From a bacterium (GTDB lineage: Bacteria; Patescibacteriota; Patescibacteriia; Buchananbacterales; GWA2-38-13), in NCBI GenBank assembly GCA_030648715.1, contig JAUSGZ010000014.1:1055-65054 (forward strand): a DNA stretch of 64,000 nucleotides. Reading direction: 5' to 3'. The notes beneath the pieces are model-generated. The model saw only the letters and a program-made list of their open reading frames with translations, did not search any database and was not told where the DNA came from. A program made the position numbers and the translations under genes. Within the stretch, counting starts at the first letter, position 1. Each line of letters begins with the position of its first letter. Shown here piece after piece: positions 1 through 64,000 of the stretch.

Positions 1-304
1 GCCAGGTGATGCGGTACGTGCTGCCACGAACCCACTGCTCACCGCCATTAGGGAAAGTGACGGTAATCGTCGGCGTCGGGGTAGCGGTTGGCGTCGGAGT
101 CGGCGTGGCCGTCGGCGTCGGTGTAGGTGTAGGTGTAGGTGTAGGTGTCGCCGTGGGCGTTGGGGTAGGTGTGCTATTGGTATTCCCGTTCGAGTTTGCC
201 GCCACGACCGAGCCGGCATACACGAACAGACCGAGCGCCACCGTAAAACAGAAAGCGCTCACCAGGAACGCGGTCACCCGCGAAATCGTCTGAGCCTGTT
301 TCAT
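1..304 (-). CDS. 5'-partial secreted/cell-surface protein with N-terminal signal peptide/TM and a Pro-Thr linker. It runs off the window start.
   Basis: Manual minus-strand translation from ATG (revcomp of 302-304) gives MKQAQTISRVTAFLVSAFCFTVALGLFVYAGSVVAANSNGNTNSTPTPTPTATPTPTPTPTPTPTATPTPT...ITVTFPNGGEQWVRGSTYRITW with no stop before position 1. The PT-linker is encoded by a GTNGGN hexanucleotide repeat. The plus-strand ORF 6..293 (GVGVAV...) is its antisense shadow. Confidence 0.6.
   Translation of the reverse strand, partial: MKQAQTISRVTAFLVSAFCFTVALGLFVYAGSVVAANSNGNTNSTPTPTPTATPTPTPTPTPTPTATPTPTPTATPTPTITVTFPNGGEQWVRGSTYRITW
52..178 (-). repeat. Tandem hexanucleotide (ggYgtN) repeat encoding the Pro-Thr linker of the partial surface protein
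   Basis: Direct reading: ggcgtcggggtagcggttggcgtcggagtcggcgtggccgtcggcgtcggtgtaggtgtaggtgtaggtgtaggtgtcgcc... Confidence 0.7.
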
Positions 305-591
305 AACTATCGAAATCCCGGCCCTCATGAGGCGCGGGGTAAATAAGTAAATTTAGGGCGAAATGTGAATACATATTAATTATATCACGACAAGCCATTA
401 TTGGCAAGAGGATAACATAAATATTTTGCTAAAATAAGACAATTTTATTCTCAAAAATAAAATCGCACCAAATTCAGTACTTATAAATATCAATAGAAAT
501 AGATGCTGGGGTGTGTATAAACCCCAATTACGAAAAGTACATTTTGGGAAACAAAAAATCAGCCGCCTGCCACTGCTGAGTTCTTCGCCAC

Positions 592-663
592 TGCGCCCAC
601 GAGGATTCGAACCTCGATCACCGGCTCCGGAGGCCGGTGCTCTATCCATTGAGCTATAGGCGC
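592..663 (-). tRNA. tRNA-Arg (anticodon CCG)
   Basis: Revcomp folds as a canonical 72-nt cloverleaf: GCGCCTA/TGGGCGC acceptor, GCTC-AATGGATA-GAGC D arm, CCGGC-CTCCGGA-GCCGG anticodon arm (loop C-U-CCG-G-A), CGAGG-TTCGAAT-CCTCG T arm, discriminator A. CCA is not encoded. Confidence 0.85.
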
Positions 664-849
664 AAAGGCAAAGAACCGTGCAAAACAACAATATCAATTT
701 CTCTCACCATAAACCCGGCAACTGGCGGGCAGGTATCCATTGTCCGCCCCAGGCGGATCCGCCTCGGGCGGAAGCTACAAGGGGGCGGGGAAAGGTGTGC
801 CGACAAACCGGTCTGGAAAGGGCGCGATGTTCGGAAAAAAAACGGCGGT

Positions 850-1476
850 TCAACGCTTGGGCAGCGACCCCGGTTTGGTGGAACGCTCTCCCAGTAATTT
901 CAACGCCGCGCGGATGACTGCCTCGCTGGAATCGTCGTCGAGCGGGATTTGCACGAGCGCACGCTGCACGTCTTGAGCGGAGAACCCAAGCGCCTGAAGG
1001 GCTTCGCTGGCTTCGGCATGGCCGCTCCGTGCGCCGTGCGCCGCGCCGGAACCGGCGGCCAGTTCTTCCAGCTTGCCGCGCAATCCGGCAACCAATGTCT
1101 CCGCCAGACGCTGGCTGACCCCGGCGTGCTCCACCAGGTATTCCGGCCGGCCGCCGGCCACGGCCTGGCGTAGCTGCAACGGCGTTACGACTTCCATCAC
1201 ATGGAGCGCCGAACGCGGACCGACGCGCTGCACCGTGATAAGCAGCTCGAACATCTGCAACTCGTCGCGGCTGGAAAAACCAAACAGCTCCTGGGCATCC
1301 TCGCGCACCTCCAGATGCGTGTAGAGCTGCAACTGAGCGCCGACCTTGGCCTGCCGCACAAAGGTGCCAGTCACCTCTACGCGGTAGCCGACCGCGCCCA
1401 CCTCCACGACCAGGTGGTTGCCGCGCTTGAGGGGCGGGTGCACATAGGTGACCGTGCCACGCAGCGTTGCGATCAT
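850..1476 (-). CDS. ruvA: Holliday junction DNA helicase subunit RuvA
   Basis: 208 aa. The N-terminal MIATLRGTV...VEVGAVGYRVEV OB-fold signature, helix-hairpin-helix region and C-terminal domain layout are typical of RuvA. Confidence 0.85.
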   Translation of the reverse strand: MIATLRGTVTYVHPPLKRGNHLVVEVGAVGYRVEVTGTFVRQAKVGAQLQLYTHLEVREDAQELFGFSSRDELQMFELLITVQRVGPRSALHVMEVVTPLQLRQAVAGGRPEYLVEHAGVSQRLAETLVAGLRGKLEELAAGSGAAHGARSGHAEASEALQALGFSAQDVQRALVQIPLDDDSSEAVIRAALKLLGERSTKPGSLPKR

Positions 1477-1647
1477 AGGTGAAAGCGAATGCCGGCAGAA
1501 TGTCGCCGACGTGCCCCAACGTTAGCAAAAGCAAGCCAATTTGGCAACGGGAAATCTTGACAAACGGCGATTTTCCCAGTAGCGTTGGGGGAAGGTTTTT
1601 CGTACCTCGACAATCCACAATCCCACGCCACGAAAGGAGCGTGTTCC

Positions 1648-2787
1648 ATGTTGACCTTTACGGTTGAGCCGCGCAAAGTTTGGGTGCCTTACGGCGGCAA
1701 AAGCGTCCTGACCCACCCCGTCACCCACCTGCCCAAGAGCATCCTGGTCGCCCAAGGTACGGGCGAATTTTTCCTCCAGTACTGGGAGGAAGGAGAACGG
1801 CGCGGCGATAAGAAGCAACGCCGCTGGAGGAAATACCGCGACGTGTGGTCGCTGCACCGCGGGCTGAAGCTCGCCCGCTACGGCACGATCGTCCGCCGCC
1901 TCCCCACGCTGGAAGAGCTGCGCAGTCTGTGCAGCGGCGCCAACATCACGCTGAGCGCGGGCCGCGTCGCCCCCGAGGCGCTCGCCCAGGTCAAAACCGA
2001 CCTGCTGCGCGTGCTGGACACGCTGCGGCAGCCCCGCACCCACGCCCTCAAGGACGTCGTCGTCCAGATCGAGCTGGTCGTGCCGTTGCGCGACGCCAAG
2101 GGACGTCTGAACACCGGGGCGCTGGCCGCGCGGCTCGTGCCGGTCAAAAACCGGCTGTTCGTGGAGCGCGTCTCCGACATCGCCGAGTGGCTCGGCTACT
2201 ACGCCCACTGGGAACAGGACGTCGCGGTCCTGCTGCAATTGGCCGGGGGCTTTCTCCCGACGCTGGAACGAAGCATCGGCAACGCGGTCAGCCGCCTGGC
2301 CGATATTGCCGACGCCCCGGCGGCACTACTGCCCCTCGCGCGCGAACTTCGGCCGCATGCCGATTTCGTGGAGCAGCTGGTGCCATTCGGCGGCTGGACC
2401 AACTGGGCGCGCGCCTGCAGTGCGGACTTCCGCGCCACCATCAACGCATTGTTCGCCAATGACCGCGACGTCGCGCTGGCGGCCCTGCGACGGCTGGCAA
2501 CGGCAATCCGCCTCAAATGGCTGCAGGCCGACATCTCCGACCTGCTGCTGGAAATCCAGATGGACGCCCTGAACGGCGACTTGCAGGTCGACTGCTACCT
2601 GCGACGCCTGGAGGACCTGCTCTCCCGTCTCGCGACGCTCGATGACGCTCACCTGCGCACGCCGGTGGTTCCCACCCTCGCGGAAAAATTCCGCGCTACC
2701 ATCGCCACCCTGGGTTCGAAAGAACCCGACCGTGCCCGCGTGCGCAAGAGCCGCGACCACCTCCGCGTGGCCGTCGCTGCGCTCTGA
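1648..2787 (+). CDS. hypothetical protein (379 aa, soluble, Leu/Arg/Ala-rich, no recognisable motif)
   Basis: Long ORF on plus strand. The ATG at 1648 is preceded by RBS aaaggagcg (1633-1641). It is divergent from ruvA and convergent with the NIF3 gene. No Walker, HExxH or other motif was found. Confidence 0.55.
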   Translation: MLTFTVEPRKVWVPYGGKSVLTHPVTHLPKSILVAQGTGEFFLQYWEEGERRGDKKQRRWRKYRDVWSLHRGLKLARYGTIVRRLPTLEELRSLCSGANITLSAGRVAPEALAQVKTDLLRVLDTLRQPRTHALKDVVVQIELVVPLRDAKGRLNTGALAARLVPVKNRLFVERVSDIAEWLGYYAHWEQDVAVLLQLAGGFLPTLERSIGNAVSRLADIADAPAALLPLARELRPHADFVEQLVPFGGWTNWARACSADFRATINALFANDRDVALAALRRLATAIRLKWLQADISDLLLEIQMDALNGDLQVDCYLRRLEDLLSRLATLDDAHLRTPVVPTLAEKFRATIATLGSKEPDRARVRKSRDHLRVAVAAL

Positions 2788-2904
2788 ACGCCCCATCTGC
2801 TCTTCACCGCCAACGGCAATCGCCCCCACGATTGCCGCTTTTTTTATTTCCCACCTCCATTCATCCCGCCCGCTTGCGGGGCAATGCTTCATTTCTTCTG
2901 TCCA

Positions 2905-2932
2905 AAAAGCACGCCAGTTGGCGTGCTTTTCT
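2905..2932. terminator. bidirectional rho-independent terminator hairpin between convergent genes
   Basis: aaaagcacgcc-agtt-ggcgtgctttt: perfect stem flanked by A-run and T-run. Confidence 0.6.
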
Positions 2933-2947
2933 CTGCGATGGAAAATT

Positions 2948-3940
2948 TTAGCGGCGGCGTTTCGCGGGCTTGCTCGCCTTCGTACGGGTGGCAGCCTTGG
3001 CGCGGCTGACGCGGATGAGCCCGGCGCTGGGAATGATCTCCACGCCGCGGCGTTCCAGCTGGTCCAACATCAGGTTCATGCCGAGGGAATCGGACGACAT
3101 GTGGCCGGCGATGACCACGTTGATGTGGTACTTGGCCGCCTCTTTCTTGCGCTCCTTGTCCATGTGCATGCCGATGATGGTGCCAAACCCGTACTGCGAC
3201 ATCTTCTCGTAGATGCCGACCGCCCCTTCGGTACCGCCGGTGATGTCGGTCAGCACGATCTTGCCCGCCGACGATTCCGGGGTGCCGACCATGATGAACG
3301 GGCCCGACTTGCGCCTAATGGCTTCGCGGTACTCCGGCACGGTTTTGAGTGCGGCAATGATCTCCCCCAGTGTTTCGGGGTTGGCGCGCCGGATGACGCC
3401 ATCCAAAAATTTCGCGGCTTGGTTGTCGGTGCACGTGTGCGTGCACGCAAACCCGATGTCCAGCAACCGGGCGGCATCCACCGTACGGTGGTGGTTGGAC
3501 GCCGACACGCCGTGGGCAACCTCGGTGATGCGCTCGCGCATCAAGGACTCCGCGATGTTGATGGGCATGCCGTAGAGCGCCATCACCTCGGCCTGCAGGT
3601 GCATGACGTCGTGGAGATCGGCCAACCCTTCGCCCGCCGGGTGGTGGGCAATGACCAGGTCGCAGCCCAGTTGTTTGGCAATGATGAGCTCCGACGGGGT
3701 GATATCGATACCCGCGAGCACCTTACGCACGGGACGCCCGTGGTCGAAGAGCACGCGCGAATCCAGATAAGGGTTCACTGTGGCTTCCGGGTCCAGTTCC
3801 CACCGGTCGTTTTCCGGGGTGTGGTCGTACCGCGCCTGGGCGCGGGTGAGCACCTTGTCGACGGACTTTTGGCCGCGCAGGTCAGTCTGCCTGCCCAGCT
3901 GAATGGCCAGCTGGTAGATTTGCTTGATGGTCATTGGCAT
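2948..3940 (-). CDS. Nif3-family dinuclear metal centre protein (YbgI/YqfO-like, GTP cyclohydrolase 1 type 2 homolog)
   Basis: 330 aa. DLVIAHHP motif, metal-binding His/Glu pattern, and a split NIF3 fold with inserted domain. Confidence 0.75.
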   Translation of the reverse strand: MPMTIKQIYQLAIQLGRQTDLRGQKSVDKVLTRAQARYDHTPENDRWELDPEATVNPYLDSRVLFDHGRPVRKVLAGIDITPSELIIAKQLGCDLVIAHHPAGEGLADLHDVMHLQAEVMALYGMPINIAESLMRERITEVAHGVSASNHHRTVDAARLLDIGFACTHTCTDNQAAKFLDGVIRRANPETLGEIIAALKTVPEYREAIRRKSGPFIMVGTPESSAGKIVLTDITGGTEGAVGIYEKMSQYGFGTIIGMHMDKERKKEAAKYHINVVIAGHMSSDSLGMNLMLDQLERRGVEIIPSAGLIRVSRAKAATRTKASKPAKRRR

Positions 3941-3943
3941 AAA

Positions 3944-6913
3944 TTACACTTTGGAGATCCGCAGCAGAATTGCGCGGTCGTTCAGCGTCACCGGCTCTCC
4001 TCCCGTTCCGGTGGTAATCGTGAGGGCATTGGTCTTACGCAGCACCTCGTCGCGGTGCGACGTCAGTACGTCATCGAGTGCGCCGTCGTAGATGACGGCG
4101 ATCCGGTCGGCAACCGTCAGCGCAGCCGCCTTGCGCAGATTGTTGATGCACCGCACTAATTCCCGCGCCAACCCGGCAACCCGCAGCTGGTCGGTCATCG
4201 CGGTGTCCAGCGCCACGGTTGCGCCGGTCCGATACTCTAACACGTTCAATTCTTCTTTGACAATATCCTGCAGTTCCGCCCCGATCGCGGGGCCGGTAAC
4301 GGCGGCCAGCGGCTGGCGCACCTTCAGCCCGGCTGACATCCGCAACGCCAAGCCCTCGGTCACCACGGCCCGAGCTTTGGTCATCGCTTCCAGCGCGACC
4401 GGGTCAACAGACTCCCGCTTCGGCCAGTCTTCCAAATGCACCGAGGCGAGCTTGCCGCCGACTTCCCGGTACACATATTCAGCAAAGAACGGCGTAAACG
4501 GCGCTAAAAGTTTTGCGGTCTGCAGCAGCACATATCCCAGGGTGGCTATCGCCTCGGGGTCGCCGGCTTTGAAACGGTCGCGCGAACGGCGCACATACCA
4601 CGTGGACAGGTCGGTGATGAAGTCGCTCATCGGCCGCGCCGCTTCGATGACCCCGTACTGGGACAGCGCATCGGTGACAGTTCCGTTCAGTTGGGAAAGG
4701 CGAACGAGGATCCACTGGTCCAACACGTGATCCGTTCTCGGGGGAACCACCTGCGCCTTAGGCTTGGGTACATACAGCCGGTAGAACGCCACGACGTTTT
4801 GCAGGATGAGGAATACTTTTTTGACGACCTCGTCGATCTGCTTGAGGTCGAAGTTCTTGGCCTCGCCCGGCTGGTTGATGGTGTAGAGGTACCAACGCAG
4901 CGGGTCGGTGCCGAACTTGTTGATGACATCCCAGGGGTTGACGATGTTGCCCTTGGACTTGGACATCTTGCGGCCGCTGGCGTCGTTGATATGGCCGAGA
5001 CAAATGACATTCTTATAGCTTGGGCCCTTGCCCATGATGGTGGACACGGCCAAGAGCGTATAGAACCACCCGCGCGTCTGGTCAATGGCCTCGCAGATAT
5101 AATCGGCCGGATACTGTGCTCCGAGCTTGTAGCTTGTAGGTGGTAGCTTGTAGGTTTTTTTGGATTTCGTGGTTGATAATTTACCATCGATCAATTCTTC
5201 ATTCTCGAACGGATAATGGTACTGCGCGAACGGCATCGAGCCGGAATCCAGCCACACGTCCATGACTTCCGGCACGCGTCGCATGGTCCCGCCGCACGTT
5301 GCACACGGGAAAGTCACTGCGTCGATGAATGGCCGGTGCAGATCCTTCGGAATTTTCTTGGCCAAATTTTTCAGCTCTGCCACCGACCCCACCACCTGCC
5401 ACGCACCGCAGCCTTGCGGTAATTTTGATTTTTTAATTTTTAATTTTGAATCAATTTTCGAAATTTTAAATTTGAAATTCGAGTTTCCCGTCTGGCAACG
5501 CCAGACGGGCATCGGCGTTCCCCAGTACCGCTCGCGCGAGATCGCCCAGTCTTTGACGCCCGAGAGCCACTCTCCGAACCGCCCCTCCTTAATGTGCGCG
5601 GGCACCCAGGAGATCTGCTCGGCGTTCTTGAGCAGCTCATCTTTCACCTTGGTCATCGCGACGAACCACGAATCCTTGGCGTAGTACAGGAGCGGCGAAT
5701 CGCAGCGCCAGCAGAACGGATAGTCGTGTTCGTAAAGTACGGTCTGCATGAAAGCGCCATTGCGCTTGAGATGGTCGTAGATGAGTTCCTGCGTGTCTTT
5801 GGCCTTCACGTATTTTCCGGCCAAACCGGTAACGCGCGGTAAAAATTTTCCGTCCAGCCCGACGGTATGCTGTTTGGGCAGCCCAACCTGTTCGCCCAGC
5901 CGGTAGTCATCCTCGCCGTACATCACTGCGGTGTGGACAATCCCCGTACCATCGGTTGCCGTCACAAATTCGGCTGGTACGACGGTCCATGCTACGGTCT
6001 TGTCACCGACGTCAACCGCGCCGACAAACAACGGCTGGTAGTGAACACCCACAAGCTGCGTTCCAGGAACGGTTGCCAGTACGCGATGTTCCTGCGCTCC
6101 AAAGACTGCCGGTACCAACGCTTCAGCCAACACATAATGTACACCGCCGACCTCAATACGCACGTACTTTAATTTGGGGTGCACCGCCAGCGCGACGTTG
6201 CCCGGCAGCGTCCACGGGGTCGTGGTCCATGTCAGGATGAAATCGCCCTTCTGCACGAACTGGTTGCCAACGGTGACGCGGCATTTGACGTAGACGGAGT
6301 CTTCCTTGATCTTTCGGTACCCAAGCGCCACTTCATGAGATGACAGGGAAGTGCCACAGCGCGGGCAGTACGGCACTACCTTGTGGCCCTGATACAACAA
6401 CTCGCGCGCGTGCGCCTTCGCAATGACTTTCCACACGCTTTCAATGTAGTCATTCTCATACGTGATGTACGGATGCTTCAGGTCCAGCCAGAACCCGATA
6501 CGCTCGGTCAATTTTTCCCAGTCATCCTTGAACTGCCAGACCAACTCCCGGCACTCCGCGTTGAACTTGGCAATGCCGTACGTTTCAATCTCGGGTTTGG
6601 ACTTCAGGCTCAGCTTTTTTTCCACCTGCAACTCCACCGGCAAGCCGTGAGTGTCCCAGCCGGCCTTTCGTTCCACGTGGTAGCCCTGCATCGTGCGGAA
6701 GCGGACGATGATGTCCTTGAAGACACGTGCCAACACATGGTGCACCCCGGGGGCGGCGTTCGCCGTCGGCGGCCCTTCGTAGAACACAAAATTCCCTTTT
6801 GGCGATTTACGCGCCAAAGTTTTGGAAAAGATTTTTCCCTTCTGCCAGCGGGCAAGGATCATTTCTTCTTCTGCGGGCCAGGAATTTTTTTGCTTTTGTT
6901 CATCCATTGTCAT
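3944..6913 (-). CDS. ileS: isoleucyl-tRNA synthetase
   Basis: 989 aa. HIGH-region P-TANAAPGVHHV, KMSKSKGN, editing CP1 domain motifs, WAISRERYWGTP, DQTRGWFYTLL. It has a eukaryote/archaeal-like (type 2) architecture and contains two AT-rich Lys-rich insertions. Confidence 0.93.
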   Translation of the reverse strand: MTMDEQKQKNSWPAEEEMILARWQKGKIFSKTLARKSPKGNFVFYEGPPTANAAPGVHHVLARVFKDIIVRFRTMQGYHVERKAGWDTHGLPVELQVEKKLSLKSKPEIETYGIAKFNAECRELVWQFKDDWEKLTERIGFWLDLKHPYITYENDYIESVWKVIAKAHARELLYQGHKVVPYCPRCGTSLSSHEVALGYRKIKEDSVYVKCRVTVGNQFVQKGDFILTWTTTPWTLPGNVALAVHPKLKYVRIEVGGVHYVLAEALVPAVFGAQEHRVLATVPGTQLVGVHYQPLFVGAVDVGDKTVAWTVVPAEFVTATDGTGIVHTAVMYGEDDYRLGEQVGLPKQHTVGLDGKFLPRVTGLAGKYVKAKDTQELIYDHLKRNGAFMQTVLYEHDYPFCWRCDSPLLYYAKDSWFVAMTKVKDELLKNAEQISWVPAHIKEGRFGEWLSGVKDWAISRERYWGTPMPVWRCQTGNSNFKFKISKIDSKLKIKKSKLPQGCGAWQVVGSVAELKNLAKKIPKDLHRPFIDAVTFPCATCGGTMRRVPEVMDVWLDSGSMPFAQYHYPFENEELIDGKLSTTKSKKTYKLPPTSYKLGAQYPADYICEAIDQTRGWFYTLLAVSTIMGKGPSYKNVICLGHINDASGRKMSKSKGNIVNPWDVINKFGTDPLRWYLYTINQPGEAKNFDLKQIDEVVKKVFLILQNVVAFYRLYVPKPKAQVVPPRTDHVLDQWILVRLSQLNGTVTDALSQYGVIEAARPMSDFITDLSTWYVRRSRDRFKAGDPEAIATLGYVLLQTAKLLAPFTPFFAEYVYREVGGKLASVHLEDWPKRESVDPVALEAMTKARAVVTEGLALRMSAGLKVRQPLAAVTGPAIGAELQDIVKEELNVLEYRTGATVALDTAMTDQLRVAGLARELVRCINNLRKAAALTVADRIAVIYDGALDDVLTSHRDEVLRKTNALTITTGTGGEPVTLNDRAILLRISKV

Positions 6914-6961
6914 AGGCGTACTATTTGCTTACGTTAGCACCGATTTTGACGCGGCGTCAAC

Positions 6962-6990
6962 CAAAAAACCGCCGTTGGGCGGTTTTCCCG
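6962..6990 (-). terminator. rho-independent terminator downstream of ferredoxin gene
   Basis: aaaaaaccgcc-gttg-ggcggtttt hairpin. On the minus strand it is followed by a T-run. Confidence 0.55.
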
Positions 6991-7005
6991 AGCCCGGAAT
7001 GGCGG

Positions 7006-7221
7006 CTATTTCCCCGGATTTTCTTCGTGCTCTTCCCAGGCGATCGCGGCGACCGGGCACATTTCAATGGCATCGGCGATCTTGTCCTTATACTTTTCGT
7101 AGTCTATGCCGTCCATCACGGTCGCCTTGCCTTCGGCATCCACTTTGAATACCTCGGGACAGACTGACTCGCAAGCGGCGGCCCCGATGCACTTGGCGCG
7201 GTCCACGACGGGCTTTTTCAT
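7006..7221 (-). CDS. monocluster [4Fe-4S]/[3Fe-4S] ferredoxin
   Basis: 71 aa. Cys pattern CIGAAACESVCP ... EMCP (Cx5Cx3CP...CP) is typical of small single-cluster ferredoxins. Confidence 0.8.
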   Translation of the reverse strand: MKKPVVDRAKCIGAAACESVCPEVFKVDAEGKATVMDGIDYEKYKDKIADAIEMCPVAAIAWEEHEENPGK

Positions 7222-7255
7222 AATGTAAATATTGTAGGACGGAACCCTGCCCCGG

Positions 7256-7630
7256 TCAAACGTCGCCGCTGACCCACTGTTTTACCTTTTCCACCAAAGC
7301 CTTGGGGGTCACGCTGGTTTTCACGACGAAATCCTTGGCCCCGAGCTTTAACCCCTTTTCGATCTCTTCTTTCTGGCTCAAATTGGAAAAAATGATGACT
7401 GGAATTTTCTTGGTGTCGGGGTCATTTTTGAGGTGCCGCAACGCTTCGTAGCCATCCACTTTTGGCATCAGAATATCCAGCAGGATCAGATCCACGGGGT
7501 TACCCTTGGCCAATAAGTAGCCGGCGTCGCCGTTGACGGCCGTGAACAGCGAAAACCCCGCCTGCTCCAACGCCAACCGGTACAGCTCCAGCAAACTTGG
7601 CTCGTCCTCAACGATAAGGATCTTCTTCAT
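7256..7630 (-). CDS. stand-alone response-regulator receiver domain protein (CheY-like)
   Basis: 124 aa. MKKILIVEDE...DLILLDILMP(K)VDG...FSNL...KLGA.DFVVK carries the conserved acidic pocket and phospho-acceptor Asp. There is no output domain. Confidence 0.85.
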   Translation of the reverse strand: MKKILIVEDEPSLLELYRLALEQAGFSLFTAVNGDAGYLLAKGNPVDLILLDILMPKVDGYEALRHLKNDPDTKKIPVIIFSNLSQKEEIEKGLKLGAKDFVVKTSVTPKALVEKVKQWVSGDV

Positions 7631-7690
7631 ACTTATTTATAGATGAGTACCTATATACTACGTACACACTTGCTTTGCAGTCAAACTTGA

Positions 7691-8728
7691 CTACGAAAAC
7701 CACTTCAAAAGGCGAATGATGCCCATTTTTGCTGCCTGACGATGTGCCGAGACGTCCTGACGCGAACGTATCTGTTCTCGATGGTCATGATAATATTTAT
7801 ACGCGCGCCAAAGCATTTCCTCGTTCGAGCAGGTTGGCTGCCACTGCAATTCGCGCTTGATCTTTTCAGTATTAAAGGAAAAATCTTCGGCGATCATCCG
7901 ATACTGATACGGACCAAGAGGTGATACGCCAAGGGTATACGCCAGCCGCATCAAAAAAAGCGTCGGCACGCGCGGGAGCGATGTGATCCTCGCTTTCGTT
8001 CCTGCGCGCGAGATGACGGATTGGTACACTTCGCGTAATGATTTCACGCCGTCTGCACCGATATGAAAAGTTGCGGAATGGTGGTACTCCAGTGCCCGTA
8101 GGCAAGCGGCTGCCAAATCCTTGGCGTAGATGAACTGGTACTTATTCTTACCGCCGTCAACCACCCAGACCTTACGGCCCTCGTCAATGAATTCGAATAG
8201 GATCGCCAAAAGCCCAAGCCGTCCCTCATCAATGATGGTTGGGCAGCGAAATGTAATGATGTGAAGATCTCGTTCATACTCGGATAATATTTTTTCTGCT
8301 ACCAGCTTTGACCGACCGTAAATTTCTGCCGGATCCGGAGCATCCTCTTCACGGACCGGCCGGTCAAATGATCTACCCCAGAGGCAATTGGAAGAAATAA
8401 AGATCAACTTGGGCACCCGAAAATCACGGCAGCATTCCGCCACGTTCCTCGTCCCGTCGACATTCGACGTCCACAAAAAATCTCTATCTTTCGCGGCGTG
8501 CGCGAGCACGGCTGCGCAATGGAAAACCGCGGTGTAACCCTCCGGTTGGAATAAACGACGCAGGGAAACGCGGTCGCGGATGTCTCCCTGGATCGGCGTC
8601 AACCGAGGATGCTGCTGCGCATGTGGCACGAGGTCGATGCTATCGCAAGAAAATCCTGATGCCAGGAGATGGTCAATCAAGATCCCGCCGAAAAAACCCG
8701 CTCCTCCAGTTACTAAAATTTTTTTCAT
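7691..8728 (-). CDS. NAD-dependent epimerase/dehydratase (extended SDR)
   Basis: 345 aa. N-terminal Rossmann VTGGAGFFGGIL and the SDR catalytic core. It is the last gene of the operon with two GT-C genes. Confidence 0.8.
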   Translation of the reverse strand: MKKILVTGGAGFFGGILIDHLLASGFSCDSIDLVPHAQQHPRLTPIQGDIRDRVSLRRLFQPEGYTAVFHCAAVLAHAAKDRDFLWTSNVDGTRNVAECCRDFRVPKLIFISSNCLWGRSFDRPVREEDAPDPAEIYGRSKLVAEKILSEYERDLHIITFRCPTIIDEGRLGLLAILFEFIDEGRKVWVVDGGKNKYQFIYAKDLAAACLRALEYHHSATFHIGADGVKSLREVYQSVISRAGTKARITSLPRVPTLFLMRLAYTLGVSPLGPYQYRMIAEDFSFNTEKIKRELQWQPTCSNEEMLWRAYKYYHDHREQIRSRQDVSAHRQAAKMGIIRLLKWFS

Positions 8729-8736
8729 ATACCAAG

Positions 8737-10383
8737 CTAGCGTTTTAACCCGACATCAATGTGGTCCAATGGCTGAAATACGCAGGTATGATACCGCTGC
8801 AGTTCTATCGTACCATACCGCCAATCAGGATGATGCGGGATGACGAACACTTCTCCGACCCGGCAGTATTGGCGCAAGGCGTTGTCCAAAAGACGATCGG
8901 GATCATAATGAACCGCCCCACCGGCGCGGACATACCACACGGTGTCGAAACCGCGCAGTTGCGCGCCAAGATCATGCAGGGATTCTTGGTTGATCCAGTG
9001 CAAACCGACCCGGCGGGCATAAGCAAGGGGAAGATCAATACCCTCGACCGACTCTTTGGGGATGGGAAGACGGACCATTGGGAGTCCCCCGCCGTAGTAG
9101 TAAGAAAGCAACACTGAATCTTCATAGTGAGCGACGATCGCGGTGCCGGGTTGCGGAGGAATTGTCCGCATGACGGAATGTACGACCGGCCAGTAAGCAT
9201 CCTGGTAGTGCAGCTTTGTGGTCAGGACTACGAAAACGTTGGCGCTCATCACGGCAGCAATCAACGCGACGAAAAACCACTGCTGCGCCCAGTGCCGCGT
9301 AAGATGCGAGATACCACGGAATATCAGGAGACAAAAGAACGGCAGCGTGTAGGAAACATATCGACTGACCGGGGCCCGCAAGCTCCAAAGGATGGTGAGG
9401 GGAACAAGAACGATGATCGCCAATGCGGCCGCCCGCAGATCGGTCACCCGCAATCCGATGGCAAGGGTGCGGCGGGAGAAACGGAATTGGAAGAACACCA
9501 GTCCCAGCGCGGTGATGACCAGGGTGATCACGGCGGAGGAGATCCACACGGGTACATCTGCCACATACCAGACGAGCAACTCAAACGGCATCCGCCAAAA
9601 AATGTAAAAATTGATCGGGATATTATCCAGCCAACGCTGAGAGGGCGCCAAATACCAGTGGAGCACTCGATCGTACAGCACCACGAACTGCGGCACATAC
9701 GCCGCAACGATCGCGACCTGACCGGCAACCCAAGGAATGATCGACCCTTCAACACGATGCTGGCGGCGCCAGAGCAACCACACGACATTGTGGGCAAAGA
9801 CAAAAAACCAGAACGGGTAGTGGATATAGGTCCCGACGATCCCGGCCACCACATACCAGCCATACCACGACCAGGACCGAGGGTAACGGAAGATCTGTGA
9901 AAGCAGCCACGTGAGAATAACCCCGGCTGCGACCAACAGAGCGTACATCCGCGTCTCCGTGGCGAAAAAAATCGTCGATTGTGCTATCCAAAAAAGCACG
10001 GTTGCCCGAAAAGCGACCGTGGCGTCGAACAGCTGCCGACCGAAAAAGTACACCAGCAACGCCGCGACAATCGTGGTCAGCAGCGATAATACTCCCGTCG
10101 CGATCTCTCCAACCCCGAAGGCAACGGTCCAGGCCTTGAGCAGAAAGTAATACCCGGGAGGAAACCAATCATTGGCGACAAATGCCAACATCCGAGCCCA
10201 TGGTTGCTGGACGTAATAGACGGTATTGGCCTCATCGAACCAATACGGCGCCGGCAGCTGGGTCAGCATGATCACTCCCGCAACCGCGCACGCCACCCCC
10301 GCGAACCATACCTCTGGACGCCAAAAGCGGAACGCTTTCAAGCGTGACCCTACTGCTTGGCGCAATGTTTGGAGGACTGGCAT
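8737..10383 (-). CDS. GT-C fold glycosyltransferase, ArnT/PMT-like (GT39/GT83 family), polytopic membrane protein
   Basis: 548 aa, about 12 TM helices. The first extracytoplasmic loop contains WFDEANTVYY (DE motif of PMT/ArnT enzymes). It overlaps the upstream gene by 34 nt. Confidence 0.75.
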   Translation of the reverse strand: MPVLQTLRQAVGSRLKAFRFWRPEVWFAGVACAVAGVIMLTQLPAPYWFDEANTVYYVQQPWARMLAFVANDWFPPGYYFLLKAWTVAFGVGEIATGVLSLLTTIVAALLVYFFGRQLFDATVAFRATVLFWIAQSTIFFATETRMYALLVAAGVILTWLLSQIFRYPRSWSWYGWYVVAGIVGTYIHYPFWFFVFAHNVVWLLWRRQHRVEGSIIPWVAGQVAIVAAYVPQFVVLYDRVLHWYLAPSQRWLDNIPINFYIFWRMPFELLVWYVADVPVWISSAVITLVITALGLVFFQFRFSRRTLAIGLRVTDLRAAALAIIVLVPLTILWSLRAPVSRYVSYTLPFFCLLIFRGISHLTRHWAQQWFFVALIAAVMSANVFVVLTTKLHYQDAYWPVVHSVMRTIPPQPGTAIVAHYEDSVLLSYYYGGGLPMVRLPIPKESVEGIDLPLAYARRVGLHWINQESLHDLGAQLRGFDTVWYVRAGGAVHYDPDRLLDNALRQYCRVGEVFVIPHHPDWRYGTIELQRYHTCVFQPLDHIDVGLKR

Positions 10384-11651
10384 AACAGGCTCGAATAGCC
10401 CAGGGAGGGAGAAGATAATGAGAGAAAGATCTGGCGAGGGGATACTTGGCGTACGACGGGAAGTATGCGCCCATCTGTTCCGCGGAATGCGTAGTAGAGG
10501 TTGAGGATGGCCAATACACCTGCCAATAACCCTCCCACCATCCGCAGACGGAGCTGATCCGACATCCTCGATATCGCTACCGCCATCGCGACGATGAACA
10601 TCGGACCAAAAACCACATAGTACTTTGGCACACCGACGTCAAAACCGGCCAACAGGAATATCGGTAGCGCGCCAACAACCAGCAGATAGGAAACCGGAGT
10701 GTTGGGTGGAGTGAACGTAACGGTCAGCCAACGTCGCTCGCGATGAAAGGTAAAGAGCAGTGGAAAGGACGTCAAAATGATGAGGATACCAACGCGTAAG
10801 TTGACACTCCAAGAAGCCGTCCAGGTCGGATAAAGATAGCCGTGCATCACGGAAAAGGGAAACTGCCGGGAAGGTACGGCGGGAGTCGCGGATGATATTC
10901 CTTCGGTAATGAACGCAGGAAGCAGACGAAGGTAATGGACGGCCACTGGCGCCACAACCATAAAAAGCAGGGCCTCAAGACGCCACCAGCGCTGCCATTG
11001 GACGGGCGTGATCCTCCACCGTCGCTGCAAGAGGGAAATGGCGGCAGTTTGGGAGAACAACACTAATAGTAGACTCGGGTTGGTGTAGACACCAAGAGCT
11101 GCCGTTGCCCCATACCACCATAAGGACGACGAACGCCCGATCTGAAAATATTGATACAGCGCAAAATTCGTTGCCGTTACCAGCACAATACCGAGCATAA
11201 GTGGGCTGGTTTCCGTAGAATACTGTATCCCAAGGTAACTCGACCAAAACAAGATGATGGAGAGAAGACCGCAAGCAGCCCCTCCCATGCGCTTCGCGAG
11301 TGCATACATCAGCCCGATGCCAACCAGCGTAATAACCAACGAAAGCCCTGCCGTGGCAAGCGGTGTGCTGCCGAAAAGACGCACCCAAAAACCTAGAAGT
11401 AAGCGATAGACCGGGGACGACTGCGCCGGATCCAAAAAGATGGGGGCGCCGCCGCTCAGCAGGCGAGCGCTCTTGGCCACTATTATCTCTTCGTCGGGCG
11501 TATACGGGAGCGCCGCCTGTCGCCAACGCACAACGATACCGCCGATGACCGCTGCACCCAGGAAAAGCCAAAATAGCGGCCGTTGCCAGTCTCGCCGCGT
11601 TTCCGATAACGGTGTTGCCGGATGTCCGAGGTCGCTCATACAGGTCAACAA
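10350..11651 (-). CDS. GT-C fold glycosyltransferase, ArnT/PMT-like membrane protein
   Basis: 433 aa, polytopic. Loop-1 YTPDEEIIVAKSARL (DE motif) with a hydrophobic core. Confidence 0.7.
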   Translation of the reverse strand: MLTCMSDLGHPATPLSETRRDWQRPLFWLFLGAAVIGGIVVRWRQAALPYTPDEEIIVAKSARLLSGGAPIFLDPAQSSPVYRLLLGFWVRLFGSTPLATAGLSLVITLVGIGLMYALAKRMGGAACGLLSIILFWSSYLGIQYSTETSPLMLGIVLVTATNFALYQYFQIGRSSSLWWYGATAALGVYTNPSLLLVLFSQTAAISLLQRRWRITPVQWQRWWRLEALLFMVVAPVAVHYLRLLPAFITEGISSATPAVPSRQFPFSVMHGYLYPTWTASWSVNLRVGILIILTSFPLLFTFHRERRWLTVTFTPPNTPVSYLLVVGALPIFLLAGFDVGVPKYYVVFGPMFIVAMAVAISRMSDQLRLRMVGGLLAGVLAILNLYYAFRGTDGRILPVVRQVSPRQIFLSLSSPSLGYSSLLCQSSKHCAKQ

Positions 11652-11822
11652 TGTGGCGTCAGCTGCGGCAATTCCTATCGCGTGGACCCACTCCTGCTGC
11701 CAAAATTAACCGCGCGGCATATTGCGGCCAACGATGTTGTCATATATAATTTTTTGGCAGGAATTTTCTTGGCTACGAGCGAGGTACCCGGACCTATGCG
11801 GCAAATGATACAATAAAGTAGC

Positions 11823-13259
11823 ATGGACAAAGCTCCGTATCAAGAAAAGTTACGCGTGCTCATCATCGGCGCAGGACCGGCCGGCTTGACGGCGGCGCTG
11901 GAAGGCGTGCGCCGTGGCTACTCGGTCACCGTATTGGAAGCCAGCGATCAATCGGGCGGACTGGCAAAGACCGTTTTCCACGACGGCTATGGCTTTGATA
12001 TCGGGGGCCACCGCTTTTTCACGAAATTCCCGCAGGTCGAACAGTGGTGGCACGAGGTGCTGCGGGACGACTTCATCACCGTCCGCCGGCAATCGCGCAT
12101 CTACTACCGCGGAAGATTTTTCGACTACCCGTTGCGGCCGCTCAATGCACTTGCCGGTCTGGGTCCAGGGATGAGCCTGCGTCTGGCGGGCAGCTACCTG
12201 TGGGCGCGCCTTCACCCACGTCGCCCAGAAACAACGTTTGAAGATTGGGTATCCAACCGTTTTGGCCGCCTGCTGTTCTCCATTTTTTTCAAAAGCTACA
12301 CGGAAAAAGTCTGGGGTATTCCCTGCAATGAGCTCTCGGCCGATTGGGCTGCGCAACGCATCAAATCACTATCCTTGAGCAAGGCGGTACTGAACGCCAT
12401 CCGACCTCAACGCGGAAGCATTACCACGCTCATCGAAGAATTTCAATACCCGCGGCGCGGCCCGGGCATGCTATGGGAGAGAGTGGTACAACTCGTGGAG
12501 GATGCGGGCGGCCGCGTGCTGCTGCAATCGCCGGTACAGCATCTGGTGGCGTTGCCCGGTCACGGATTCCGCGTAACAGCGATGGTAGACGGGAAGACAC
12601 AAGAACTTTTTGCCGATGCGGTCATCTCGACAATGCCCCTGCCAGACCTGGTAGCGATGCTGGAACCCGCGCCGCCCGCCGATGTGCGCGCCGCCGCCGA
12701 GCGGCTCACCTTTCGTGATTTTCTGAGTGTCTTGCTGGTGCTGAAAACAACCGCGCTCTTCCCCGATAACTGGATCTATATCCATGATCCGTCCATTCGG
12801 GCCAGTCGCGTCCAAAACTACGGGAACTGGAGCGCCGCGATGGTACCCCAACCAGGAACGAGCGGCATCGGCGTCGAATACCACTGCCAGCAAGGCGACC
12901 AACTGTGGACCAAAACCGACGACCAGCTCATTGCGCTAGCGACGGAAGAACTCTCGCGGCTGCGGCTCGCGGAACCGGCACAGGTGCAGCGCGGCTGGGT
13001 CATCCGAGAACCCTACGCGTACCCCCGCTATACCGACGACTACCAACAGCACGTGAAGACCATCGCACGTCATCTCGCAAGCATTCCGAGGCTACAGACC
13101 GTCGGCCGCGCCGGAATGCACAGATATAACAACCAGGATCACTCGATGCTCACGGCGATGCTGGCGATCGACAATCTCAGCGGAGCCCGCCATGACCTCT
13201 GGGCGGTGAACGCCGATGATGAGTACCACGAAATAAAAATATCAAAGCCGCGGCACTAA
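11823..13259 (+). CDS. FAD-dependent oxidoreductase, UDP-galactopyranose mutase-like / amine-oxidase fold
   Basis: 478 aa. GxGxxG VLIIGAGPAGLTAA, GGHRFF, and YTEKVWG (matches the YTEKQWG motif of Glf). It is embedded between GT-C genes. Confidence 0.7.
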   Translation: MDKAPYQEKLRVLIIGAGPAGLTAALEGVRRGYSVTVLEASDQSGGLAKTVFHDGYGFDIGGHRFFTKFPQVEQWWHEVLRDDFITVRRQSRIYYRGRFFDYPLRPLNALAGLGPGMSLRLAGSYLWARLHPRRPETTFEDWVSNRFGRLLFSIFFKSYTEKVWGIPCNELSADWAAQRIKSLSLSKAVLNAIRPQRGSITTLIEEFQYPRRGPGMLWERVVQLVEDAGGRVLLQSPVQHLVALPGHGFRVTAMVDGKTQELFADAVISTMPLPDLVAMLEPAPPADVRAAAERLTFRDFLSVLLVLKTTALFPDNWIYIHDPSIRASRVQNYGNWSAAMVPQPGTSGIGVEYHCQQGDQLWTKTDDQLIALATEELSRLRLAEPAQVQRGWVIREPYAYPRYTDDYQQHVKTIARHLASIPRLQTVGRAGMHRYNNQDHSMLTAMLAIDNLSGARHDLWAVNADDEYHEIKISKPRH

Positions 13260-13273
13260 CATTCGTTCCATTG

Positions 13274-14920
13274 CTAGCTTCCCGCCATCGGCCGGCAGAG
13301 GCCGGCCAGACGGTCGAACCGAAAGAGGAAGATCTTCAACGGCTGCGGCAACGGCACGTACGTCGGCGTCCACCCGTCCGCGATGAGCGCGACGTCCAGA
13401 TCGAATAAGCTGGGAGTGACCGACACCACCCACAGCCGGTCGTACCGTGAAAGATCGGGTGGCAACCGGTAGTCGCGGTACGGAATGTGCGGGTGCGTCA
13501 GCAGGTAGCCTTCTACCGGCGTCTGCCGCGGCGATCCCGACGCGATGGTCAGCTGTCGGGAGCCGATTGTTTCCGGCACGAGGCTGCCGACCGTCTGGCC
13601 GCCGCGGTAGTAATAGTCCAAGAGGATCCGGTAGTTGGGCCAGAATCCCACGATGAGCTCGCGTCCGCCGCGCTCTTGGCCCTCAATAACCCGCGCGACC
13701 GCCGGAAACTGGTGCTGCGGGTCCCACGTAGCGTCATTGGTAAAATACTGCGGACCGTTCATCAGCACGTAGGCGCAAACCGCCACCGCCACGACGGCCA
13801 GGTGCGGAAATCCCAAGCGTACGCGCGCGAACAGCTCCTGCCCGGCCAACGCGATGGCGATGGCAACGGCCGGCAGGACGAACAGCACGTGGCGCTGGTA
13901 GTACCAGGAGTAACGGCCCGACATCGGTGAAACCAGGAACAGCAGCAACGGCGCAACCACCCACATGCCCACCAGCACCAGCCGCTGCCAGCGGTACGCG
14001 GCCGAGGTGTTCCCCTGCCGAACGCGCGCGAACGCCGTAACCGCTGCGAAACCGGCCCCGACGACCAGGAGCAGTAGTGTTGAACCCTGGAGCAGCCGGC
14101 CGAACGCATCGACAGGCCATTTACCCGGGAAAAAGAGAAAATTCATCACAACGTCCAATGGCAGAAAATTTTCCGGCTGCGTCAGCGCCGACAGCGGCGT
14201 CAAGTCGCCGACCGTGCGGTACTGCGCGAAAAGGTTCTTCGCCAGTACGGGCACCCACGGCAGATAGGCAGCCACAATCCCTCCCAATGCCACGGAAAGC
14301 TGCGTTCTCCCTTTTTTAGCGCGCGGGACAAACACCATGGCCGCCAGCACCTGGCTGCCCAGGACAAACCAGTACGCGTAGTGTGTGTACAGCCCGGCAA
14401 CCGCGAGTATGGTAAAACCGGTTATGGCCGCCCGCGAACCGGTTGTTTGCCACCGCGAGAGCGCAAACCACCCGCCGATCGCTATCGCAGTCAGCAGCAT
14501 GTACGGGCGCGCCTCGCGGGAAAACTCCACGAAGAACGGCGAGAGCGCCATCGCCATTGCTGCGACCGACGCCGTTTTGCGATCGAACCACTCCCGAGCT
14601 AACCCGTACAGCAGCCCGACGGACAGCAGCGCGAACAGCAGAGAGAAACCGCGCAGCGCGAACGCCGAGTCGCCCACTGCGCGGACCCACCCCGCCATCA
14701 TGAGGTAATAGAGCGGGGGGTGGTTCTCGTACTGCGCCAGGTACGCGGTCATCTCCACGGGATTTTCCGAATGCCGGTACACGCTCCAGCTCAACACCTC
14801 GTCGAACCACAATGGTTCGCTGCGCAGGTGCGGCAGCCCCAACAAAAAAGTAACCGCGAGCGCGGCAATCAGTCCCATCGGCAATTTCTTAGTCATGGGA
14901 AAACGCAACAACTTGAGCAT
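13274..14920 (-). CDS. GT-C fold glycosyltransferase, ArnT/PMT-like membrane protein
   Basis: 548 aa, polytopic. Loop-1 LWFDEVLSWSVY (DE motif). It is a third paralog of the same family. Confidence 0.75.
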   Translation of the reverse strand: MLKLLRFPMTKKLPMGLIAALAVTFLLGLPHLRSEPLWFDEVLSWSVYRHSENPVEMTAYLAQYENHPPLYYLMMAGWVRAVGDSAFALRGFSLLFALLSVGLLYGLAREWFDRKTASVAAMAMALSPFFVEFSREARPYMLLTAIAIGGWFALSRWQTTGSRAAITGFTILAVAGLYTHYAYWFVLGSQVLAAMVFVPRAKKGRTQLSVALGGIVAAYLPWVPVLAKNLFAQYRTVGDLTPLSALTQPENFLPLDVVMNFLFFPGKWPVDAFGRLLQGSTLLLLVVGAGFAAVTAFARVRQGNTSAAYRWQRLVLVGMWVVAPLLLFLVSPMSGRYSWYYQRHVLFVLPAVAIAIALAGQELFARVRLGFPHLAVVAVAVCAYVLMNGPQYFTNDATWDPQHQFPAVARVIEGQERGGRELIVGFWPNYRILLDYYYRGGQTVGSLVPETIGSRQLTIASGSPRQTPVEGYLLTHPHIPYRDYRLPPDLSRYDRLWVVSVTPSLFDLDVALIADGWTPTYVPLPQPLKIFLFRFDRLAGLCRPMAGS

Positions 14921-15038
14921 TCAAGCACCGCGAACCGATGTGCAAACTGCCGTGTCATGATGCCGTAGAAGCTTCGCCAATATTTCCGATTCCACATATT
15001 ACCGACTACCTACTACCCCACTACTTACTATTCTCACA

Positions 15039-16778
15039 CTACATCGCGTCCGGCGCGGGGATGCCCAAAAGCGACAGCCCGCGGGCCATCACGGTCTTAA
15101 CTGCGAAAACGAGCTGCAGCCGGCTCGACAGCGTCGCGCCCTTGCTCTGCAGCACGGGGACATCCTGATAGAACGACGAGAACGTCTGCGCCAGCTCATA
15201 GAGGTAGGCCGACACAACGCTGGGGTCGTACACGGTCGCGGCACGCTGCACGGCGTGGGGAAAACGCGCCAGCGTTACGAGCAGCGCCTGCTCGAGCGGT
15301 TCCGTGAACGTCGGTTTCGTCTTCCGGGTTTTCCCGGCTTTCTCCAACAGGCTACAGCATCGCGCGTGCACATACTGCAGATACGGTCCGGTCCTGCCGG
15401 CGAACGCTAAGGATTTTTCCGGGTCGAACATCATCGTGGTTGTCGCATTGACCGACAGGATGTAGTACTTCAACGCCGCCAAGGCAATGGCGTGCGCCCG
15501 CTCCCTCACCGCGACGGCAGGCAATTTTTGGTGTCGCGCCCGCACTTCCTCGACCGCCAATTCGTCCAACAGGGAGAGGAGATCATCGGCGCCAGCGCCA
15601 GCCGGGATGCCTTGGCGCGATTTGATCTTGCCCGTCGGCAGCCGCATCATCCCGTACGATAAATGGTGCATCGGGTACGTCTGCCCCAGCTCCTGCATGA
15701 TGGCAAACAGCTGGCGGAACGCCAAATCCTGCTCCGCGCCAACGACGTAGATGGACAAGGCTGGGTCGTGCTTCCCTTTGAGCTGCGCCAGGTACAGGTC
15801 CTGCGTGATATACAGGCTGGTGCCGTCTGACCGCAGCAAAATTTTCTCCGGCAGCCCCTCGTCCTCCAACGGCGCATAGATGTAACCTTCGCTGTGGCGG
15901 CGGAACACCCCGCGCGCCAGCCCGTCCTCCACGACTTCCTTGCCGTGCCGGTAGATCTCGCTTTCAAAGTATCGCACCGCCGGATGGTCCACGCCCATCC
16001 GCTGCAATGTTTCCGTGAATCCATCCATCGTCCAATCAATGAGTTGACGCCAAATTCGCCGCACCTCGGGGTCGCCCGCCTCCCACTGGCGCAAACATTC
16101 CTGCGCCTCCTGTTCCAACTCGGGATGGGCTTCCACCTCTTGTCCGAAGCGCACGTAAAACTGGCCGACGAAATGGTCGGGCTTCATCCCCGCCGTTTCC
16201 GGCGTCGCGCCATTCCCCCAGCGGCGATAGGCGACCGTCGCCTTGCACAGCGCAATGCCGCGGTCGTTGTAGATCGAATTTTCCACCACCGTGAACCCGA
16301 GGGCGGAAAGCAAGCGCGACAGACTCCACCCCAGGCAGACGTTGCGCACGTGGCCCACCGTCATTGGCTTATTGGTGTTGGGCGAGAAATATTCCACCAG
16401 GATCGTTTTCCCTTTTCCAATATTCGCCGAGCCATACGCCGCTCCTTCTTTGACGATCTGGGGAAGCGTCAGCGCGGCGTAGGCGTCAGGCTGAACGAAA
16501 AAATTCACGTAGGGCCCTGCGGCCTGCGCGCGAGCGATCAGCGTCGCGGTTTTCGGCATCACTGCGGCCGCGATACGCCCTGCCACAACGGCAGGCGGTT
16601 CTCCCAAGGCTTTCCCCAGCGTAAAACAGGGCACCGTGAAGTGGCCCAGCGCCGGTTCCGGCGGGTAATCAACGGTGACCGTCGAAGTTTTCCCGACGAC
16701 GGCGCGCACAAAGTCAGTGATCTGTTCGCGGGCAGCCTGCTCCGCGCGGCTGAAATTTTTGTCCTCGATGATCGTCAT
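15039..16778 (-). CDS. argS: arginyl-tRNA synthetase
   Basis: 579 aa. N-terminal Arg-tRNA add-on domain, class I core with NTNKPMTVGHVRN (HIGH-like), and DALR anticodon-binding C-terminus. Confidence 0.92.
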   Translation of the reverse strand: MTIIEDKNFSRAEQAAREQITDFVRAVVGKTSTVTVDYPPEPALGHFTVPCFTLGKALGEPPAVVAGRIAAAVMPKTATLIARAQAAGPYVNFFVQPDAYAALTLPQIVKEGAAYGSANIGKGKTILVEYFSPNTNKPMTVGHVRNVCLGWSLSRLLSALGFTVVENSIYNDRGIALCKATVAYRRWGNGATPETAGMKPDHFVGQFYVRFGQEVEAHPELEQEAQECLRQWEAGDPEVRRIWRQLIDWTMDGFTETLQRMGVDHPAVRYFESEIYRHGKEVVEDGLARGVFRRHSEGYIYAPLEDEGLPEKILLRSDGTSLYITQDLYLAQLKGKHDPALSIYVVGAEQDLAFRQLFAIMQELGQTYPMHHLSYGMMRLPTGKIKSRQGIPAGAGADDLLSLLDELAVEEVRARHQKLPAVAVRERAHAIALAALKYYILSVNATTTMMFDPEKSLAFAGRTGPYLQYVHARCCSLLEKAGKTRKTKPTFTEPLEQALLVTLARFPHAVQRAATVYDPSVVSAYLYELAQTFSSFYQDVPVLQSKGATLSSRLQLVFAVKTVMARGLSLLGIPAPDAM

Positions 16779-16931
16779 ACGCCTGTCTTCTATTCTACCA
16801 GATTTCGCGCGCCAACAGGTCTTTTTTCCTTGACAAAATCAAAAAAATATGCTACCAATATATGCCTTTTGTTCATTCCGCGTGCTATTTCACAACCTTA
16901 CCCAACCTCGTTCCGAATTGAAAGGAGAACG

Positions 16932-17675
16932 ATGCGTTACCGACGATGGATGTTCTTCCCCTGGCAGACATGGGGAATGGTGGCGGCAATTTTTTTCGCC
17001 GCGGGAATCGCCTGGTGGAGCCTCAAGGGCATCCCCGACTACGACCCCAGCCGGCCATGGCAGTTCGCGCGCCTGGTCGCGAGCGGCGAGTACGCCTGGC
17101 AGGAGGAAGGAGATCTCCTCGTGTTCCATGGTGCGGTGCCGGCCATTCGCCAGGCGGCCCTGGATTCTCCCGCACCCGCCGTGCAACTCGAGCTGCGCAA
17201 GCTGCTCATCGCGCTGGACCCGGATGACGATACCCCTCGGATCTTTCAGGATGGCTCCGTCCCGCACGTCCTCAAATCCCTCCCCTGGGGCTTCAACCAC
17301 TGGCTCATCCACAACGGCCACTTGTGCGCCCGCCAGGGGACGGTCCGCGACGTAGTTATGGAATTGATGGAGCTTCCGGAACACGAAGCCCTGGCCGCGT
17401 GGCGCGACTATGTCGTACTGACCGTCATGACCGAGCTCCTCTACGACCAGCGATCGCGGTTCGGTCAGTTCAGTTTCTCGCCCCAGGACGTGGCGCACAC
17501 CACCGCCGAACTGCTGCGGGATGTCTACCGGCCGCTGCGCGCGGCCGCGAAGATCGAAGGCCGGGTGTGGCGCCTGCCCTCCATCCTGGGACCGCTTACC
17601 GAGCTTGAGCAGAAGCTCGCCGAACTGGGCGACCATTCCGAAACTCTGGAATGGTATCAACTGTTCCAGTTCTAG
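16932..17675 (+). CDS. hypothetical protein with one N-terminal TM helix (247 aa)
   Basis: ATG at 16932 preceded by RBS aaaggagaa. The upstream part of the long +ORF (15894..) is antisense to argS and was discarded. No recognisable motif. Confidence 0.55.
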   Translation: MRYRRWMFFPWQTWGMVAAIFFAAGIAWWSLKGIPDYDPSRPWQFARLVASGEYAWQEEGDLLVFHGAVPAIRQAALDSPAPAVQLELRKLLIALDPDDDTPRIFQDGSVPHVLKSLPWGFNHWLIHNGHLCARQGTVRDVVMELMELPEHEALAAWRDYVVLTVMTELLYDQRSRFGQFSFSPQDVAHTTAELLRDVYRPLRAAAKIEGRVWRLPSILGPLTELEQKLAELGDHSETLEWYQLFQF

Positions 17676-17711
17676 GCCGGGCCCCCGGTAGTTCGACCGA
17701 CTGTTCTTTCG

Positions 17712-17742
17712 CAGAGCGACCATCAGGCCGCTCTGTTTTATT
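17712..17742. terminator. bidirectional terminator hairpin
   Basis: cagagcg-accatcaggc-cgctctg followed by ttttatt. It sits between a convergent gene pair. Confidence 0.5.
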
Positions 17743-19312
17743 AACGCAGCTCGCAGCGGCGCGGGCTGTTCGCGGCAATGACCTGTTCGATGGTCACCGT
17801 CTTTTCAACCCCGCTGATGATATTCCCTTGAGCCCCGGGAACCGTCGGTTCCAGATAGGTGAACGGCCGCACCGCCTGCCGCGGCAAAAGTCCCATCAGG
17901 TACAGATCGAGATCGCTGTACGGCCGGCGAATGAGATTGACGTCCTCGGCCAGCTTGGAAAGGAATTTTCCGTCGCCCAGCGGCCGCCAGCCGGAACCGC
18001 CGAGCGGCGAGATGAACCCTGCGTAGTAACTCCAGTGAATGCCATCATCGCGGAGCAGCGCCACGGAGTCCTGATCGTCGGCGGTACGGAACTTCACTCG
18101 TGCTCCCCATTGGTGTCCCAATTCATGCAGTAGAAAGTTGTCCAGCCGCAGCGCATCGCTTTCTTCCGTCAAGGTGAACCGCCCCAGGTCGCCCATGACG
18201 ATAATGCCCTTCAGCTTGCCGCGGCTGCCGAACAGGTCGGCGGCATTCTGCAGCGGCAGCGAGAGCCCGGTTATCCCATTCGTGACCAACGTTTCGTGCC
18301 CTTCGTGGTTGGGTTTTTCCTCTTGGACGGCGAAGTTGGTGAAGAGAATGAGGAAATCGTACGCATCGGGATGCTGGTCGTAGAAACGCAACGCCGTTTC
18401 TTCCGTCAGGACGCGTCCGCCCTGCGGCGTGGCTCGGGAGAGTAACCCGTCGTCGGTGAGAACGACCGGGTCGGCGATTTCCGCAGCCCCCAGCTGTTGA
18501 GTCGCCCAAGCGTACGCTTCCGGCAAACGGGCGTGCACGGCGGCCAATGACTCGCGGTACGATGCCGCCAGCTCGCCGCGCGCCACCAAAATGGGTGCGA
18601 TGGTAATGGTCGTTCCGCCGCAATCCTGCGTGGACCACTCGCGCGGCGCCAATGGGTCGGCAATCCTTGTGTCCGCGCCAAAGATCTGGCGTGCCCGAGT
18701 GGGCAAGGTGCGCGCGCCAGTGACCACATCCTCCTTGCGGTACCCGTTGGCAAAAACCGCCGCCCAGTCCGCGAACGGCTGCAATAAATTTCCCTGTTTC
18801 CAATAGTATGTCCCTTGCCCGCGCACCTGATAGACGATGGAACTGGGCAATTGGTAGGTACGGTCCAGCGGCTCTCCAACCGCATAGTTTTCAAAAAATA
18901 CTTCCGGCAGGTCGACGACCCGCTGCTGCCAGCGCGACCCGAATATCGCGGCCGCCACTTCCGCGGAGGAGATCGGACGCAGCACGCCGCCCTGCTCGAC
19001 CGCGTACACCGTCGGGGCGCTGGGCACTTTCAACAACGCGGTGCCCGGCTTCATGGTCAGGTTGCGCCCCAGCGGGTAGCCCGCAAGGGTGAGCGCGGCG
19101 ACCGTCTGGACCGCGGAGAAATCATCCCCGTACCAGCTGCGATAGGTGGGCGCGTTGGGGAACGCATGGCGCACGCCCTGCGTATCCAAAAAATACACGG
19201 CGGAATTTCCGACCGCCTTGATGAGCGTACCCGCGGCGGCCGCCGGCAGAACGGGAACAACATGAACCACGACGAGGGCCACCGCTGTGCTCCACAGCGC
19301 GATTTTTTTCAT
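17741..19312 (-). CDS. secreted zinc-metalloprotease-like protein (HExxH)
   Basis: About 523 aa from MKKIALWSTAVALVVVHVVPVLPAAAAG (signal peptide; ATG at 19312). Contains HELGHQWGARV, an HExxH zinc-binding motif. The longer ORF start at 19441 lacks an RBS and signal peptide. Confidence 0.65.
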   Translation of the reverse strand: MKKIALWSTAVALVVVHVVPVLPAAAAGTLIKAVGNSAVYFLDTQGVRHAFPNAPTYRSWYGDDFSAVQTVAALTLAGYPLGRNLTMKPGTALLKVPSAPTVYAVEQGGVLRPISSAEVAAAIFGSRWQQRVVDLPEVFFENYAVGEPLDRTYQLPSSIVYQVRGQGTYYWKQGNLLQPFADWAAVFANGYRKEDVVTGARTLPTRARQIFGADTRIADPLAPREWSTQDCGGTTITIAPILVARGELAASYRESLAAVHARLPEAYAWATQQLGAAEIADPVVLTDDGLLSRATPQGGRVLTEETALRFYDQHPDAYDFLILFTNFAVQEEKPNHEGHETLVTNGITGLSLPLQNAADLFGSRGKLKGIIVMGDLGRFTLTEESDALRLDNFLLHELGHQWGARVKFRTADDQDSVALLRDDGIHWSYYAGFISPLGGSGWRPLGDGKFLSKLAEDVNLIRRPYSDLDLYLMGLLPRQAVRPFTYLEPTVPGAQGNIISGVEKTVTIEQVIAANSPRRCELR

Positions 19313-19455
19313 AATACCCCCTAGTATAGCAAGCGATGTGATGGGAGCAAACACAGCTGCGGCGTTGACAGACCGGCGCGGCGGGTCTACCATTCGCCCG
19401 CGCGACTGGAACGTTTCCAGCCCCTTCACAACCCACCCCAACCGGAGGACTTTCC

Positions 19456-20535
19456 ATGGATCAGGCCGGATGGATCACCCGCCTGCAAGAACGCGAAGTG
19501 CTGTGGCGGCACGATGGCAAAACCGCGCGGCCGCACGCCGAGCTCACGTCGGGTCGGCACTCCGACGCCTTCTTCAACTGCAGCCGCATCATCCAAGATC
19601 CCGCGCTCCTCGCGGAGGTCTGCCGCGACATCGCGGCGCGCACCGACGGCCAACAGCGGCCCGATCGGATCTTTGGCACCGCCTACGGCAGCATCCCGCT
19701 CGCCCTGGAACTGGCGACCGCTTTCACCTGCCGCTTCGGCTTCACCGAACGCGAGGTGGGGGGCCCGCTGACGTTGAAGCGCTTTGATATCAAAGCCGGC
19801 GAACGCGTACTGGTCATCACCGGCTGCCACACGATGGAAAACCTCGCCACGATCGCCGAGACCGTCGGCCTGGTGGAAGCGCGCGGCGCGCGGGTACTGC
19901 CGAAGGTCGGCGCGCTGGTGTCCCGCGATGGAGGCACGGTCGCTGCCGGACGTCCGGTATTCGCGATGGACCTCGCCGTCAAATTCTGGGCGGAACGTTT
20001 CTACGACCTGCTCAAGTACGGCGCTGCGCAGGCCGCCATCGACAACCCCGGGATGTTGGAAAACATCGCCCGCGACCTGGTGTGCAATCTCCGGCTCGCC
20101 CCCGAGGAACAGCCTGCCTGGGTGGTTGCGACCGGCATCGATGCCATCGCATTCAGCTACATCCTCGCCAAACACCTCGGGTGTAACGCGGGGTTTGCCG
20201 AGCGCGAGATGCGCAAGGACGCGCCCCTGGCGCTGTGGCAGTTCCCCGCGCCGAACGGGTTGAAAGTGCTGGCGGCCGACGACGTCATCACCACCGGCGG
20301 CTCCACGCTGCAAACCATCGCAGCCCTCCGAGCTGCCGGCGCAACGGCGCTGCCCTACTGCTGCGCCATTGCCAACCGCTCAGGCAAGCCGTTGCTGCAC
20401 GATCGCCCGATCTTCTCGCTGCTGGACCTCTCCTGCAGCGACTGGGCTCCCGAGGACTGCCCGCTCTGCCGCCAAGGCTCCACCGCCATCCGCCCCAAAG
20501 GCCGCTGGCACGAACTGACGCAGCCGGTTTCATAG
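19456..20535 (+). CDS. tandem type-I phosphoribosyltransferase-domain protein (orotate-PRTase-like)
   Basis: 359 aa. N-terminal TSGRHSDAFFNC matches the OPRTase GEF.L.SG..S.YYFN hood. The first PRPP loop is degenerate (VLVITGCHTMENLATIAETV). The second is intact (VLAADDVITTGGSTLQTIAALRAAGA). Confidence 0.7.
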   Translation: MDQAGWITRLQEREVLWRHDGKTARPHAELTSGRHSDAFFNCSRIIQDPALLAEVCRDIAARTDGQQRPDRIFGTAYGSIPLALELATAFTCRFGFTEREVGGPLTLKRFDIKAGERVLVITGCHTMENLATIAETVGLVEARGARVLPKVGALVSRDGGTVAAGRPVFAMDLAVKFWAERFYDLLKYGAAQAAIDNPGMLENIARDLVCNLRLAPEEQPAWVVATGIDAIAFSYILAKHLGCNAGFAEREMRKDAPLALWQFPAPNGLKVLAADDVITTGGSTLQTIAALRAAGATALPYCCAIANRSGKPLLHDRPIFSLLDLSCSDWAPEDCPLCRQGSTAIRPKGRWHELTQPVS

Positions 20536-20581
20536 CCGACGCAAAAAGATCGGCGCTCCTTCCGCCGACACCGCCCTTTCG

Positions 20582-20610
20582 CCCCGCCGACACGACGGGG
20601 CCTTTTTTAT
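20582..20610 (+). terminator. rho-independent terminator
   Basis: ccccgccgacacgacggggcc followed by ttttttat. Confidence 0.55.
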
Positions 20611-21602
20611 ACCCGGAAGTGCGCCCGGTACCACGCGACGAATTTCTGCAGCCCGTCGGCAAATTTGGTCGTCGGTTCCCATCCCAAAAGGCGCTTGGCC
20701 TTGGCAACATCGGCAAAAGTTTTCGGCACGTCGCCAGGCTGCATCGGCAGCATCCTGGTGTTTGCCTTCACCCCCAGCGCGGCTTCCAAAGTTGCGACGA
20801 ATTCGCCGAGTCGTATCGGCTGGTGATTACCGAGGTTGATGAGCTCGTACCCCTGGGGCCGATCGATGGCGGTCACCACGCCCCGGACGATATCATCAAC
20901 AAAGGTAAAGTCGCGCTCCATATTCCCATGGTTGTAGAGGTCGACGGTCGCGCCGGAGAGCATCTTTTGCGTGAAACTGAAGTACGCCATGTCGGGCCGG
21001 CCCCACGGTCCGTAGACGGTGAAGAACCGCAACCCCGTGCAGGGGGTCGCGTGCAGCCGGTGATAGTTAAGCGCGAGCAGTTCCACGGTTCGCTTGGTGG
21101 CCGCATACAACGAGACGGGCTGCTCCACGCGGTCATCCTCGCTGAAAGGAACCTTGTCATTATCGCCGTACACCGACGAGGAAGAAGCGAAGATGAACGG
21201 TGGATTGCCATGCCGGCGGGAAATCTCCAACAGCGTGAGTGTACCCAGCACGTTGGACTCCACATACACGCGCGGGTTCTCCAGGGAGTAACGTACTCCG
21301 GCTTGCGCTGCCAGATGAGCTATCTTGTCGAACGCATGGTCGCGGAAGATCTTTTCCATCGCCGAGCGGTCGGTCAGGTCGGCGCGCACCACGGTCGGCG
21401 AGAATTCTGCAAGCAAATGCTGCACCCGCGCCTCCTTGAGCGCCGGGTCATAGTAGGGATTGAAATTATCTACGACAACGACTTGGTCGCCGCGCGAAAG
21501 CAACGCTCGCGCCACATGCGCCCCAATGAAGCCAGCACCGCCCGTAACCAGGATCGTTTGCGGCTTGCCCGGCAGTCCAATGGTCGAGCGTGTCTTACTC
21601 AC
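20607..21602 (-). CDS. NAD-dependent epimerase, UDP-glucuronate 4-epimerase-like
   Basis: 331 aa. ILVTGGAGFIGAHV Rossmann, DNFNPYYDPALK signature (typical of the UDP-GlcA 4-epimerase / WbpP-like subgroup), and YAATK catalytic YxxxK. Confidence 0.8.
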   Translation of the reverse strand: MSKTRSTIGLPGKPQTILVTGGAGFIGAHVARALLSRGDQVVVVDNFNPYYDPALKEARVQHLLAEFSPTVVRADLTDRSAMEKIFRDHAFDKIAHLAAQAGVRYSLENPRVYVESNVLGTLTLLEISRRHGNPPFIFASSSSVYGDNDKVPFSEDDRVEQPVSLYAATKRTVELLALNYHRLHATPCTGLRFFTVYGPWGRPDMAYFSFTQKMLSGATVDLYNHGNMERDFTFVDDIVRGVVTAIDRPQGYELINLGNHQPIRLGEFVATLEAALGVKANTRMLPMQPGDVPKTFADVAKAKRLLGWEPTTKFADGLQKFVAWYRAHFRV

Positions 21603-21736
21603 ATGACTAGGTTAAAATTTTCTGCCTCGGCCTGCATCAATTCCACCAATCCGTTGCACTACCGGGCATATTCGTAGAATAGATATGTAGCACAGCCGGA
21701 CACTTTTGGCTAGGTTGACTGTACGACAAAAGAATA

Positions 21737-22594
21737 ATGCGCTACCGTACCAGTATGGAGCCCTCACCAACTACCACTCCGCAAATCACGAACGTCACGA
21801 AGGAAACTTCAACCTATATCAAAAACCACCTCGGCGGGTGGCGCTGGGTTGCTTTGGCTGCCACGATTGCCTGGTCCGGCGCGACGGTATGGTTTGGGAT
21901 CCAAAACCATTGGGACGATGACGGAATTGGCATCCTCGCGTTTCTGCCGTGGATCGCCATTATCATCTACGTCGGAATAGTCCAGGGGAAAATTCGTGAA
22001 CAGTTCTGGCAACAGTTCGCGGTCCGGCTGGGTTTTGCCTACGAAAAGAGCGGCGACCCGGCGCAGGAACGCGCGACCCGTTTCCAGCAGGGCCACAGCA
22101 AAAAAATGAGCCACGTGGTCAGCGGCGAGCTCAACGGCCGACCGCTGCGGCTGTTCAGCTACCAGTACACCGTCGGCAGCGGGAAAAACAGCCACACCTA
22201 CTACTATACCGTCATGGAATTCAAGGTCGCCGGCCGCTTCCCCCACCTCTACCTGGACAGCCGCAGCAACTGGGAAGGCGCCGGCAAGGGGGTGAGGATC
22301 CCGCTCCCCGCGGAATTTGAAAAAGAATTCCGGCTGCTGGCCCCGAAAGAGTACGAAATCGAGGCGCTGCAAATTTTCACGCCGGATGTGCTCGCGTACT
22401 TGCTGGACACGAAACTCCAGTACGACGCGGAACTGGTCGACCAGGAACTCCTCCTGTTCATCGGCGGCCTCGCCGACACCCTGGAAAAACTGGAGCAAGA
22501 TTTTGCCATTGCCATCAACCTCCTCAACCGCCTCGCGCCCGTGCTGGACAAAATGCGGTTCACGGAGATCAAGTACCATTCCCCGGCGTTGTAG
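21737..22594 (+). CDS. hypothetical membrane-anchored protein (2 N-terminal TM helices + soluble domain)
   Basis: 285 aa ORF followed by a strong terminator. No recognisable motif. The start could be the internal Met (MEPSPTT). Confidence 0.5.
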   Translation: MRYRTSMEPSPTTTPQITNVTKETSTYIKNHLGGWRWVALAATIAWSGATVWFGIQNHWDDDGIGILAFLPWIAIIIYVGIVQGKIREQFWQQFAVRLGFAYEKSGDPAQERATRFQQGHSKKMSHVVSGELNGRPLRLFSYQYTVGSGKNSHTYYYTVMEFKVAGRFPHLYLDSRSNWEGAGKGVRIPLPAEFEKEFRLLAPKEYEIEALQIFTPDVLAYLLDTKLQYDAELVDQELLLFIGGLADTLEKLEQDFAIAINLLNRLAPVLDKMRFTEIKYHSPAL

Positions 22595-22602
22595 GGGAAT
22601 GA

Positions 22603-22634
22603 AAAACGCCCCGAGACTGCGGGGCGTTTTTTTA
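22603..22634. terminator. bidirectional rho-independent terminator
   Basis: aaaaacgccccg-agac-tgcggggcgttttttt. Confidence 0.65.
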
Positions 22635-22638
22635 TTAT

Positions 22639-24930
22639 CTACCGTTTCGCTTCTTCCGCCAGCTGTTCGGGAGTTTTTATCTTGAGCGTGCGCTCCTTGG
22701 GCTGCTGCGGACGGACCTTTGGGCCAGCCAAGGGGATGGAGAACGAGAACACGCTGCCTTTGCCTTCGCCTTTGGACTCGGCGCCGATCATTCCCTCATG
22801 GATATCCACGATTTTTTTTGCGACGTACAGGCCCAGGCCCGTGCCCTCGGTGTGCACCAGCGCCGACCCGCGCCCGCGGGAGAATTTCTGGAAGAGGTGG
22901 GCGATAGTTTCCTTACTCATCCCCATACCGCTGTCCTGGACCGAGAACGTCAGGTACCCGGCCGGCTGTGCCGACAGCACAACATGGATGCTCCCCTTTT
23001 CGGTGTACTTCACGGCGTTATCTATGAAATTGATCATCACCTCGTGCAGTTTGTCTTTATCAACCACGGGTTTGGGCAGCGGTTTCGCCGGCTTTTCCAG
23101 CACGAGCGTTAGCTTTTTCTTCTCCGCCTGCGGCTTAAGGCTCTCCACGACGCCGGCGGCCATTTCATAACAGTCGGTCGGTTCCCACGTGTAAACCTGG
23201 CGGCCTGATTCAATGCGCGAAATGTTGAGCAGATCTTCCACCAAACCAATGAGCCGCTCGTTGGCTTCATAGACTTTGTCCAGCTGCTTGTGGATGAGCG
23301 GCGGGACCCTGCCGAAGGCCTGCTCGTTGATCATGGAGATAAACCCCTTGATGATGGTGAGCGGCGTACGCAGCTGGTGGCTGGCGATGGATATGAACTC
23401 GGACTTAGTGGCATCCAACCGCCGCAATTCGGCGTTCGCCGCCCGTAATTCCTGCGTGGCCTTGCGGACCTCATCTTTCAAAACTTCCGCGAAGTGCTTT
23501 TGCTCTTCATAGAGCAAGGCGTTCTCAATGGAGACTGCCAACTGCCCCGAGACGATCTTGAGCACCCGCAAGTCCTGGCTATTGTACGGCTCGCCTGATT
23601 TCTTGTTGCCGATGACAACCACCCCGATGAGCTTATCCTGTAAGCGGAGAGGGACGATGACTGCCAGATCCTGCTCGTGCATCGCCAGCATCAATTCAGG
23701 TTTAACGAACAGCTGGAGATTTTCTCCGTTCTCGTACTCGGTCTTGCGTTCTTCAATGACGAAAATGCCGGGCGTGCGCTTGAACTGTTCGAACATCACC
23801 CGCTCGTTGCCGCGCGCCAGCGCTTCGGCAACTCCTGGCGGGAACCCCTCCTGGTGAGCGATGTACAGTTTGCTTTTTTTATTGATGAGCGCCACGCCGA
23901 GCTTGTCCGCATGGAACGCTTCCGTCAAGGTGTGCGAAATGGACTGCAGGAGGTGGGCGAAATCCAGAGTGGACGATGTAATATGGTTGACCCGCGCGAT
24001 GAGCACATCCGGGTCGTAGGATTTTTTGTACAGGAAAGTATTGGTCGCGCGCTCAATGATGTCCCGCAGCGGTTTGTAAAAGACCGTCACCAACACCGCC
24101 AGAATGACGCCGGACAAAATGTTGGACTGCAGCCCCGCTAATTCTGCAAAGAGATAGGTAAAGAGCGCTGAAATGATCGAGAAAATACCGGTGATGATGA
24201 AAACGATGGCGCCGAAGGCAATGGTCCTAAAGATAATTACCCGAATATCCATGAATCGGTATTTCGCTATAGCGTAAGCCGTGAAGGAAACAAAAAATAT
24301 AGAACTTGCTGAATCGAGTGGGATAAACTCATTAATACCGAAAAGCGGAAGAATAACACTTACGGAGGTGGCTATAGTAGCGTAAATACTCAAGCCAATA
24401 AGTACATAGAGAATCTGTTTCCGCCGAACTCCACTAGATTGGTAAAATTTACTAAAGAGATAAAATAAACTGAAAAATAAAATTGAAATAATATATAAAC
24501 CGTAAATTGGAAAAAGTAATCCGTATCGCGCGTCGCCACCGCCGAAGGTGATGTTCTCTGCACCGACCAAAATAAGGTTTGAAAACTGTGCCAACAGTGC
24601 AAAAAAAGAACCGCAGAGATAAAGAATCCCGGTCAATTGTCGGCTGAATCGTCCGGTAGCAAAGTACAGAATCCATGCCACACACGCGGAAACAAGAAAA
24701 ACAGCGGTAGCATAACCGTTACGCAATAAAGCTAAACTAGGAAAAACGCCCGTTAAGAAATTATTAATCACCCAGTACCCAGAAATGAGTGCGAAAATAA
24801 AAAATAATTTTGCTGACAATATTTTCCGTTTCGAATATAAAACGATGAAAGCCAGAGCAACGTTCAAAACGCCAACCAAAAGCAAGAAATAAACCATATC
24901 TAGATCTAATGGACTTCTTTCCGGAGGCAA
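22639..24930 (-). CDS. sensor histidine kinase: N-terminal ~9-10 TM sensor domain, GAF domain, HisKA, HATPase_c
   Basis: 763 aa. H-box SHQLRTPLTIIKGF, N/G1/G2 boxes (NAVKYT, DSGMGM, GTGLGLYVAKK), GAF-like region, and a long polytopic N-terminus. The N-terminal ~260 codons (24150-24930) are conspicuously AT-rich while the kinase core is GC-rich. Confidence 0.85.
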   Translation of the reverse strand: MPPERSPLDLDMVYFLLLVGVLNVALAFIVLYSKRKILSAKLFFIFALISGYWVINNFLTGVFPSLALLRNGYATAVFLVSACVAWILYFATGRFSRQLTGILYLCGSFFALLAQFSNLILVGAENITFGGGDARYGLLFPIYGLYIISILFFSLFYLFSKFYQSSGVRRKQILYVLIGLSIYATIATSVSVILPLFGINEFIPLDSASSIFFVSFTAYAIAKYRFMDIRVIIFRTIAFGAIVFIITGIFSIISALFTYLFAELAGLQSNILSGVILAVLVTVFYKPLRDIIERATNTFLYKKSYDPDVLIARVNHITSSTLDFAHLLQSISHTLTEAFHADKLGVALINKKSKLYIAHQEGFPPGVAEALARGNERVMFEQFKRTPGIFVIEERKTEYENGENLQLFVKPELMLAMHEQDLAVIVPLRLQDKLIGVVVIGNKKSGEPYNSQDLRVLKIVSGQLAVSIENALLYEEQKHFAEVLKDEVRKATQELRAANAELRRLDATKSEFISIASHQLRTPLTIIKGFISMINEQAFGRVPPLIHKQLDKVYEANERLIGLVEDLLNISRIESGRQVYTWEPTDCYEMAAGVVESLKPQAEKKKLTLVLEKPAKPLPKPVVDKDKLHEVMINFIDNAVKYTEKGSIHVVLSAQPAGYLTFSVQDSGMGMSKETIAHLFQKFSRGRGSALVHTEGTGLGLYVAKKIVDIHEGMIGAESKGEGKGSVFSFSIPLAGPKVRPQQPKERTLKIKTPEQLAEEAKR

Positions 24931-25928
24931 TAGTTGATATTAAACCACGCAACGGTTCTATCCATCGCCTTCTCAAAACTTAAAAAACCATTATCGAGAT
25001 GCTGTTTCATTGAGCTGGAATCAACCTCTAGGCTGGACGTTACCATTGAAAGGCTCGACCGAGTAATCATTGGTCTTGTCTTTATGCCTAACAATCGGTG
25101 ATAATTCTCAAACAATAAGGAGGCGACATAGCCTAAGACGTACGGAATATTCACGACGACGGCTTTTGCATTACAGGCTGGTTTAAAAAATGTCACGAAC
25201 TGTCGCCACGTAATCTTAGCATCGTCGCAGAGATTCATTTTGGTGCCGCTGGGTAATCCATCGATGCGATCTAAAACATTCCTGACGAAAAAGGCAAAAT
25301 TCTCAACGTACAATAACGGTATATATGTATCCTTCTTACCAGGCAGTAAAAGAAAACCTTGCTTTAGGTTGTGGATAATTTCTGGAATCAAGGTTTTATC
25401 ACCTGGACCGAACAGCCACGCTGGCCGAAGAATAACAACCTTAAAATATTCACGACTATCAACGGCGGCTAACTCGCCAAGAAGTTTCGTTTTTTGGTAG
25501 GGATGGCCCGAAGAAGTGTAAGGAGTAGTTTCGGAAAGTACCGTGTGTTTCCCGTGCTTATAGTCCAAAACATCAATGGTACTTATGTAGAGGAAATTTT
25601 TAATCGCAGCTAGACGCGATGCCTCCAGTAACCGACGCGTCCCATTAACGTTAACCTCATAAAAAATTTCCTTGGGACCCCAATCAGATACGACAGCCGC
25701 TGAATGGATAACATGCTCTATCTCATTTTTCTCTAAAAGGTCAAACAGGGCTTCTGCACTGCTCAAATCACCTTGTAACAGGGTAATCCTCGGATTATTG
25801 ACGAATAATTGAGTGTGTACACTAATTTTTCTTACCAAGGCGTATACTTGGTAACCATGCAAAGCCAACACTTTGCATATAGAGCGCCCCGCAAACCCAT
25901 TCGCTCCGGTTACTAAAACTTTTGCCAC
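24906..25928 (-). CDS. NAD(P)-dependent epimerase/dehydratase-family reductase (extended SDR)
   Basis: 340 aa. VLVTGANGFAGRSI Rossmann, YQKTK (YxxxK). It lies in a lower-GC region and is co-directional with the AOS gene and the histidine kinase (25-bp overlap with the kinase start). Confidence 0.75.
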   Translation of the reverse strand: MAKVLVTGANGFAGRSICKVLALHGYQVYALVRKISVHTQLFVNNPRITLLQGDLSSAEALFDLLEKNEIEHVIHSAAVVSDWGPKEIFYEVNVNGTRRLLEASRLAAIKNFLYISTIDVLDYKHGKHTVLSETTPYTSSGHPYQKTKLLGELAAVDSREYFKVVILRPAWLFGPGDKTLIPEIIHNLKQGFLLLPGKKDTYIPLLYVENFAFFVRNVLDRIDGLPSGTKMNLCDDAKITWRQFVTFFKPACNAKAVVVNIPYVLGYVASLLFENYHRLLGIKTRPMITRSSLSMVTSSLEVDSSSMKQHLDNGFLSFEKAMDRTVAWFNINYCLRKEVH

Positions 25929-25939
25929 GTAGGTGTTCG

Positions 25940-27160
25940 TTACGACCCTTGCCTTTTTTCTAATTTTTCAAGTAGCTTATCAATATGCTGCTTCGTATGG
26001 CTTGCTGTCAGGGTCAAACGTAGCCGTTCGTAGCCGACCTCGACTGCGGGTCGCCGAATGGCCGGAGCCAAAATCCCCGCCTTATATAGCGCATCGGAAA
26101 GTTCAATTACTTTTTTCTCGGAGCGTACCATTAGCGGAACGATCGCTGTCTCGCCGGGTATGGTCTCCAGACCTAAGCGCTGCAGCCCTTGACGCAGGTG
26201 GGTAGCATTCTCTTTCAGTTGTTTTCGGAGACCATGCCCATCGCGGATGATCTCTAGAGTCTTGAGCAGCCCAGCAACAAAGGCCGGCGGTATTGGGTCT
26301 GAAAAAATATAGCCGCGTCCGGTCACGCGAATGTAATCCGCCAAATCTTTTGAAATGGCGGCGACGTAGCCGCCAATACTCCCCCATGCCTTCGTGAAAC
26401 TCGCCATTACCAAATCTACTTTCCCTGCGACACCAAGGTGAGCGGCGGTACCCTCGCCGTTCGGTCCTAATACACCGGCACCATGGGCGTCGTCTACGTA
26501 TAACACTGCGTCATACTCCTGGCTTAAATCGACCAATCGAGGAAGATCAGCAAAGTCGCCATCCATGCTAAAAACGCCGTCGGTAACGATCGCCTTGCGA
26601 ACTATTTTACGACGGCGCAGCTCTCGTTCGAGTCCGTCGTAGTCGCGGTGTTTATAGATCACTCGTTCTGCATACGACAGGCGCACTGCATCAACGATAC
26701 TGGCATGGTTCAGCTGGTCACTGAAAATGGCACCCGGTTTGTCTTTCTTGATCAATGGAAAATATGGGAAAGGGTCTGCCAAATACCGTATGACACTTGT
26801 ATTCGCGAGAAAGCCAGAGGAGAAGGTCACCGAATCCTTAACCTGCAAGAAATTCGCCAGTTCCCTCTCAAATTGCTGTTGAACGTCCAATGAACCCGAC
26901 AGTAGCCGAGTGCTCCCGGAGCCAACGCCGTAGCGTTCAACCGCTTGCTGAACTGCAAGTTTAATTTCAGGATTATTTGCCAACCCCAAATAGTTATTGG
27001 AACAGAAGGAGAGATATTTCTTACCCCCAATGATAATTTCCGGAGCGGTCGAGGGGCCGGAAATTTCTGGTATGCGAGGGTATAAATTGTTTTCGCGGAG
27101 GTGACGAACGACTTCTGAAAAATACCCAAGTTTGCCATCCTGCATACCTTCATCCGACAT
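25940..27160 (-). CDS. PLP-dependent alpha-oxoamine synthase family acyltransferase (BioF / Kbl / serine palmitoyltransferase / CqsA-like)
   Basis: 406 aa. VDDAHGAGVLG and the PLP-lysine motif SFTKAWGSIGGY are diagnostic of the AOS family. Subfamily cannot be assigned from sequence alone. Confidence 0.8.
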   Translation of the reverse strand: MSDEGMQDGKLGYFSEVVRHLRENNLYPRIPEISGPSTAPEIIIGGKKYLSFCSNNYLGLANNPEIKLAVQQAVERYGVGSGSTRLLSGSLDVQQQFERELANFLQVKDSVTFSSGFLANTSVIRYLADPFPYFPLIKKDKPGAIFSDQLNHASIVDAVRLSYAERVIYKHRDYDGLERELRRRKIVRKAIVTDGVFSMDGDFADLPRLVDLSQEYDAVLYVDDAHGAGVLGPNGEGTAAHLGVAGKVDLVMASFTKAWGSIGGYVAAISKDLADYIRVTGRGYIFSDPIPPAFVAGLLKTLEIIRDGHGLRKQLKENATHLRQGLQRLGLETIPGETAIVPLMVRSEKKVIELSDALYKAGILAPAIRRPAVEVGYERLRLTLTASHTKQHIDKLLEKLEKRQGS

Positions 27161-27331
27161 TATTACGAGTTATCAACCACACAACATTATACCGCTTTTG
27201 GCAAGGGAAAACAAAAAAACCGGCGTGGGTCGGGTATCTACGCGGAGTAAAAAAATGAACGGATAACTCTAATTGCGGCTACCAGCTATTTCTAGTATAG
27301 TTATATTATCCCGACAAGAACTCAGGATTGT

Positions 27332-27901
27332 ATGACACAGGAAAAGCCGAACCCAAGCTCCGCACCAGGAGTCGTACTGCGCACAGCCATTCTCCTATTT
27401 ATCTATGGCATCGCTGGTCTTATCTACCTTTTTTGGGTTATCCAAGGAAGCTACGGGGCGATTTTCCTCGCCATTGACGGCTTGGTTTTTATCTTGGTGA
27501 TATTGACGGGTTCAATATGGACAATTATGGCTGGACTTTCATTAATTTCTAGAAAAAAACTTCCTACCAACAATTTAGGATGGGTGGCTACCCTCACAAT
27601 ATTGCCAGCATCTTTTGCAGCATACGATATCGCAAGCTATTATGGTATGCCAATTATTGGGGCATGGGCGGCACTTATTGGAGGTTTAATAATTTTTTAT
27701 AAAAAACTTTCAAAAGATATTAGATTGGTTATGATTTTAATCGCAGTACCTACGGGCATTCTGGCATACGATATTTTGAGACATAGCAGCAAAACACAAA
27801 TCATTGGCGACCTTACCACTTCAGGATTGTTTATTTTTGTAATCATCCTCTACCATCACCTACAAGCTTCTATCAAAGTCCTTAAACGACAGCAAGAGTA
27901 G
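27332..27901 (+). CDS. hypothetical small polytopic membrane protein (5-6 TM), AT-rich
   Basis: 189 aa ORF on plus strand, hydrophobic throughout, terminator directly downstream. Confidence 0.5.
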   Translation: MTQEKPNPSSAPGVVLRTAILLFIYGIAGLIYLFWVIQGSYGAIFLAIDGLVFILVILTGSIWTIMAGLSLISRKKLPTNNLGWVATLTILPASFAAYDIASYYGMPIIGAWAALIGGLIIFYKKLSKDIRLVMILIAVPTGILAYDILRHSSKTQIIGDLTTSGLFIFVIILYHHLQASIKVLKRQQE

Positions 27902-27915
27902 TAAATTTTGGGGGC

Positions 27916-27951
27916 AAAAAAATCCCGACAATGTTACACTGTCGGGATTTT
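27916..27951. terminator. bidirectional rho-independent terminator
   Basis: aaaaaaatcccgacaatgttacactgtcgggatttt. Confidence 0.65.
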
Positions 27952-27977
27952 GGTTCACGAAAGAGCTTACCTCCCTT

Positions 27978-30752
27978 CTAGTACTCAAGGCAGTAGAGAT
28001 CGTCCAGAGTCGAGTCGGAACCAGGTGTGAACGGCCCAGGGGCCGGGGGGTCAGTGGTACCAAGAAAAAGCCAACCGAGCGTGAAAATGGGGTCGGAGAT
28101 ATCTAAGTCACCAGAGTCATTGGCGTCCGCGGCGTCAGCACAGTCCACTCGGCCACCACCGGTAAAGAGGTAGCCAAGAGTGTTGACGGAATCAGAGATA
28201 TCAACTGCGCCGTCAGTATTGGAGTCTCCGCGACGGAACGAAATCCCGCCGGTGACTACGACCATCACTTCATCCATACCGACGTTGCCGGCGGGGTCGC
28301 GAACGATGAGAGTAATGGAGAATTGGCCTGACGGCAGGTCAACTGTTGGTTGAACCCCGGCGGCGAGCAACCCATCCTCAAGCATCCACCAATACTGCAG
28401 CGGCGCATCACCGTCAGGGTCGGTTGTTGCCGTGCCATCCAACGCAACGGCGCCGAAGCCATCAATGTCTGCGGACACCTCCTGGTCCGGTCCGGCATTG
28501 ACAATCGGCGACTGATTGCCGTTCCACTGGTCTTGCCAGAAGGTTAAGTTACGCAGATAGACGGTCGAGCCGGGCAGGAGCGATTGAAGCTCAAACTGGA
28601 ACGTCACCATCTGACCGTGCAGACGACGAATGTCGCGGAGCCCAGAGTTCAGGTAACCCTGACCTAAGGTAAGGTCCGAAAGTACCTGTAACACAGGATG
28701 GAAGGCATCGGTGGTGGTAACTGAACACTCAAATGTTGCGGGAACTTCCGCTTCGGTGAAGCTGTATTCGAAACTCACATAGTCCCAGGTTGATTGGACT
28801 ACGAGCGGGATGGAGTAACGAGCGAAGACCCCTTCCTGTACCTGTTGACCGCCACCGCGTCCACCACCTAACGGAAGGTTAAGGAGGTACTCACCGATAT
28901 CGGTTATACTACCGCAGTTGTTGCCCAGACTGCACTCGAGATTACCGAGGTCGAGACCGACCGTGGTTGTCGGAAACGAGACGAACGGCTCTTGACACTC
29001 TTGGTAGTTGTCAAACCCAAATACACCGCTATCGTCACCGGCCAACCTTCGACACAGTGAAAGTTCCGAGAACTGCAGCGTACCAGTGGCCTCACACATA
29101 CTTGACAGAGGTCGATTCCGATCTGGATGTGCAAGGTCAGTTACCAATATCGAAGCGCCAAAACCAACAGTACCAAAGAGTACCTCGGCAAAACACCATG
29201 GTTCCTGCCTAAGCAATGGATCGCGCCCTATGAGAGTGGTATTAAGATACCAATCAACCCGATGGCTGACCCCAGGAACATTGACCCACAGATTGGCAAA
29301 GTGAGTGCTTAGATTGGTGAGCCCGTGATAGGAATCTACATACGTCCCCACTCTCCGGAGCGCTGGTACCTCCTCATTGAGCAATCCGCTGCCAACCCAG
29401 TCCGGCGTATCCAATTGTGTCACTTGGGCTGGTGGGAACACATTCGGCACAGTTACGCCTTGAGCCAAATTGATGGCCGCAGTCGTGACAATCCGCGACC
29501 CGAGACTATGACCGATGAAATGCACCGGTCCTGTATAGCCGTCGGGCAATAGCACCCGAAGACTGCTCGCAAGGCGCTGTGCCTGTGGCTCGATACCAGT
29601 TACTAGCGGCTCTAACTGACTTGCCTCGGTAATCCAATCCCAGGCAAGAATGTTAACCCCACCAGGTACCCGGGAAGAAATTTGGTGAGCCATCTGCAGC
29701 ATCCAACTGTTGAGCTGGTCGCCGCCAAAAATCGGCGGGTCCCATCCGTGCACAATCACGGCGGTGCCATATCTCGGATCGAAGTGGGGATCACACGGGA
29801 AAAAGCCGGTCCAAGATCCTTTTTCTTGCGGAGTCGTGCCGGGGACATAGATTTGCATCTGCGTAAAGCTACCGGGCGTTGCCCGAATGCAAATCTCGGA
29901 TGTTGGCAGGGAAACCCCCACGGAGTTGATGGCTCGTACCCGGTAGCAGATATCTCTGGCTTCCGGTAGTGGAACATCTGCTACCTGTATGGTAGATGAG
30001 CTAAAGGGTATTTCCGGTGGTAATGTCAACCACTCGGAGCAGTATCCGACTCTCCTTTCGATACGGTAACGGTCTACCCACAAAAGACTCGGATGCCATT
30101 CCAGTATTGCAATGCCGCTACCCTCGGGGTGCTGAACGGTAAAGCCACCCGGAGCGTCGGGTAGTTGAGGCGTACCTGACACCGAAACGCGGACCTTCGC
30201 GAGTGCCCAACTCTCATCATCAAGCGCTTGCAACCCACCGGCAAGAAAATTGATGATCATGCCTGAATCGACATGTGGGGAGCTAAAACGTAGCTCGTAC
30301 TGTGAGTAGGCATGATTGGCATGCAGAAGGGCACCAGTTCCCGCAGGATGGTCACCGCCCGGGTACTCATCAGGATACGCCTGTCGATTGCCGGCACTCC
30401 CGGTCGTACTGAACGTCGTGCGGAGCAGCTTTCGCACGTCTCCGACATTGATCTCCCACACGTCCGGACCGGGCACGCCGTTTCCATCCCAGGTGCGCAA
30501 CAGCCACAGATCGAACTCGATGGTGACTTCACCATGCGATGGAAGCTGCTCCAGCGACAGACTGACAGTCTGGTTTCCAAACGAGCCAAGAATTGGCTCA
30601 TCAGTTGGGGAGGAGCGTATTGCCCCCGACGACCACTCGCGGCCGACGCCGCTTTCGAAGTTGGTCGAGTAGACCACCTGCTCCTGCGCGATGACAGAGA
30701 GTGAAGGAATTGCAGCGAACGCTGCCACAAACAACATCTGCATCCAGAACAT
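27978..30752 (-). CDS. large secreted multidomain protein: signal peptide, beta-rich/FN3-like region, alpha/beta-hydrolase (lipase, GHSLG) domain, PKD-like region, C-terminal dockerin-like repeats
   Basis: 924 aa. N-terminal MFWMQMLFVAAFAAIPSLSVIAQ signal peptide, VHFIGHSLGSRIV (GxSxG nucleophile elbow), C-terminal DSNTDGAVDISD / DANDSGDLDISD (type I dockerin-like Ca-binding repeat pair). Confidence 0.7.
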   Translation of the reverse strand: MFWMQMLFVAAFAAIPSLSVIAQEQVVYSTNFESGVGREWSSGAIRSSPTDEPILGSFGNQTVSLSLEQLPSHGEVTIEFDLWLLRTWDGNGVPGPDVWEINVGDVRKLLRTTFSTTGSAGNRQAYPDEYPGGDHPAGTGALLHANHAYSQYELRFSSPHVDSGMIINFLAGGLQALDDESWALAKVRVSVSGTPQLPDAPGGFTVQHPEGSGIAILEWHPSLLWVDRYRIERRVGYCSEWLTLPPEIPFSSSTIQVADVPLPEARDICYRVRAINSVGVSLPTSEICIRATPGSFTQMQIYVPGTTPQEKGSWTGFFPCDPHFDPRYGTAVIVHGWDPPIFGGDQLNSWMLQMAHQISSRVPGGVNILAWDWITEASQLEPLVTGIEPQAQRLASSLRVLLPDGYTGPVHFIGHSLGSRIVTTAAINLAQGVTVPNVFPPAQVTQLDTPDWVGSGLLNEEVPALRRVGTYVDSYHGLTNLSTHFANLWVNVPGVSHRVDWYLNTTLIGRDPLLRQEPWCFAEVLFGTVGFGASILVTDLAHPDRNRPLSSMCEATGTLQFSELSLCRRLAGDDSGVFGFDNYQECQEPFVSFPTTTVGLDLGNLECSLGNNCGSITDIGEYLLNLPLGGGRGGGQQVQEGVFARYSIPLVVQSTWDYVSFEYSFTEAEVPATFECSVTTTDAFHPVLQVLSDLTLGQGYLNSGLRDIRRLHGQMVTFQFELQSLLPGSTVYLRNLTFWQDQWNGNQSPIVNAGPDQEVSADIDGFGAVALDGTATTDPDGDAPLQYWWMLEDGLLAAGVQPTVDLPSGQFSITLIVRDPAGNVGMDEVMVVVTGGISFRRGDSNTDGAVDISDSVNTLGYLFTGGGRVDCADAADANDSGDLDISDPIFTLGWLFLGTTDPPAPGPFTPGSDSTLDDLYCLEY

Positions 30753-30919
30753 CGGAGTACCTTTCTTCCGCGCGAAGCGGAAATCTGCGAACCGAAAAGG
30801 GCATTTTCGGTTCTTGCTTGTTGTGTTGTCAACGAGCCATCAATAATTGACTGCACAAGCGTTCACCCGCGCAGCCAATCAGGAAATATAGGTAATACGG
30901 ACGGAAACGTCAAGCCGTG

Positions 30920-31240
30920 GCGCCCCTCACCCAACCCTCTCCCGCGAGGGGAGAGGACAAAAACATTGACGCATAACCACCCTAACCCTTTCCCCTCCTA
31001 CGCCAAGGCTTCGGCGAGCAGGCCACTAGGGGAGAGGGGAAATTAGAATTGTTCATCGGTTCTTCTCTACCTCTCATCTCATCCCCCTCACCTGTCCTTT
31101 CGGACATCCTTCCTGCCCCGCGACTGCGGGGTCCCTCAAGGGAGAGGCAAGTTAGGAAGGATTTATCTCCACCCTCACCCGAGCCCTCTCCCCTCCTACG
31201 CCAAGGCTTCGGCGGGCAGGCCACTAGGGGAGAGGGAAAT
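30920..31240. repeat. cluster of GC-rich palindromic (REP-like) elements, including two near-identical ~50-bp copies
   Basis: cccctcctacgccaaggcttcggcg[a/g]gcaggccactaggggagaggg occurs at ~30993-31042 and ~31189-31237. A shorter hairpin ccctctcccgcgaggggagagg sits at ~30935-30956, and ccccgcgactgcgggg at ~31116-31132. The stems are ccctctcccc/ggggagaggg. Confidence 0.7.
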
Positions 31241-31244
31241 AAGA

Positions 31245-33038
31245 TTACCGATCGTAAAGGGAAACAATCTCCTTGGCGTAGTGGCGTTCGATGACCGAAC
31301 GGCGGAGTTTCTGGGTGGGCGTGACTTCGTCGCGCTCGGCCAAAAATTCATCGGGCAAGAGCGCGAAGCGACGTACCTGCTCAAAATCGGGCCGGTCGGC
31401 AAGCGCTTTGGTGATGCGTTCTTGGTAGAGCGCGCGCACGCCCTTGTGGTTCAGCAGTTCTTTTCTATCTGCCGGCCAGCCTTGCGTCTGCGCTTCTTGC
31501 AGCAACGCGGGCCACACCGGCACCACCAAGGCAACAACATACGGCTTCCCGTGGGCAACAGCCATAGACTGCGCGATGAGCGAGTCGTTGTTCATCGCGT
31601 TCTCCAACACTGCCGGCCAGATATTTTTTCCTCCCGCCGTTACTAGCATTTCTTTTCGGCGACCGATAATAAACAGGAACCCGTCCGGGTCAATAAATCC
31701 CAGATCGCCGGTGTGCAGCCAACCGTCGGCGTCAATGAGCTCACGCGTTGCCCCTTCGTCTTGCCAATAGCCGGCGCAGATGTTTTCCCCGCGCGCCAGA
31801 ACTTCCTTGTCGTGCGAGATTCTCACCTGCACGCCGGAAAGGGGAATGCCGACGCTGCCGAACTTCCGTTTCGCTGGGCTATTGACCGTGATGACCGGTG
31901 AAGTTTCGGTCAGGCCATAGCCCTCATAAATTTGCACCCCCACGCGGTCAAAGAATTTCGCCAATGGGGGATGCAGCGCCGCCCCGCCGGAAATGGATAG
32001 CCGCAACCGCCCGCCCAGCGCGCGCAGGACCTTCGCAAACACGAGACGGCTGGCGAGTTGGTGCTGCCAGGTGCCGTGGCGTTGGCGCAACGCCCAGGTG
32101 AACAGCCGTTTCCGCCAGGCAAGGCCGGCGTTCGCCTTGGCCCAGACGGCATCGTGGAATTTTTCAAACACGCGCGGCACCGCAATGAGAATGGTGGGAT
32201 GCACCTCCAATAAATTTTCCTTCAGGGTGGAGGGATTTTCGGCAAAGGCGATCGTTGCGCCATGCGTCAGCGGCATCAGGTACCCGGCCATGTGCTCCAA
32301 TACGTGGGACAGCGGCAGGAACGACAGAAAAAGGTCTGTCGGGTAGACCGGGATAGCCAACATGGATGCTGTTACATTGGAAAGAAAATTTTTGTGGGTC
32401 AGGACCACTCCGTGCGGCAAGCCGGTGGTGCCCGATGTATAGACGATGCTGGCCGCATCATCGGACTGGCGGGGCGTTGGCGCTGACAACGGAGCCGCGG
32501 AAATAATATCATCCCAGCGGTGGCAGGCAACGGCAGCGAGCTGTGGCACGACGGCATTCGCCACCACCAGGTGCCGCACCGTAGGCAATCCCCGTAGCGC
32601 TTCCACAGTTTTTTTCAGCAACCCCTCCCCTGCCGCCACCACGATGCTGGCGCCGGAATGTTCCAGCACGTAGCGGATGAGCGCCGAACTGAAGGTCGTG
32701 TGCACCGGTACCGTTACCCCGCCGGCAAACATCGTCGCCAGGTCCGCAACAACCCACGCCGAACCATTCGGGGCGACGACGGCCACGCGGTCGCCCGGCT
32801 GCAAGCCGAGTTGGCGCAAGCCCGCCGCGCACCGCCGCACCTGGTCGGCGAGCTGGGCGTAGGTGATGCCGTAGTACTGGCCGCCTCGTTTTTCCCGCAA
32901 CGCCACATGGTCGCCATGGAGTTTGGCGACCTCAAGAACGGTTGACGGGATAGTTATTGACATGAGACTGAAGAAAATTGGTGGGTAGGTAGTACGGGTC
33001 ATTGCGAGGAGTCCCGCCAACTCGGGACGACGCGGCAA
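31245..33038 (-). CDS. long-chain fatty-acid--CoA ligase (AMP-binding / ANL superfamily)
   Basis: 597 aa. AMP-binding motif IVYTSGTTGLPHGVVLTHKNF, YGLTE, and TGDLG...DRKKE-like C-terminal motifs. Confidence 0.85.
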   Translation of the reverse strand: MPRRPELAGLLAMTRTTYPPIFFSLMSITIPSTVLEVAKLHGDHVALREKRGGQYYGITYAQLADQVRRCAAGLRQLGLQPGDRVAVVAPNGSAWVVADLATMFAGGVTVPVHTTFSSALIRYVLEHSGASIVVAAGEGLLKKTVEALRGLPTVRHLVVANAVVPQLAAVACHRWDDIISAAPLSAPTPRQSDDAASIVYTSGTTGLPHGVVLTHKNFLSNVTASMLAIPVYPTDLFLSFLPLSHVLEHMAGYLMPLTHGATIAFAENPSTLKENLLEVHPTILIAVPRVFEKFHDAVWAKANAGLAWRKRLFTWALRQRHGTWQHQLASRLVFAKVLRALGGRLRLSISGGAALHPPLAKFFDRVGVQIYEGYGLTETSPVITVNSPAKRKFGSVGIPLSGVQVRISHDKEVLARGENICAGYWQDEGATRELIDADGWLHTGDLGFIDPDGFLFIIGRRKEMLVTAGGKNIWPAVLENAMNNDSLIAQSMAVAHGKPYVVALVVPVWPALLQEAQTQGWPADRKELLNHKGVRALYQERITKALADRPDFEQVRRFALLPDEFLAERDEVTPTQKLRRSVIERHYAKEIVSLYDR

Positions 33039-33165
33039 TCCGACCTCGCAACCGCGGGGTCGCCCTCTGCGGAGGCGCAGGGTCTCCGTGTAGTTCGGGG
33101 GATCCCTCGACCCGGCTCGGGATGACCGCGGCGGTCAGATTGCTTCGCTGCGCTCGCAATGACGA
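32997..33165. repeat. ~165-bp structured palindromic intergenic element with terminal inverted repeats gtcattgcgag / ctcgcaatgac
   Basis: Terminal inverted repeats at 32999-33009 and 33153-33163. Internal hairpins gtcccgccaactcgggac and cgcggcaatc...gattgc. The plus-frame translation contains the ...LRCARNDE... string characteristic of this kind of repeat. Confidence 0.6.
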
Positions 33166-33264
33166 AAGTTATTTTACAGTCTCAACAGAGGGAATAAGAT
33201 TGCCGCCCAACCCTGCTCGCCGTCGAAGCGGCGGCAAGCAAGGTTCGGCGGCATTCCCCCACCG

Positions 33265-34122
33265 CTACGCTGCCTCTTTCTCCAGCTCCTGAATGAACTC
33301 GTCGACCTTACGGAAAATTTCCTCGCGGCGGTCCGAATCCGGCAAATTGTGGTAGCGGCCGTTCAACCAGTACATCTTTTTGTGGTTGGACCCCAGGTGC
33401 TGGTGGATGTACGGGGCACTCTTAGGATGCACCACCGGATCCTGGTCGGCCTGGATCATCAAGGTCGGCGTCGTGATCCCCTCCAGCGTAGGAATAGTGC
33501 GCGTACGGATGAAGCGCAAAAACTCGCGCAGGCAGCGGATGGGAATGACCGGGTAGCTCACCTGGTCGGACAGGTCAATGTAGTCCACCTTGTACTCGCG
33601 ACCGGATTTTCTGTGGTAGCTCATGAACCAGGCGTAGGTGTAGGTACGCAGCAGAATGAACCAGTGGCCGCGCAGCTTGATGGGGGTACCGAGCGAGACA
33701 ATTCCCGACACCAGGTCCGGATACCGGTGAGCCAGCCAGAATGCAAGGTTGCCGCCGAACGAATTCCCCACGACGATCACTCGCTTCACATAGCGGCGCA
33801 GGTGGTGCAACGCCTCCTCTGCGGATCTCGCCCAATCCTCGCCGGTCGTTTTGGACATCTCCTTTGGCGACGTCCCGTGGCCCGCGATGAGCGGCGAGTA
33901 GACCGTGAAGCCCCGGTCCACCAAAAATTTGCTTAATTCACGGAACTGGTGCGGCGTGCTGGTGAAACCATGCAGCAGCAGCAGGCCGACCTCGGACCCC
34001 TTATCTATAAAAAGAGGCTCGCCGCCTTTCATAAAAGGGAGGGAGCCTGAAATGCTCGCCGAGGCAACGGTTACCGCGTCAGCAAGCGTCGGACCGAATT
34101 TTGTGGGTATCGCATTAGCCAT
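33265..34122 (-). CDS. alpha/beta-hydrolase fold esterase/lipase
   Basis: 285 aa. HGFTSTP (oxyanion HG), nucleophile elbow GNSFGG, C-terminal acid/His region. Confidence 0.75.
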   Translation of the reverse strand: MANAIPTKFGPTLADAVTVASASISGSLPFMKGGEPLFIDKGSEVGLLLLHGFTSTPHQFRELSKFLVDRGFTVYSPLIAGHGTSPKEMSKTTGEDWARSAEEALHHLRRYVKRVIVVGNSFGGNLAFWLAHRYPDLVSGIVSLGTPIKLRGHWFILLRTYTYAWFMSYHRKSGREYKVDYIDLSDQVSYPVIPIRCLREFLRFIRTRTIPTLEGITTPTLMIQADQDPVVHPKSAPYIHQHLGSNHKKMYWLNGRYHNLPDSDRREEIFRKVDEFIQELEKEAA

Positions 34123-34428
34123 ACCGACTACCCAAACGTTTTGTAACTATATTTTTTTATTTGGTCTTTGCTTTCTTTTGGGGTACCGGGGTCAACAACA
34201 AACGTATGAAATACTACGATATCATACCACGGCTGTCAACCCACAATTAGTGAATAAGCTGTTCATAAGAAGTACAAATTTTGTGGACATCCGAACTTAC
34301 CATTTGCTACGGTGGAAGTAAAGCCATACTATTGAAGCTCGCGGGAATTCACTGGTGGAAAAATAAATATAGGAGGTATAGGCACATATACATCCCTTTT
34401 TACTACGCATGGTCCGACCACCTTCCTC

Positions 34429-34500
34429 CTCCCTGTAGCTCAACGGATAGAGCAGCGCCGTCCTAAGGCGATGATGGGGGTTCAATTCCCTCCAGGGAGA
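34429..34500 (+). tRNA. tRNA-Arg (anticodon CCT), unusual C1-G72 and G27.A43
   Basis: CTCCCTG acceptor / CAGGGAG-A, D arm GCTC-AACGGATA-GAGC, anticodon arm GCGCC-GTCCTAA-GGCGA, T arm GGGGG-TTCAATT-CCCTC. 72 nt with no encoded CCA. An AT-rich region lies immediately upstream. Confidence 0.65.
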
Positions 34501-34566
34501 ATGAAGGCGATCGGCGCATCGGCGCCAAAGCCTGCAGCCGTGTACTTGATTGGCATATCTGCTAGG

Positions 34567-35316
34567 ATGGATGCAGTAAACCATTCTATGGCTGCCGCAA
34601 AGACTTCGCAAAAACTACCGGTGCCCGATGCCACGGCTTCGGAGTTCATCACCGTGATGGCGCACCAGCTCCGCACGCCGCTCTCGGCGGTCAAGTGGGT
34701 CATGAATATGCTGCTTGCCGGCGATGTCGGTGAACTGACTCCGGAACAAAAAAGTTTGCTGCTCAAGGGCTACCAGAGCAACGAACGCATGATCAGCCTG
34801 GTCAACGACATGCTCAACGTCGCGCTGATCGAAGCCGGGCGTTTGCGTTTCCGCGCGACACCCCGCTCATTTGAGGATTTAGTGAATGAAGTGATGCTGG
34901 ATTTTTTTGGCCCTATTCAGCGTAAAAAGATCCGGTTCGCTTTGAACGTAACACCCCCCGCTCTGCCCAAAGTTTCCCTGGATCCGGACCGCATGAAGAC
35001 GGTACTGCACAACCTGCTCGAGAATGCGGTACAATACACGCCGGTGAACGGCTCCATTACCGTAGGATTGGAAAAAGACGGTGAGAAAATATCGGTCACG
35101 ATCCAAGACAGCGGGATCGGCATCCCCAAGCAGCAGCAGAAAAAGATATTTTCCCGGTTTTTCCGCGGCGATAATGCCGTGCGCATGGAAACCGACGGCT
35201 CCGGCCTTGGGCTGTACGTCGTGCGCCGGATCATCGAGCAGCATGGGGGTCGCGTCTGGTTTGAAAGCGAGGAAGGAAAAGGAAGCGCCTTTCACTTTAC
35301 TCTTCCCGTGGCCTAG
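34567..35316 (+). CDS. cytoplasmic sensor-less histidine kinase (HisKA + HATPase_c only)
   Basis: About 249 aa from MDAVNHS. H-box AHQLRTPLSAVKW, N-box NLLENAVQYT, G-boxes DSGIGI / GSGLGLYVV. No TM or sensor domain. The ORF-track start at 34471 overlaps the tRNA, so the internal ATG at 34567 was chosen. Confidence 0.75.
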   Translation: MDAVNHSMAAAKTSQKLPVPDATASEFITVMAHQLRTPLSAVKWVMNMLLAGDVGELTPEQKSLLLKGYQSNERMISLVNDMLNVALIEAGRLRFRATPRSFEDLVNEVMLDFFGPIQRKKIRFALNVTPPALPKVSLDPDRMKTVLHNLLENAVQYTPVNGSITVGLEKDGEKISVTIQDSGIGIPKQQQKKIFSRFFRGDNAVRMETDGSGLGLYVVRRIIEQHGGRVWFESEEGKGSAFHFTLPVA

Positions 35317-35330
35317 CCTATCACGAGCGT

Positions 35331-36116
35331 ATGCCCAAGCAACCGCCAACGGACAAAATCTCGGTCCTCATCATCGAAGACGACAAGGTGCTGGGGGAAA
35401 TTCTGCTTCGTAAGCTGAAAACCGAGGGATTTGAGGCCTCACTAGAACGCGATGGCGAAGCCGGATTAACAGCCATTCGCGCCAAATTACCGACGCTCGT
35501 GCTTTTGGATATCGGGCTACCAAAACTGGACGGCTACCAAGTGCTGGAGGCAATGGCAAAGGATGGGCTGACCAAAAATGTTGCCGTCATCATCATTTCC
35601 AACTCGGGCCAGCCGGTGGAACTGGACCGCGCAATGTCCCTTGGGGCTCGTGATTACCTGGTAAAAACCGAATTTTCGCCTGACGAAGTGATGGCGAAAG
35701 TTCGGCGTCAATTGGCACCGGCTGCCGAGCGGACCGCAAAGAAGAAGAAAGGCAAAAAGGTTCTGATGGTGGAGGATGACAAATTCCTGCGCGACTTGGC
35801 AGTGAAAAAGATCACCCTTGCCGGATACCAAGTGGTTACGGCCTCAGACGGTAATGAAGCCATAGCCGTTGCCGCGAAAGAAACCCCCGATATCATCCTA
35901 CTGGACATCATTTTACCAGGCGTTGATGGCTTTGAAATTCTCCGTACGTTGAAGTCGGACGGCAAGCTCAAAAAAATACCGGTCGTTATGCTTTCTAACC
36001 TTGGGCAGGAAACTGACATTGAACGCGGCCTTGGGTTAGGTGCCATCGACTACCTCGTGAAAGCTCACTTTACTTTGGAAGATATTATTGAAAAAATTGA
36101 ACGCTACATTGGATAA
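35331..36116 (+). CDS. double receiver-domain response regulator (REC-REC, no output domain)
   Basis: 261 aa. Two CheY-like halves (VLIIEDD...LLDIGLPKLDG...KTEF and VLMVEDD...LLDIILPGVDG...KAHF) joined by a Lys-rich linker. Confidence 0.85.
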   Translation: MPKQPPTDKISVLIIEDDKVLGEILLRKLKTEGFEASLERDGEAGLTAIRAKLPTLVLLDIGLPKLDGYQVLEAMAKDGLTKNVAVIIISNSGQPVELDRAMSLGARDYLVKTEFSPDEVMAKVRRQLAPAAERTAKKKKGKKVLMVEDDKFLRDLAVKKITLAGYQVVTASDGNEAIAVAAKETPDIILLDIILPGVDGFEILRTLKSDGKLKKIPVVMLSNLGQETDIERGLGLGAIDYLVKAHFTLEDIIEKIERYIG

Positions 36117-36126
36117 GTGTACAAAT

Positions 36127-36166
36127 CAGTACTAAAAAATGGCTTAACAAAGCCATTTTTTAGTAC
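36127..36166 (+). terminator. rho-independent terminator (18-bp perfect stem)
   Basis: agtactaaaaaatggctt-aaca-aagccattttttagtact. Confidence 0.6.
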
Positions 36167-36267
36167 ATAACTATTCTGCACGTTAAGTATTTTCTTATGA
36201 GGATTCATTGCCAATAACGAACAGTTATGCTAGAGTCTCTCTACGCTGAAATATTTTCATGATCTGT

Positions 36268-36341
36268 GGGCCTGTAGTACAGTGGTAATACGCCGCATTC
36301 GCATTGCGGAGGCGGGGGTTCGATTCCCCCCAGGTCCACCA
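36268..36341 (+). tRNA. tRNA-Ala (anticodon CGC), CCA encoded
   Basis: GGGCCTG acceptor with G3.U70 (Ala identity), anticodon arm CCGCA-TTCGCAT-TGCGG, T arm GGGGG-TTCGATT-CCCCC, 3' CAGGTCC-A-CCA. Followed by the terminator hairpin aatcccgtacgcgggatttttt (36341-36367). Confidence 0.85.
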
Positions 36342-36441
36342 AAAAATCCCGTACGCGGGATTTTTTGGTGCTCAGGGCACCACAAACCTTGGCAGACGTG
36401 CGTGGCGCTAAACCTATTTTTGCATCGCATGCTAGGATACT

Positions 36442-38103
36442 ATGAGTACTGTTCCCATGCACTACCAATTTCTGCCGAAATCTACCCCCAGGAATAAAAA
36501 GGAAATTATTTTCCGATTATATTTGTATCCGCTGACAGCCATTCTATCGCTGCTGCTTTTGTTTTTTTCCAATCCGAACCGCCTTGCTCATGACCAGATC
36601 GACCACAAATTGTTTTTCATGATATATGACCAGCCAAGCTTGTTTGCTGATGATTACCTCTGGGGTAGTGAACGTCGAAATCTGGTAGACAACCGCTATT
36701 CTTTCACGATAATCAAAAAAATAGGGCAATTCACAGGTAGCGATGAAGTAGCTCGATGGTTACTCGTTCCGTTCGCTTTCTTTTTCTTTACGATCGGTAT
36801 GTTTGAGTTTACGAGGATGATAACCAAGGAATATTTCTTTAGTTACCTTGTCGCAGTGCTTTCAAACATTCATATCCCTCATGTTTTTTCTGCAGAATGG
36901 GGTCTACCTGGACCATCGGAAATTGACCCATGGGTTTTTTATCAATCACTGACACCACTCATCTTGGCTATTTTTTATAAAGGTCTGGTTTCCGGAAAAG
37001 ATTGGATGATAGTGGTGAGCTTTGCAATCGCAGGTTTACTGGGAAACCTTCACATTATTTCAGCTTTTTACCTCATCGGAATACTATTTATTAGCTATAT
37101 AGTTTCACGTGGAACTAATAGTAAATATATATTAAAATCGTTAATTTACGCTGTATTAAGTGGAATATTATCATTACCATACGTTTTGCGACATTATTTA
37201 GATAAAATACCACACCCAGTTTCATTTAATTCATCGAACGCTGAGGCATGGGACGCGATCAACGTAATTGCCGGCCATACAACACTGAACGGCCGTATTG
37301 CCAATCTCAATGCCTGGGTAATAGGCGAGTGGTACTTATTTTGGCCTTTCGTGGCTGCACTGGTGGCACTTCTGCTCATCGTGCGACGCTGGCGCCTTAT
37401 TGGCATTTCACCGTTCACCAAGTTTGCTGTACGTTTCATTCTCGCGACCGTTCTCTTCAATACCGCCTTTTCCGCATTGCAAATTTTCCGGCTGTACGTT
37501 CTTCACCAACTGCCGTTCTGGAACGAGCCCCGCGGCATGCAGCTGATCTATTTCGTTTTCTTTCCGGCCCTGGGATTACTTGGGACAGTACTCTGGCAAC
37601 GGACGCGAGTTTGGTGGAACTTCGAACGGCAACTTATCGTACTTGCGATCGCTATATTGACTGTCAGTATCGGAGTTCGCGTTAATCTGCCGCTGCTGGC
37701 CGACCGGTACCGGGACCACATTACCCCACGTTACAGTTTTAATACCTGCGATGCGCAACTTTACTTCGCGTTCAACCATGCGTCACTACCGCCAGGTCCG
37801 GTATTGATCGACCCAGGCTATTGGAGCGCGTTTCGCATCTGCACCGGACGCTCGGTAGTCGTGCAAAACCGCGACAAAGCGTTCGCTTATTCGCAAGGCG
37901 CAGATACCATGATGGAATGGTACCGTCGCTTCAGAGAGGCGAACACGGGATTTGCATCCGGGGGGGAGGGTCTGCTGCAAACGGCAAAAAAATATGGGTC
38001 ACGAGTTATCGTTAGCCGAAATTGCGTGCCACTGCCGACGGATGTGGACATTCGGCGCACCAGCGTCGGCAACGAGGGTTGCATTGACGCCCTTCCTGAC
38101 TGA
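36442..38103 (+). CDS. hypothetical large polytopic membrane protein (~14 TM), AT-rich; possible glycan polymerase/GT-C-like
   Basis: 553 aa ORF with low GC relative to neighbours. Hydrophobic segments throughout. No diagnostic motif. Confidence 0.5.
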   Translation: MSTVPMHYQFLPKSTPRNKKEIIFRLYLYPLTAILSLLLLFFSNPNRLAHDQIDHKLFFMIYDQPSLFADDYLWGSERRNLVDNRYSFTIIKKIGQFTGSDEVARWLLVPFAFFFFTIGMFEFTRMITKEYFFSYLVAVLSNIHIPHVFSAEWGLPGPSEIDPWVFYQSLTPLILAIFYKGLVSGKDWMIVVSFAIAGLLGNLHIISAFYLIGILFISYIVSRGTNSKYILKSLIYAVLSGILSLPYVLRHYLDKIPHPVSFNSSNAEAWDAINVIAGHTTLNGRIANLNAWVIGEWYLFWPFVAALVALLLIVRRWRLIGISPFTKFAVRFILATVLFNTAFSALQIFRLYVLHQLPFWNEPRGMQLIYFVFFPALGLLGTVLWQRTRVWWNFERQLIVLAIAILTVSIGVRVNLPLLADRYRDHITPRYSFNTCDAQLYFAFNHASLPPGPVLIDPGYWSAFRICTGRSVVVQNRDKAFAYSQGADTMMEWYRRFREANTGFASGGEGLLQTAKKYGSRVIVSRNCVPLPTDVDIRRTSVGNEGCIDALPD

Positions 38104-38327
38104 ATAATATTTCGTTTTGTAAAGGGTTAAGCAGCGCTCCATTCGCTCAACATGGAAATATCTGTTCAGGCTGGCTGAATGAATCAAAAGTCAAGGGTGA
38201 ACAACAATGGGGTGCAGTACAATTCAAGTGTTTTTATGTTGCCGGCTGCTAAAACATTTTTTTAAGACGGGTAAATAATTTGTCGCGGACATTATTCCAG
38301 AGAGTTTAAACGGAATTTAAAAATAAG

Positions 38328-38356
38328 AAAAAAATGGCCCAAAGAGGCCATTTTTT
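38328..38356. terminator. bidirectional rho-independent terminator
   Basis: aaaaaaatggccc-aaag-aggccatttttt. Confidence 0.6.
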
Positions 38357-38371
38357 GTCGACTAAAAAAAA

Positions 38372-39259
38372 TTACTTTTGTGCGAACAAAACCAGATTTC
38401 CGGCGTACATTTTCAACCTCACATCAAGACCGGGCCTTTGGAGGAGTCGCAGCAGGAATAGTTTCATCTTTTTCGGTAACGGAAATAACCGCACCCAGTA
38501 AGAAAGATTATGAATGTTGAATGCGCTGTTCACTTCGCGCACGGTGAATCCGTGCTTTTCAAACAGCGCCCGCATCGTCCGCTTATCGTAGAGGTAGGTA
38601 TGTTCGATATCGATGATCGGGCTGGCGCGGCCTAAAAGTTTTGCCGACCAGGCGCCGACGTTGTGGTTAAAGAACAACGCCACTCCGTTTTTTTTCAACA
38701 GCCCGCGGCAGGATGCCAGCACCGCGTTGGGGTCCGGCAAATGGTCCAGGGTCTGGAAGCAGCAGATGACGTCAAAGTACTCATTGGGGAACAGCCCCGG
38801 GCGGATAACGTCGACCAGGATGTGCGGACGAAGTTCCGGGGGCGCTTTTTCTACCGATTTTTCCCCCGGCTCGACCCCATAGACTTCCGCGTAACCCTGC
38901 CGCTGCGCCTCGTCGAGAAAGAAACCGTTGCCGCAGCCGATCTCGAGCAGGCGTTCCTTCTCCGCATGGTAGCGCGCCACCTGCTGCAGGTAATGGCCGT
39001 ACGTGCGCACCAGGTTCTCGACCTGCGCATCGTAACTGACAAAGCTTTTGCGATACCACGCGTTGATCTTTTCCACTTCCAGGATCGGATTGGAGTAGAT
39101 CAGGCCGCAGCGGTTGCAACGCACGATACGGTAATGGATACGGTCGGGCAGTCGGCGCGCCGAAAATATCTTCTCGTCGAGAAGCTGCACGTCGAAATTC
39201 TCTTGATAGACGACCGCGAAGTCGCTGCGCTCACACAGCGCACAATTTTGCTGTACCAT
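38372..39259 (-). CDS. class I SAM-dependent methyltransferase with N-terminal zinc-ribbon
   Basis: 295 aa. CALCER...CNRCG (Cx2C...Cx2C), motif I LLEIGCGNGFF, and an acidic motif II. Confidence 0.75.
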   Translation of the reverse strand: MVQQNCALCERSDFAVVYQENFDVQLLDEKIFSARRLPDRIHYRIVRCNRCGLIYSNPILEVEKINAWYRKSFVSYDAQVENLVRTYGHYLQQVARYHAEKERLLEIGCGNGFFLDEAQRQGYAEVYGVEPGEKSVEKAPPELRPHILVDVIRPGLFPNEYFDVICCFQTLDHLPDPNAVLASCRGLLKKNGVALFFNHNVGAWSAKLLGRASPIIDIEHTYLYDKRTMRALFEKHGFTVREVNSAFNIHNLSYWVRLFPLPKKMKLFLLRLLQRPGLDVRLKMYAGNLVLFAQK

Positions 39260-39304
39260 GAATCCTTGAGTATGCTACTATTGACCCTGTATTTTGGCGC
39301 AGCT

Positions 39305-40090
39305 ATGGACCAAATCCAGCTCCACGAAAACTTGCGGCGCACGATGATCCGCATCGCGCACGCCAGTAAATCGGGCCATACCCACATCGGATCGTGCTTG
39401 TCGTGCATCGACATCGTAGCACAAACGATACTATTTGAAATGCGGCGAAACGACAAATTCATCCTCTCGAAAGGCCATGCTTCGCTGGCGCTGTATGTTG
39501 TGTTGCGCGAAAAAAAGCGGATCACCGACGAAATGCTGGACAGCTATTTTTGCGACGGCGGGCATTTCGGCATCCATCCGCCGTCATCACTCCCTGACGA
39601 CATCCCATTGCCGACCGGCAGCCTCGGACACGGGCTGTCATTCGGCTGCGGCGTCGCCAAAGGATTCCTCTACCGGCGAAAAAAGCCGCTGCCGCGCGTA
39701 TTCGTCCTGCTCTCTGATGGTGAATGCAATGAAGGCGCCGTCTGGGAGGCGGCAATGTTTGCCAGCCACCACCAACTGAACAATTTGGTCGCCCTGATCG
39801 ACCGCAACGGCTGGCAGGCCTTCGGCCGGACGAAAGAAGTGTTAGGCGACGCGGCGGCCCCGGACAAATGGCGGGCGTTCGGATTCAATACCTACCGCGT
39901 GAACGGCCACCGAATTTCCGACCTGCAGGCGGTATTCAAAAATATCCGCGTTAACCGCAACGGCAAACCGCACGCAGTCATCTGCGATACCGTGCGGGGC
40001 AAGGGCATTAAAACTCTACACGACCAGCTGCACTCCAATTATACGACCGTGGATACCGCCATGCTGCTGCAGGCGACGGGTTCCCACTAG
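39305..40090 (+). CDS. transketolase, N-terminal (TPP-binding) subunit of a split transketolase
   Basis: About 261 aa from MDQIQLHE. GH(T/A)HIGSCLS, LSKGHASLALY, SLGHGL, LLSDGECNEGAVWEA (TPP-binding GDG-like). The upstream part of the long +ORF is antisense to the methyltransferase and was discarded. Confidence 0.8.
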   Translation: MDQIQLHENLRRTMIRIAHASKSGHTHIGSCLSCIDIVAQTILFEMRRNDKFILSKGHASLALYVVLREKKRITDEMLDSYFCDGGHFGIHPPSSLPDDIPLPTGSLGHGLSFGCGVAKGFLYRRKKPLPRVFVLLSDGECNEGAVWEAAMFASHHQLNNLVALIDRNGWQAFGRTKEVLGDAAAPDKWRAFGFNTYRVNGHRISDLQAVFKNIRVNRNGKPHAVICDTVRGKGIKTLHDQLHSNYTTVDTAMLLQATGSH

Positions 40091-40091
40091 T

Positions 40092-40997
40092 ATGCGGGTT
40101 GCTTTCGCCAAATCTTTTTTGACGGTCGCCGCCAGAGATCCGCGCGTGATCTTTTTGACCGGCGACCTCGGATTCAACGCGTTCGAGCCGCTACAGCGCC
40201 GGCTGAAGAACCGCTTCATCAACGCCGGGGTCGCCGAACACAACATGGTGACCGCGGCGGCGGGCTTGGCCTATACGGGGTTGCAACCATGGGTGTACAG
40301 TATCGCGCCGTTCGTCACGATCAAGGTGGTGGAAGAGATCCGCAACGACATCTGCCTGCAAGGCGCCAACGTGAAGATCGTCGGGCTGGGCGGCGGCTAT
40401 GACTATGGCCTGGCCGGGCCGACGCACCACGCGCTTCAGGACGTAGCCGCGATCCTGTCATTGCCCAACATCAAGGTCTACGCGCCAGGGTTCGCGCAGG
40501 ATGTGGCGGTCATTGTCGGAAAAATGCACCGGGAGAAAACGCCGGCGTACCTGCGGCTGACGAAGGGCCAGCCCACGGACCTGCGGCTGCCGCCCTATGC
40601 ACCGAGCCGCCGTATTGCGAAAGGCGCCAAGATGACGGTCGTCGCCCTGGGCTCCATCGCGAGACCGATTTGCGAGCTGGTCGCGCAAAAGGCCGTGCCG
40701 GCGGGGACCATTGACCTGTGGGTGGTCTCCGAACTGCCGCAAGAACTTCCGCCACAGCTGTTCCGATCCATCCGCCAGACCAAAACCCTGGCCGTCGTGG
40801 AGGAACACGTAAAAACCGGCGGTTTGGGGCAGTGGATCGCCCACACGCTCATTGAGCGCGGCATCCCGGTTTCCCGCTTCATCCATCTGTATGCCAAGGG
40901 GTATGCCACGAAACGCTACGGCAGCCACGAGTTCTATCTGCGACAGACCGGACTGGACAAGGGAAGCATTGCGCGGACGCTCCGCCGCTCCCTGTAA
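40092..40997 (+). CDS. transketolase, C-terminal (pyrimidine-binding) subunit
   Basis: 301 aa. FINAGVAEHNMVTAAAGLA, IAPFVT, GPTHHALQDVA are typical of the transketolase central/C-terminal domain. The start is 1 nt after the N-subunit stop. Confidence 0.8.
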   Translation: MRVAFAKSFLTVAARDPRVIFLTGDLGFNAFEPLQRRLKNRFINAGVAEHNMVTAAAGLAYTGLQPWVYSIAPFVTIKVVEEIRNDICLQGANVKIVGLGGGYDYGLAGPTHHALQDVAAILSLPNIKVYAPGFAQDVAVIVGKMHREKTPAYLRLTKGQPTDLRLPPYAPSRRIAKGAKMTVVALGSIARPICELVAQKAVPAGTIDLWVVSELPQELPPQLFRSIRQTKTLAVVEEHVKTGGLGQWIAHTLIERGIPVSRFIHLYAKGYATKRYGSHEFYLRQTGLDKGSIARTLRRSL

Positions 40998-41032
40998 ACC
41001 GTCAATTTCTGACGACCCTGGCGCGCCACATC

Positions 41033-41971
41033 TTGAAACTGCGCGGTCCCATCGCTGTTTTCGGCGCCGGCGGTTTTGTCGGGGTTAATTTGCTGCAAAC
41101 GCTGCGGGAACAACGTTCGGACGTCATCGGTTATTCCCAAGCGCCCGCCAGATCCTGGCGGCTCCGCCAGGCCAAGATCCCAACGACCTGCCTGGAAAAA
41201 ATTGACCTGCTGCAGCCCGCGCAGCTTGCCCGTACGTTGGCGCGTCACCGGCCCCAGACGGTCTTCAACCTCGCGGCCTACGGCGCCTACGCCAAACAAA
41301 AGGATATCGCCAAGATCCACGCCACGAATTTTCTCTCCACGGTCAACTGCCTGGAGCTCCTGAAACGGCGCGGATTTGCAGCTTACCTCCACGCCGGTTC
41401 CCAATCGGAGTATGGGCTCAATGCCGCCGGACCGCGCGAGGACGCCGAGCTGGTCCCCAACAGCCACTACGCCGTCTCCAAGACCGCCGCCTACTACCTA
41501 ATGAAATACTACGGGAAGGTGGAACGATTGCCGGTCGCCCATGTCCGCCTCTACTCGGTGTACGGCCCGTGGGAAGAACCCGACCGGTTGATCCCCACCC
41601 TCATCCGCGCGGCGAAACAAAAAAAGTTGCCGCAGTTCGTCGCGGCCGACATTTCCCGCGACTTCGTGTACGTCGACGACGCCGTGGCGGCCCTTATCGC
41701 GGTGGCGGCCACCCTGCAGCGGAAAAACTACGGGGAGGCCTTCAATATTGCGACCGGTACGAAGACCACGATGCGCGAGCTGGCGGCCCTGACCAAGGAG
41801 CTGTTTTCCATCCCGCAGCGGCCGGCGTTCGGCACCATGCGCAACCGCGGCTGGGACGTCCGTGATTGGTACGGGAACCCGGCCAAGCTGCAGCGCACCA
41901 CCGGCTGGAAGGCGGCAACGACGCTCGCCCAGGGCCTGAAGCGCTGCTACGACCATGCAGGACGCGCCTGA
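41033..41971 (+). CDS. NAD-dependent epimerase/dehydratase (extended SDR)
   Basis: 312 aa. VFGAGGFVGVNL, YAVSKTAAY (YxxxK). Confidence 0.75.
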   Translation: MKLRGPIAVFGAGGFVGVNLLQTLREQRSDVIGYSQAPARSWRLRQAKIPTTCLEKIDLLQPAQLARTLARHRPQTVFNLAAYGAYAKQKDIAKIHATNFLSTVNCLELLKRRGFAAYLHAGSQSEYGLNAAGPREDAELVPNSHYAVSKTAAYYLMKYYGKVERLPVAHVRLYSVYGPWEEPDRLIPTLIRAAKQKKLPQFVAADISRDFVYVDDAVAALIAVAATLQRKNYGEAFNIATGTKTTMRELAALTKELFSIPQRPAFGTMRNRGWDVRDWYGNPAKLQRTTGWKAATTLAQGLKRCYDHAGRA

Positions 41972-42665
41972 ATTTTCCATTGTCTTTCCGGTCCTCAACC
42001 AGGAAGACCACATTGAACGCGTCATCCGCGCCTACCATGCGGCGCTGCAAGACGCCAATTTTTCGTTTGAATTGATCCCCGTGGTCAACGGAACCACCGA
42101 CCGCAGCTACGCCATCTGCCAGCAGCTGGAGCGGACACTCCCGGAAATACGCGCGTTCCGGCTGCAGGGAGCCGGGTACGGGCTGGGCATTCTCCACGGG
42201 CTGGCGCAGGCAAGAGGGAAGTACCTCGGCTACCTCAACTGCGCCCGTATCACGGCGGAAGACCTCGTGATGTGCTTGCGGCAATTCCAGACCAACCCGG
42301 CGGCTATCGTACATGGAGTGCGCGTCCAGCGGAGCGCGGTGCAGCGTACGATCCTGTCGGTCGGCTACAGCACGCTCTGCCGGCTCATTTTCCGGCTCAA
42401 GACCTCGGACGTGAATGGCAACCCCAACTTTTTCTCGCGCCTGTGGTACGAGAAGTTCCACCTGCGCAGCACCGACAGCATGATCGACGTGGAGTTGCAG
42501 GACAACGTGGGCAAGGCCGACGCGCCGCTCATCGAAGTCCCCATCCACAGCTACCGGCGGCACGGCGGCATCTCCACGACGACATTCTGGACCACGTTCC
42601 GGCTGCTGAAAGAGGGAATCCACTACTGGTGGAGAACAAGGATCCTAAAAAACGACCAACGGTAA
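41955..42665 (+). CDS. family 2 glycosyltransferase (GT-A)
   Basis: 236 aa. FSIVFPVLNQEDHI is a GT2 N-terminal signature. Overlaps the epimerase stop, suggesting translational coupling. Confidence 0.75.
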   Translation: MQDAPEFSIVFPVLNQEDHIERVIRAYHAALQDANFSFELIPVVNGTTDRSYAICQQLERTLPEIRAFRLQGAGYGLGILHGLAQARGKYLGYLNCARITAEDLVMCLRQFQTNPAAIVHGVRVQRSAVQRTILSVGYSTLCRLIFRLKTSDVNGNPNFFSRLWYEKFHLRSTDSMIDVELQDNVGKADAPLIEVPIHSYRRHGGISTTTFWTTFRLLKEGIHYWWRTRILKNDQR

Positions 42666-42694
42666 AAAAACCGCCCGCTCGGGCGGTTTTTTTA
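42664..42694 (+). terminator. rho-independent terminator
   Basis: aaaaaaaccgcccg-ctc-gggcggttttttt. Confidence 0.7.
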
Positions 42695-42777
42695 CCGACC
42701 CCCGTTGACAAATCCAGCCGTCGTTGCCATACTTGCTACGGCGTTTCCCAACCGCGGTTCTTTTACGGAGGTACAGA

Positions 42778-43004
42778 TGGCCTACGAACATTTGAACGAT
42801 GAACAACTGCGACAGCGGATCAAGGAGCTCGAAGCGCAAGGCTTCACCGGCTTGAACAACGCCGAACTCCACCTGCTGAATATCGCGCAGACGTCCCGCA
42901 TGTCTGACGCGGATCTGCTGGCGAAAATCCGCGAACGCCGCGCTCAGGGCAAACCAACCGGCAAGCTCGAAGCCGCCGCCCGCCAACGCGGGCTTTCCAT
43001 CTAG
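42778..43004 (+). CDS. small hypothetical helical protein (75 aa)
   Basis: MAYEHLNDEQLRQRIKELEAQGF... RBS ggagg 8 nt upstream. Bracketed by two terminators. A longer alternative start at 42705 lacks an RBS. Confidence 0.5.
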
Positions 43005-43024
43005 CACACTCGCACGCACCCCCA

Positions 43025-43057
43025 GAGGCTGGCACACCCAGCCTCGCATTTTTTTAT
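43025..43057. terminator. bidirectional rho-independent terminator
   Basis: gaggctgg-cacac-ccagcctc followed by gcattttttta. Confidence 0.6.
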
Positions 43058-45120
43058 TCCTCGAGCTGCGCGGAGATCAGCCGATAAATATCCAGCGTCT
43101 CCAGCTGCTCAGACAATACGTACGCGGACGGCAGCATCGTGCGGAAAAGATTCAATTCGTTGGCCCGCTGCCGCTGGAAATCATCGAAGGCGTCGCGGCC
43201 GTTGCCGACCAGCACGGCTTCGGGCTGCAGGCGAGTAACGGCGTCCGCCAGCACCCGCAGGTCGGCGGGCGTGTAGAGGTTGAAACTGTAATACACCGGC
43301 AGCGCGTTCACTTTACCCGCATAGTAAAGGAGTTTGCTGTCGTTGATGTGCACGAGCGCCACCCGCGATCCCGCAAACTCGCGAGCGATGATTTCCGCAT
43401 CACGGACCAGCACGTCTTCGTTGGCGGGGACGCGGCGGAAACTGGCGGCGACCGCGGCGTAGTCACGGTTGCCGAATTCTACCGGCAGCTTGACCAGGAT
43501 GAGCCCGAGGAAGAACGCCGCGACCGCGTATGCACCGGCAGCCGCCAGACGGCGGGACGACCCCGCCAGTTGGGGAAGGTAACGGTCGACCAGGACGGCA
43601 ATGACCACCACCCACGGCCAGGCGACAAAATACAGTTGCTGCCAGGTAGATTCGCCAATGTAGTACACCATCGAGAGCGCACCGTAGGCGGCAATAAAAA
43701 GCAGCGGCCCATCCAAGGGCATGCCGCTCAACAGTCTACGCGCCTGTGCGACCAGCACGGCAAGATAGGTGAGCACGAGCACCTGGAAAAGTCCGAACAT
43801 CGGCAGCGGGGACACGAAGTATCCCTGGGTCACCTGCCGGAGCTCACGCAGGTAGTGCAACCAATCCGGCGCAGCACCCACGGTAACGATGTTGGCCAGC
43901 GTGATCATCCCGAATACCGCCGCCGCGAACGCAAGGTAGATACCCCCCAGCCGCCGGACTCGCGAAAGCAGCGGCGCGGAACTGGAAGCTGCGAGGGAAA
44001 TCAGCACGGCGCCGCCCACCGCCAGCCCGGTATCCAAATTCCAAAAAAGCGCCAATGCCGCCCAGGCCAGCGCCAAGCGCGCCGACGCCCAGCGACCGTG
44101 CCGGGCAAACGACTGCACGCACCACCACGCCGGCACCACCAGCCAGAACCGGAACGGGGTCATGGCGGGGAAGAGGTACGCGCTGCGCGTCGGGCTGGTC
44201 TGGAACAACAACAGAAGCGCAAACACCGCCAGCGTCGTTACCGCGGCCAGTACGGACGACGTCAGCGACCGCCGCAGCACGGCAAATAGGCCGGCCAAGA
44301 ACCCAAAAAATACGACCGCCAGCAGCAGCGAGAACGCCGGATACGCGAAAGGCAGCACCCAGCGGAATATGGCGGAGATCGCGTAGTGGTTCAGCACCCC
44401 GTACAAACTGGACGTCTCATACAGCAGCGCCTTGCCATGCAGCTGGTCGTTGACCGGCGCCAAAAAATAGTTGTAGTGATGGTAGTCGACGGGGAAATTC
44501 GGATGCCACACGAGCAACGCGAGCAAGGGTAGCAGCAGCCACCACCCGCGCGCGAAGGCCCGGTCCACGAATGGCGGAACACGCACGGGCAGCGGGCGAC
44601 GGGAAAACGCGTACGCGGCGGCAAAAACGACCGCGGCCACGCCGACCAGGGCAACGGACGAAAACAGCCGTTTCGTGGTTAGCAGCCACAGCGCGCGGCC
44701 AAGCCCACGCGCCTGCACGTAGCCCAGCGCCGTTGAAAAAAATCCTGCCAATTTTCCGACCGGCGCAACGGGGGCAAGTGTGAAAACGACGAGCACCGCG
44801 CCAGCCACGACGACCCACCGCCGCGCCGAGCGGGGCACCGCGGCCGCGCAACGCTCCAACACCCATTTGCCCGCGAAGGCCAAGATGGGGATGACCAGGT
44901 ACCCGGCCAAGTAGAGCGGGATCTCATACGGCTCGGGATGCAAAAAACCCGGCCCGAAACTGGCAAACAGCGTCGGGGGCCGGTGGAATCCCCGGTACAG
45001 GTAATCCTGCAGCAGCCGCGCGCCCGCGAAGTAACCGACAACGGCCGCCGCCAGCCCCCAAAAAAAATACGCTCCGCGACCGCGGTTGAGCGCTAACAGC
45101 CATGACGTACGGGGCACCAT
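43054..45120 (-). CDS. large polytopic membrane protein of unknown family (paralog A; N-terminal ~12 TM + ~250-aa C-terminal soluble domain). Possible GT-C-type glycosyltransferase/polymerase.
   Basis: 688 aa. Shares collinear similarity with the 49994..52063 product, e.g. HPEPYEIPLYLAGYL / LPEPWEMPLFLAGYL, LWLLTTKRL, LYETS..YG.LN.YA. Confidence 0.65.
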   Translation of the reverse strand: MVPRTSWLLALNRGRGAYFFWGLAAAVVGYFAGARLLQDYLYRGFHRPPTLFASFGPGFLHPEPYEIPLYLAGYLVIPILAFAGKWVLERCAAAVPRSARRWVVVAGAVLVVFTLAPVAPVGKLAGFFSTALGYVQARGLGRALWLLTTKRLFSSVALVGVAAVVFAAAYAFSRRPLPVRVPPFVDRAFARGWWLLLPLLALLVWHPNFPVDYHHYNYFLAPVNDQLHGKALLYETSSLYGVLNHYAISAIFRWVLPFAYPAFSLLLAVVFFGFLAGLFAVLRRSLTSSVLAAVTTLAVFALLLLFQTSPTRSAYLFPAMTPFRFWLVVPAWWCVQSFARHGRWASARLALAWAALALFWNLDTGLAVGGAVLISLAASSSAPLLSRVRRLGGIYLAFAAAVFGMITLANIVTVGAAPDWLHYLRELRQVTQGYFVSPLPMFGLFQVLVLTYLAVLVAQARRLLSGMPLDGPLLFIAAYGALSMVYYIGESTWQQLYFVAWPWVVVIAVLVDRYLPQLAGSSRRLAAAGAYAVAAFFLGLILVKLPVEFGNRDYAAVAASFRRVPANEDVLVRDAEIIAREFAGSRVALVHINDSKLLYYAGKVNALPVYYSFNLYTPADLRVLADAVTRLQPEAVLVGNGRDAFDDFQRQRANELNLFRTMLPSAYVLSEQLETLDIYRLISAQLEE

Positions 45121-45486
45121 AATTGACAGGGGAATCCTTCACCACTATACTAGGGATTCTGTTCTCTCAAAAGAGCGGATGACCGCGTCGGGCAATTTCG
45201 GAAAAGGGGACGCTTTCCCCTGCCAGCGCCTACCAAGCAGCAAGGGTTCTCTCCTTGCGACCGCCCCAACGTCCGGCAGACGTGCCTACGCCCGTCAATG
45301 TTTTGCACGGCGGGCGAAAGCGCATCGGAGTATGCAGAGGCAAACGCCGGTTTCCTTACCGGCGCTGACGAAGAGGTGCGCTGCAGTGACGCGCGCGGTA
45401 CCTACCCGTATTCCGAGGGTCAGTCTTGGCCGTTCTCCGCTCTTTCTTTGCCGCGCCCGTTGGGATTCTTCCCGACGGGCGTTTTT

Positions 45487-46728
45487 TCATGCCGCGTAAT
45501 GGCGTTCCAATTTCTCCAGCCAGCGGGGAGCACTGAATTCCGCGACTGCGCGCGCATGGCCCGCAGCACCCATGCGCGCGGCCAGCGCGGGATCGGAAAA
45601 CAAACGGACGATACGGTCAGCCAGCGCGTTGGCATCGTATGGATTGACGATGAACCCGGTCTGGCCGTCAATCACAGCCTCGCGGCTGCCGCCGAAACAC
45701 GTCGCGATCACCGGCTTGCCGGCAGCCATGGCTTCCAAATTCACCGAGGGGAACGAATCAAAACACACCGAAGGTACGACGACCGCCGCGCACGCAGAAT
45801 AGGCGGTCACCATATCCTGGGACGAGAGCTGGCCGGCAAACCGGACGCGGTCGGAAACCCCGTACTGCTGCGGCAGCCGCTGGTAGCTGCCGGCCCCGCC
45901 CTCGGCACTGCCCGCGATCAGCAGCGCGGCATCAGGAACCGTTTGGGCGGCGGCCGCGAGCGCGGCCAAGATCTGGTTGATGCCCTTGGCGCCCGAGATC
46001 CGCCCCGGGAACAGCAGCACGCGGCGGCCGGCAAGATCGAAACGGCGGAGCAGCTCCTCGGTCACGGCCGGCGGCCGCGGCGTCCATGGGGTAAGGTCAA
46101 TGCCATTATGCACGACCGCGACGTTGGTAATGCCGTTATCGGCCAGCGCGTCGGCCAATGCTTGAGAGACAGCCAGTACCTTGGTGATGCCGTTGAGGCG
46201 GCGGCGGATGACGGCGTTGCGGAATGGATTGAAACGTTTTTTCGCCGTGCGCAGATTCACGAGCCACGACGTCCGATACTTCGGCCGGAGCGGGCAATCT
46301 CTGCGCGCGGGATCAATGAAATGGGTCAGTTTGGCGTAGGCAAAACTCTGCACGTCGTGGGTGGTCAGAAAAACTTTCGGCGCAGACCGCCGCGCTGCCT
46401 CCAGACAGCGATAGGAAAGCGCCTGGTAGATATTGTGCGCATGGACAATGTCCGGCTTGAGCCGATGCAAAGCGGCGGCTACCGGCCGCACGGCGGCCGG
46501 ATGGTGCAGCCCCAAGTACGCACCCCAGCGGGGGTGAAATGGAGTTGCCACCACGTTGACGGCGACCCCGTCGACGGGCTGCCCGCTTGCCGTCAGCACG
46601 GTGACCTGATGGCCACGGCGAGAAAGACCGATGGCGTGCTGGTAGCACACGCCCAGCGCCCCGCCGAGCGCGGGGGCGAATTGGTCGGCCAAGATCACCA
46701 CCCGCATACCCGGTAGTACAATGGGCAA
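45487..46728 (-). CDS. family 4 glycosyltransferase (GT-B, group 1)
   Basis: 413 aa. C-terminal DSFPSVNLEAMAAGKPVIAT (EX7E-type GT4 motif). Confidence 0.8.
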   Translation of the reverse strand: MPIVLPGMRVVILADQFAPALGGALGVCYQHAIGLSRRGHQVTVLTASGQPVDGVAVNVVATPFHPRWGAYLGLHHPAAVRPVAAALHRLKPDIVHAHNIYQALSYRCLEAARRSAPKVFLTTHDVQSFAYAKLTHFIDPARRDCPLRPKYRTSWLVNLRTAKKRFNPFRNAVIRRRLNGITKVLAVSQALADALADNGITNVAVVHNGIDLTPWTPRPPAVTEELLRRFDLAGRRVLLFPGRISGAKGINQILAALAAAAQTVPDAALLIAGSAEGGAGSYQRLPQQYGVSDRVRFAGQLSSQDMVTAYSACAAVVVPSVCFDSFPSVNLEAMAAGKPVIATCFGGSREAVIDGQTGFIVNPYDANALADRIVRLFSDPALAARMGAAGHARAVAEFSAPRWLEKLERHYAA

Positions 46729-46816
46729 ATAAATCGTGCCCGCCTTATACCATAATAATTACAAGACCCATCTTCTGGCTTCCTCATAAATCCATTGTAC
46801 TATCGGGCATACCCTG

Positions 46817-48547
46817 TTACGCGGTTTTTTCCACCACCAAATTACCCAGCACCAGCACATCCAGTTCGCTCTGCAGGTACGCGCTGATGGCCTCTTCGGG
46901 CGTGCACACGATCGGCTCCTCATGCATGTTGAAGCTGGTGTTCACGAGACTCGGCAGGCCGGTCAGCTGCTCATAGTGTTTCAAGACATCGTAGTACACC
47001 GCATTGATCTCGCGGCTGACCAGCTGTGGCCGGCAGGTTCCGTCCACGTGCACGGCCGCGGGCATTTTGTCGCGCATGAACTTCGTCGCCGGCAAGGCAA
47101 TGGTCATGAAAGTGGCCGCAGCTCTGCAGCGATCGGTCAATTCATAGCAGTCGGCAGCTTTCTCCATTAGGGTGACCGGCGCGAACGGCATAAACTCGCT
47201 GCGCTTGAGCCGCTTGTTCAGCCAATCGTTCACCTCGGGGTCGGTCGCCGGATACAGAATGGAACGGTTGCCCAGTGCGCGCGGCCCGTACTCCATCGCG
47301 CCCTGGAAAAAACCAACGACCTTGTTCTCGGCCAGGCGCGCGGCGGTCCAGGCAGCCACGTCGCCCTCGCGCCGGAAGGAAAGCCGAGCTGCCGTCAGCG
47401 CGGCCGTACAGCGCCGCTCATCGAACGCCGGGCCGAGGTACACGTGCGGAATTGCCTGCGGAGTCAACGGGTGCTTTTGTGCCAGGGCTCCCAACGCCGC
47501 CCCTAAGGCCTGACCCACGTCGCCCATACCGGGATGCACGAACACTTCCTTGAGCGGCAGCTGCCGCAGGAACTCCAGATTCAGCTTGACGTTGGCAACC
47601 ACGCCGCCCGACAGGGCCAACCGCTCGAACGGCATTTGCTTTTGCCACGCGGAAAGCACGCTGACGCAGACGTCCTCCAGCCGGCGCTGGAACGCCGCCG
47701 CGATATCCTCGCGGGTGTGGCCGGAAAACACCACCGGCAGTTTTTTCCCGCGCGCAAAGTACTCCTCATGCAGCACGAACAGCTCCGGGCTGACTTTCAT
47801 CGTGGTGCCCTCGGCCCACAACAACCGGTTCACCACGGGAGCGAGTTTCGTGGGATCGCCGAATGCCGCCAGCCCCGTGATCTTGCCGCCGTGCTTCTTG
47901 GGATGGAACCCCAGGATCCGCGTCACCACCTCGTAGTAACGGCCCGGGCTGTGCGGCAAGGGTACCGTACCGACTTTCTGCAGCCGACCGTTCGCACCGC
48001 GCCAGAACGAGCACGTATTGGTAAAACTGGAACCCTCGATGATGGCGACGAAACAATCCGTAAAACCGGAAGTGAAATACGCGGTGGCGGCGTGCGCTTC
48101 GTCATGGTCGACGAACGTGACCTCGCCGGCGAATCCCTGCTGGCGCAACTCGTCAATCAGCTGCTGTGTCGCCTTGCCCACGCGCCACGTCTCCAGTATG
48201 GCTGCCAAACCGGTTTGGCGCAGCAGCCTCCCGCGGTCGCGGCTCTTGAGCGTATAGAAGGAGTGTAGGTAGCGGCCGCGCGTGAACGTGACCCGCTGCG
48301 CCTGCTGGATAAAGTTGTACCAGTACTTGCGCGGCCCCGGCCGCAGGCCGGAGAACGCGACCACATCCAACTCGCGCGGCGCGACGCCCGCGACCGCGAA
48401 CACCGCGGCCATGGACTGGCGGGGCGGCGCACCATCCATCTTTGTACGGGAAAAACGCTCTTCGTTGGCCGCCGCCAACACGCGGCCGTCCTCCACGATA
48501 GCGGCACCGCTGTCGTGCGTATCCAAATGAATGCCAAGGATTTTCAT
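46817..48547 (-). CDS. carbamoyltransferase (NodU/CmcH family)
   Basis: 576 aa. MKILGIHLDTHDSGAAIV N-terminal Kae1/ASKHA-like carbamoyltransferase domain plus a C-terminal YrdC-like carbamoyltransferase domain. Confidence 0.8.
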   Translation of the reverse strand: MKILGIHLDTHDSGAAIVEDGRVLAAANEERFSRTKMDGAPPRQSMAAVFAVAGVAPRELDVVAFSGLRPGPRKYWYNFIQQAQRVTFTRGRYLHSFYTLKSRDRGRLLRQTGLAAILETWRVGKATQQLIDELRQQGFAGEVTFVDHDEAHAATAYFTSGFTDCFVAIIEGSSFTNTCSFWRGANGRLQKVGTVPLPHSPGRYYEVVTRILGFHPKKHGGKITGLAAFGDPTKLAPVVNRLLWAEGTTMKVSPELFVLHEEYFARGKKLPVVFSGHTREDIAAAFQRRLEDVCVSVLSAWQKQMPFERLALSGGVVANVKLNLEFLRQLPLKEVFVHPGMGDVGQALGAALGALAQKHPLTPQAIPHVYLGPAFDERRCTAALTAARLSFRREGDVAAWTAARLAENKVVGFFQGAMEYGPRALGNRSILYPATDPEVNDWLNKRLKRSEFMPFAPVTLMEKAADCYELTDRCRAAATFMTIALPATKFMRDKMPAAVHVDGTCRPQLVSREINAVYYDVLKHYEQLTGLPSLVNTSFNMHEEPIVCTPEEAISAYLQSELDVLVLGNLVVEKTA

Positions 48548-48560
48548 ATCGCAATGTTGG

Positions 48561-49943
48561 TTACGCCGGAACGGCGGGGAACGGCGGCGCTACCAGCCGC
48601 CTCCGCAGCCACCAAAAATAGGCAAAACCCAAAAAGTTGGGGACGAACGTGAACAGCAGCGTCGCAATGACCAGCCCGCGGATGGCCGACGCGTTGATGA
48701 GATACCACGACAGCGGCAGGAGCGTCAGGAGCGTGAAGACCTGGATGGCAACATTCACCCGCATCCGGTTGAGGGTACGAAACATCGCCGCCAGCCCGAC
48801 ACCCCCGGCGACCAGGAGCGGATAAGGGGAGAGCGCCATGATGAACGGCAGCGCCGGCCCGTAGGCGGGGAACAGCGCGTTGATGAACACGGGTGCCAGC
48901 AGGATCGCCGGCAGCAAGACCACCAGTTCCATCAGGAGGGTCAAACCGGTGATCTGGTAGAACCGTTTGAACAGCTTACTGTTACCGGCCACCTCGGTCT
49001 TGGGGAACTGGTCGTTGAGCAGGCGCGCAATGGGATCAGCAAAGACCAGCGGCAGCCCGACGTAGGTGAACGCGACCTTGAAGAACCCCAGCCCGGAGGT
49101 CGTCGGCAGCACCGCGCCCAGCATCAGCAGCGGCACGGTCTGGTTGACCTTCAAAATATTCTTGCTGATGGCGATCAAAAAACCGAAACGGAAATAATAG
49201 GATATCTTTGGCCACGGCACCCGGGTCCGCCACAGGTCGGAAAGCCCGACCGCGGTACCGGCGCGCACATAGCGGCGGTAGATGAACGCCGCGGCGATGC
49301 TGGCCCCTACCATCAGGAGGAACTGACCGCCAATGATGGCCATCACCCCGCCGCCCAATAACACCCAGGCGACGGTCACCACGGCGCCGATGATCTTGCT
49401 GCCCGTCTCCAGCACGGCCAGCGGGATGAGCTCGCGACGGATCTGCTGCAAGGTCGTCACCAGGGGAACGAAGAAGGTCAGCGCGAACGTGAGCACGCCC
49501 AAGGCCGCGTACCAGCCCACCATCGGGTCATGGTACCAGCGCTCCCCCAGGAACGGTGCTGCCAGCATCCCCGCCACGCCCGCCGTCGCGCCGATCGCCA
49601 CCGTTGTTTTCAAAAAATAGGCGAGCACGTCCCGCGCTTCCGCACGGTCGCTTCTTGCCTCGGCGCGCGCCAGCAGGTTCACGATGGCATGGCCCATGCC
49701 GAATTCCTGAAAGACATTGAGGAATGCCGCCAAGGTCGTTGCCAGCGTATACAGGCCGTAATCTTCCGGGCCCAGCAGGTTGGCAAACAGGATGCCCGTC
49801 AGGATGCCAACACCTTTGCTGATGATGCCGGCCGCCTGCAGGATTGCCGAATGCCGCGCGAACGGATGTTTCAGCGCGAACCGCAGCCGTTGATGCGTTT
49901 GGGCGAACACAAAAGCGAGGGATAGATGACCAAACCCCCGCAC
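48561..49943 (-). CDS. polysaccharide/oligosaccharide flippase (MOP superfamily, Wzx-like)
   Basis: 460 aa, about 12-14 TM, with a periodic hydrophobic pattern and spacing typical of Wzx/MurJ-like transporters. Confidence 0.6.
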   Translation of the reverse strand: MRGFGHLSLAFVFAQTHQRLRFALKHPFARHSAILQAAGIISKGVGILTGILFANLLGPEDYGLYTLATTLAAFLNVFQEFGMGHAIVNLLARAEARSDRAEARDVLAYFLKTTVAIGATAGVAGMLAAPFLGERWYHDPMVGWYAALGVLTFALTFFVPLVTTLQQIRRELIPLAVLETGSKIIGAVVTVAWVLLGGGVMAIIGGQFLLMVGASIAAAFIYRRYVRAGTAVGLSDLWRTRVPWPKISYYFRFGFLIAISKNILKVNQTVPLLMLGAVLPTTSGLGFFKVAFTYVGLPLVFADPIARLLNDQFPKTEVAGNSKLFKRFYQITGLTLLMELVVLLPAILLAPVFINALFPAYGPALPFIMALSPYPLLVAGGVGLAAMFRTLNRMRVNVAIQVFTLLTLLPLSWYLINASAIRGLVIATLLFTFVPNFLGFAYFWWLRRRLVAPPFPAVPA

Positions 49944-49993
49944 CGCGAAGGAGGGGGCGCTCTAGCTACTGTAGCGTGCCGCAAACGCCAGGG

Positions 49994-52063
49994 TCAATCC
50001 CGCCCAGGAGCGCGAACAGGCCGGTAGATCTGCAACGTTGCCCACGATTCCGCCGGCGCATACTGGCCGTCGATCGCCGCCATGAAGTACGGCCGATAGG
50101 GAAAATCCTCATTGCCGATGAGTAGGTACTCGGGGCGCTCGCGGCGCACCTGGTCGGTCAGCCGCTGCAGGTTCCAGTCGAACACCACGTCCAGCTGGTC
50201 GTAAATGGGAAACCAGTTGGTGCGGCGCGACAGCAGGAGCAGCTGGCCGTCATTGGCGTGCACCAGCGGCGGCCGGCTGCCGGGCAGGAACTCGGCTGCG
50301 ATGCGCTCCGCATCCGCCAGCAGTTCGGGGGTGTCGGCGCTCGCTTGAGGACGCAACCGCTGGGTAATGTCCCGGTAGTTGCGCGTGCTGAAAAGCACGG
50401 GCAGCTTCGCAGCAACGATCAGCGCGACAAAGGCCGCGAGCGCAACGAAGGCCCGTGCCGCGAGGGGCTCATGCGGCCCGCGGGTATAGGCGGCAAACAG
50501 GTACAGGTCGGAAACCAGGTACAGCAGCACGAACACCAGCGGCGTGCTGATCGGGTACAGGTAGCTCCAGGCTGAATTGCCGACATAGTAGGTGACCGAT
50601 AGCGCGCCGTAGGTCAAAAGGAAAAGGAATGTTGCATCGACCTTCCGCCCGACCGCCCAACGCCGCAGCACCAGCACCCCCGCCGCCAGGTAGGTCAGCA
50701 CATACCATTCGAACATCCCGACCGCCGGCATGGGCAATTTGCTGATGCCCGTCCGGTAGACGGCCATGGCATCGCGGTAGAGGGAGAAGTTCGGCCACGC
50801 CCCGTAGTACCAGAAGTTGCCGACCGCCACCGCGGAAAAACCCAGCGCCAAATACGCCGCCTGCCGCAGGCCGGTCGCCAGCAGCCGCCGCAGCAGCACC
50901 TTCGGGCTCAGACTGGAAAGTTGAATTGCCGCCGCGGCCACCACCGTTGCCGCCGCGATGGCCAAACCGGAATCCAGGTTCCACACGGCCGCCACCGCCG
51001 CGAGCTGCAACGGCAAGTCGCGACGCCACCAGGGAAGCTGCGGCCGGCGGCTGACAAACAATACCGCCGCCGCGACCAGTACGTACCAGCCCTGGCGATA
51101 CGGCGTCGTGCCCGGGTAGTGCACCGAGGAAAGGAACGGCCCGGCCTGCAGGAGGAAATAGGTACCAACGGCGGTCGCCGTGCCAAGCAGCGCCAACAAC
51201 CGCGAATGCAGCCAGCGCTTCAACAGCGCATAACTGAAGGCGAAAAAGAAAAAATAACTGACCGACAGGACCAGGGAAAGTGCTTGGTAGCTGAGCGGTA
51301 CGATTTTGAACAGCGCGACCAGCGCGTAGGTATTCAAGATCCCGTATTGGTTGGTAGTTTCATAGAGGAACGGTTTGCCGGCGAGCACGTCGTTGACCGT
51401 ACCGATGACGTGGTTGGCGTGACGTTGCTCATACGGAAATGACGGATCAAAAATGATGACGGCCAGCAGCACCAGCAGCCACGGCTCCAACCTGGCAATC
51501 CACCGCGGGTCGGCGTGCCGCTTCAGCCAATGAAAACTCGCCTGCCGCCAGCGCCAGGATAAGAAGAGGAACACCGCCACGCTCACGCCCAGCGCCAGCC
51601 GCACGGCGTACAGCCGTTTCGTGGTCAAGAGCCACAAAGCATGCCACACGCCGACGCGCTCCAGGTAGCCGGCGACGAACGCCGCGCGCTCGGAGATCAG
51701 GGGCGAAAATCGCCACCCCAGAGCAACGGCCAGCACGGCCACTGCTGCGAGCATTCCCAGCCGGAGCCGGACGCTCGGCCGCGGCCAGCGCCGCACCCGC
51801 GTGAAGGCCGACGAGATCGGATAGTACAACACCAAGGCGATCAACGGGATCGCCAGGTAACCCGCCAAAAATAACGGCATCTCCCAAGGCTCGGGCAAAA
51901 CCTCGAATGTGGAGAGCTTGTGCGCGACCGCCCACCGGTCCACGGGCAGCACGCGGTCCTGCAAGAAGCGGGAAGCGGCAAAATACCCCAAGGTCGTTGC
52001 AGCCAACGCCGCAAGCGCCGGCGGCCAGCGAAACGTTCCAAGAAATGCGCGGGCATTGAACAT
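49994..52063 (-). CDS. large polytopic membrane protein of unknown family (paralog B)
   Basis: 689 aa. Collinear with 43054..45120 (see above). Confidence 0.65.
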   Translation of the reverse strand: MFNARAFLGTFRWPPALAALAATTLGYFAASRFLQDRVLPVDRWAVAHKLSTFEVLPEPWEMPLFLAGYLAIPLIALVLYYPISSAFTRVRRWPRPSVRLRLGMLAAVAVLAVALGWRFSPLISERAAFVAGYLERVGVWHALWLLTTKRLYAVRLALGVSVAVFLFLSWRWRQASFHWLKRHADPRWIARLEPWLLVLLAVIIFDPSFPYEQRHANHVIGTVNDVLAGKPFLYETTNQYGILNTYALVALFKIVPLSYQALSLVLSVSYFFFFAFSYALLKRWLHSRLLALLGTATAVGTYFLLQAGPFLSSVHYPGTTPYRQGWYVLVAAAVLFVSRRPQLPWWRRDLPLQLAAVAAVWNLDSGLAIAAATVVAAAAIQLSSLSPKVLLRRLLATGLRQAAYLALGFSAVAVGNFWYYGAWPNFSLYRDAMAVYRTGISKLPMPAVGMFEWYVLTYLAAGVLVLRRWAVGRKVDATFLFLLTYGALSVTYYVGNSAWSYLYPISTPLVFVLLYLVSDLYLFAAYTRGPHEPLAARAFVALAAFVALIVAAKLPVLFSTRNYRDITQRLRPQASADTPELLADAERIAAEFLPGSRPPLVHANDGQLLLLSRRTNWFPIYDQLDVVFDWNLQRLTDQVRRERPEYLLIGNEDFPYRPYFMAAIDGQYAPAESWATLQIYRPVRAPGRD

Positions 52064-52069
52064 ACGCGG

Positions 52070-54448
52070 CTACTGCTGGGTGAAGATATCGCGCCAGGCG
52101 CGATCCAAGGAATATGTGAATTCAAGCTGATGGTCGCCCTGCGGCACCCGAACGGCCTGCAACAGATAGTTGGCAGGATAGTGCGCCGTCGGAAGGCCGT
52201 CCAGCGCCGCCGTCCAGCCCGGCAGGTTGGCGTAGCCGAAGATGAACCACGCATCCGCAGCGGCGCGCACCGCGAACCGGTACCGCGCGGTTGACGCTTC
52301 CAGCACCTGCACCGTACCCGTCGCCGAGGATACCGGGCAGTCCGCGCATTCGAGGAGCACGGCGTTCTGCAACTGCGGCTGGTGGTTTAAAAATGCCTGC
52401 CAGGCATCCGCGTCATTGGCAACGGCGGTGGCCTGCACCGCAGGAGCAAAATAGGAGCGCGGCTGCACGGTCGTTAACCGGTAGACGTAGAGCGGCAGCT
52501 GGCGGGTGGTTACATCCAAAGTTGCGACGAGCGTCAGGTCGGGGTGCGGCAGCGGGTAGAGGCTCACGATGGTACCGACGTTGAATGCGGCCAGCACGGG
52601 CAATCGTTCTAAAAATTTCGCGCGCTTTTCTTCAAAACTGATATCCAGCGTGGCCAGCTGCTCGCCGGCCGTGCCGCGGCTGGAGCCCAGGTACGACAGG
52701 ACGCGGGCGCTGCGGCGGTCCATGATGTTGTCGTAGTAGTCCAGGCCGTCGCTGCCATCCAGGAGCTGAAGGTTGGCAGAACCCAATGCGCGATGGAGCG
52801 AGATGTTATCGTCCGGCGCGTAACCAAAAGGGACATCAAGCTGCTGATACACAGAGGAACCGGGGAGAAAAGAAAAAAAGCGTTCGCCGGGCGGCACTGA
52901 CCAGCCCGGTGCAATACGCAGCACGCGCGCGTCGGCGGTCGGCAGCGCCGAGAACGCCAACGGCGCGAGGTTCCCCGCGGTCAACGCCAACGCGAAAACC
53001 GCGAATGCTCCGACCGCTATCCTGCCGTTGGCGACACTACGCAGCAGCCATCCGGCAACCGCCAAAGATGCGATCGCGAGTGCAGTGGGAAAAGACCAGA
53101 CCGTGACGCCGCCGGCCACCTGGCGCAGCAGCTCATCAAGCACCTGGTGATAGTGGGAGATCGGCAGCCCCGTAGTGCGCGCGTACCAAAAGCGGTCAAA
53201 CAGCGCGAATGCCGCCGAACGCAGCGGCGCCGCCGCGACCAGCCAGATGGCAGACAGCCCAACCAGTACCGCGACGACGCGCGCCGTCCAGTGGCTGACG
53301 CGCCGCGCCGTGATCCGCCACGCCTCATCCTTGCCGGCGACAATGACATCCAGACCCGCGGCGGCCACAAACGCAGCCGCGACATTCCCAACATACATCC
53401 AGCGCGCCGACGCGCGGAATAAGGAGAATACGGGCAGCCGGTTCACGAGCCACGCGAGGGGCGAACCCGACCAGGCCAGGAGCAGGCTCCCCAACAACCC
53501 CCACCAGGCGACGCGTACTCGCCAGTCGCGCAGCCGCAATCCCAAAATTGCCAGCAAGAACGGCAACGCTCCCATGTACAAGAAACCGGGGGTGGAGGTC
53601 AGCCGCGGCAGCGCAACGCGCGGCAGCAGCCAGCTGGAAAGATCCAGCAACCGCAGCCCGCCCTCGCCGCTCGCACCTGAATTCAGCCGCGCCGAAAGCC
53701 GCGCGAAAGCCAAGGTGGGCAGCAGCAGCGGCAGCGCCATGACGGCCGCGGCCGAAAACAGCGCGACTGTTCCCGCGAGCGTCTGCCAGCGTTGCGCCCG
53801 CCAGGAAAGTGCTGCGGCGAACGCGAACACCGCGGTGCCGTACACCAACGGCCACTGCAGGTGGCCGACGTGCAGGCTGTGTGCAAAGATCAGCGCGCCG
53901 CCGGCAACCATTGCCCACCATCGCGCCTGCCGCACCGACGAGCAGTGCAGGTGCCACACGCACAGCAAGAGCGCGGGGAACGTCCAATAGGTCACGCTGA
54001 CGGTGATATTGCCGGCAAACCCGAGCAGCGCGGGAGACAACGGAACAACCAGCGCTGGCAGTGCCGCCGCCGGACGGCCGAACCCGAGCGCGCGCGCCAA
54101 TCCGTAGGTGCACAGCGCCGTCAGCACAAAGCTCGCCCCCGTCAGCCAGGCGTAGACGGTAATGACGTCGAACGTCGAAAACAGCCACTGCTGCAAGGGC
54201 GAACGCAAGCCGCCGAGGGTGCTGGCCGCGGTCGGGAACCCGGCCAGGACGTGCGGGTTGAAATCCACGGACTGGCCCGCGCGCAGTACGCGCTGCAGCC
54301 AGGTCAGGATGGGATAGAATTGCAGCACCGCGTCGCCGTCCGCGAACACCCGTCCGAAGAACAACACCGGGGAAAAAACGGCGACCACGACAGCCAACGG
54401 GAACGCCAGCCACCCCAAGGAACGCACTCGGGCAACAGCACCCATAAG
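52070..54448 (-). CDS. YfhO-like large polytopic membrane protein (putative glycosyltransferase acting with the GtrB-like GT2)
   Basis: About 792 aa from MGAVARVRSLGWLAFPLAVV (the ORF-track start at 54562 would overlap the upstream gene by 107 nt). Many TM helices throughout. FYP-containing N-terminal region. Confidence 0.6.
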   Translation of the reverse strand, partial: LMGAVARVRSLGWLAFPLAVVVAVFSPVLFFGRVFADGDAVLQFYPILTWLQRVLRAGQSVDFNPHVLAGFPTAASTLGGLRSPLQQWLFSTFDVITVYAWLTGASFVLTALCTYGLARALGFGRPAAALPALVVPLSPALLGFAGNITVSVTYWTFPALLLCVWHLHCSSVRQARWWAMVAGGALIFAHSLHVGHLQWPLVYGTAVFAFAAALSWRAQRWQTLAGTVALFSAAAVMALPLLLPTLAFARLSARLNSGASGEGGLRLLDLSSWLLPRVALPRLTSTPGFLYMGALPFLLAILGLRLRDWRVRVAWWGLLGSLLLAWSGSPLAWLVNRLPVFSLFRASARWMYVGNVAAAFVAAAGLDVIVAGKDEAWRITARRVSHWTARVVAVLVGLSAIWLVAAAPLRSAAFALFDRFWYARTTGLPISHYHQVLDELLRQVAGGVTVWSFPTALAIASLAVAGWLLRSVANGRIAVGAFAVFALALTAGNLAPLAFSALPTADARVLRIAPGWSVPPGERFFSFLPGSSVYQQLDVPFGYAPDDNISLHRALGSANLQLLDGSDGLDYYDNIMDRRSARVLSYLGSSRGTAGEQLATLDISFEEKRAKFLERLPVLAAFNVGTIVSLYPLPHPDLTLVATLDVTTRQLPLYVYRLTTVQPRSYFAPAVQATAVANDADAWQAFLNHQPQLQNAVLLECADCPVSSATGTVQVLEASTARYRFAVRAAADAWFIFGYANLPGWTAALDGLPTAHYPANYLLQAVRVPQGDHQLEFTYSLDRAWRDIFTQQ

Positions 54449-54455
54449 GCTAATA

Positions 54456-55223
54456 TTAGCGTTGCGGAGGGGGCGGCACCCGGCGGCGGAAACGGTAGTA
54501 GAGCAGATTGCGCAAAAATTCCCAGATCGCCGACGGCGGCACGAACGACGCCCGCCGCTCATTCTTATAAAAAATGGTGGAAACCTCTCCGACCTTCAAT
54601 TTCAGCCGCAAGGCCTCGAGCATGATCTCCGCATCCGTGAACCAGTCGTTGGATAACAGCTGCATCGCCTGGTAGGCGCGGCGCGTCATCACCTTGGGTT
54701 TGGAATTGATGTCGCGGAAACTGGCGGACGGAGGGAACAGCACGCGGAAGAGCAGGTTGTACAATCGGGAAATAGTGGCGCGGTACCGACCATCATGCCG
54801 CTGGGCACGGAAAGTTTTGACCAGGTCGTAGCCGCCCACCTGCAGCACCTGATAGACCTTGACGATATCGCTGGACGGCATCTGGCCGTCGCCGTCAATG
54901 ACCGCGAGATGCCGTCCCGTCGCCGCCTCCAGGCCGGCGCGCATGTCCCAACCCATCATGCCTTCTTTGACGCGGGCGACCACTTTGATGCGAGGGTTGG
55001 CGGCCGCCAGCTCCTGTACGATCTGGGGCGTGCGGTCGGGACTTTCGGCATGGAAATTGGCGACCAGCACCAATTCGTAGTCAAGGTTTGCCTCTTTTAA
55101 TTCGCGGGTCAGCTGCGCCACAAATTCGCGCGCCAATTCTTCGGCGCGGTAGCACAGCACCACAACCGACAGCTCCGGCCCGGCGGAGGGCGTGACCAGC
55201 GTTGTGTGGCGGGCAAGCTCCAT
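54456..55223 (-). CDS. GtrB/DPM1-like family 2 glycosyltransferase (polyprenyl-phosphate sugar synthase-like)
   Basis: About 255 aa from MELARHTT. LSVVVLCYRAEE, DGDGQMP (DxD), C-terminal amphipathic/TM helix. The ORF-track start at 55259 overlaps the SDR gene. Confidence 0.75.
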   Translation of the reverse strand: MELARHTTLVTPSAGPELSVVVLCYRAEELAREFVAQLTRELKEANLDYELVLVANFHAESPDRTPQIVQELAAANPRIKVVARVKEGMMGWDMRAGLEAATGRHLAVIDGDGQMPSSDIVKVYQVLQVGGYDLVKTFRAQRHDGRYRATISRLYNLLFRVLFPPSASFRDINSKPKVMTRRAYQAMQLLSNDWFTDAEIMLEALRLKLKVGEVSTIFYKNERRASFVPPSAIWEFLRNLLYYRFRRRVPPPPQR

Positions 55224-55227
55224 AGTG

Positions 55228-55974
55228 CTAACGGCGGAACGGCCGCGTGATGGCGTCAAACACGGGATCCGGCAGCCAGGCCGTTACCCGCAGCGCGCAA
55301 GAAACCAGCCACGGGTAGGTTACGACCGTACGGCCGGAATCCATCGTCCGCACGATCGCGGCAGCCGCCTGCTGGGCGGTGCGCAAATGCGGCGCGAACC
55401 GTACGCGCCGCCGTTCAGCCCCCGCAAAGCCCTCGGTCGCGATCGGGCCGAACTGGATGACCTTGAAACGGACGCTGCTGTTACGGTACCGCAAGGCCAG
55501 CGACCGGAATGCCATGGTCAGCGCCGCTTTGCTGGCCGCGTAGCCGACGCCCAACGGATCGGGCCGCCGGGCAAAGAGGGAAGAAACGGCGACAAACTGC
55601 CCGCCGCGCTGCTGCACTTGGGGGAGCAGCCGGCCAACCAGCGCCAGCGTGCCGGAAACGTTGACCGCCAGGACCTTGGCGGCCACCGCCGCGTCGAATT
55701 CTTTGTCGCTGTCGTGCGGATAAATGCCGGCGTTGAGTACCACCGCGTCCGGCACAAACTCAACCGAGGCCAGGGCGCGCGCCACGATGTCCGCCGCCCC
55801 CGGCGAAGCCAGGTCCGCGGCAACGAATGAAAAATTCTTCCCAAGTTGAGCTTGCACTTCCGCCAGCGCCGTAACGCTGCGGCTCACGCCAAACACCCGA
55901 TCGCCCCGCGCGGTCAGTAGTCCGACCAAGGCCCGCCCGATGCCCGATGTTGCCCCGGTAACGACGATCTGCAT
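55228..55974 (-). CDS. classical short-chain dehydrogenase/reductase
   Basis: 248 aa. VVTGATSGIGRAL, NAG, YAASK (YxxxK). Confidence 0.8.
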   Translation of the reverse strand: MQIVVTGATSGIGRALVGLLTARGDRVFGVSRSVTALAEVQAQLGKNFSFVAADLASPGAADIVARALASVEFVPDAVVLNAGIYPHDSDKEFDAAVAAKVLAVNVSGTLALVGRLLPQVQQRGGQFVAVSSLFARRPDPLGVGYAASKAALTMAFRSLALRYRNSSVRFKVIQFGPIATEGFAGAERRRVRFAPHLRTAQQAAAAIVRTMDSGRTVVTYPWLVSCALRVTAWLPDPVFDAITRPFRR

Positions 55975-56142
55975 ATAATAATCACCGCCATCCTATCACG
56001 GAAAAACCGCAAAAACAAGGCGTAATTCGCGGATTTTTTCCCGGCTGGCGGCACCGTAATAAATATTTTTTCTCGAAAGTAGACAGGTACTGCGGTCTTG
56101 AGTATACTGCACAGGTACGATCCGTAACTTTATCGCAACGCT

Positions 56143-56457
56143 ATGGCTCTTCGTGAAATCGGCGACCAAAATTTCGAAACGGAAGTTCTCAAAGCCCCCG
56201 GCGTGGTGCTGGTGGATTTTTGGGCGCCGTGGTGCGCACCGTGCCGCGTGCAGCATCCCATCCTGGAAGAGCTCGCCGGGGAGATGAAAAACGTGACTTT
56301 CGCGTCGATCAACGTCGACGAACACCCAACGGTCGGCGGCCGCTACCAGATCATGAGCATTCCGACGCTCATCGCATTCAAGGGCGGCGCCCCCGTCGCC
56401 CAATTCATCGGTTTGCAGAGCAAGGAAGCGTTACGCGCCAAACTTGGCGGCCTCTAA
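56143..56457 (+). CDS. trxA: thioredoxin
   Basis: 104 aa. VLVDFWAPWCAPCR active site (CAPC variant of WCGPC), cis-Pro IPTL. Confidence 0.85.
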   Translation: MALREIGDQNFETEVLKAPGVVLVDFWAPWCAPCRVQHPILEELAGEMKNVTFASINVDEHPTVGGRYQIMSIPTLIAFKGGAPVAQFIGLQSKEALRAKLGGL

Positions 56458-56575
56458 TTTCACCCCTCTGCCCGGTAGGACAACGGTCCGGGCCAAAGAC
56501 AAGTAACAATCAGCGCAAATTCTCTCTTCAGAGGGTAATCGGGTTCCTAAACATTCATCCGTTGTTCCACTGGGT

Positions 56576-57505
56576 ATGGCGGGGAAAACTTACGACGTCA
56601 TCATCATCGGCGCAGGCGCCGCGGGGTTGACTGCGGCCATCTACACCATGCGCAAGCAGCTGCGGACGGTTGTGGTCAGCCCGGAAACGGGCGGGGCAAC
56701 GGCGCTGTCCAACTGGGTGGAGAACTACCCGGGTGCGAAAGCGATGCCCGGATTGGAGCTGATGGAACAGTTCAAGGCGCAAGTTACCGCGCTGGGAACC
56801 CCGCTGGTGGCGACGAAAGTGAAGGGCATTACGCCGGGCGTAACCTTCCGCGTCGCCCTGGAGAACGGCGAGACCATTTCCGGCCGCGCGCTCATCATCA
56901 CCGCCGGCAAGGTCCCGCGGCGGCTCAACGTGCCCGGCGAGGATAAATTCTTCGGTCGCGGGGTATCCACCTGCGCCACCTGCGACGGTCCGCTGTTCAA
57001 GGGCAAACCCATCGCCATCGTCGGCGGCGGGAACGCGGCCGTCGAAGCGGCGCTGGAACTGGCCGAGATCGCCAAGCCCGTCTACCTCATTCACCGGCGC
57101 GACACCTTCCGCGCCGATGAGATCACGGTCGCTAAGCTGAAAACCAGCGCAGTTCAGCTCGTGCTGGGAAGCGAGGTGACGGCCGTGCACGGCGACCGGT
57201 TCCTGAACGGCCTGACCGTACGCGACCAGGCCGGTACCATCCGCGAGCTGTCGGTCAACGGACTGTTCCTGGAGATCGGTTCAGATACCGACCCGGTGCT
57301 AGTTGCCCCGTTCGCGAAGAACGACGCCAATGAGATCCTGGTCGACGCGCGGCAACGCACCAACATCCCGGGAGCGTTCGCGGCGGGCGACGTCACGGAT
57401 GTCGCCTACAAACAGACGGTCATTTCGGCTGGCGACGGAGCGCAGGCGGCACTGGAAGCCCACCGGTTCCTGACCGTGCCGGGCTACCATTGGCCAAAAC
57501 AGTAA
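56576..57505 (+). CDS. trxB: thioredoxin-disulfide reductase
   Basis: 309 aa. YDVIIIGAGAAG FAD site, CATCDGP redox-active disulfide, GGGNAAVE NADPH site. Confidence 0.9.
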   Translation: MAGKTYDVIIIGAGAAGLTAAIYTMRKQLRTVVVSPETGGATALSNWVENYPGAKAMPGLELMEQFKAQVTALGTPLVATKVKGITPGVTFRVALENGETISGRALIITAGKVPRRLNVPGEDKFFGRGVSTCATCDGPLFKGKPIAIVGGGNAAVEAALELAEIAKPVYLIHRRDTFRADEITVAKLKTSAVQLVLGSEVTAVHGDRFLNGLTVRDQAGTIRELSVNGLFLEIGSDTDPVLVAPFAKNDANEILVDARQRTNIPGAFAAGDVTDVAYKQTVISAGDGAQAALEAHRFLTVPGYHWPKQ

Positions 57506-57898
57506 GTGAACGAAAGCAGCGCAAAAACCCCCGTCGTCGGGGGTTTTCTTTCACCGCGCCAACCTACTGCAGTGACCGCAGGAGCATTTCCTGCGTTTCT
57601 GCCGGCAGGGGCAGGGTGTCTCGCTCTCCCGCCGCTCGCGGCGCCAGGCTGCGGTCGGATTGCGGCCGCACCGTCGGCAGGGATTTCGTTTTGGAACTCG
57701 GTGACGTCAGGGAAGCGATCATATCTATAGTCACAACGGTAGCGGTCCACGGCATCTCCGTCAATAATAAAAATGGCTAAATTTAGCTAAAAATTGACTA
57801 TCCACCGATATTTTTGCTGTATTCCGCACTTACGTTGCACGTTTCCCACAACCTTTCAAAGTGTTATACCGAGACTATCCCCACCTTATCCCAGTCGA

Positions 57899-58525
57899 AT
57901 GATCCGCCCCAATTTCTCGAACGAAAAAGAAATGTTTGCCGCCGGCATCAAGGTCGTCGCAGGATTGGATGAGGTCGGCCGGGGCGCCTGGGCCGGACCG
58001 CTGATCGCCGGCGCGGTGGCGTTAACCCCCGAGCTGCTCCGCGCAGGCAAACGGATCGCGCGGCTGGTGCGCGATTCCAAAACGCTGAGCGAACGCCAGC
58101 GGGAGCGCGCGTATGAGCAGCTGACCGCCGCGCTGCCGTGGGCGGTCGGCACAGCGTCCGCCGGAGAGATCGACGCCTTCGGGGTTACTGCCGCCAACCA
58201 GCAGGCGCTCACCCGCGCCGCCGCCGCGCTGCCCGCGCGCGCCGATTTCCTCCTGGTGGACGGCCGCGGATTTTCCTTTCCTACGCCGTATCGGCAGGTC
58301 GTGGATGGCGATGCGCGGATATTCTCCGTCGCGGCCGCGTCCATCATCGCCAAGGTGACCCGCGACCGCTTGATGGCGATGCTTCACCGCCGCTACCCCG
58401 GCTATGGATTTGATCGCCACCGCGGGTACGGCACCCCCGAACACCAGGCGGCGCTGGGTCGCCTGGGTTGCTGTCCCCTGCACCGCCGTTCCTACCGGCC
58501 GATCGCGGCACTCGCGTCGGCGTAA
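57899..58525 (+). CDS. rnhB: ribonuclease HII
   Basis: About 208 aa from MIRPNF. GLDEVGRGAWAGPL catalytic DE motif, DSK, and D...IIAK C-terminal residues. Confidence 0.85.
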   Translation: MIRPNFSNEKEMFAAGIKVVAGLDEVGRGAWAGPLIAGAVALTPELLRAGKRIARLVRDSKTLSERQRERAYEQLTAALPWAVGTASAGEIDAFGVTAANQQALTRAAAALPARADFLLVDGRGFSFPTPYRQVVDGDARIFSVAAASIIAKVTRDRLMAMLHRRYPGYGFDRHRGYGTPEHQAALGRLGCCPLHRRSYRPIAALASA

Positions 58526-58579
58526 CAGTACCCTTCGGCACGGCCGCGAGAACTGCTACACTATGAGTGTACAAAACCT

Positions 58580-59131
58580 ATGACCTACGTTGCCGCTAGT
58601 AATACGATGATCAACGTCGCGGATGTCATCTCCCGGCTGAACCTGCGCGAAGGGATGCGCGTCGCGGATCTCGGCTGCGGCGGGCACGGGCTCTTCACCC
58701 TGCACGTGGCGAAACTGGTCGGCCCCCGCGGGCTGGTCTATGCCGTCGACATCCTTAAATCCACGCTCGCCGAGCTGGCCAAAAAAGCCCGCCTGGACGG
58801 CGCGAGCAACGTCAAACCGATCTGGTCCAACCTGGAAGTCGCCGGCGCCACACCCATTCCGGATGAAAGCGTGGACGCCGCGCTCGTGGTCAACGTCCTG
58901 TTCCAGTCTACCGACCGCGCCGCCTTGCTGCGCGAAGCCCGGCGCGTCATGAAACCCGGCGCGCGGATTGCCCTCGTGGACTGGCAGCCGGGGGCCTCGC
59001 CGTTCGGCCCGCCCGCAACGGCGCGCCTGACGCCGAAAGCCGCCGCCACGCACGCCCAGGCCGCCGGGTTCAAACTACTGGAAGCGTTCGCCGCCGGCAA
59101 ATACCACTACGGCCTGATATTGACGCGGTAG
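58580..59131 (+). CDS. class I SAM-dependent methyltransferase
   Basis: 183 aa. Motif I VADLGCGGHGLF, acidic motif II AVDI, motif III/post-I region. Confidence 0.7.
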   Translation: MTYVAASNTMINVADVISRLNLREGMRVADLGCGGHGLFTLHVAKLVGPRGLVYAVDILKSTLAELAKKARLDGASNVKPIWSNLEVAGATPIPDESVDAALVVNVLFQSTDRAALLREARRVMKPGARIALVDWQPGASPFGPPATARLTPKAAATHAQAAGFKLLEAFAAGKYHYGLILTR

Positions 59132-59158
59132 CGCGAACACGGGTACGATAGGACATCT

Positions 59159-59563
59159 ATGAACCAGATCTCCTACTATCTTAATTTCGACTACCTCCTG
59201 AACCTGCGACCCAACCCGCTCGGACCGGCCGGGCGCGTGCTGCTGCCGCTCGTGGTCGCTGCCTGCCTGGCGGCGGCTAGTATCCTACAGCGCCGCGCCG
59301 CGGCATCCGCCGACCCGATCCTACGCGCCGGGCTGCAGCGTCTCCGCACGCCGTTGCTGACCATGGGCATCATCGGCGCCCTGTTCACGGTCGTCGCGTG
59401 GCTGGGCGTGCCGATCCTGTCCATCCGCGTGGTGCTGCCCGCCTGGGTCCTGGTCACCGCGTGGTGGCTCCTGACCGTCTCCCGCAAAGAGTGGGGAAGC
59501 CTCCCACAGCGCCGTGCCGCGCGTGAGCAGCGCCTGCTGAAGGAAAAATACCTGCCCAAATGA
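59159..59563 (+). CDS. hypothetical membrane protein (3 TM)
   Basis: 134 aa ORF with a terminator downstream. Confidence 0.45.
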   Translation: MNQISYYLNFDYLLNLRPNPLGPAGRVLLPLVVAACLAAASILQRRAAASADPILRAGLQRLRTPLLTMGIIGALFTVVAWLGVPILSIRVVLPAWVLVTAWWLLTVSRKEWGSLPQRRAAREQRLLKEKYLPK

Positions 59564-59593
59564 AAAACCGCGGCCTCAAGGCCGTGGTTTTTC
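59564..59593 (+). terminator. rho-independent terminator
   Basis: aaaaaccgcggcc-tcaa-ggccgtggttttt. Confidence 0.65.
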
Positions 59594-59665
59594 ATCCCGA
59601 GCGGAGTCCCGCGGCCGCGGGACGGTGTCGAGGGATCCCCATTTTACGCTTTACACTTTCATGAG

Positions 59666-60031
59666 ATGGGCCTTATCGGCAATTTCCTCGGCCAGCGCGG
59701 GGAACGGCTAGCCGAAAAATTCTTACGCCGCAAAGGCTACCGAACGGTAGCCCGTAATTTTCGCACCCGCGAGGGCGAATTGGACCTGGTCTGCCGCGAC
59801 GGCGACTGCCTCGTCTTCGTTGAGGTGAAAACGCGCACCACCGGCGGCCTGGGCTTTCCGGAAGACGCCGTGACTGCGGACAAACAGCGCAAGCTGATCT
59901 CTGCGGTCAACGCCTACCTGGCGCGGCTGCGACAACCGCCCGCCAGCTTCCGCATCGATGTGGTCAGCATTATCACGGCCGCCCAAAGGCAGCCGCAGAT
60001 CATCCACCTGGAGAATATCACCGGCTCATGA
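59666..60031 (+). CDS. yraN: YraN-family (UPF0102) putative endonuclease
   Basis: 121 aa. GERLAEKFLRRKGYRTVARNFRTREGELDLVCRDGDCLVFVEVKTR matches the conserved YraN core. Confidence 0.8.
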   Translation: MGLIGNFLGQRGERLAEKFLRRKGYRTVARNFRTREGELDLVCRDGDCLVFVEVKTRTTGGLGFPEDAVTADKQRKLISAVNAYLARLRQPPASFRIDVVSIITAAQRQPQIIHLENITGS

Positions 60032-60156
60032 CGGCAGCTCCCGATCAACGGCGCTCGCGGCAGCACCGGGGGACGGCTTCTTGACAGCTGCCGCGGGATT
60101 CGAGTAGACTGTACACAAGGTAGCCTTACGGCTACTTAAAATTTTGCCTTTTAATC

Positions 60157-61479
60157 TTGGCACCTATGCGTATGGATGTGGAGCAGCGCTCCGCGATCGC
60201 CGCGGCGATCAAACAGATCTGCGAGGAGAAGAATATCTCCTACGACGCCGTCATTGAGACCATTGAGTCGGCGCTCGGCGCGGCCTATCGAAAGGACTAC
60301 GGCAACCGGATGCAGAACATCAAGGTCAAGTTCGACGTGGAAACCGGCAAAATGACGGTCCATGACGTCAAAACGGTCGTTGAGGACCTGCCGCCGGAAC
60401 TACAGGAGGCCGCCCAGGCGGCGGCGGCCGAAGGCGTCCCGCTGCCCGCGACCCCGCCAGTACCGTCTGCCGACGGCACCGTTCCCGCCGGAGACGGCGC
60501 CGACAAGCCGCGCTTCAACCCCAAAACCGAGATCCAGCTCTCCGATGCCAAAAAGATCAAGGATGACAGCAATGTCGGCGAAGAACTGGTGCAGGAACTG
60601 CCGACCCCCGGCGCGTTCGGCCGCATGGCCGCGCAGACCGCCAAGCAGGTCATTACCCAGAAGATCCGCGAAGCGGAACGCGAAATGGTCTACAACGAGC
60701 TGAAGGGACGCGAAGGCTCCATCGTCGTCGGTACCGTCCAGCGCCGCGAAGGGCGCATGGTGCTGATCGATCTGGGCCGCGTGGCCGCGCTGCTGCCGCC
60801 CGAAGAGCAGATCGAACGCGAACCGTACATCCCCGGCGAACGCATCAAAGTCTACATAATCTCCGTGACCAAGGGGACCCGCGGACCGGAGATCGTCGTC
60901 TCGCGCTCGCACGCGCAGATCGTGGACACCCTCTTCCACACCGAGATCCCGGAGATCGCCAACGGGACGGTACAGATCAAGGGCATCGCCCGCGAAGCCG
61001 GTTCGCGCACCAAGGTCGCCGTCTGGACCGAGGACGAGAACATCGACCCGATCGGCTCCTGCATCGGGCAGCGCGGCGCGCGCGTCCAAACCATCATCGC
61101 CGAACTACGCGGCGAAAAGATCGACATCATCCAGTACAACGCCAACCCCAACGAATTTTTGGCCAACGCCCTGTCGCCAGCCAAGGTCACCAGCATCCAG
61201 GTGAACGGAGAGGCGCGCACGGCCGTCGTCACCGTGCCGGAGGACCAATTAAGCCTGGCCATCGGCCGCGGGGGACAGAACGTGCGCCTGGCGGCCAAAC
61301 TCACCGGCTACAAGATCGATATCATCTCGTCGGGCAAACTGGCGGAAGGCGGCACCGTCGCGCCCGAAGCGTCGGCCACGCCCGAGGGTACCGTCGCCGA
61401 AGCTGCGGCGGAAACTCCGACGGCCGTTCCAGCGGAACAGGAAACAAAGCCGGAAGAACCGGCCGCCCCCACAGTGTAA
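60157..61479 (+). CDS. nusA: transcription termination/antitermination factor NusA
   Basis: 440 aa. NTD, S1 (GSIVVGTVQRRE), KH1/KH2 (GSCIGQRGARVQ, AIGRGGQNVRLA). Has a Pro/Ala-rich insertion after the NTD and an acidic low-complexity C-terminal tail. Confidence 0.88.
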   Translation: MAPMRMDVEQRSAIAAAIKQICEEKNISYDAVIETIESALGAAYRKDYGNRMQNIKVKFDVETGKMTVHDVKTVVEDLPPELQEAAQAAAAEGVPLPATPPVPSADGTVPAGDGADKPRFNPKTEIQLSDAKKIKDDSNVGEELVQELPTPGAFGRMAAQTAKQVITQKIREAEREMVYNELKGREGSIVVGTVQRREGRMVLIDLGRVAALLPPEEQIEREPYIPGERIKVYIISVTKGTRGPEIVVSRSHAQIVDTLFHTEIPEIANGTVQIKGIAREAGSRTKVAVWTEDENIDPIGSCIGQRGARVQTIIAELRGEKIDIIQYNANPNEFLANALSPAKVTSIQVNGEARTAVVTVPEDQLSLAIGRGGQNVRLAAKLTGYKIDIISSGKLAEGGTVAPEASATPEGTVAEAAAETPTAVPAEQETKPEEPAAPTV

Positions 61480-61489
61480 TTTTTGAAGT

Positions 61490-63562
61490 TTGACTTTTCA
61501 TCCTATGTTGATCCTCGTGTTCATGGTCGGCCTCGCCGGGGTGGCAGTGGCCTACGTACTCTCCCGCCAAGTCCTCAAGGCGGATACCGGCACCGCGGAA
61601 ATGCAGTCGGTCGCCCTCGCCATCAAGCAAGGCGCGGGCGCGTACCTGAAACGGCAGAACACCACCATTGCCATCATCATCGGCATCCTGGCGCTGGTCA
61701 TCTACGTGCTGTACGGCGCGCGCGGCGAAATGGGGATCGGCCTGAAGACCGTCGGGGCGTTCGTCGCCGGCGCGGTCCTGTCGGCGCTCTCGGGATACTT
61801 CGGCATGGCCATCGCGGTGCGGGCCAACCTCCGCACGGCGGCGGGCGCCAAGGTCAGCGTTAACCGCGCGCTGCAACTGGCGCTGCGCGGCGGCGCCGTC
61901 GCCGGATTTTTGGTCGTGTCGCTGTCGCTGCTGGGCGTCGCCGGCCTGTTCTACCTGTTCGGCGGCCTGCAAAACCCGACCGTTGTTCCGATGCAGCTGG
62001 TCGGCTTTGGCTTTGGCGCCAGCTTGGTCGCGCTGTTCGCGCAACTCGGCGGCGGCATCTACACCAAAGCCGCCGACGTCGGCGCGGACTTGGTCGGCAA
62101 AGTTGAGGCCGGAATTCCGGAAGACGACCTGCGCAACCCGGCCGTCGTCGCAGACCTGGTCGGTGACAACGTCGGCGACTGCGCGGGCCGCGGCGCCGAC
62201 CTCTTTGAGAGCAGCGTCGCCGAGAGCCTGGGCGCCATGATCATCGGCATTGCGATGTACGAGGTCTTCGGGCTGGGCGGCATCATCTTCGCGCTGGTGG
62301 CCCACGCGCTGGGCTTGGTGGCTTCAATGATCGGCGTGTTCACCGTCAAGGTCAAAGGCGACGAGGACCCGATGAAGTCGCTCAACCGCGGCTTTTTGGT
62401 CACTGCGGCGCTGGCGTTCGTCGGCTTTGCCGCCGCCGCGCGCCTGCTGCTCTACACGGACACCGCCCCGAAGGCGTGGCTGCTGTTCGCCGCCTGCGGG
62501 TTGCTGGGGCTGCTCACCTCGCTGGCGTTCCTGTTCATCACCCAGTACTACACCAGCCACCGCTACCGCCCGGTCAAATCCATCGTGGAAGCGTCGCGAA
62601 CGGGTGCTGCCACCAACATCATCACCGGTTTTGCCGTCGCCCTGGAAAATACCTTCGCCCCGGTCATCGTGGTCGGCGTCGCGCTCCTGACCTCCCACTG
62701 GCTGGGCGGCCTCACCGGATTGGACGGCGGTGGACTGTTTGGCACCGCTCTCGCGACGATGGGAATGCTGTCCACGGTCGGCTACGTGCTGGCGATGGAC
62801 ACCTTTGGCCCCATCACGGACAACGCCGGCGGCATCGTGGAAATGTCCAACGCTTCCGAAGATGTGCGTAACACGACCGACAAGCTCGACGCCGTAGGAA
62901 ACACCACCAAAGCGCTGACCAAAGGCTACGCGGTCGGGTCGGCGGCATTGGCGGCGTTCCTGTTGTTCTCGGCGTACCTGGAAGCCGCCGGGCTGGAGTC
63001 CATCGACCTGGCCAAGCCCGTGGTGTTCGTCGGAGCGCTGATGGGCGGAATGCTGGTCTTCCTGTTCGCGTCGCTCGCCATCCGCGCGGTCGGCAAAGGT
63101 GCGTACTACATCATCAACGACGTGCGCGACCAGTTCAAAGAAAATCCCGGCATCATGGCCGGGACCAGCAAGCCCAACTACGCCCGTTGCGTGGACATTG
63201 CCACCAAAGGCGCCCTCAAGCAGATGGTCCTGCCCGGCATCGTCGCCGTCGCCGTCCCGACGCTGGTGGGCGTGCTGCTGGGGCCGGAAGCCGTCGGCGG
63301 CACCCTGATGGTCGGCACCATCGCCGGCGTCCTGCTGGCGCTGGTCCTCAACAACGGGGGCGGCGCGTGGGACAACGCCAAGAAGTACGTGGAAACCGGC
63401 GTCTACGGCGGCAAGGGTTCCGACGTCCACAATGCAACCGTCGTTGGCGACACCGTCGGCGATCCCTTCAAGGACACCGCCGGACCCAGCTTGCACGTGC
63501 TCATCAAACTGTTGTCCACGCTGACGCTGGTGCTATTGCCCCTGTTCACGTTGTTCCGCTGA
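61490..63562 (+). CDS. hppA: membrane-bound proton/sodium-translocating pyrophosphatase
   Basis: 690 aa, about 16 TM. GGGIYTKAADVGADLVGKVE, DNVGDCAGRGADLFES, DTVGDPFKDTAGPS signature motifs. Confidence 0.9.
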   Translation: MTFHPMLILVFMVGLAGVAVAYVLSRQVLKADTGTAEMQSVALAIKQGAGAYLKRQNTTIAIIIGILALVIYVLYGARGEMGIGLKTVGAFVAGAVLSALSGYFGMAIAVRANLRTAAGAKVSVNRALQLALRGGAVAGFLVVSLSLLGVAGLFYLFGGLQNPTVVPMQLVGFGFGASLVALFAQLGGGIYTKAADVGADLVGKVEAGIPEDDLRNPAVVADLVGDNVGDCAGRGADLFESSVAESLGAMIIGIAMYEVFGLGGIIFALVAHALGLVASMIGVFTVKVKGDEDPMKSLNRGFLVTAALAFVGFAAAARLLLYTDTAPKAWLLFAACGLLGLLTSLAFLFITQYYTSHRYRPVKSIVEASRTGAATNIITGFAVALENTFAPVIVVGVALLTSHWLGGLTGLDGGGLFGTALATMGMLSTVGYVLAMDTFGPITDNAGGIVEMSNASEDVRNTTDKLDAVGNTTKALTKGYAVGSAALAAFLLFSAYLEAAGLESIDLAKPVVFVGALMGGMLVFLFASLAIRAVGKGAYYIINDVRDQFKENPGIMAGTSKPNYARCVDIATKGALKQMVLPGIVAVAVPTLVGVLLGPEAVGGTLMVGTIAGVLLALVLNNGGGAWDNAKKYVETGVYGGKGSDVHNATVVGDTVGDPFKDTAGPSLHVLIKLLSTLTLVLLPLFTLFR

Positions 63563-63566
63563 TCCC

Positions 63567-64000
63567 ATGGACGTCGCTGCAAAAAAACTGCCGCGCGGAC
63601 AGGCGGAGCTGACCGTCACGCTGACCGCGGACGAATATGTACCCTTCCTCCACCGCGCCGCAGCCGAAGTTTCCGCGCACCTGACCATCCCCGGGTTCCG
63701 TCCGGGCAAAGCCCCGTATGAGGTGGTGACAGAAAAGATCGGCGAGGCCAAGCTGTGGGAAGAGGCCTTAGAAACTGCGGTCAAACGCACCTACCCGCAA
63801 GCGCTCGAGCAAGCCAAATTGGAACCCGTCGGCTCGCCGCAGATCGGCATCACCAAGCTCGCGCCCGGCAACCCGGTCGTCTACCGCGCCACCGTCAACC
63901 TGCTGCCCGAGGTGCAGTTGAGCGACCTTTCGCGCATCAAGGTGGAACGCCGTGCGCCAACGGTCGCGGATGCCGATGTGGCAAAGACCCTGGAAGACCT
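63567..64000 (+). CDS. tig: trigger factor, 3'-truncated by window end
   Basis: MDVAAKKLPRGQAELTVTLTADEY...GFRPGKAP is a canonical ribosome-binding N-domain signature (GFRxGxxP). Confidence 0.85.
   Translation, partial: MDVAAKKLPRGQAELTVTLTADEYVPFLHRAAAEVSAHLTIPGFRPGKAPYEVVTEKIGEAKLWEEALETAVKRTYPQALEQAKLEPVGSPQIGITKLAPGNPVVYRATVNLLPEVQLSDLSRIKVERRAPTVADADVAKTLED

Follow-up and report, generated by a model that had tools for sequence, protein, structure and literature searches.

A probable recombinant mosaic in a Patescibacteria histidine kinase gene: an exchangeable SDR-sensor cassette on a conserved core

Bacteria of the Candidate Phyla Radiation (CPR) are uncultured, reduced episymbionts, and their partner sensing is poorly understood. 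In staphylococcal agr, the hypervariable region covers agrB-agrD-agrC, that is, the production genes and the 5' sensor part of the kinase gene, and its boundary lies inside the kinase gene because the kinase-encoding half, like the remainder of the locus, is conserved (PMC10482373). According to PMC4624242, which cites Tran et al. 2000, ComX and the N-terminal membrane sensor of ComP diverge together between Bacillus strains, while the kinase domain of ComP is conserved; a literature search established no compositional step in comQXP. In CqsA/CqsS (LqsA/LqsS), a gene of the alpha-oxoamine synthase (AOS) family lies beside a membrane sensor kinase. For CPR genomes, Bernard et al. 2020 (PMC7567580) reported 51 CqsA-homologue/sensor-kinase and 18 LuxI-homologue/sensor-kinase adjacencies, proposed to be complete quorum-sensing systems; in the parts of that paper covered here we found no mention of a sensor/core mosaic, of cassette linkage or of a compositional step.

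Here we analyzed a stretch of 64,000 nucleotides (the window) from a GC-rich member of the Parcubacteria (Patescibacteria). It contains an AOS-SDR-kinase operon on the minus strand, with the following features.

22601..22632, no strand: putative bidirectional terminator, a symmetrical G+C-rich hairpin with a 13-bp stem flanked by an A-run and a T-run
22639..24228, minus strand: conserved, GC-rich kinase core with the TM8-TM9 hairpin, a linker (ERATNTFLYKKSYDPD), GAF, HisKA and HATPase_c
24215..24262, minus strand: presumed recombination junction, codons of ...RYRFMDIR-VIIFRTI-AFGAIV..., encoding a conserved loop of positive charge that follows the 7TM module
24229..24897, minus strand: AT-rich, apparently swappable sensor module, allele "type A" (Pfam HisKA_7TM), with seven hydrophobic stretches as predicted TM helices
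24906..25928, minus strand: extended-SDR gene (NAD-dependent epimerase/dehydratase family; Pfam Epimerase, 6e-35), part of the swapped block
25940..27160, minus strand: AOS gene (BioF/KBL/SPT-like PLP acyltransferase; Pfam Aminotran_1_2, 2e-57), the first gene of the operon
27161..27331, no strand: divergent intergenic region between AOS and TM189, with a perfect TATAAT at 27191-27186 (minus strand) conserved with the related locus L003
27332..27901, plus strand: TM189, a small, AT-rich polytopic membrane protein (GC3 0.39) beside the cassette

The membrane histidine kinase is encoded by a 763-codon ORF at 22639..24930 (minus strand). Homology favors the ATG at 24897, 8 nt past the SDR stop codon, as the likely start, so that the gene would span 22639..24897 and encode 752 amino acids. 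Pfam analysis revealed HisKA_7TM (PF16927; residues 16-229, 36.2 bits against a gathering cut-off of 28.6, profile positions 2-222 of 224), GAF (325-470), HisKA (509-576; 4e-16) and HATPase_c (624-735; 3e-25). The architecture is thus 7TM, 2TM, GAF, HisKA and HATPase, with no Response_reg domain found by Pfam, and no gene for a response regulator lies next to that of the kinase. PF16927 occurs here together with GAF, HisKA and HATPase_c, which places the protein among the HisKA_7TM-type sensor histidine kinases; the H-box SHQLRTPLT is present and the phospho-acceptor and ATPase domains are intact. The swappable module corresponds almost exactly to PF16927. The publications found to mention HisKA_7TM list the domain in surveys of archaeal and eukaryotic kinases and describe neither a ligand nor an exchange of modules. 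The hairpin lies 7 nt past the kinase stop codon at 22639 and likely terminates both the operon and a convergent gene of 285 amino acids.

As in agr and ComQXPA, the variable block extends over putative production genes and the 5' stretch of the kinase gene that encodes the sensor, and the 3' part is conserved. However, agr signals through a ribosomal peptide that AgrB processes and the ComX pheromone is a peptide isoprenylated by ComQ, whereas the genes linked to the kinases analyzed here encode enzymes of several unrelated classes, with no AgrB/ComQ-like match among the upstream genes. Moreover, agr types are alleles within a species and ComQXPA variation is likewise within species, whereas we compared lineages of 89-94% nucleotide identity and a whole kinase family; the sensor fold (HisKA_7TM, two TM helices and GAF) and the kinase class also differ from those of agr. 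The adjacency of synthase and kinase genes resembles CqsA/CqsS, and our loci include both the CqsA-like and the LuxI-like adjacencies of Bernard et al. (PMC7567580). Unlike CqsS, which is a hybrid kinase with a C-terminal receiver, the kinase has no receiver domain and carries 7+2 TM helices and GAF. Unlike CqsA, the AOS of the window is closer to BioF/KBL/SPT: it scored 191 bits with the CqsA-type model NF005526 (cut-off 428), 393 bits with bioF (cut-off 426) and 314-393 bits with the BioF/KBL/SPT models, and against solved structures it scored 112 bits with CqsA and 233-270 bits with KBL and SPT. No NCBIfam model reached its cut-off for the AOS or the SDR. Synthase-kinase pairing in CPR genomes is already published.

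An earlier, sequence-only reading had described the kinase gene as AT-rich at its front and GC-rich in the rest. Indeed, GC changes from ~0.56 to 0.38-0.42 between 23.9 kb and 24.3 kb, and 40-codon GC3 along the ORF is not uniform: as far as codon ~220 it ranges over 0.25-0.47, and from codon ~240 onward over 0.65-0.88. Maximum likelihood places the change point at codon 234 (window position ~24228; 2-log-likelihood interval codons 214-265, corresponding to 24135-24288), with a GC3 of 0.368 before and 0.747 after it and a log-likelihood ratio of 49.4, compared to a maximum of 9.3 in 2000 permutations. The step had been placed at residue ~260, with host-like codons from the GAF domain onward, but it lies ~90 codons ahead of GAF, and TM8-TM9 (codons 224-280) group with the GC-rich part. 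The AT-rich character does run on, as had been proposed, into the SDR (GC3 0.44) and, moderately, the AOS (0.52).

Because the AT-rich part encodes a polytopic membrane domain with abundant Phe, Ile and Leu, its low GC3 could be a mere consequence of this hydrophobic composition. This explanation is refuted by amino-acid-matched expectations derived from codon usage in the window itself: GC3 is 0.38 in the sensor part, where 0.72 is expected (z = -11.4), and 0.75 in the core, where 0.69 is expected. In line with the sequence-only reading, the TM segments of seven other polytopic proteins of the window show a GC3 of 0.76-0.91 (expected ~0.75), so that within the window the skew is not shared by all polytopic proteins. 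Furthermore, TM8-TM9 of the kinase itself matches its expectation (0.71), and the soluble SDR and AOS are also AT-shifted.

Comparison with related loci located the breakpoint. The blastn alignment with L001 is collinear at 84-90% over the compared 12-36 kb (HSPs from 35.7 to 13.4 kb), interrupted by short intergenic gaps and by 24263-25966, where the SDR and the sensor show no similarity. With L003, a 7.2-kb contig, ~3.5 kb aligned at 88-94%, and 24220-27185, comprising AOS, SDR and sensor, remained unmatched. The DNA flanking the block is 89-94% identical in the relatives. The kinase core of the window is 98% identical to that of L003 and 96% identical to that of L001 at the protein level (89-94% at the nucleotide level), but the sensors on these cores are only 27% and 32% identical, respectively. 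The SDR is missing at this position in L001, L003, L004 and L005. Lineages that differ in the cassette are 89-94% identical in nucleotide sequence, which is near or below the usual species limit.

The blastn boundaries at the junction are 24262 (L001 and L004) and 24219 (L003), the GC3 change point falls there as well, and similarity resumes at the conserved YRFMDIR/AFGAIVF, switching on within ~45 bp of the nucleotide alignment. Near-identical cores and unrelated sensors therefore meet at the codons in 24215-24262. Family alignment A1 shows no variation at the junction residues R14, D17, I18, R19 and R24. The block shares with classical genomic islands (site-specific mobile elements) its atypical composition and its absence or difference in close relatives, but not their integrase, tRNA target or direct repeats: a tRNA search found none bounding it (the nearest are at 34.4 and 36.3 kb), repeats flanking it were short and at chance level, and a scan of the genes between 17.7 and 38.1 kb revealed no integrase or transposase.

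The sequence-only reading had further suggested that sensor, SDR and AOS arrived together and recombined onto a resident kinase core. For the SDR and the sensor, which form one block, both parts of this suggestion agree with our data, since relatives with 96-98% identical cores lack the block or carry another one. The AOS does not follow: in L001, where the SDR is missing and the sensor is not the same, the AOS protein is 95% identical to that of the window (84-89% at the nucleotide level, the background divergence), and the similarity stops 9 codons before the AOS stop, at 25967. In L003 the AOS is 40% identical. Conversely, the window and L005 have a sensor type in common, but their AOS proteins are merely 41% identical. 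The AOS thus appears to be a separately exchangeable piece, replaced in L003, and strict synthase-receptor pairing is weakened for the AOS because the window shares its AOS but not its sensor with L001, and the reverse with L005. The AOS directly abuts the kinase in L001, L003, L004, L005 and L066 and is one gene away from it in the window.

On the upstream side, blastn similarity to L003 ends exactly past the TATAAT, at 27186. Judging from its conservation, this motif is probably a promoter and the left edge of the variable block; a consensus promoter scan called no promoter there because the -35 is weak. TM189 is 97-98% conserved in L001 and L003 and lies outside the replaced block in these comparisons. 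It matched no Pfam or NCBIfam model, and we rejected it as a stand-alone sensor homologue since the sensor-module profile does not match it. The window and L001 share 95-100% identical tracts in a 72-90% background, indicating that recombination is active in these lineages. Segment-wise relationships among the window, L001 and L003 conflict, and therefore the order of events is not firmly polarizable; a parsimony polarity, in which AOS type a was ancestral and L003 derived, was dropped for this reason.

In the kinase family, the 7TM-GAF-kinase architecture is common to all 42 loci analyzed and to the full-length homologues. Only the sensor allele varies, which argues against a single event in which a kinase acquired a foreign sensor. 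The operons are tightly packed and end with the kinase gene; the small-molecule enzymes encoded ahead of it vary greatly and include AOS, LuxI/FeeM-type N-acyl synthases, SDR/acyl reductases, methyltransferases, radical SAM enzymes, formyltransferase, pyruvoyl decarboxylase and ICMT/PEMT. Among 36 family members, the histories of sensor and core are uncoupled. Sensor identity was 14-36% in 24 of the 25 pairs with a core identity of at least 70%, the sensor was more alike than the core in 7 of the 17 pairs with a sensor identity of at least 50%, and the nearest neighbor by core was also the nearest by sensor for only 4 of 36 sequences. The sensor type moves with the immediately upstream gene, and the core does not: a homologous gene was found immediately upstream in 80% of the pairs with similar sensors, in 25% of those with similar cores and in 1.2% of the remaining pairs (in all these statistics the pairs are not phylogenetically independent). 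One of the most widespread CPR membrane kinases thus consists of two evolutionarily independent pieces at a fixed joint, the sensing piece being co-inherited with an adjacent small-molecule enzyme.

The pairing seen in the window recurs in L006 and L007, two AT-rich Patescibacteria contigs (GC 0.34-0.35) with an SDR directly upstream of a kinase with a type A sensor. Compared to the window, their sensors are 60-64%, their SDRs 44-46% and their cores only 53-54% identical. In addition, the window sensor is 60-67% identical to those of P0003, P0005 and P0006, which are carried on distant cores. An exhaustive search gave 65-67% for the best sensor matches and 46% for the best SDR match. No close donor of the cassette is among the sampled sequences, and transfer is therefore deduced from incongruence and not directly caught.

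Recombination of a sensor-SDR unit onto a resident core is the best reading because the block differs in close relatives and the pairing recurs in L006 and L007. As a whole, we consider it about 75% probable that the kinase gene is a recombinant mosaic, with an exchangeable SDR-sensor cassette on a conserved core and family-wide recurrence. The core (two TM helices, GAF, HisKA and ATPase) would have been inherited with the GC-rich Parcubacteria genome, and the 5' ~670 bp, encoding the seven-helix HisKA_7TM sensor, would form the exchangeable cassette together with the upstream SDR. Homologous recombination would replace this cassette, with one crossover in the RYRFMDIR...AFGAIVF codons (window ~24215-24262) and a second one in conserved upstream DNA, at the 3' end of the AOS gene here and at the promoter in other lineages. 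Such replacement is probably a recurrent habit of the whole family in Patescibacteria. The AT-richness would be the compositional signature of a hypervariable, horizontally circulating segment, most visible in the window because this host is unusually GC-rich.

Several alternatives were weighed against this mosaic. The window probably stems from a metagenome-assembled genome, in which contigs of an AT-rich and a GC-rich organism might have been joined inside homologous kinase genes. However, L001-syntenic GC-rich DNA flanks the block on either side, so two in-frame misjoins would be needed, and five or more independent assemblies with GC-rich cores (L001 and L002, which are separate assemblies, L003, L004, L005 and L053) have this step at an identical codon and keep their reading frames intact. 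An assembly chimera is therefore extremely improbable. Very fast evolution of the sensor in place, under diversifying selection and with neither transfer nor replacement, would fit the observation that sensors are generally far more divergent than cores. Yet, in the sequence comparisons, this is contradicted by recurring sensor types on distant cores, where sensor identity exceeds core identity (window and L007, 64% versus 53%; L004 and L066, 65% versus 54%; L090 and L094, 77% versus 64%). Nor would divergence in place explain why nucleotide similarity of ~90% becomes undetectable within the short junction, or why a whole additional gene, the SDR, sits inside the replaced block; we regard it as very improbable.

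A further alternative concerns the cause of the AT shift and is compatible with the mosaic: the swap would be real, but AT-richness would be an intrinsic, maintained property of the segment and no relic of foreign origin. Hypervariable DNA may escape GC-biased gene conversion because it finds no homologous partner, and drift to the AT mutational equilibrium; or AT-ending codons may be selected in the sensor module and its operon. Indeed, foreign AT-rich DNA is not a sufficient account, and foreign origin not the whole cause, because all hosts tested show an AT shift of the sensor. Sensor GC3 fell short of the amino-acid-matched host value in 16 of 16 family members, hosts with a background GC3 of 0.27-0.44 included, whereas the core was at or above expectation (by z>5 in three AT-rich hosts). 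Core GC3 scaled with host GC3 at a slope of 1.05 (r 0.95) and sensor GC3 at half of that (0.53; r 0.90). The same step was found in orthologues of 61-89% identity, and at 61% synonymous sites should be saturated. Furthermore, TM189 is AT-rich though inherited at 96-98% nucleotide identity, and its polarized changes (10 W->S versus 12 S->W) were roughly balanced, with no sign of amelioration; this test rests on 22 informative changes and has low power, and the GC-rich flanks likewise show an S->W excess. On the other hand, frequently transferred DNA is AT-shifted relative to its hosts as a general rule, which predicts the same pattern, and an intrinsic shift alone leaves unrelated sensors on near-identical cores unexplained, so that the swap is still needed. 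We give the intrinsic cause somewhat less than even odds. A within-gene compositional step that is kept across saturated divergence is a clean natural example bearing on whether variable DNA is AT-rich through foreign origin or through locally reduced GC-biased conversion.

By analogy with the agr and comQXP pherotype regions, the cassette may be a specificity unit: the enzymes would make an acyl- or amino-derived small molecule or lipid, the sensor would recognize it and the core would relay the signal. A cassette swap would then alter what is made and sensed and leave the signaling output untouched. This would extend the principle of a specificity cassette ending inside a kinase gene from peptide pheromones to enzyme-made molecules in a different part of the bacterial tree. 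As a tentative and rather doubtful extension, Patescibacteria might possess an extensive, recombining set of plug-in cassettes for signal and receptor, each consisting of a seven-helix sensor and one or a few ligand-making enzymes. Species would exchange these cassettes and join them to a constant core at one fixed junction. The cassettes would give the episymbionts strain-specific chemical dialects (pherotypes) for kin or host recognition, and the free-standing 7TM proteins of these operons might be additional components, e.g., co-receptors, decoys or exporters.

Alternatively, the operon could make membrane aminolipids and no diffusible signal, and the 7TM kinase could monitor the membrane or lipid state. 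The products would be sphingoid-base-like, from AOS and a 3-oxo reductase, or FeeM/OlsB-like N-acyl amino-acid lipids with methylated head groups, and cassette diversity would reflect envelope diversification, e.g., under phage or host pressure. In favor of this, the AOS matches the BioF/KBL/SPT models and SPT/KBL structures far better than CqsA, the best matches of the SDR, although weak, are lipid 3-oxo reductases (OleD) and HpnA, and the operons or their surroundings contain Acetyltransf_5/FeeM, PEMT/ICMT, a NAD_binding_4 acyl reductase and an AMP-binding enzyme. However, the scores of the window AOS and SDR stay below the NCBIfam cut-offs, and pyruvoyl histidine decarboxylase, radical SAM/SPASM and formyltransferase suit small signaling metabolites at least equally well. 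In addition, the tight allele-level linkage of sensor and enzyme is what a ligand-receptor pair predicts. We consider an aminolipid role unlikely.

The stand-alone 7TM genes were also considered as silent donor cassettes for programmed switching. This was rejected as unlikely because they are only 25-40% identical to the fused sensors, begin and end as separate genes inside the operon and do not carry the RYRFMDIR sequence needed for a shared crossover. As a minor observation on annotation, the GenBank gene model of the kinase in the closest relative is short by 142 residues, exactly at the AT-rich part.

Downstream of genes for an alpha-oxoamine synthase (AOS, 25940..27160) and an extended-SDR epimerase/dehydratase-family protein (SDR, 24906..25928) lies the minus-strand histidine-kinase gene, with these domain matches:

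22639..24930, minus strand: histidine-kinase ORF, 763 codons
Kinase residues 16-229: HisKA_7TM domain
Kinase residues 325-470: GAF domain
Kinase residues 509-576: HisKA domain
Kinase residues 624-735: HATPase_c domain

Because homologues begin at MVYFLLL, the ATG at 24897, 8 nt past the SDR stop codon, is the likely start. At ~24.1 kb, the GC content falls from ~0.56 to 0.38-0.42. Within the gene, third-position GC (GC3) was 0.368 over codons 1 to 234 and 0.747 thereafter, and the maximum-likelihood change point fell at codon 234 (~24228; support interval, 24135-24288; LLR of 49.4 versus ≤9.3 in 2000 permutations). This confirmed the within-gene AT-rich/GC-rich step proposed in the sequence-only reading, but not its position near the GAF domain: the step sits past the seven-helix sensor module, about 90 codons ahead of GAF. 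That hydrophobicity alone does not explain the step also held, since seven other polytopic proteins of the window had a GC3 of 0.76-0.91 in their TM segments, while the sensor had 0.38 versus 0.72 expected from its amino acids and the window codon usage (z = -11.4). The last two TM helices of the kinase (codons 224-280) had 0.71. The neighbors were AT shifted as well (SDR, 0.44; AOS, 0.52; TM189, a small membrane gene transcribed divergently, 0.39).

The best kinase homologues were Patescibacteria/Parcubacteria proteins of identical architecture (43-89% identity). The loci L001/L002 (Parcubacteria bacterium Gr01-1014_31), L003, and L004 share a gene neighborhood (PKD protein, TM190, AOS, kinase, 286-aa gene, second epimerase, and phosphoribosyltransferase-like gene), in which AOS immediately abuts the kinase, with no intervening SDR. 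Their kinases show the identical GC3 step, and AOS and TM190 are AT-rich there too. Thus, the step is not private to the window's genome, and the supposed single private acquisition was not borne out. In L001, the closest named relative (L001:9575-11833; VMFR01000007.1), the deposited kinase model G01um101431_1153 has 610 aa, whereas the open frame, which starts 1 bp past the stop codon of AOS, encodes a complete kinase of 752 aa. The AT-rich sensor part was thus missed in gene calling. In L003 (5815-6570), two added genes (HTH_5/HTH_20 and NUDIX), absent from the window and L001, separate the kinase from the 285-aa gene, revealing a second variable spot directly downstream of the kinase. NUDIX genes are close to the kinase in L004 and L006 also.

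The kinases of the window, L003, and L001 are near-identical from ...IIFR(T/S)-AFGAIVFIITG on and are unrelated in sequence ahead of that point. Sensor and core (TM8-TM9, GAF, HisKA, and HATPase_c) compare as follows.

Identity of homologous kinases to the window kinase
P0001 (L003): core, 97-98%; sensor, 27%
P0002 (L001): core, 96%; sensor, 32-38%
P0003: core, 73%; sensor, 67%
P0005: core, 54%; sensor, 64%
P0006: core, 55%; sensor, 60%

The DNA of L001 is collinear with the window, at 84-90% identity, throughout the 12-36 kb stretch that was compared (HSPs from 35.7 to 13.4 kb), except for short intergenic gaps and 24263-25966, which corresponds to SDR and sensor. The aligning parts (about 3.5 kb) of the 7.2-kb L003 contig are 88-94% identical to the window, and 24220-27185 (AOS, SDR, and sensor) did not align to it. 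The onset of nucleotide identity takes ~45 bp, from the RYRFMDIR codons to AFGAIVF, and coincides with the change point in GC3. In the comparison to L003, the left edge lies exactly past a conserved TATAAT hexamer (27191-27186) between the AOS and TM189 genes; in that to L001, it lies 9 codons ahead of the AOS stop codon. Searches for a tRNA, an integrase, or a meaningful repeat flanking the swapped block were negative.

The window/L001 flanks are a patchwork of 95-100% tracts (among them 27331-29131 and 17751-18560) in a 72-90% background, the kind of mosaic that recent homologous exchange among these Parcubacteria lineages typically leaves. Homologous recombination has evidently been active in these lineages and is the likely mechanism of cassette replacement. 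Since the flanks themselves recombine, the order of events cannot be confidently polarized. TM189 exceeds its flanks in nucleotide conservation (4% versus 9-13% variable sites in three lineages). TM189 and the PKD protein gene converge on a near-perfect hairpin with 16-nt arms (27919-27951) that probably serves both genes as a terminator and is kept in L001 and L003.

In the AT-rich contigs L006 and L007 (GC, 0.34-0.35), an SDR gene lies immediately upstream of a kinase bearing a window-type sensor. These SDRs are 44-46% identical to that of the window, which shares only 24-26% identity with the window's second, resident epimerase (20607..21602). L005 has a window-type sensor on a GC-rich core, but with AOS upstream. 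The window AOS shares 95% identity with that of L001 and ~40% with its counterparts in L003, L004, and L005. We conclude that SDR and sensor form one unit, with AOS a separately exchangeable neighbor. Of the proposed recombination onto a resident core, recombination itself and the inclusion of SDR in the swapped block therefore stand; the joint arrival of AOS, like the boundary and the private acquisition, does not. An exhaustive search found no sensor closer than 65%, and thus the donor is unsampled. The window-type 7TM module occurs N-terminally or internally (from ~270) in proteins whose length ranges from 218 to ~1100 aa (search matches P0121-P0266) and is therefore combined with many output architectures besides the GAF kinase.

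Two collection scans yielded 42 nonredundant family loci, 36 of them with full sensor and core. Sensor identity was 14-36% in 24 of 25 pairs with a core identity of at least 70%, and the sensor was more similar than the core in 7 of 17 pairs with a sensor identity of at least 50%. Across the 36 sequences, the rank correlation of sensor and core identity was 0.16, and the nearest neighbor by core was also the nearest by sensor in four. The kinase is always last in a set of tightly packed, codirectional genes, which is highly variable and very AT-rich.

Classes of upstream operon genes (Pfam)
AOS
LuxI/FeeM/Acetyltransf_5-type N-acyl synthases
SDR/NAD_binding_4 reductases
Methyltransferases
Radical SAM/SPASM enzymes
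Formyltransferases
Pyruvoyl histidine decarboxylase (one)
ICMT/PEMT
Amidohydrolase (one)
Free-standing HisKA_7TM proteins

The immediate upstream gene was homologous in 80% of the pairs with similar sensors, 25% of those with similar cores, and 1.2% of all others. Sensor type is thus linked to the immediately upstream gene, a large effect, although the pairs are phylogenetically nonindependent. The free-standing HisKA_7TM-like proteins, of 218-257 aa, are encoded ahead of the kinase, often with two in an operon, in relatives (L015:4506-5180, L015:5197-5880, L011:4347-5102, L073:4613-5302, L022:4120-4797, and about 20 more); the window has none. They stop at the point matching the end of the kinase sensor module, share 25-40% identity with the fused sensors, and fall into three or more conserved subfamilies.

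Sensor GC3 was below the amino acid-matched expectation (z, -1.6 to -11) in each of the 16 loci that had sufficient background sequence, and core GC3 was at or above it; the slopes on host GC3 were 0.53 and 1.05, respectively. The module is therefore AT shifted wherever it occurs, and the shift is conspicuous in the window as the host background GC3 there is 0.72. It fits two nonexclusive causes: the cassette behaves as frequently transferred DNA, which is typically AT shifted, or the hypervariable segment escapes GC-biased conversion. TM189, AT-rich despite inheritance at 96-98% nucleotide identity, leans toward a maintained AT-rich state, with counts too small to decide (W->S, 10; S->W, 12). 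In AT-rich hosts (L010, L011, and L062), core GC3 exceeds expectation, with z > 5 in several AT-rich genomes, so the within-gene contrast is two-sided. Other AT-shifted genes of the window, which may be further imported or variable segments, are as follows:

36442-38103, plus strand: 553-aa polytopic protein, GC3 0.49, z = -12.5, weak DUF6798 match; directly downstream of tRNA-Ala (36268-36341)
704-1618, minus strand: 304-aa protein without family, GC3 0.48
7691-8728, minus strand: epimerase, GC3 0.57

The best reading is that the cassette would be a specificity unit, the enzyme product being the ligand of the linked sensor. In CPR genomes, CqsA-like and LuxI-like genes beside sensor kinases were listed earlier, by Bernard et al. 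2020 (PMC7567580), as candidate quorum-sensing systems. Proposed analogues are the agr hypervariable region (PMC10482373) and ComX/ComP (PMC4624242). The window locus lies outside the CqsA/CqsS and agr families, yet by analogy would work like their specificity cassettes. For the window's own AOS, the imperfect AOS-sensor covariation is a caveat on this reading, and a role of the operon in membrane aminolipids is a serious rival. Resemblance of the SDR to lipid 3-oxo reductases is only weak, and AOS is a generic BioF/KBL/SPT-like enzyme rather than a CqsA orthologue. No response regulator adjoins the 7TM kinase in the window. About 10 kb from it are a soluble HisKA/HATPase kinase (34471-35316), whose predicted ORF start is overlapped by tRNA-Arg (34429-34500), and a protein of 261 aa carrying two receiver domains (35331-36116).

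Follow-up and report, generated by a model that had tools for sequence, protein, structure and literature searches.

A pancreatic-lipase-family protein with a dockerin-like C-terminal module from a Patescibacteria bacterium

Does a secreted lipase with dockerin-like repeats belong to a cohesin–dockerin scaffold, as cellulosomal enzymes do, or does its C-terminus serve another kind of attachment? The question is raised by a gene in a 64-kb stretch of DNA, hereafter the window, for which the initial annotation described a secreted 924-residue protein with a GHSLG lipase/esterase domain and a terminal pair of dockerin-like repeats, and considered its display on a scaffold.

The source is an ultrasmall, groundwater-type CPR/Patescibacteria bacterium of the Parcubacteria group. 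The isoleucyl-tRNA synthetase (IleRS) of the window is 86% identical to that of Parcubacteria group bacterium Gr01-1014_31, its other named matches are from Patescibacteria, and the histidine kinase shows 61% identity and synteny with a Patescibacteria MAG. Mis-binning or contamination was rejected, as the housekeeping genes on the contig are of CPR type. The reading frame at 27978–30752 is real: no other start codon precedes its ATG within the open frame, a Shine–Dalgarno-like GAAAGG lies about 8–12 nt on the 5' side of the ATG, and the product is identical to the hypothetical protein Q7S23_01295 of an NCBI MAG. From the N-terminus, the protein consists of a signal peptide, an N-terminal module of unknown type, an FN3 domain, the lipase/PLA1 domain, a β-sandwich, a PKD domain and the dockerin-type module. 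The features of the locus are as follows.

30803..30913, minus strand: two sigma-70-like promoter matches (30885–30913 and 30803–30832), upstream of the ATG, 10/12 each
27978..30752, minus strand: complete coding sequence, 924 aa, with ATG at 30752 and stop codon at 27978–27980
30687..30752, minus strand: probable Sec signal peptide (residues 1–22), predicted cut after V-I-A, from hydropathy and homologue leaders
30165..30683, minus strand: uncharacterised N-terminal module (residues 24–196), predicted to be β-rich, with 16 domain copies in 13 proteins
29877..30155, minus strand: FN3-like β-sandwich (residues 200–292), from a weak fn3 match, a myomesin FN3 match and the model
29073..29867, minus strand: α/β-hydrolase domain of the pancreatic-lipase/PLA1 family (residues 296–560), from profile, model and triad
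Residues 335–337, minus strand: HGW, in the catalytic domain
29505–29507, minus strand: Ser416 in GHSLG, invariant in 41 relatives
29409–29411, minus strand: Asp448, at least 90% conserved in 41 sequences
29262–29264, minus strand: His497, at least 90% conserved in 41 sequences
28836..29072, minus strand: Cys-rich and Gly-rich linker (residues 561–639; Cys567, 586, 607 and 613), structure of low confidence
28518..28835, minus strand: family-specific accessory β-sandwich (residues 640–745), always found after the catalytic domain
28263..28517, minus strand: PKD domain (residues 746–830), PF18911
27981..28244, minus strand: dockerin-like C-terminal module (residues 837–924, 88 residues), from profiles, conservation and the model
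28191–28226, minus strand: Ca2+ loop 1, DSNTDGAVDISD (residues 843–854), conserved
28140–28142, minus strand: conserved Cys871, in 34 copies
28092–28127, minus strand: Ca2+ loop 2, DANDSGDLDISD (residues 876–887), conserved
27990–27992, minus strand: Cys921, end of G911-x-D-x-T-x-D-x-L-x-C921 in the Pro-rich tail, in 34 copies
27919..27951, minus strand: terminator-like hairpin with U-tract, 16-nt arms, 94% complementary

The terminator-like hairpin lies 27 nt past the stop codon and is common to the convergent gene at 27332–27901; its RNA fold has an energy of -30.4 kcal/mol (z = -6.2). The promoter matches are only suggestive, since the scan as a whole rose barely above the shuffled expectation. 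Two REP-like repeats reported near the gene are present as 64-nt copies, 92% identical, at 30978–31041 and 31176–31239, and the PT-linker protein noted at the window start is likewise genuine, though the window edge truncates its reading frame. The proposed 'moderate-GC island' is not borne out. The lipase gene has a GC content of 55.5% (window mean, 58.7%) and a GC3 of 0.58 (housekeeping genes, 0.73–0.87), but a syntenic relative, locus L001, shares this GC3 pattern; a recent island acquired by horizontal transfer was therefore rejected.

The protein begins with a hydrophobic stretch ending in V-I-A (MFWMQMLFVAAFAAIPSLSVIA, followed by QEQ). The Kyte–Doolittle mean is +1.84 over residues 1–22 and -0.58 over residues 23–60, and the mature N-termini of homologues align with that of the window protein. 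The leader is without the basic n-region of the equivalent homologue leaders, which have K/R. We class the signal peptide read in the initial annotation as probable.

The N-terminal module is mobile between architectures (16 domain copies in 13 proteins), and its 12-sequence profile matched nothing in Pfam or the PDB. It is poorly modelled in the AlphaFold whole-chain prediction, which was built on a 7-sequence alignment, had a mean pLDDT of 54 and was dropped in favour of a domain model; Foldseek with the whole chain returned only generic multi-β-sandwich proteins. FN3 and PKD were the two accessory domains that had been suggested for a profile check. The fn3 profile does match, but weakly (13 bits), with a myomesin FN3 domain at E = 0.0045 and seven AlphaFold strands at pLDDT 72–85. 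The PKD domain is clear, with PF18911 scoring 35.1 bits against a curated cut-off of 27 and a pLDDT of 72–90. The region comprising residues 561–745 is present in 111 lipase relatives. Its accessory β-sandwich is predicted with seven strands at a pLDDT of about 60–78, and a profile of this domain had no match in either Pfam or the PDB.

The serine-hydrolase nucleophile elbow reported earlier is present as VHFIGHSLGSRIV, with Ser416 invariant in 41 diverse relatives. The triad Ser416–Asp448–His497 is conserved, and its positions follow β-strands as expected in the domain model (pLDDT 90.1, pTM 0.91), which adopts an α/β-hydrolase fold nearest to members of the PF00151 family. A 41-sequence family profile identified PLRP1 in the PDB at 1.7e-14, and its best 15 PDB matches are all pancreatic-lipase-family chains (1.7e-14 to 8e-7). 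The single sequence scores 21.3–24.3 bits against Pfam Lipase (PF00151), under the gathering score of 27, and relatives P0003, P0004, P0006 and P0013 have precomputed PF00151 matches. Structural matches of the catalytic domain have 17–21% identity, and the closest include venom PLA1; Foldseek with this domain gave generic α/β-hydrolase matches only. These data support the lipase reading and narrow it to a lipase-type domain of the pancreatic-lipase/PLA1 family, as predicted from profile and structural matches.

In pancreatic-lipase-family enzymes, the segment between Asp and His carries the β9 loop and the lid. This segment has 49 residues in the window enzyme, which implies that there is almost no lid. 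It is even shorter than in PLA1s (70 residues in mPA-PLA1α), whose lid and β9 loops are themselves shorter than in triacylglycerol lipases (PMC9031518). Like insect PLA1s, which have short active-site loops and no mammalian C-terminal PLAT domain (PMC9031518), the window protein has no Pfam match to PLAT, and a different β-domain follows its catalytic domain.

Among the closest known systems is the PF00151 family itself, which includes pancreatic lipase, PLRP1/2, lipoprotein lipase, PS-PLA1/mPA-PLA1 and vespid venom phospholipase A1. Shared with it are the order Ser–Asp–His and the motifs HG(F/W) of the oxyanion hole, VN…W/V-D-W, GHSLG, (I/V)T-x-LD-P and H-x-(R/V)-x-x-(W/Y)-Y. In contrast to the characterised members found in the literature, which are all eukaryotic, the window enzyme is bacterial (CPR) and carries its own β-sandwich together with FN3, PKD and dockerin-like modules. 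Our literature search found no characterised bacterial PF00151 enzyme.

The C-terminal module contains the D-x-N-x-D-G…D-I-S-D repeat pair recognised in the initial annotation, DSNTDGAVDISD and DANDSGDLDISD. The two loops start 33 residues apart and have D/N at positions 1, 3, 5, 9 and 12. Across 34 non-redundant copies, conservation extends to the Ca2+-ligand positions, the two cysteines and the tail, so the loops are not a chance pattern. AlphaFold predicts helices at 852–863, 872–875 and 886–897, each main helix coming after a loop. The tail has a model pLDDT below 50 at residues 904–918, and its residues P905, G911, D913, T915, D917 and L919 are surface-exposed and very highly conserved.

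Whether these repeats are dockerin repeats was evaluated at the level of the sequence and of the family. Alone, the window module gives no match to Pfam Dockerin_1, even at E <= 10. Among its relatives, 10 of 13 match PF00404 (best, 4.7e-7), and two independent profiles of the module family both had type-I dockerins as their best PDB matches (E = 6e-6 and 1.4e-4). Dockerin_1 is also matched by 12 of 80 scanned proteins (68 module-bearing proteins and 12 neighbours). The alternative of thrombospondin-like or generic Ca2+-binding repeats fits less well: no TSP_3 match is listed for the module, EF-hand families match 5 of the 13 relatives, and EF-hand chains rank below dockerins in both PDB searches. 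The dockerin identity thus holds for the family profiles and not for the single sequence, and we regard the C-terminal repeats as a probable dockerin-type double Ca2+-loop module, an assignment supported only at family level.

The module shares with type-I dockerins (PF00404), such as those of CelS/Cel48 and Xyn10B from C. thermocellum, a core of about 60 residues built of two EF-hand-like loops in tandem, each 12 residues long and followed by a helix, and a location at the C-terminus of a secreted enzyme. The recognition pair at positions 10–11 of C. thermocellum dockerins is S-T, whereas both loops of the window module have I-S, and its subtype has a conserved F-x-R-G-D lead-in. Relative to solved dockerins, it adds an invariant Cys ahead of loop 2 and a conserved tail, P-x-P…G-x-D-x-T-x-D-x-L-x-C, some 27 residues long. 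The alignment of solved dockerins ends at profile position 61 of 87, and they have no Cys/Pro tail. Judged from its sequence, the module is a distinct dockerin-like subtype, defined by the conserved Cys871…Cys921 pair and the Pro-rich tail.

A dockerin-like fold raises the possibility of a true cohesin–dockerin system, in which the module would dock onto a cohesin scaffold or anchor encoded elsewhere and the lipase would be displayed on the CPR surface in a cellulosome-like manner. The ranking of type-I dockerins by the family profiles, the PF00404 matches of the relatives and the C-terminal position, shared with cellulosomal enzymes, are in line with this, and the clustering of module genes (up to four per locus) recalls cellulosome gene clusters. 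Against it, no cohesin was detected in the 40 ORFs of the 64-kb window or in the 8 ORFs beside the Patescibacteria homologue in L001, and Cohesin is not among the 25 families listed for 80 proteins from module-bearing loci. Nor did these loci reveal a recurrent non-module neighbour family, as clustering gave antisense shadow ORFs only. A second module copy in L001 was considered as a partner or stand-alone protein, but it duplicates the 3' end of the gene and has no start codon, and the idea was rejected for that reason. Furthermore, the cargo here is a lipase, the cargo proteins of the module are not CAZymes as they are in cellulosomes, and the Cys/Pro tail is missing from all solved dockerins. 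We consider a cohesin–dockerin system unlikely. The dockerin-like fold is supported, and scaffold display is unsupported.

The distribution of the module points to another role. Its breadth was taken from a metagenome scan, as a word-indexed search with the 88-residue module scored only 10 candidates. Environmental metagenomes yielded at least 197 confirmed matches. Among the matches listed, the module occurs on 110 ORFs in 80 loci, three of which ORFs are lipases; it is at the extreme C-terminus in 67 of the 110, and it is also found near N-termini, in multiple copies and in up to four bearing genes per locus. Its partner domains, among the listed families, include PKD, FG-GAP, FN3, LTD, Kelch/NHL and Kazal, with no glycoside hydrolases. 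The module is widespread and promiscuous in metagenomes, on many non-CAZyme extracellular proteins, which weakens the premise that a dockerin-like module would be unusual outside cellulolytic Firmicutes.

Within the lipase family, 29 of the 45 closest relatives end in the dockerin-like module, and remoter relatives end instead in PEP-CTERM-like (18) or F[YF]RL[RK] (42) termini. The module resembles PEP-CTERM/exosortase tags in this terminal position and in being carried by a large variety of unrelated secreted proteins, whose genes often cluster. It differs from them in having no transmembrane helix or basic tail, in being a folded, predicted Ca2+-binding domain rather than a cleavable signal, and in being sometimes multi-copy or close to the N-terminus.

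These variable positions and copy numbers could also suit a domain that has no binding partner, a generic EF-hand pair serving Ca2+-dependent folding, stability or secretion competence. The EF-hand proteins SCaMC-1 and polcalcin follow close behind dockerins in both PDB profile searches, EF-hand Pfam families match some members, as described above, and no partner was found in the window, the homologue locus or the module loci. The predominance of the terminal position among the listed ORFs and the PEP-CTERM-like replacement in paralogous lipase clades argue instead for sorting or anchoring, and the very high conservation of exposed tail residues suggests an interaction surface. For these reasons a partner-less domain appears to us improbable.

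Peer et al. (2009, FEMS Microbiol Lett) reportedly surveyed cohesin- and dockerin-like modules across all three domains of life. The present module resembles the non-cellulosomal dockerin-like modules of other phyla, which often have no identifiable cohesin: in both cases dockerin/EF-hand Ca2+-binding repeats sit on secreted or surface-located proteins of bacteria that are ultrasmall, host-associated or predatory. In giant 'Dockerin-type' proteins of Omnitrophota, the repeats have been read as attachment modules (bioRxiv 10.1101/2023.11.21.568195). Those proteins have long arrays, whereas here there is one terminal module, with a probably Cys-clasped tail and a lipase fusion. No report of dockerins in CPR bacteria was found in our literature search.

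On balance, we think it rather probable from the sequence evidence that the protein is a secreted lipid-hydrolysing enzyme with a Ca2+-folded attachment tag, and not a cellulosome component. The enzyme would be an extracellular lipase or phospholipase A1 with an open, lid-poor active site, and would release free fatty acids and lysolipids by cleaving acyl esters in the membrane lipids, or other lipids, of neighbour or host cells. The β-sandwich, PKD, FN3 and N-terminal modules may provide reach and contacts with the substrate or surface. The C-terminal module would fold round two Ca2+ ions, with a Cys871–Cys921 disulfide probably tying the Pro-rich tail back to the inter-loop linker, and would serve as a general-purpose extracellular attachment tag, to the cell's own envelope or to a target surface.

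Directly upstream of the lipase gene, on the same strand, are genes for a FadD-like fatty-acid–CoA ligase and an MGL/carboxylesterase-like hydrolase. One could speculate that this adjacent ligase activates the freed fatty acids after their uptake, and that such uptake would aid membrane building in a group reported to be without lipid synthesis. Despite the reported absence of fatty-acid and phospholipid synthesis, CPR membranes consist of ordinary acyl lipids and are enriched in lysolipids, which were suggested to stem from phospholipase A (PMC7242380). Fatty-acid capture from neighbouring cells is a plausible but unproven role of the enzyme.

The same activity could have a purpose other than salvage, as an offensive membrane-damaging phospholipase against host or prey, or as an esterase on polyesters, waxes or acylated polymers. 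Venom PLA1 is among the closest structural relatives, the FadD-like neighbour is not conserved beside the homologue in L001, and related lipase domains are found in free-living Planctomycetota, Verrucomicrobiota and Lentisphaerae. Moreover, at E <= 1e-10 the lipase family has only 30 representatives among 1.84 billion, and a family so rare cannot be how CPR bacteria in general acquire lipids. In this genome, on the other hand, the gene adjoins the ligase and esterase genes, and an offensive role is compatible with salvage, as lysis also frees lipids; the two are not separable at sequence level. We rate a purely non-salvage function as very unlikely.

The most specific form of the salvage reading is that the Cys-clasped dockerin-like module fixes a lid-less PLA1 where a CPR episymbiont and its host cell touch, and that the enzyme there would strip sn-1 acyl chains from host lipids and so supply fatty acids, activated by the FadD-like ligase, and the CPR lysolipids. 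Taken as a whole this is doubtful, and we put it forward tentatively. If it is true, CPR lipid acquisition would have its first named enzyme, and the dockerin fold a new branch that does not depend on cohesin and serves environmental bacteria as a general tag for surface attachment.

The analysis delineates an uncharacterised bacterial branch, distinguished by an accessory β-domain of its own, in a pancreatic lipase family that is otherwise centred on animals. It also delineates a widespread dockerin-like Cys/Pro-tail subtype that Pfam under-detects. The lipase is of moderate interest as a candidate lipid-scavenging enzyme of CPR bacteria. The suggestion of phospholipase A as the source came without a candidate enzyme (PMC7242380), and the tagged PLA1-like lipase described here is one that can be assayed directly.

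The lipase gene runs on the minus strand from an ATG at 30752 to a stop codon at 27978–27980 and encodes 924 residues, matching the coordinates and length in the initial annotation. The protein is identical to NCBI MAG entry Q7S23_01295, which is encoded on a 73.9-kb contig and whose sole annotation is hypothetical. Residues 1–22 are hydrophobic, end in V-I-A and are followed by Q-E-Q, and homologues have similar leaders and mature N-termini that align with that of the window lipase. The signal peptide read earlier is supported by the hydrophobic leader and its equivalents in homologues, but a basic n-region is missing. From these features, secretion of the 924-residue protein is predicted with good support.

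Features of the window discussed here.
1 to ~400, minus strand: secreted PT-linker protein, cut by the window edge; its signal peptide is followed by a (TP)n linker and by 'ITVTFPNGGEQWVRGSTYRITW…'
592–663 (minus strand), 34429–34500 (plus strand) and 36268–36338 (plus strand): three tRNA genes
24906–25928, downstream of the lipase: OleD-like SDR (reductase)
25940–27160, downstream of the lipase: BioF/Kbl/serine-palmitoyltransferase-family alpha-oxoamine synthase, syntenic with L001, a Patescibacteria MAG locus
30165–30683: N-terminal module of the lipase (residues 24–196), with conserved motifs in 13 proteins
30978–31041 and 31176–31239: REP-like repeat copies, 64 nt each, 92% identical
31245–33038, upstream of the lipase, same strand: FadD-like fatty-acid-CoA ligase
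33265–34122, upstream of the lipase, same strand: MGL/carboxylesterase-like hydrolase

Both the PT-linker protein at the window start and the repeats beside the lipase had been noted before and are present. The repeats (window 30925–31244) lie upstream of the lipase, in an intergenic region of 492 bp; each 64-nt copy has a CCCTCTCCCC…GGGGAGAGGG stem, and a third, partial copy is found at ~30942–30967. We read them as REP-like palindromic elements. The proposed moderate-GC island is unconvincing: the gene has a GC content of 55.5% versus 58.7% for the window, and its low GC3 (0.58 versus 0.73–0.87 for housekeeping genes) is also seen in the relative's syntenic locus. GC3 differs widely between the genes of this one contig (0.45 to 0.87), and the orthologous genes of L001 repeat the pattern (0.33 for the alpha-oxoamine synthase, 0.80 for the giant gene).

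The claimed serine-hydrolase nucleophile elbow, VHFIGHSLGSRIV, is found in the translation. As a single sequence, the protein matches Pfam Lipase (PF00151) below the gathering score of 27: the full-length protein reaches 21.3 bits and the segment on its own 24.3. A 41-sequence profile of residues 296–560, searched against the PDB, returned pancreatic-lipase-family chains in all top 15 positions, led by PLRP1 (1.7e-14) and followed by PLRP2, lipoprotein lipase and pancreatic lipase; hornet venom PLA1 matched at 8e-7. In the alignment, Gly336, Asn367, Trp371, Trp373, His415, Ser416, Gly418, Trp501 and Tyr502 are invariant, while His335, Asp448 and His497 are at least 90% conserved. Because of these conserved motifs and profile matches, residues 296–560 belong by fold and motifs to the pancreatic-lipase/PLA1 family, the single sequence scoring below the Pfam curated threshold, and are predicted to work like such a domain. 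The original lipase reading is thereby narrowed to this family. The catalytic-domain family is rare: an exhaustive search with residues 296–560 among 1.84 billion representatives gave 310 matches at E ≤ 1e-3, of which 30 reach ≤ 1e-10 and 8 reach ≤ 1e-30. A distant homologue (28% identity over residues 272–432) lies at 10001–10426 of a locus from a gut Akkermansia muciniphila MAG (L007).

In the pancreatic-lipase family, the β9 loop and the lid lie in the stretch of chain that links the catalytic Asp to the catalytic His; in human pancreatic lipase, Asp176 and His263 are spaced by 87. The corresponding segment of the window lipase is 49 residues long, compared with 70 in mPA-PLA1α (Asp178 to His248). 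Lids have 12 residues in PLA1s versus 22–23 in triacylglycerol lipases, and β9 loops 13 versus 18–19 (PMC9031518). The short Asp-to-His segment therefore suggests an open, essentially lid-less active site. Within this family, a lid-less site goes with phospholipase A1-type activity, which we predict for the window lipase.

Several accessory modules surround the catalytic domain. A β-region (residues 561–745) directly follows it in 111 relatives; residues 644–739 are modelled as a seven-strand sandwich, and a profile of the region found no match in the PDB. Mammalian lipases have PLAT at this place. Of the domains proposed for checking, PKD (residues 746–830) scores above the Pfam threshold, and FN3 (about 200–292) is weak by sequence with reasonable support from predicted structure. 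The N-terminal module has no match in Pfam or the PDB and is common to 13 proteins of very different architecture, including one tandem pair (P0024). Its strongly conserved motifs are FLGxFGNxxVxLxL, DLxIIRTWDGN, GPDxWE, TTFSN, QAYPDxYPGG and ESWGLDNV. The module may represent a new domain family.

The two C-terminal D-x-N/D repeats noted earlier, DSNTDGAVDISD (843–854) and DANDSGDLDISD (876–887), are kept in 34 non-redundant relatives. The 88-residue window module itself has no match in Pfam, Dockerin_1 included, and as a single sequence gives a marginal type-I dockerin match in the PDB (E = 0.9). With a 13-sequence profile, eleven dockerins come out on top among PDB chains (best 2y3n_B, E = 6e-6); with 33 sequences, nine dockerins lead (1.4e-4 to 6e-3), with the EF-hands of SCaMC-1 and polcalcin behind. 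Dockerin_1 (PF00404) matches 10 of the 13 relatives (best 4.7e-7) and EF-hand families 5 of 13. Asp or Asn occupies positions 1, 3, 5, 9 and 12 of both loops, and a helix is predicted after each. Since family profiles, PF00404 matches, loop residues and predicted helices agree, we assign the module as a dockerin-type double F-hand; the dockerin reading thus holds for fold and family, though not for the single sequence, which stays below the curated threshold. Unlike solved dockerins, the module has a ~27-residue tail as conserved as its loops, and PDB dockerin alignments reach only position 61 of the 87 in the profile. Pro905, Gly911, Asp913, Thr915, Asp917, Leu919 and Cys921 (34/34) of the tail are conserved, and Cys871, just before loop 2, is present in 33 of 34 copies. 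Cys871 and Cys921 may form a disulfide clasp, the tail being modelled at low confidence.

The module ends 29 of the 45 closest catalytic-domain relatives, and at least some of the others (for example, P0039 and P0043) look like shortened gene calls. In remoter lipase clades, counted among relatives P0046–P0166, 18 proteins end in a PEP-CTERM-like anchor and 42 in a short F[YF]RL[RK] motif; this 'FYRLR' end could be a further sorting signal or the final strand of a conserved domain. At least 197 copies of the module were confirmed in a metagenome scan. Eighty loci hold 110 module-bearing ORFs, only three with a lipase domain; the module is the extreme C-terminus in 67, and some carry it close to the N-terminus or more than once. 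Several loci have two to four module genes adjacent, and L019, L023, L065 and L089 each show 3–4 such ORFs side by side. Most carriers are probably not CPR (Patescibacteria), because the median GC of these loci is 65%. The domains that accompany it (PKD, FG-GAP, FN3, LTD, Kelch/NHL and Kazal) are of the kinds usually seen in adhesive or extracellular proteins. Judged by these architectures, the module would behave as an all-purpose tag for extracellular attachment or sorting. For this subtype, the view that such modules are rarely met beyond cellulolytic Firmicutes is wrong.

Display of the lipase on a cohesin–dockerin scaffold had also been proposed. No Cohesin match was found in the 40 ORFs covering the window or in the 8 ORFs beside P0003, the lipase homologue of L001. 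Nor does Cohesin appear in a list of 25 families drawn from 80 module-locus proteins; as the list stops at families with two members each, one or two occurrences are possible. Clustering of neighbours at module loci gave no recurrent non-module family. In the window and the loci covered, the cohesin-scaffold model is unsupported.

The window isoleucyl-tRNA synthetase shares 86% identity with its counterpart in 'Parcubacteria group bacterium Gr01-1014_31', and its next named matches are in Patescibacteria, Parcubacteria and Komeilibacteria. A 7TM-GAF histidine kinase four genes from the lipase is 61% identical to its L001 copy, and L001 has the same order of lipase homologue (P0003, 41% identity), alpha-oxoamine synthase and kinase. 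The synthetase matches, kinase identity and synteny thus place the window in a CPR genome. Downstream of P0003, a start-less, near-identical duplicate of its last ~108 codons, comprising the dockerin-like module, lies at L001 12949–13272; this second module copy is thus no separate gene. A small Cys-rich secreted ORF (12401–12883, opposite strand) lies between the two, and the arrangement (L001 12284–13275) looks like an insertion or duplication scar.

The remaining window genes include housekeeping genes and many envelope-glycosylation genes. Three PMT_2-family glycosyltransferase paralogues are present (8737–10383, 10350–11651 and 13274–14920). Pfam gave no match for four large ORFs (17741–19441, 43054–45120, 49994–52063 and 52070–54562), and all but the first lie in stretches where the AT skew is very strongly positive, reaching 0.46. 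Besides tRNA, an Rfam scan of the window found no family at gathering score.

The lipase gene appears self-contained, with suggestive promoter-like sites 50–160 nt upstream of its start and a strong hairpin with a U-tract 27 nt downstream (z = -6.2). Acyl-lipid-type genes occur on both flanks (22639–27160 and 31245–34122). The best NCBIfam matches of the upstream ligase are fatty-acid-CoA ligases (FadD11-like, 2.5e-90, below cut-off), and the second upstream gene encodes a cytoplasmic Hydrolase_4/carboxylesterase-type α/β-hydrolase. The kinase and alpha-oxoamine synthase are syntenic with L001, where the ligase–lipase adjacency is not kept. The flanking genes may form an amino-lipid or lipid-salvage set, which, if true, would be out of the ordinary in CPR bacteria.

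CPR bacteria were reported by Probst et al. to lack lipid synthesis, to have acyl lipids unusually rich in lysolipids and probably to obtain lipids from other bacteria, possibly via phospholipase A (PMC7242380). A secreted, tagged, lid-poor PLA1-like enzyme could obtain lipids for the CPR cell, and the window lipase is a plausible agent of such acquisition; since the family is rare, this would not be a general route. What is new here is a bacterial pancreatic-lipase-family enzyme with its own accessory domain and a putatively Cys-clasped dockerin-like tag, both of kinds already known. The window lipase matters mainly as a candidate for lipid scavenging in CPR bacteria.

What the first reader, a model, noticed from the sequence alone, without database searches (positions are those of the whole stretch)
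38372..55974. 17-kb envelope-glycan locus combining carbamoyltransferase, split transketolase, two methyltransferase/epimerase steps, GT2/GT4, flippase, YfhO+GtrB pair and two novel 688-aa membrane proteins
Gene content read from the ORFs implies three coupled activities. First, synthesis of a modified sugar: transketolase halves, epimerase, SDR and zinc-ribbon methyltransferase. Second, NodU/CmcH-type O-carbamoylation of it. Third, assembly on a polyprenyl carrier (GtrB-like GT2), flipping (Wzx-like) and extracytoplasmic transfer by a YfhO-like protein and two further giant polytopic proteins. Split-transketolase genes next to glycosyltransferases are known from ketose/heptose-modifying polysaccharide pathways. 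Carbamoylated envelope glycans are rare. This looks like an undescribed surface polymer or protein-glycosylation pathway.
Basis: partly seen in the sequence, partly recalled or inferred. Interest (0 to 1): 0.65.

Follow-up and report, generated by a model that had tools for sequence, protein, structure and literature searches.

The report
Surface-sugar assembly locus of a Parcubacterium
This is a real, intact, co-conserved 19.5-kb gene cluster in an uncultured ultra-small (Parcubacteria/CPR) bacterium that most likely builds a modified surface sugar polymer outside the cell membrane, using three or four large membrane sugar-transferases (two from an unnamed family) and an unusual transketolase-like enzyme.

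Summary
The window is an NCBI MAG labelled only 'bacterium' (Q7S23_*), 88-98% identical in protein (U553 76%) to Parcubacteria bacterium Gr01-1014_31.

The 830-aa ORF (really about 791 aa) is a distant YfhO relative. GT2b resembles DPM synthase, ArnC and PgfS.

Synteny across lineages with only 28-52% identity links the M688 family, YfhO-like, U553, GT2b, SDR and the split transketolase. In one relative they form a single operon. The carbamoyltransferase is accessory, seen in three lineages.

The transketolase is not housekeeping. All seven glycan-locus copies have lost the canonical substrate His and Asp.

[quoted passage not shown] Product, donor and acceptor are inferred, not shown. The locus should be extended to 36442 to include U553.

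The parts
36442..38103 (+). U553: about 13-TM membrane protein with a Cys-rich C-terminal domain (weak DUF6798). Its fold is unresolved. It is co-conserved with the locus and low in GC (0.46 against 0.63 for the locus).
   Evidence: Pfam. Homologs lie next to the TK module in L001 (76%) and L003 (45%, operonic with TK-N), and between the YfhO-like and M688-like genes in L019 (32%). An invariant NRLAHDQI.H motif follows TM1.
38372..39259 (-). SAM-dependent methyltransferase with an N-terminal 4-Cys zinc ribbon, transcribed divergently from the TK operon.
   Evidence: Methyltransf_23 at 4e-25. Sequence. It is conserved in the same divergent position in L016 (63%) and L017 (58%).
39305..40090 (+). 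Transketolase-like ThDP enzyme, N-terminal (PP-domain) subunit, 261 aa.
   Evidence: Transketolase_N. The best PDB match is the split TK of C. hydrogenoformans, 6yak, at 9e-43. The start was fixed.
40092..40997 (+). Transketolase-like C-terminal (Pyr plus C domain) subunit. The canonical substrate His and Asp are replaced (G100 and A108).
   Evidence: Pfam. PDB 6yaj at 1.7e-31, and the alignment to human TK. Alignment of the TK-C subunits from the other glycan loci, plus L019.
41033..41971 (+). Extended-SDR nucleotide-sugar epimerase/dehydratase/reductase-family enzyme (GxxGxxG and YxxxK present).
   Evidence: Epimerase at 2.9e-44. The best PDB matches are MoeE5, GalE and RmlB. It shares 54% identity at the same position in L017.
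41955..42665 (+). GT2a: small soluble GT2 glycosyltransferase (236 aa), the last gene of the TK operon. A terminator follows at 42665-42693.
   Evidence: Glycos_transf_2. It is 98% identical in L001 and 46% in L017 at the same position. Terminator sequence.
43054..45120 (-). M688: GT-C-fold glycosyltransferase of an unnamed family, with an all-helical TM body and a small alpha/beta C-terminal domain. E63 and E66 are invariant in the first outside loop.
45121..45486 (.). 366-bp spacer between GT4 and M688. It carries a plus-strand promoter-like site and a strong plus-strand terminator, which makes it a candidate antisense small RNA. Its function is unknown.
45487..46728 (-). GT4 (GT-B fold, retaining-type family) cytoplasmic glycosyltransferase. 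Its start is uncertain by a few codons.
   Evidence: Glycos_transf_1 at 9e-36 and Glyco_transf_4 at 2e-24. It lies directly upstream of an M688-family gene in L003, L007, L009 (lower length filter), L010, L013 and L024.
46817..48547 (-). NodU/CmcH-family O-carbamoyltransferase (Kae1-like plus YrdC-like domains), intact.
   Evidence: Carbam_trans_N covers 1-346 of 346 positions and Carbam_trans_C covers 1-170 of 170. PDB matches are NovN, GdmN and TobZ, 1e-68 to 1e-53. It is 77-81% identical in L003 and L024.
48561..49943 (-). Wzx-like MOP-superfamily flippase. The start is uncertain; relatives are 437-449 aa.
   Evidence: Polysacc_synt at 5.8e-21, above the cut-off. NCBIfam 'MOP flippase family'.
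49994..52063 (-). M689: paralog of M688, so also a GT-C.
   Evidence: 35% identity over 686 aa, E 3e-78. It is a member of alignment A1.
52070..54445 (-). Y830/791: distant YfhO-family GT-C-type membrane protein. D38 is invariant (FADGDA) just after TM1.
   Evidence: Its own Pfam hit is only E 0.009. All 11 homologs hit PF09586, best 5.5e-24. The L019 ortholog carries an unmarked PF09586 hit. Invariant residues.
54456..55223 (-). GT2b: soluble polyprenyl-phosphate-sugar-synthase-like GT2 (255 aa). It is the most conserved gene of the system.
   Evidence: Best NCBIfam hits are PgfS, ArnC and AglJ. PDB matches are DPM synthase 5mlz, ArnC and GtrB 5ekp. It is 74-81% identical in L003, L005 and L011, where the GT-Cs are only 36-52% identical.
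55228..55974 (-). Classical SDR oxidoreductase (248 aa), the first gene of the minus-strand operon, 4 bp from GT2b.
   Evidence: adh_short at 1.8e-32. It is co-conserved in L003, L005, L011, L014, L015, L019 and L022. In L019 it lies between TK-C and GT2b.

Best explanation
The region is a multi-component transmembrane glycosylation locus of a Parcubacteria (CPR/Patescibacteria) bacterium.

Shown:
- Two tightly packed operons plus U553 encode two small soluble GT2 enzymes. One of them is DPM-synthase/ArnC/PgfS-like.
- They encode one GT4 and a Wzx-type flippase.
- They encode three membrane proteins that are GT-C glycosyltransferases by fold or family (M688, M689, YfhO-like), plus a fourth of unknown fold (U553).
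- They encode tailoring enzymes: a classical SDR, an extended SDR, a transketolase-like ThDP enzyme with an altered substrate pocket, a Zn-ribbon methyltransferase and an O-carbamoyltransferase.
- These genes travel together in distant relatives.

Inferred mechanism:
- In the cytoplasm, GT2b (and probably GT2a) loads a monosaccharide from a nucleotide sugar onto polyprenyl phosphate.
- The sugar is remodelled, before or after loading, by the SDRs (oxidation, epimerisation or reduction), by the TK-like enzyme (two-carbon C-C chemistry on a non-canonical, probably non-phosphate-ester substrate), by O- or C-methylation and, in this lineage, by O-carbamoylation.
- GT4 adds a sugar to a cytoplasmic lipid-linked primer.
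- The MOP flippase moves lipid-linked intermediates across the membrane.
- Outside the membrane, the YfhO-like enzyme and the M688/M689 paralogs (and perhaps U553) transfer sugars stepwise from the polyprenyl-phosphate donors onto an envelope acceptor, which could be a lipid-anchored glycan, a wall polymer or a surface protein.

This logic is closest to mycobacterial LM/LAM assembly and to Gram-positive CsbB/YfhO-type decoration. It is not a self-contained Wzx/Wzy O-antigen pathway.
For: Gene families.

GT-C fold of M688:
- The AF2 model has pTM 0.84.
- The top 20 Foldseek hits are all GT-C.
- M689 is a paralog of M688.

Other membrane components:
- YfhO membership rests on homologs.
- Each of the three membrane families has an invariant acidic residue shortly after TM1, with a positively charged N-terminus. 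This is consistent with an extracytoplasmic first loop.
- GT2b resembles DPM synthase, ArnC, GtrB and PgfS.

Operon packing: gaps are 1-50 bp for most junctions, from the coordinates.

Co-conservation:
- A Y830 homolog lies beside the M688 family in every lineage with enough flank.
- GT2b and SDR are present in 5-6 lineages.
- TK is present in 4 lineages.
- In L019 there is a single operon TKN-TKC-SDR-GT2b-MT-YfhO-U553-M688-like.

The TK is dedicated, not housekeeping:
- The MT|TKN-TKC-Epi-GT2a module recurs in Gottesmanbacteria and in another MAG, among glycan genes and not pentose-phosphate genes.
- All glycan-locus TK-C subunits have lost the His and Asp that bind the substrate in canonical TKs.

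No phosphoglycosyltransferase, Wzy_C or GtrA was found in the 64-kb window.

Precedent: an SDR epimerase, a MOP-superfamily flippase and a GT-C act together on Und-P-pentofuranoses (PMC11127046).
Against: - There is no biochemical or structural data on any product. The donor sugar, carrier and acceptor are unknown.
- GT2b and GT2a fall far below the curated cut-offs of every named equivalog. They lack the TM helices of GtrB and ArnC.
- In three related lineages (L007, L010, L013/L020) the M688 family and the YfhO-like gene sit beside a Bac_transf phosphoglycosyltransferase, a Wzy_C protein, Wzx and GT4, with no GT2b, SDR or TK. The family can therefore work with a classical Wzx/Wzy pathway, and its donor could be an Und-PP-oligosaccharide.
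- The fold of U553 is unresolved.
- The stage at which the TK-like enzyme, methyltransferase and carbamoyltransferase act (nucleotide-linked, lipid-linked or polymer) cannot be told from sequence.
- Only 64 kb of the genome was inspected, so an initiating enzyme may lie elsewhere.
Confidence: 0.65

Rival explanations
1. The locus is a classical Wzx/Wzy-dependent heteropolysaccharide (capsule or O-antigen-like) locus. Repeat units are built on Und-PP by GT4 and the GT2s and flipped by Wzx. M688, M689 and/or U553 act as the polymerase or ligase, using Und-PP-oligosaccharide donors. The initiating transferase is encoded elsewhere.
For: - Wzx and GT4 are present.
- Relatives L007, L010 and L013/L020 place M688-family and YfhO-like genes next to Bac_transf, Wzy_C, Wzx and GT4.
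- U553 has the low GC typical of Wzy/Wzx-type serotype genes in three lineages.
- Oligosaccharyltransferases (STT3, PglB, AglB) are also among the fold matches.
Against: - No phosphoglycosyltransferase, Wzy_C or chain-length regulator was found in the 64-kb window.
- GT2b and SDR, which have no role in such a pathway, are the most tightly and most highly conserved partners in the window-type loci.
- The presence of 2-3 tandem M688 paralogs per locus fits stepwise transferases better than a single polymerase.
Confidence: 0.15
2. The locus is a protein O-glycosylation system (PMT/Pgf-like). GT2b makes a polyprenyl-P-sugar, and the GT-C enzymes glycosylate Ser/Thr-rich regions of surface proteins such as pilins, S-layer proteins or membrane proteins. 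This is a variant of the main explanation that differs only in the acceptor.
For: - The best NCBIfam hit of GT2b is PgfS of the streptococcal Pgf protein-glycosylation system.
- The window also carries three PMT_2-family GT-C genes.
- Pilin O-glycosylation has been predicted but not studied in Saccharibacteria (PMC11623550).
Against: - No acceptor protein is identifiable in or beside the locus.
- Having several different GT-Cs plus GT4, Wzx and heavy sugar tailoring suggests an oligo- or polysaccharide rather than single-sugar decoration.
Confidence: 0.2
3. The cluster is a chance juxtaposition. The split transketolase is the housekeeping pentose-phosphate enzyme, and the carbamoyltransferase and methyltransferase serve unrelated metabolism next to ordinary glycosyltransferases.
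For: - Split transketolases are bona fide TKs in some bacteria (6yak/6yaj).
- CPR genomes commonly keep the non-oxidative pentose-phosphate pathway (general knowledge).
- TK is absent from about half of the M688-family loci.
Against: - TK subunits are operonic with MT, Epi and GT2, or with SDR, GT2b and YfhO, in at least six divergent genomes. They are never seen next to pentose-phosphate genes.
- The canonical substrate-binding His and Asp are replaced in all of them.
- CmT-GT4-M688 adjacency recurs in L003/L004 and L024.
Confidence: 0.04

Closest known systems
CsbB(GtrB-like)/GtcA/YfhO three-component glycosylation of lipoteichoic and wall teichoic acids in Bacillus and Listeria (PMC5836110; review PMC8035078)
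   Same: A GT2 is predicted to make a polyprenyl-P-sugar, and it is adjacent to a YfhO-family GT-C membrane protein. Transfer takes place outside the membrane.
   Different: - The YfhO relative here is very distant; its own Pfam hit is below threshold.
- There is no GtrA/GtcA small flippase. A Wzx/MOP protein is present instead.
- GT2b lacks TM helices.
- Two or three further GT-Cs of other families, GT4 and sugar-tailoring enzymes (TK-like, SDRs, MT, CmT) are part of the unit.
- The host is a CPR bacterium with no known teichoic acid.
Mycobacterial PIM/LM/LAM and arabinan assembly (PimA/PimB GT4; Ppm1 GT2; PimE, Mpt, Emb and Aft GT-Cs; DprE1/DprE2 epimerisation of the lipid-linked sugar)
   Same: - A cytoplasmic GT4 step is combined with a soluble GT2 polyprenyl-P-sugar synthase and several different GT-Cs acting outside the membrane.
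- An oxidoreductase is positioned to remodel the carrier-linked sugar.
- PimE, AftA and AftB are among the structural matches of M688.
   Different: - There is no sequence-level membership in any of those GT-C families.
- There is no DprE1 or UbiA-type phosphoribosyltransferase.
- The TK-like enzyme and the carbamoyltransferase have no counterpart.
- The analogy rests on architecture only.
GT136-type three-component pentofuranose systems of Citrobacter youngae O antigens (Kelly et al. 2024, PMC11127046)
   Same: A lipid-linked monosaccharide donor, a MOP-superfamily flippase, a GT-C with an extra C-terminal domain and an auxiliary SDR epimerase that sets the sugar identity are all encoded together.
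   Different: - The donor synthase there is a PRPP-dependent polyprenyl-phosphoribose synthase. Here it is a GT2.
- M688 has no detectable sequence relation to known families (not tested against GT136 itself).
- The system here has multiple GT-Cs.
Streptococcal Pgf system (PgfS GT2, PgfM1/PgfM2 membrane proteins, PgfE epimerase) for protein O-glycosylation
   Same: GT2b's best named hit is PgfS. The GT2, epimerase and two large polytopic membrane proteins are encoded together.
   Different: The PgfS hit scores 51.7 bits against a cut-off of 500. The membrane proteins were not shown to be related, and the acceptor is unknown.
NodU/NolO/CmcH/TobZ/NovN/GdmN O-carbamoyltransferases
   Same: The two-domain architecture is full length. 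E-values to the solved NovN, GdmN and TobZ structures are 1e-68 to 1e-53.
   Different: The known members act on Nod factors or antibiotics. Here the gene sits inside an envelope-glycan operon of a CPR bacterium, the substrate is unknown, and it falls below the NodU equivalog cut-off (156 against 1000 bits).
Split-chain transketolase of Carboxydothermus hydrogenoformans (PDB 6yak/6yaj) and canonical transketolases
   Same: Two-subunit organisation. The ThDP/metal motif (SDGECNEG...N), the cofactor-activating Glu (AEHN) and the N-subunit His residues are retained.
   Different: - The His equivalent to human H416 / E. coli H461 is Gly.
- The Asp of the GEDG motif (human D424 / E. coli D469) is Ala, Leu or Tyr in all seven glycan-locus copies.
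- The gene is embedded in glycan operons.
- The scores sum to well below the NCBIfam transketolase cut-off.

Membership tests
GT-C fold glycosyltransferase superfamily (M688/M689) | A polytopic membrane core with the conserved GT-C helical arrangement, recognisable by structure comparison. | tested here: met
GT-C fold glycosyltransferase superfamily (M688/M689) | A conserved acidic catalytic residue in the first extracytoplasmic loop. | tested here: inconclusive
   E63 and E66 are invariant in 16 sequences and lie between TM1 and TM2, and the N-terminus is positively charged. Their position relative to the active-site groove was not checked in 3D, and there is no mutagenesis.
GT-C fold glycosyltransferase superfamily (M688/M689) | Use of a polyprenyl-(di)phosphate-linked sugar donor. 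| not testable with these tools
   Inferred only, from the fold and from the adjacent DPM-synthase-like GT2b.
Any curated GT-C sequence family (Pfam PMT_2, YfhO, STT3, Glyco_transf_22/39/83/87 and others) for M688/M689 | A significant match to the family HMM. | tested here: not met
   There are no Pfam hits for M688, M689 or ten distant relatives. There is no PDB sequence hit with the family profile. hhalign against the YfhO-like and U553 alignments gives probability below 2%. CAZy was not available.
YfhO family (PF09586) for the 791-aa protein | A match to PF09586 above the gathering score. | tested here: inconclusive
   The window protein scores 14.8 bits against a cut-off of 28.5, over the C-terminal 57 aa only. 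All 11 aligned homologs hit PF09586 at E<=0.1 (best 5.5e-24), only one other family (LiaF-TM) was hit, by a single member. The L019 ortholog carries an unmarked precomputed hit.
Gtr-type three-component glycosylation system (GtrA/GtrB/GtrX) | A GtrB-type GT2 with two C-terminal TM helices that makes Und-P-sugar. | tested here: inconclusive
   The catalytic domain resembles DPM synthase, ArnC and GtrB. No TM segment is predicted in the 255 aa. Activity was not tested.
Gtr-type three-component glycosylation system (GtrA/GtrB/GtrX) | A small GtrA-family (PF04138) flippase. | tested here: not met
   No PF04138 hit was found among the window ORFs scanned. The intergenic gaps in the locus are too short for an unlisted gene. 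A Wzx/MOP protein is present instead.
Wzx/Wzy-dependent polysaccharide pathway | An initiating phosphoglycosyltransferase (Bac_transf or MraY-like), a Wzy polymerase and a Wzx flippase encoded together. | tested here: not met
   Wzx is present. No Bac_transf, Glycos_transf_4 or Wzy_C was found in the window by Pfam or by tblastn with the L007 proteins. The rest of the genome was not inspected.
NodU/CmcH O-carbamoyltransferase family | Both Carbam_trans_N (Kae1-like) and Carbam_trans_C (YrdC-like) domains are present and full length. | tested here: met
   148.6 and 198.9 bits, covering the full profile. Matches to NovN, GdmN and TobZ.
Transketolase (EC 2.2.1.1) | A ThDP-binding fold with the GDG...N metal/diphosphate motif and the cofactor-activating Glu. 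| tested here: met
   Transketolase_N, Transket_pyr and Transketolase_C domains. The motifs are visible.
Transketolase (EC 2.2.1.1) | Canonical substrate-binding residues: the phosphate-binding His (E. coli H461 / human H416) and the Asp that binds the acceptor C2-OH (E. coli D469 / human D424). Their roles are taken from the established TK literature and recalled from memory. | tested here: not met
   Gly and Ala at these positions in the window protein. Gly and Ala/Leu/Tyr in all six other glycan-locus homologs. Both residues are present in C. hydrogenoformans and human TK.
GT136-type pentofuranose three-component system | A PRPP-dependent polyprenyl-phosphoribose synthase (UbiA-like) as the donor-forming enzyme. 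| tested here: not met
   No UbiA-family or phosphoribosyltransferase hit was found in the window.

The most novel reading that the evidence does not exclude
The transketolase-like pair has lost the phosphate-binding His and the stereo-determining Asp and is hard-wired to SDR, GT2, methyltransferase and GT-C genes. On this reading it performs two-carbon C-C bond chemistry on a nucleotide-linked or polyprenyl-phosphate-linked sugar aldehyde or ketone produced by the adjacent SDR. That would create a chain-extended or C-branched sugar, which is then methylated and carbamoylated and installed outside the membrane by dedicated GT-C enzymes of a previously unrecognised family. The product would be a CPR-specific lipoglycan or wall glycan, made by a sugar-biosynthetic logic not yet described for envelope polysaccharides.
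Probability: 0.2. Interest if true: 0.8.

Novelty: new variant of a known kind. Interest (0 to 1): 0.55.

Why it matters
Candidate Phyla Radiation bacteria are ultra-small, mostly uncultured episymbionts. Their surfaces mediate host attachment, yet their envelope glycans are essentially unstudied; one recent paper calls glycosylation in Saccharibacteria 'unexplored' (PMC11623550).

This locus gives a concrete, conserved and testable gene set for a CPR surface glycan.
- It defines an unannotated GT-C family: 1,774 50%-identity clusters at E<=1e-3, no Pfam model, and every close full-length (>=28% identity) relative traced to a named record except two comes from a CPR MAG (two are labelled 'uncultured Gammaproteobacteria', L014/L015).
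- It points to a transketolase-derived enzyme subfamily recruited into glycan synthesis. This could reveal new sugar chemistry and new GT-C acceptor and donor specificities useful for glycoengineering.

It is not a new principle. The overall logic (GT2 lipid-sugar synthase, flippase and GT-C) is well known.

Tried and rejected
1. Structure of U553. The single-sequence model was unusable (pLDDT 42.6). hhalign of the U553 family against the M688 family, the YfhO-like family and the PMT_2-like proteins gave probability below 9%. Pfam gives only a weak DUF6798 hit. The fold of U553 stays open.

2. The afdb50 fold library was unavailable.

3. Profile-profile comparison of the M688 family against the YfhO-like family showed no relation.

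4. Literature searches for characterised split transketolases in polysaccharide or branched-sugar pathways found nothing specific. The only result was an uncharacterised co-occurrence of two TK subunits, a methyltransferase and GTs in a C. fetus glycan region.

5. The housekeeping-transketolase reading is rejected, on the basis of synteny and active-site changes.

6. The 134-aa ORF at 42645-43049 (minus strand) and the 472-aa ORF at 45298-46716 (plus strand) are rejected as genes. They have no families or homologs and lie antisense to real features.

7. The 475-aa ORF starting at 38663 is rejected, because it overlaps the methyltransferase. The true TK-N start is 39305.

8. Rfam found nothing in the locus except tRNAs elsewhere in the window.

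9. The names and organisms of distant M688-superfamily members could not be obtained. All are unnamed metagenome proteins.

10. The word-indexed search with the YfhO-like protein found only 5 hits, so family membership had to be argued through locus-derived homologs.

Full report
**Source and anatomy**

The window has about 59% GC. Its proteins are identical to those of an NCBI MAG labelled only 'bacterium' (MDO8559666-73, locus tags Q7S23_*, contig 73,920 bp). Across this locus they are 88-98% identical (U553 76%) to Parcubacteria group bacterium Gr01-1014_31, GCA_007376135.1. The host is therefore a member of the Candidate Phyla Radiation.

ORF listing and Pfam, NCBIfam and PDB-sequence searches give two tightly packed transcription units.

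- On the plus strand: TK-N (39305-40090), TK-C (40092-40997), an extended-SDR 'epimerase' (41033-41971) and GT2a (41955-42665). The unit ends at a clear hairpin plus T-run (42665-42693).
- Divergent from it lies a Zn-ribbon SAM methyltransferase (38372-39259, minus strand).
- Convergent with that lies U553 (36442-38103), a roughly 13-TM protein.
- On the minus strand: SDR (55228-55974), GT2b (54456-55223), a YfhO-like protein (52070-54445), M689 (49994-52063), Wzx (48561-49943), carbamoyltransferase (46817-48547), GT4 (45487-46728) and M688 (43054-45120).
- The gaps are 4, 10, 6, about 50, 13, about 90 and 366 bp.

One listed ORF (134 aa, 42645-43049, minus strand) is spurious.

**The two 'novel 688-aa membrane proteins'**

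They are paralogs: 35% identity over 686 residues, E 3e-78. Neither they nor ten distant relatives match any Pfam family. The family profile matches no PDB sequence.

An AlphaFold2 model built on 16 family members is confident (pLDDT 79.7, pTM 0.84).
- The top 20 Foldseek hits are all GT-C glycosyltransferases.
- The strongest matches are enzymes that take a single sugar from a polyprenyl-monophosphate donor.
- E63 and E66 are invariant and lie between TM1 and TM2, behind a positively charged N-terminus. This is where GT-C catalytic acids are expected, but I did not verify it in 3D.

The family is rare. It gave 15 hits in a word-indexed search of 5.8 billion proteins. It occupies 8 loci among 185,579 species genomes, nearly all CPR, and 6 loci in the JGI metagenome scan. 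A profile search of 1.84 billion cluster representatives found a wider unnamed superfamily: 1,774 at E<=1e-3 and 141 at <=1e-30. All members examined are unnamed metagenome proteins.

**The other membrane components**

The 791-aa protein itself barely touches PF09586 (E 0.009). However, all 11 aligned homologs hit YfhO, and only one other family (LiaF-TM) was hit, by a single member (best 5.5e-24). D38 in 'FADGDA', just after TM1, is invariant.

GT2b's best named relatives are polyprenyl-phosphate sugar synthases: PgfS, ArnC and AglJ in NCBIfam, and DPM synthase 5mlz, ArnC and GtrB 5ekp in the PDB. All of these fall far below the curated cut-offs. GT2b has no TM helix.

U553 could not be classified.

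I combined contig look-ups, collection scans and tblastn of the window proteins against all fetched loci.

- Every lineage with enough flank has a YfhO-like gene beside 1-3 tandem M688-family genes.
- Two architectures appear.
  - Type A comprises window/L001, L003, L005/L012, L011 and L019. It carries GT2b and SDR, and GT2b is 55-81% identical where the GT-Cs are only 28-52%. The split TK is present in window/L001, L003, L005 and L019.
  - Type B comprises L007, L010 and L013/L020. It carries a Bac_transf phosphoglycosyltransferase, a Wzy_C protein, Wzx and GT4, and has no GT2b, SDR or TK.
- Most telling is L019, found through a distant family member. It has one co-directional operon: TKN-TKC-SDR-GT2b-MT-YfhO-U553 homolog-M688-like-GT2-...-GT4-GT4-Wzx.
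- The five-gene module MT|TKN-TKC-Epi-GT2a recurs with the same order and orientation in a Gottesmanbacteria genome (L017), at 46-58% identity. Its first three genes (MT|TKN-TKC) recur at 63-65% identity in another MAG (L016), whose contig ends inside TK-C. In both cases the module lies among glycan genes (Wzx, GT2, PMT_2-like) and not among pentose-phosphate genes.
- The carbamoyltransferase is accessory. CmT-GT4-M688 adjacency occurs only in window/L001, L003/L004 and L024.

**The transketolase-like enzyme**

Its closest solved relatives are the split transketolase of Carboxydothermus hydrogenoformans and human TK. The ThDP/metal motif, the activating Glu and the N-subunit histidines are kept.

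In the TK-C subunit, two canonical residues are replaced. Their roles are taken from the established TK literature and recalled from memory.
- The His that helps bind the substrate phosphate (human H416 / E. coli H461) is Gly.
- The Asp of the GEDG motif that binds the acceptor C2-hydroxyl (human D424 / E. coli D469) is Ala.
- The same two losses occur in all six other glycan-locus homologs, from two TK lineages only about 36% identical to each other.

Together with the synteny, this argues for a catalytically competent ThDP enzyme with a non-canonical substrate, dedicated to the glycan pathway. What it makes is unknown. A two-carbon extension or branch on an oxidised sugar is the most attractive guess, and I flag it as speculation.

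**Mechanism proposed**

The shown facts are the gene families, the GT-C fold, the operon packing and the co-conservation. The rest is inferred.

1. GT2b, and perhaps GT2a, charges polyprenyl phosphate with a sugar.
2. The SDRs, the TK-like enzyme, the methyltransferase and, in this lineage, the carbamoyltransferase tailor that sugar.
3. GT4 acts on a cytoplasmic lipid-linked primer.
4. The MOP flippase translocates the intermediates.
5. The YfhO-like, M689 and M688 enzymes (and U553?) transfer sugars outside the membrane onto an envelope acceptor.

Precedents for each element exist:
- CsbB/YfhO decoration of teichoic acids (PMC5836110, PMC8035078).
- Mycobacterial LM/LAM and arabinan assembly.
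- The GT136 three-component systems, in which a MOP-superfamily flippase, a GT-C and an auxiliary SDR epimerase work on a lipid-linked pentofuranose (PMC11127046).

The window holds no phosphoglycosyltransferase, Wzy_C or GtrA. A self-contained Wzx/Wzy pathway is therefore not supported here. The type B relatives show that the M688 family can accompany one, so an Und-PP-oligosaccharide donor or a polymer-level role is not excluded.

**Novelty and score**

The overall logic is known. Four things are new:
- a GT-C family with no curated model;
- its fixed partnership with a divergent YfhO relative and U553;
- the recruitment of a substrate-pocket-altered split transketolase, and in some lineages a NodU-type carbamoyltransferase, into an envelope-glycan operon;
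- the CPR host, whose glycobiology is essentially unexplored (PMC11623550).

I rate it a new variant of a known kind, with interest 0.55. The product, donor and acceptor all remain to be determined experimentally.

Noticed in passing
window 45121-45486 (candidate transcript about 45158-45490, plus strand): The 366-bp spacer between GT4 and M688 carries two plus-strand signals: a near-consensus promoter-like site (TTGACA-17-TATACT, 11 of 12 matches) and a strong terminator (13-bp stem plus T6). Together they predict a roughly 300-nt RNA antisense to the glycan operon. It folds better than shuffles (z -3.4, 0 of 100). It is as conserved against the relative L001 (92.6%) as the flanking coding DNA. 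It has no Rfam match. It is absent from L003, where the gap is 19 bp.
   Followed up: partly
window 42666-43053: A 389-bp insert relative to L001 (54-bp gap there) lies between GT2a and M688. It holds a promoter-like site with an extended TG (42705-42733), a GGAGG Shine-Dalgarno sequence and a 75-aa ORF (42777-43004, MAYEHLNDEQLRQRIKELEAQGF...). A terminator flanks it on each side. No homolog was found in any fetched locus.
   Followed up: partly
window 36442-38103 (U553), and tRNA at 36268-36338: U553 is much lower in GC than the rest of the locus (0.46 against 0.63). It is also far more diverged from the close relative (76% aa against 88-98% for neighbours, with no megablast-level DNA match). 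The same GC dip is seen in L001 and L003 but not in L019. A tRNA gene lies immediately upstream. The pattern is reminiscent of serotype-determining Wzy/GT genes or of gene replacement.
   Followed up: partly
window 7691-14920: There is a second glycosylation region: an extended-SDR epimerase (7691-8728), three PMT_2-family GT-C membrane proteins (8737-10383, 10350-11651, 13274-14920) and a flavin amine-oxidase-like gene (11823-13259). A 64-kb stretch of a small CPR genome thus holds six or seven GT-C-type proteins.
   Followed up: no
window 24000-28000: A low-GC island (0.42-0.47 against about 0.6). It holds an epimerase-family gene (24906-25928), a class I/II aminotransferase (25940-27160) and an unassigned 189-aa ORF. 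A 924-aa protein with PKD and lipase-like domains lies next to it (27978-30752). It may be horizontally acquired sugar-modification genes.
   Followed up: no
L005/L012 (GCA_964409225.1) 12135-19447, and L006: In a relative, the TK pair sits with an acetolactate-synthase-like ThDP enzyme (609 aa), a DegT aminotransferase, a NUDIX protein, an RmlA-like nucleotidyltransferase and a dehydratase. This means two different ThDP enzymes in one sugar pathway, which suggests branched or amino-sugar chemistry.
   Followed up: no
distant M688-superfamily members P0190, P0207, P0217 and P0174: Some distant relatives carry an inserted biotin/lipoyl-like domain (around residues 240-300). One carries a C-terminal ConA-like lectin domain (Laminin_G_3). 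This hints at carbohydrate binding and at unexplained domain insertions in this GT-C superfamily.
   Followed up: no
L014, L015 (genome contigs): Two loci with M688-family genes are labelled 'uncultured Gammaproteobacteria' MAGs, whereas all the others are CPR. This is either mis-binning or transfer outside CPR.
   Followed up: no
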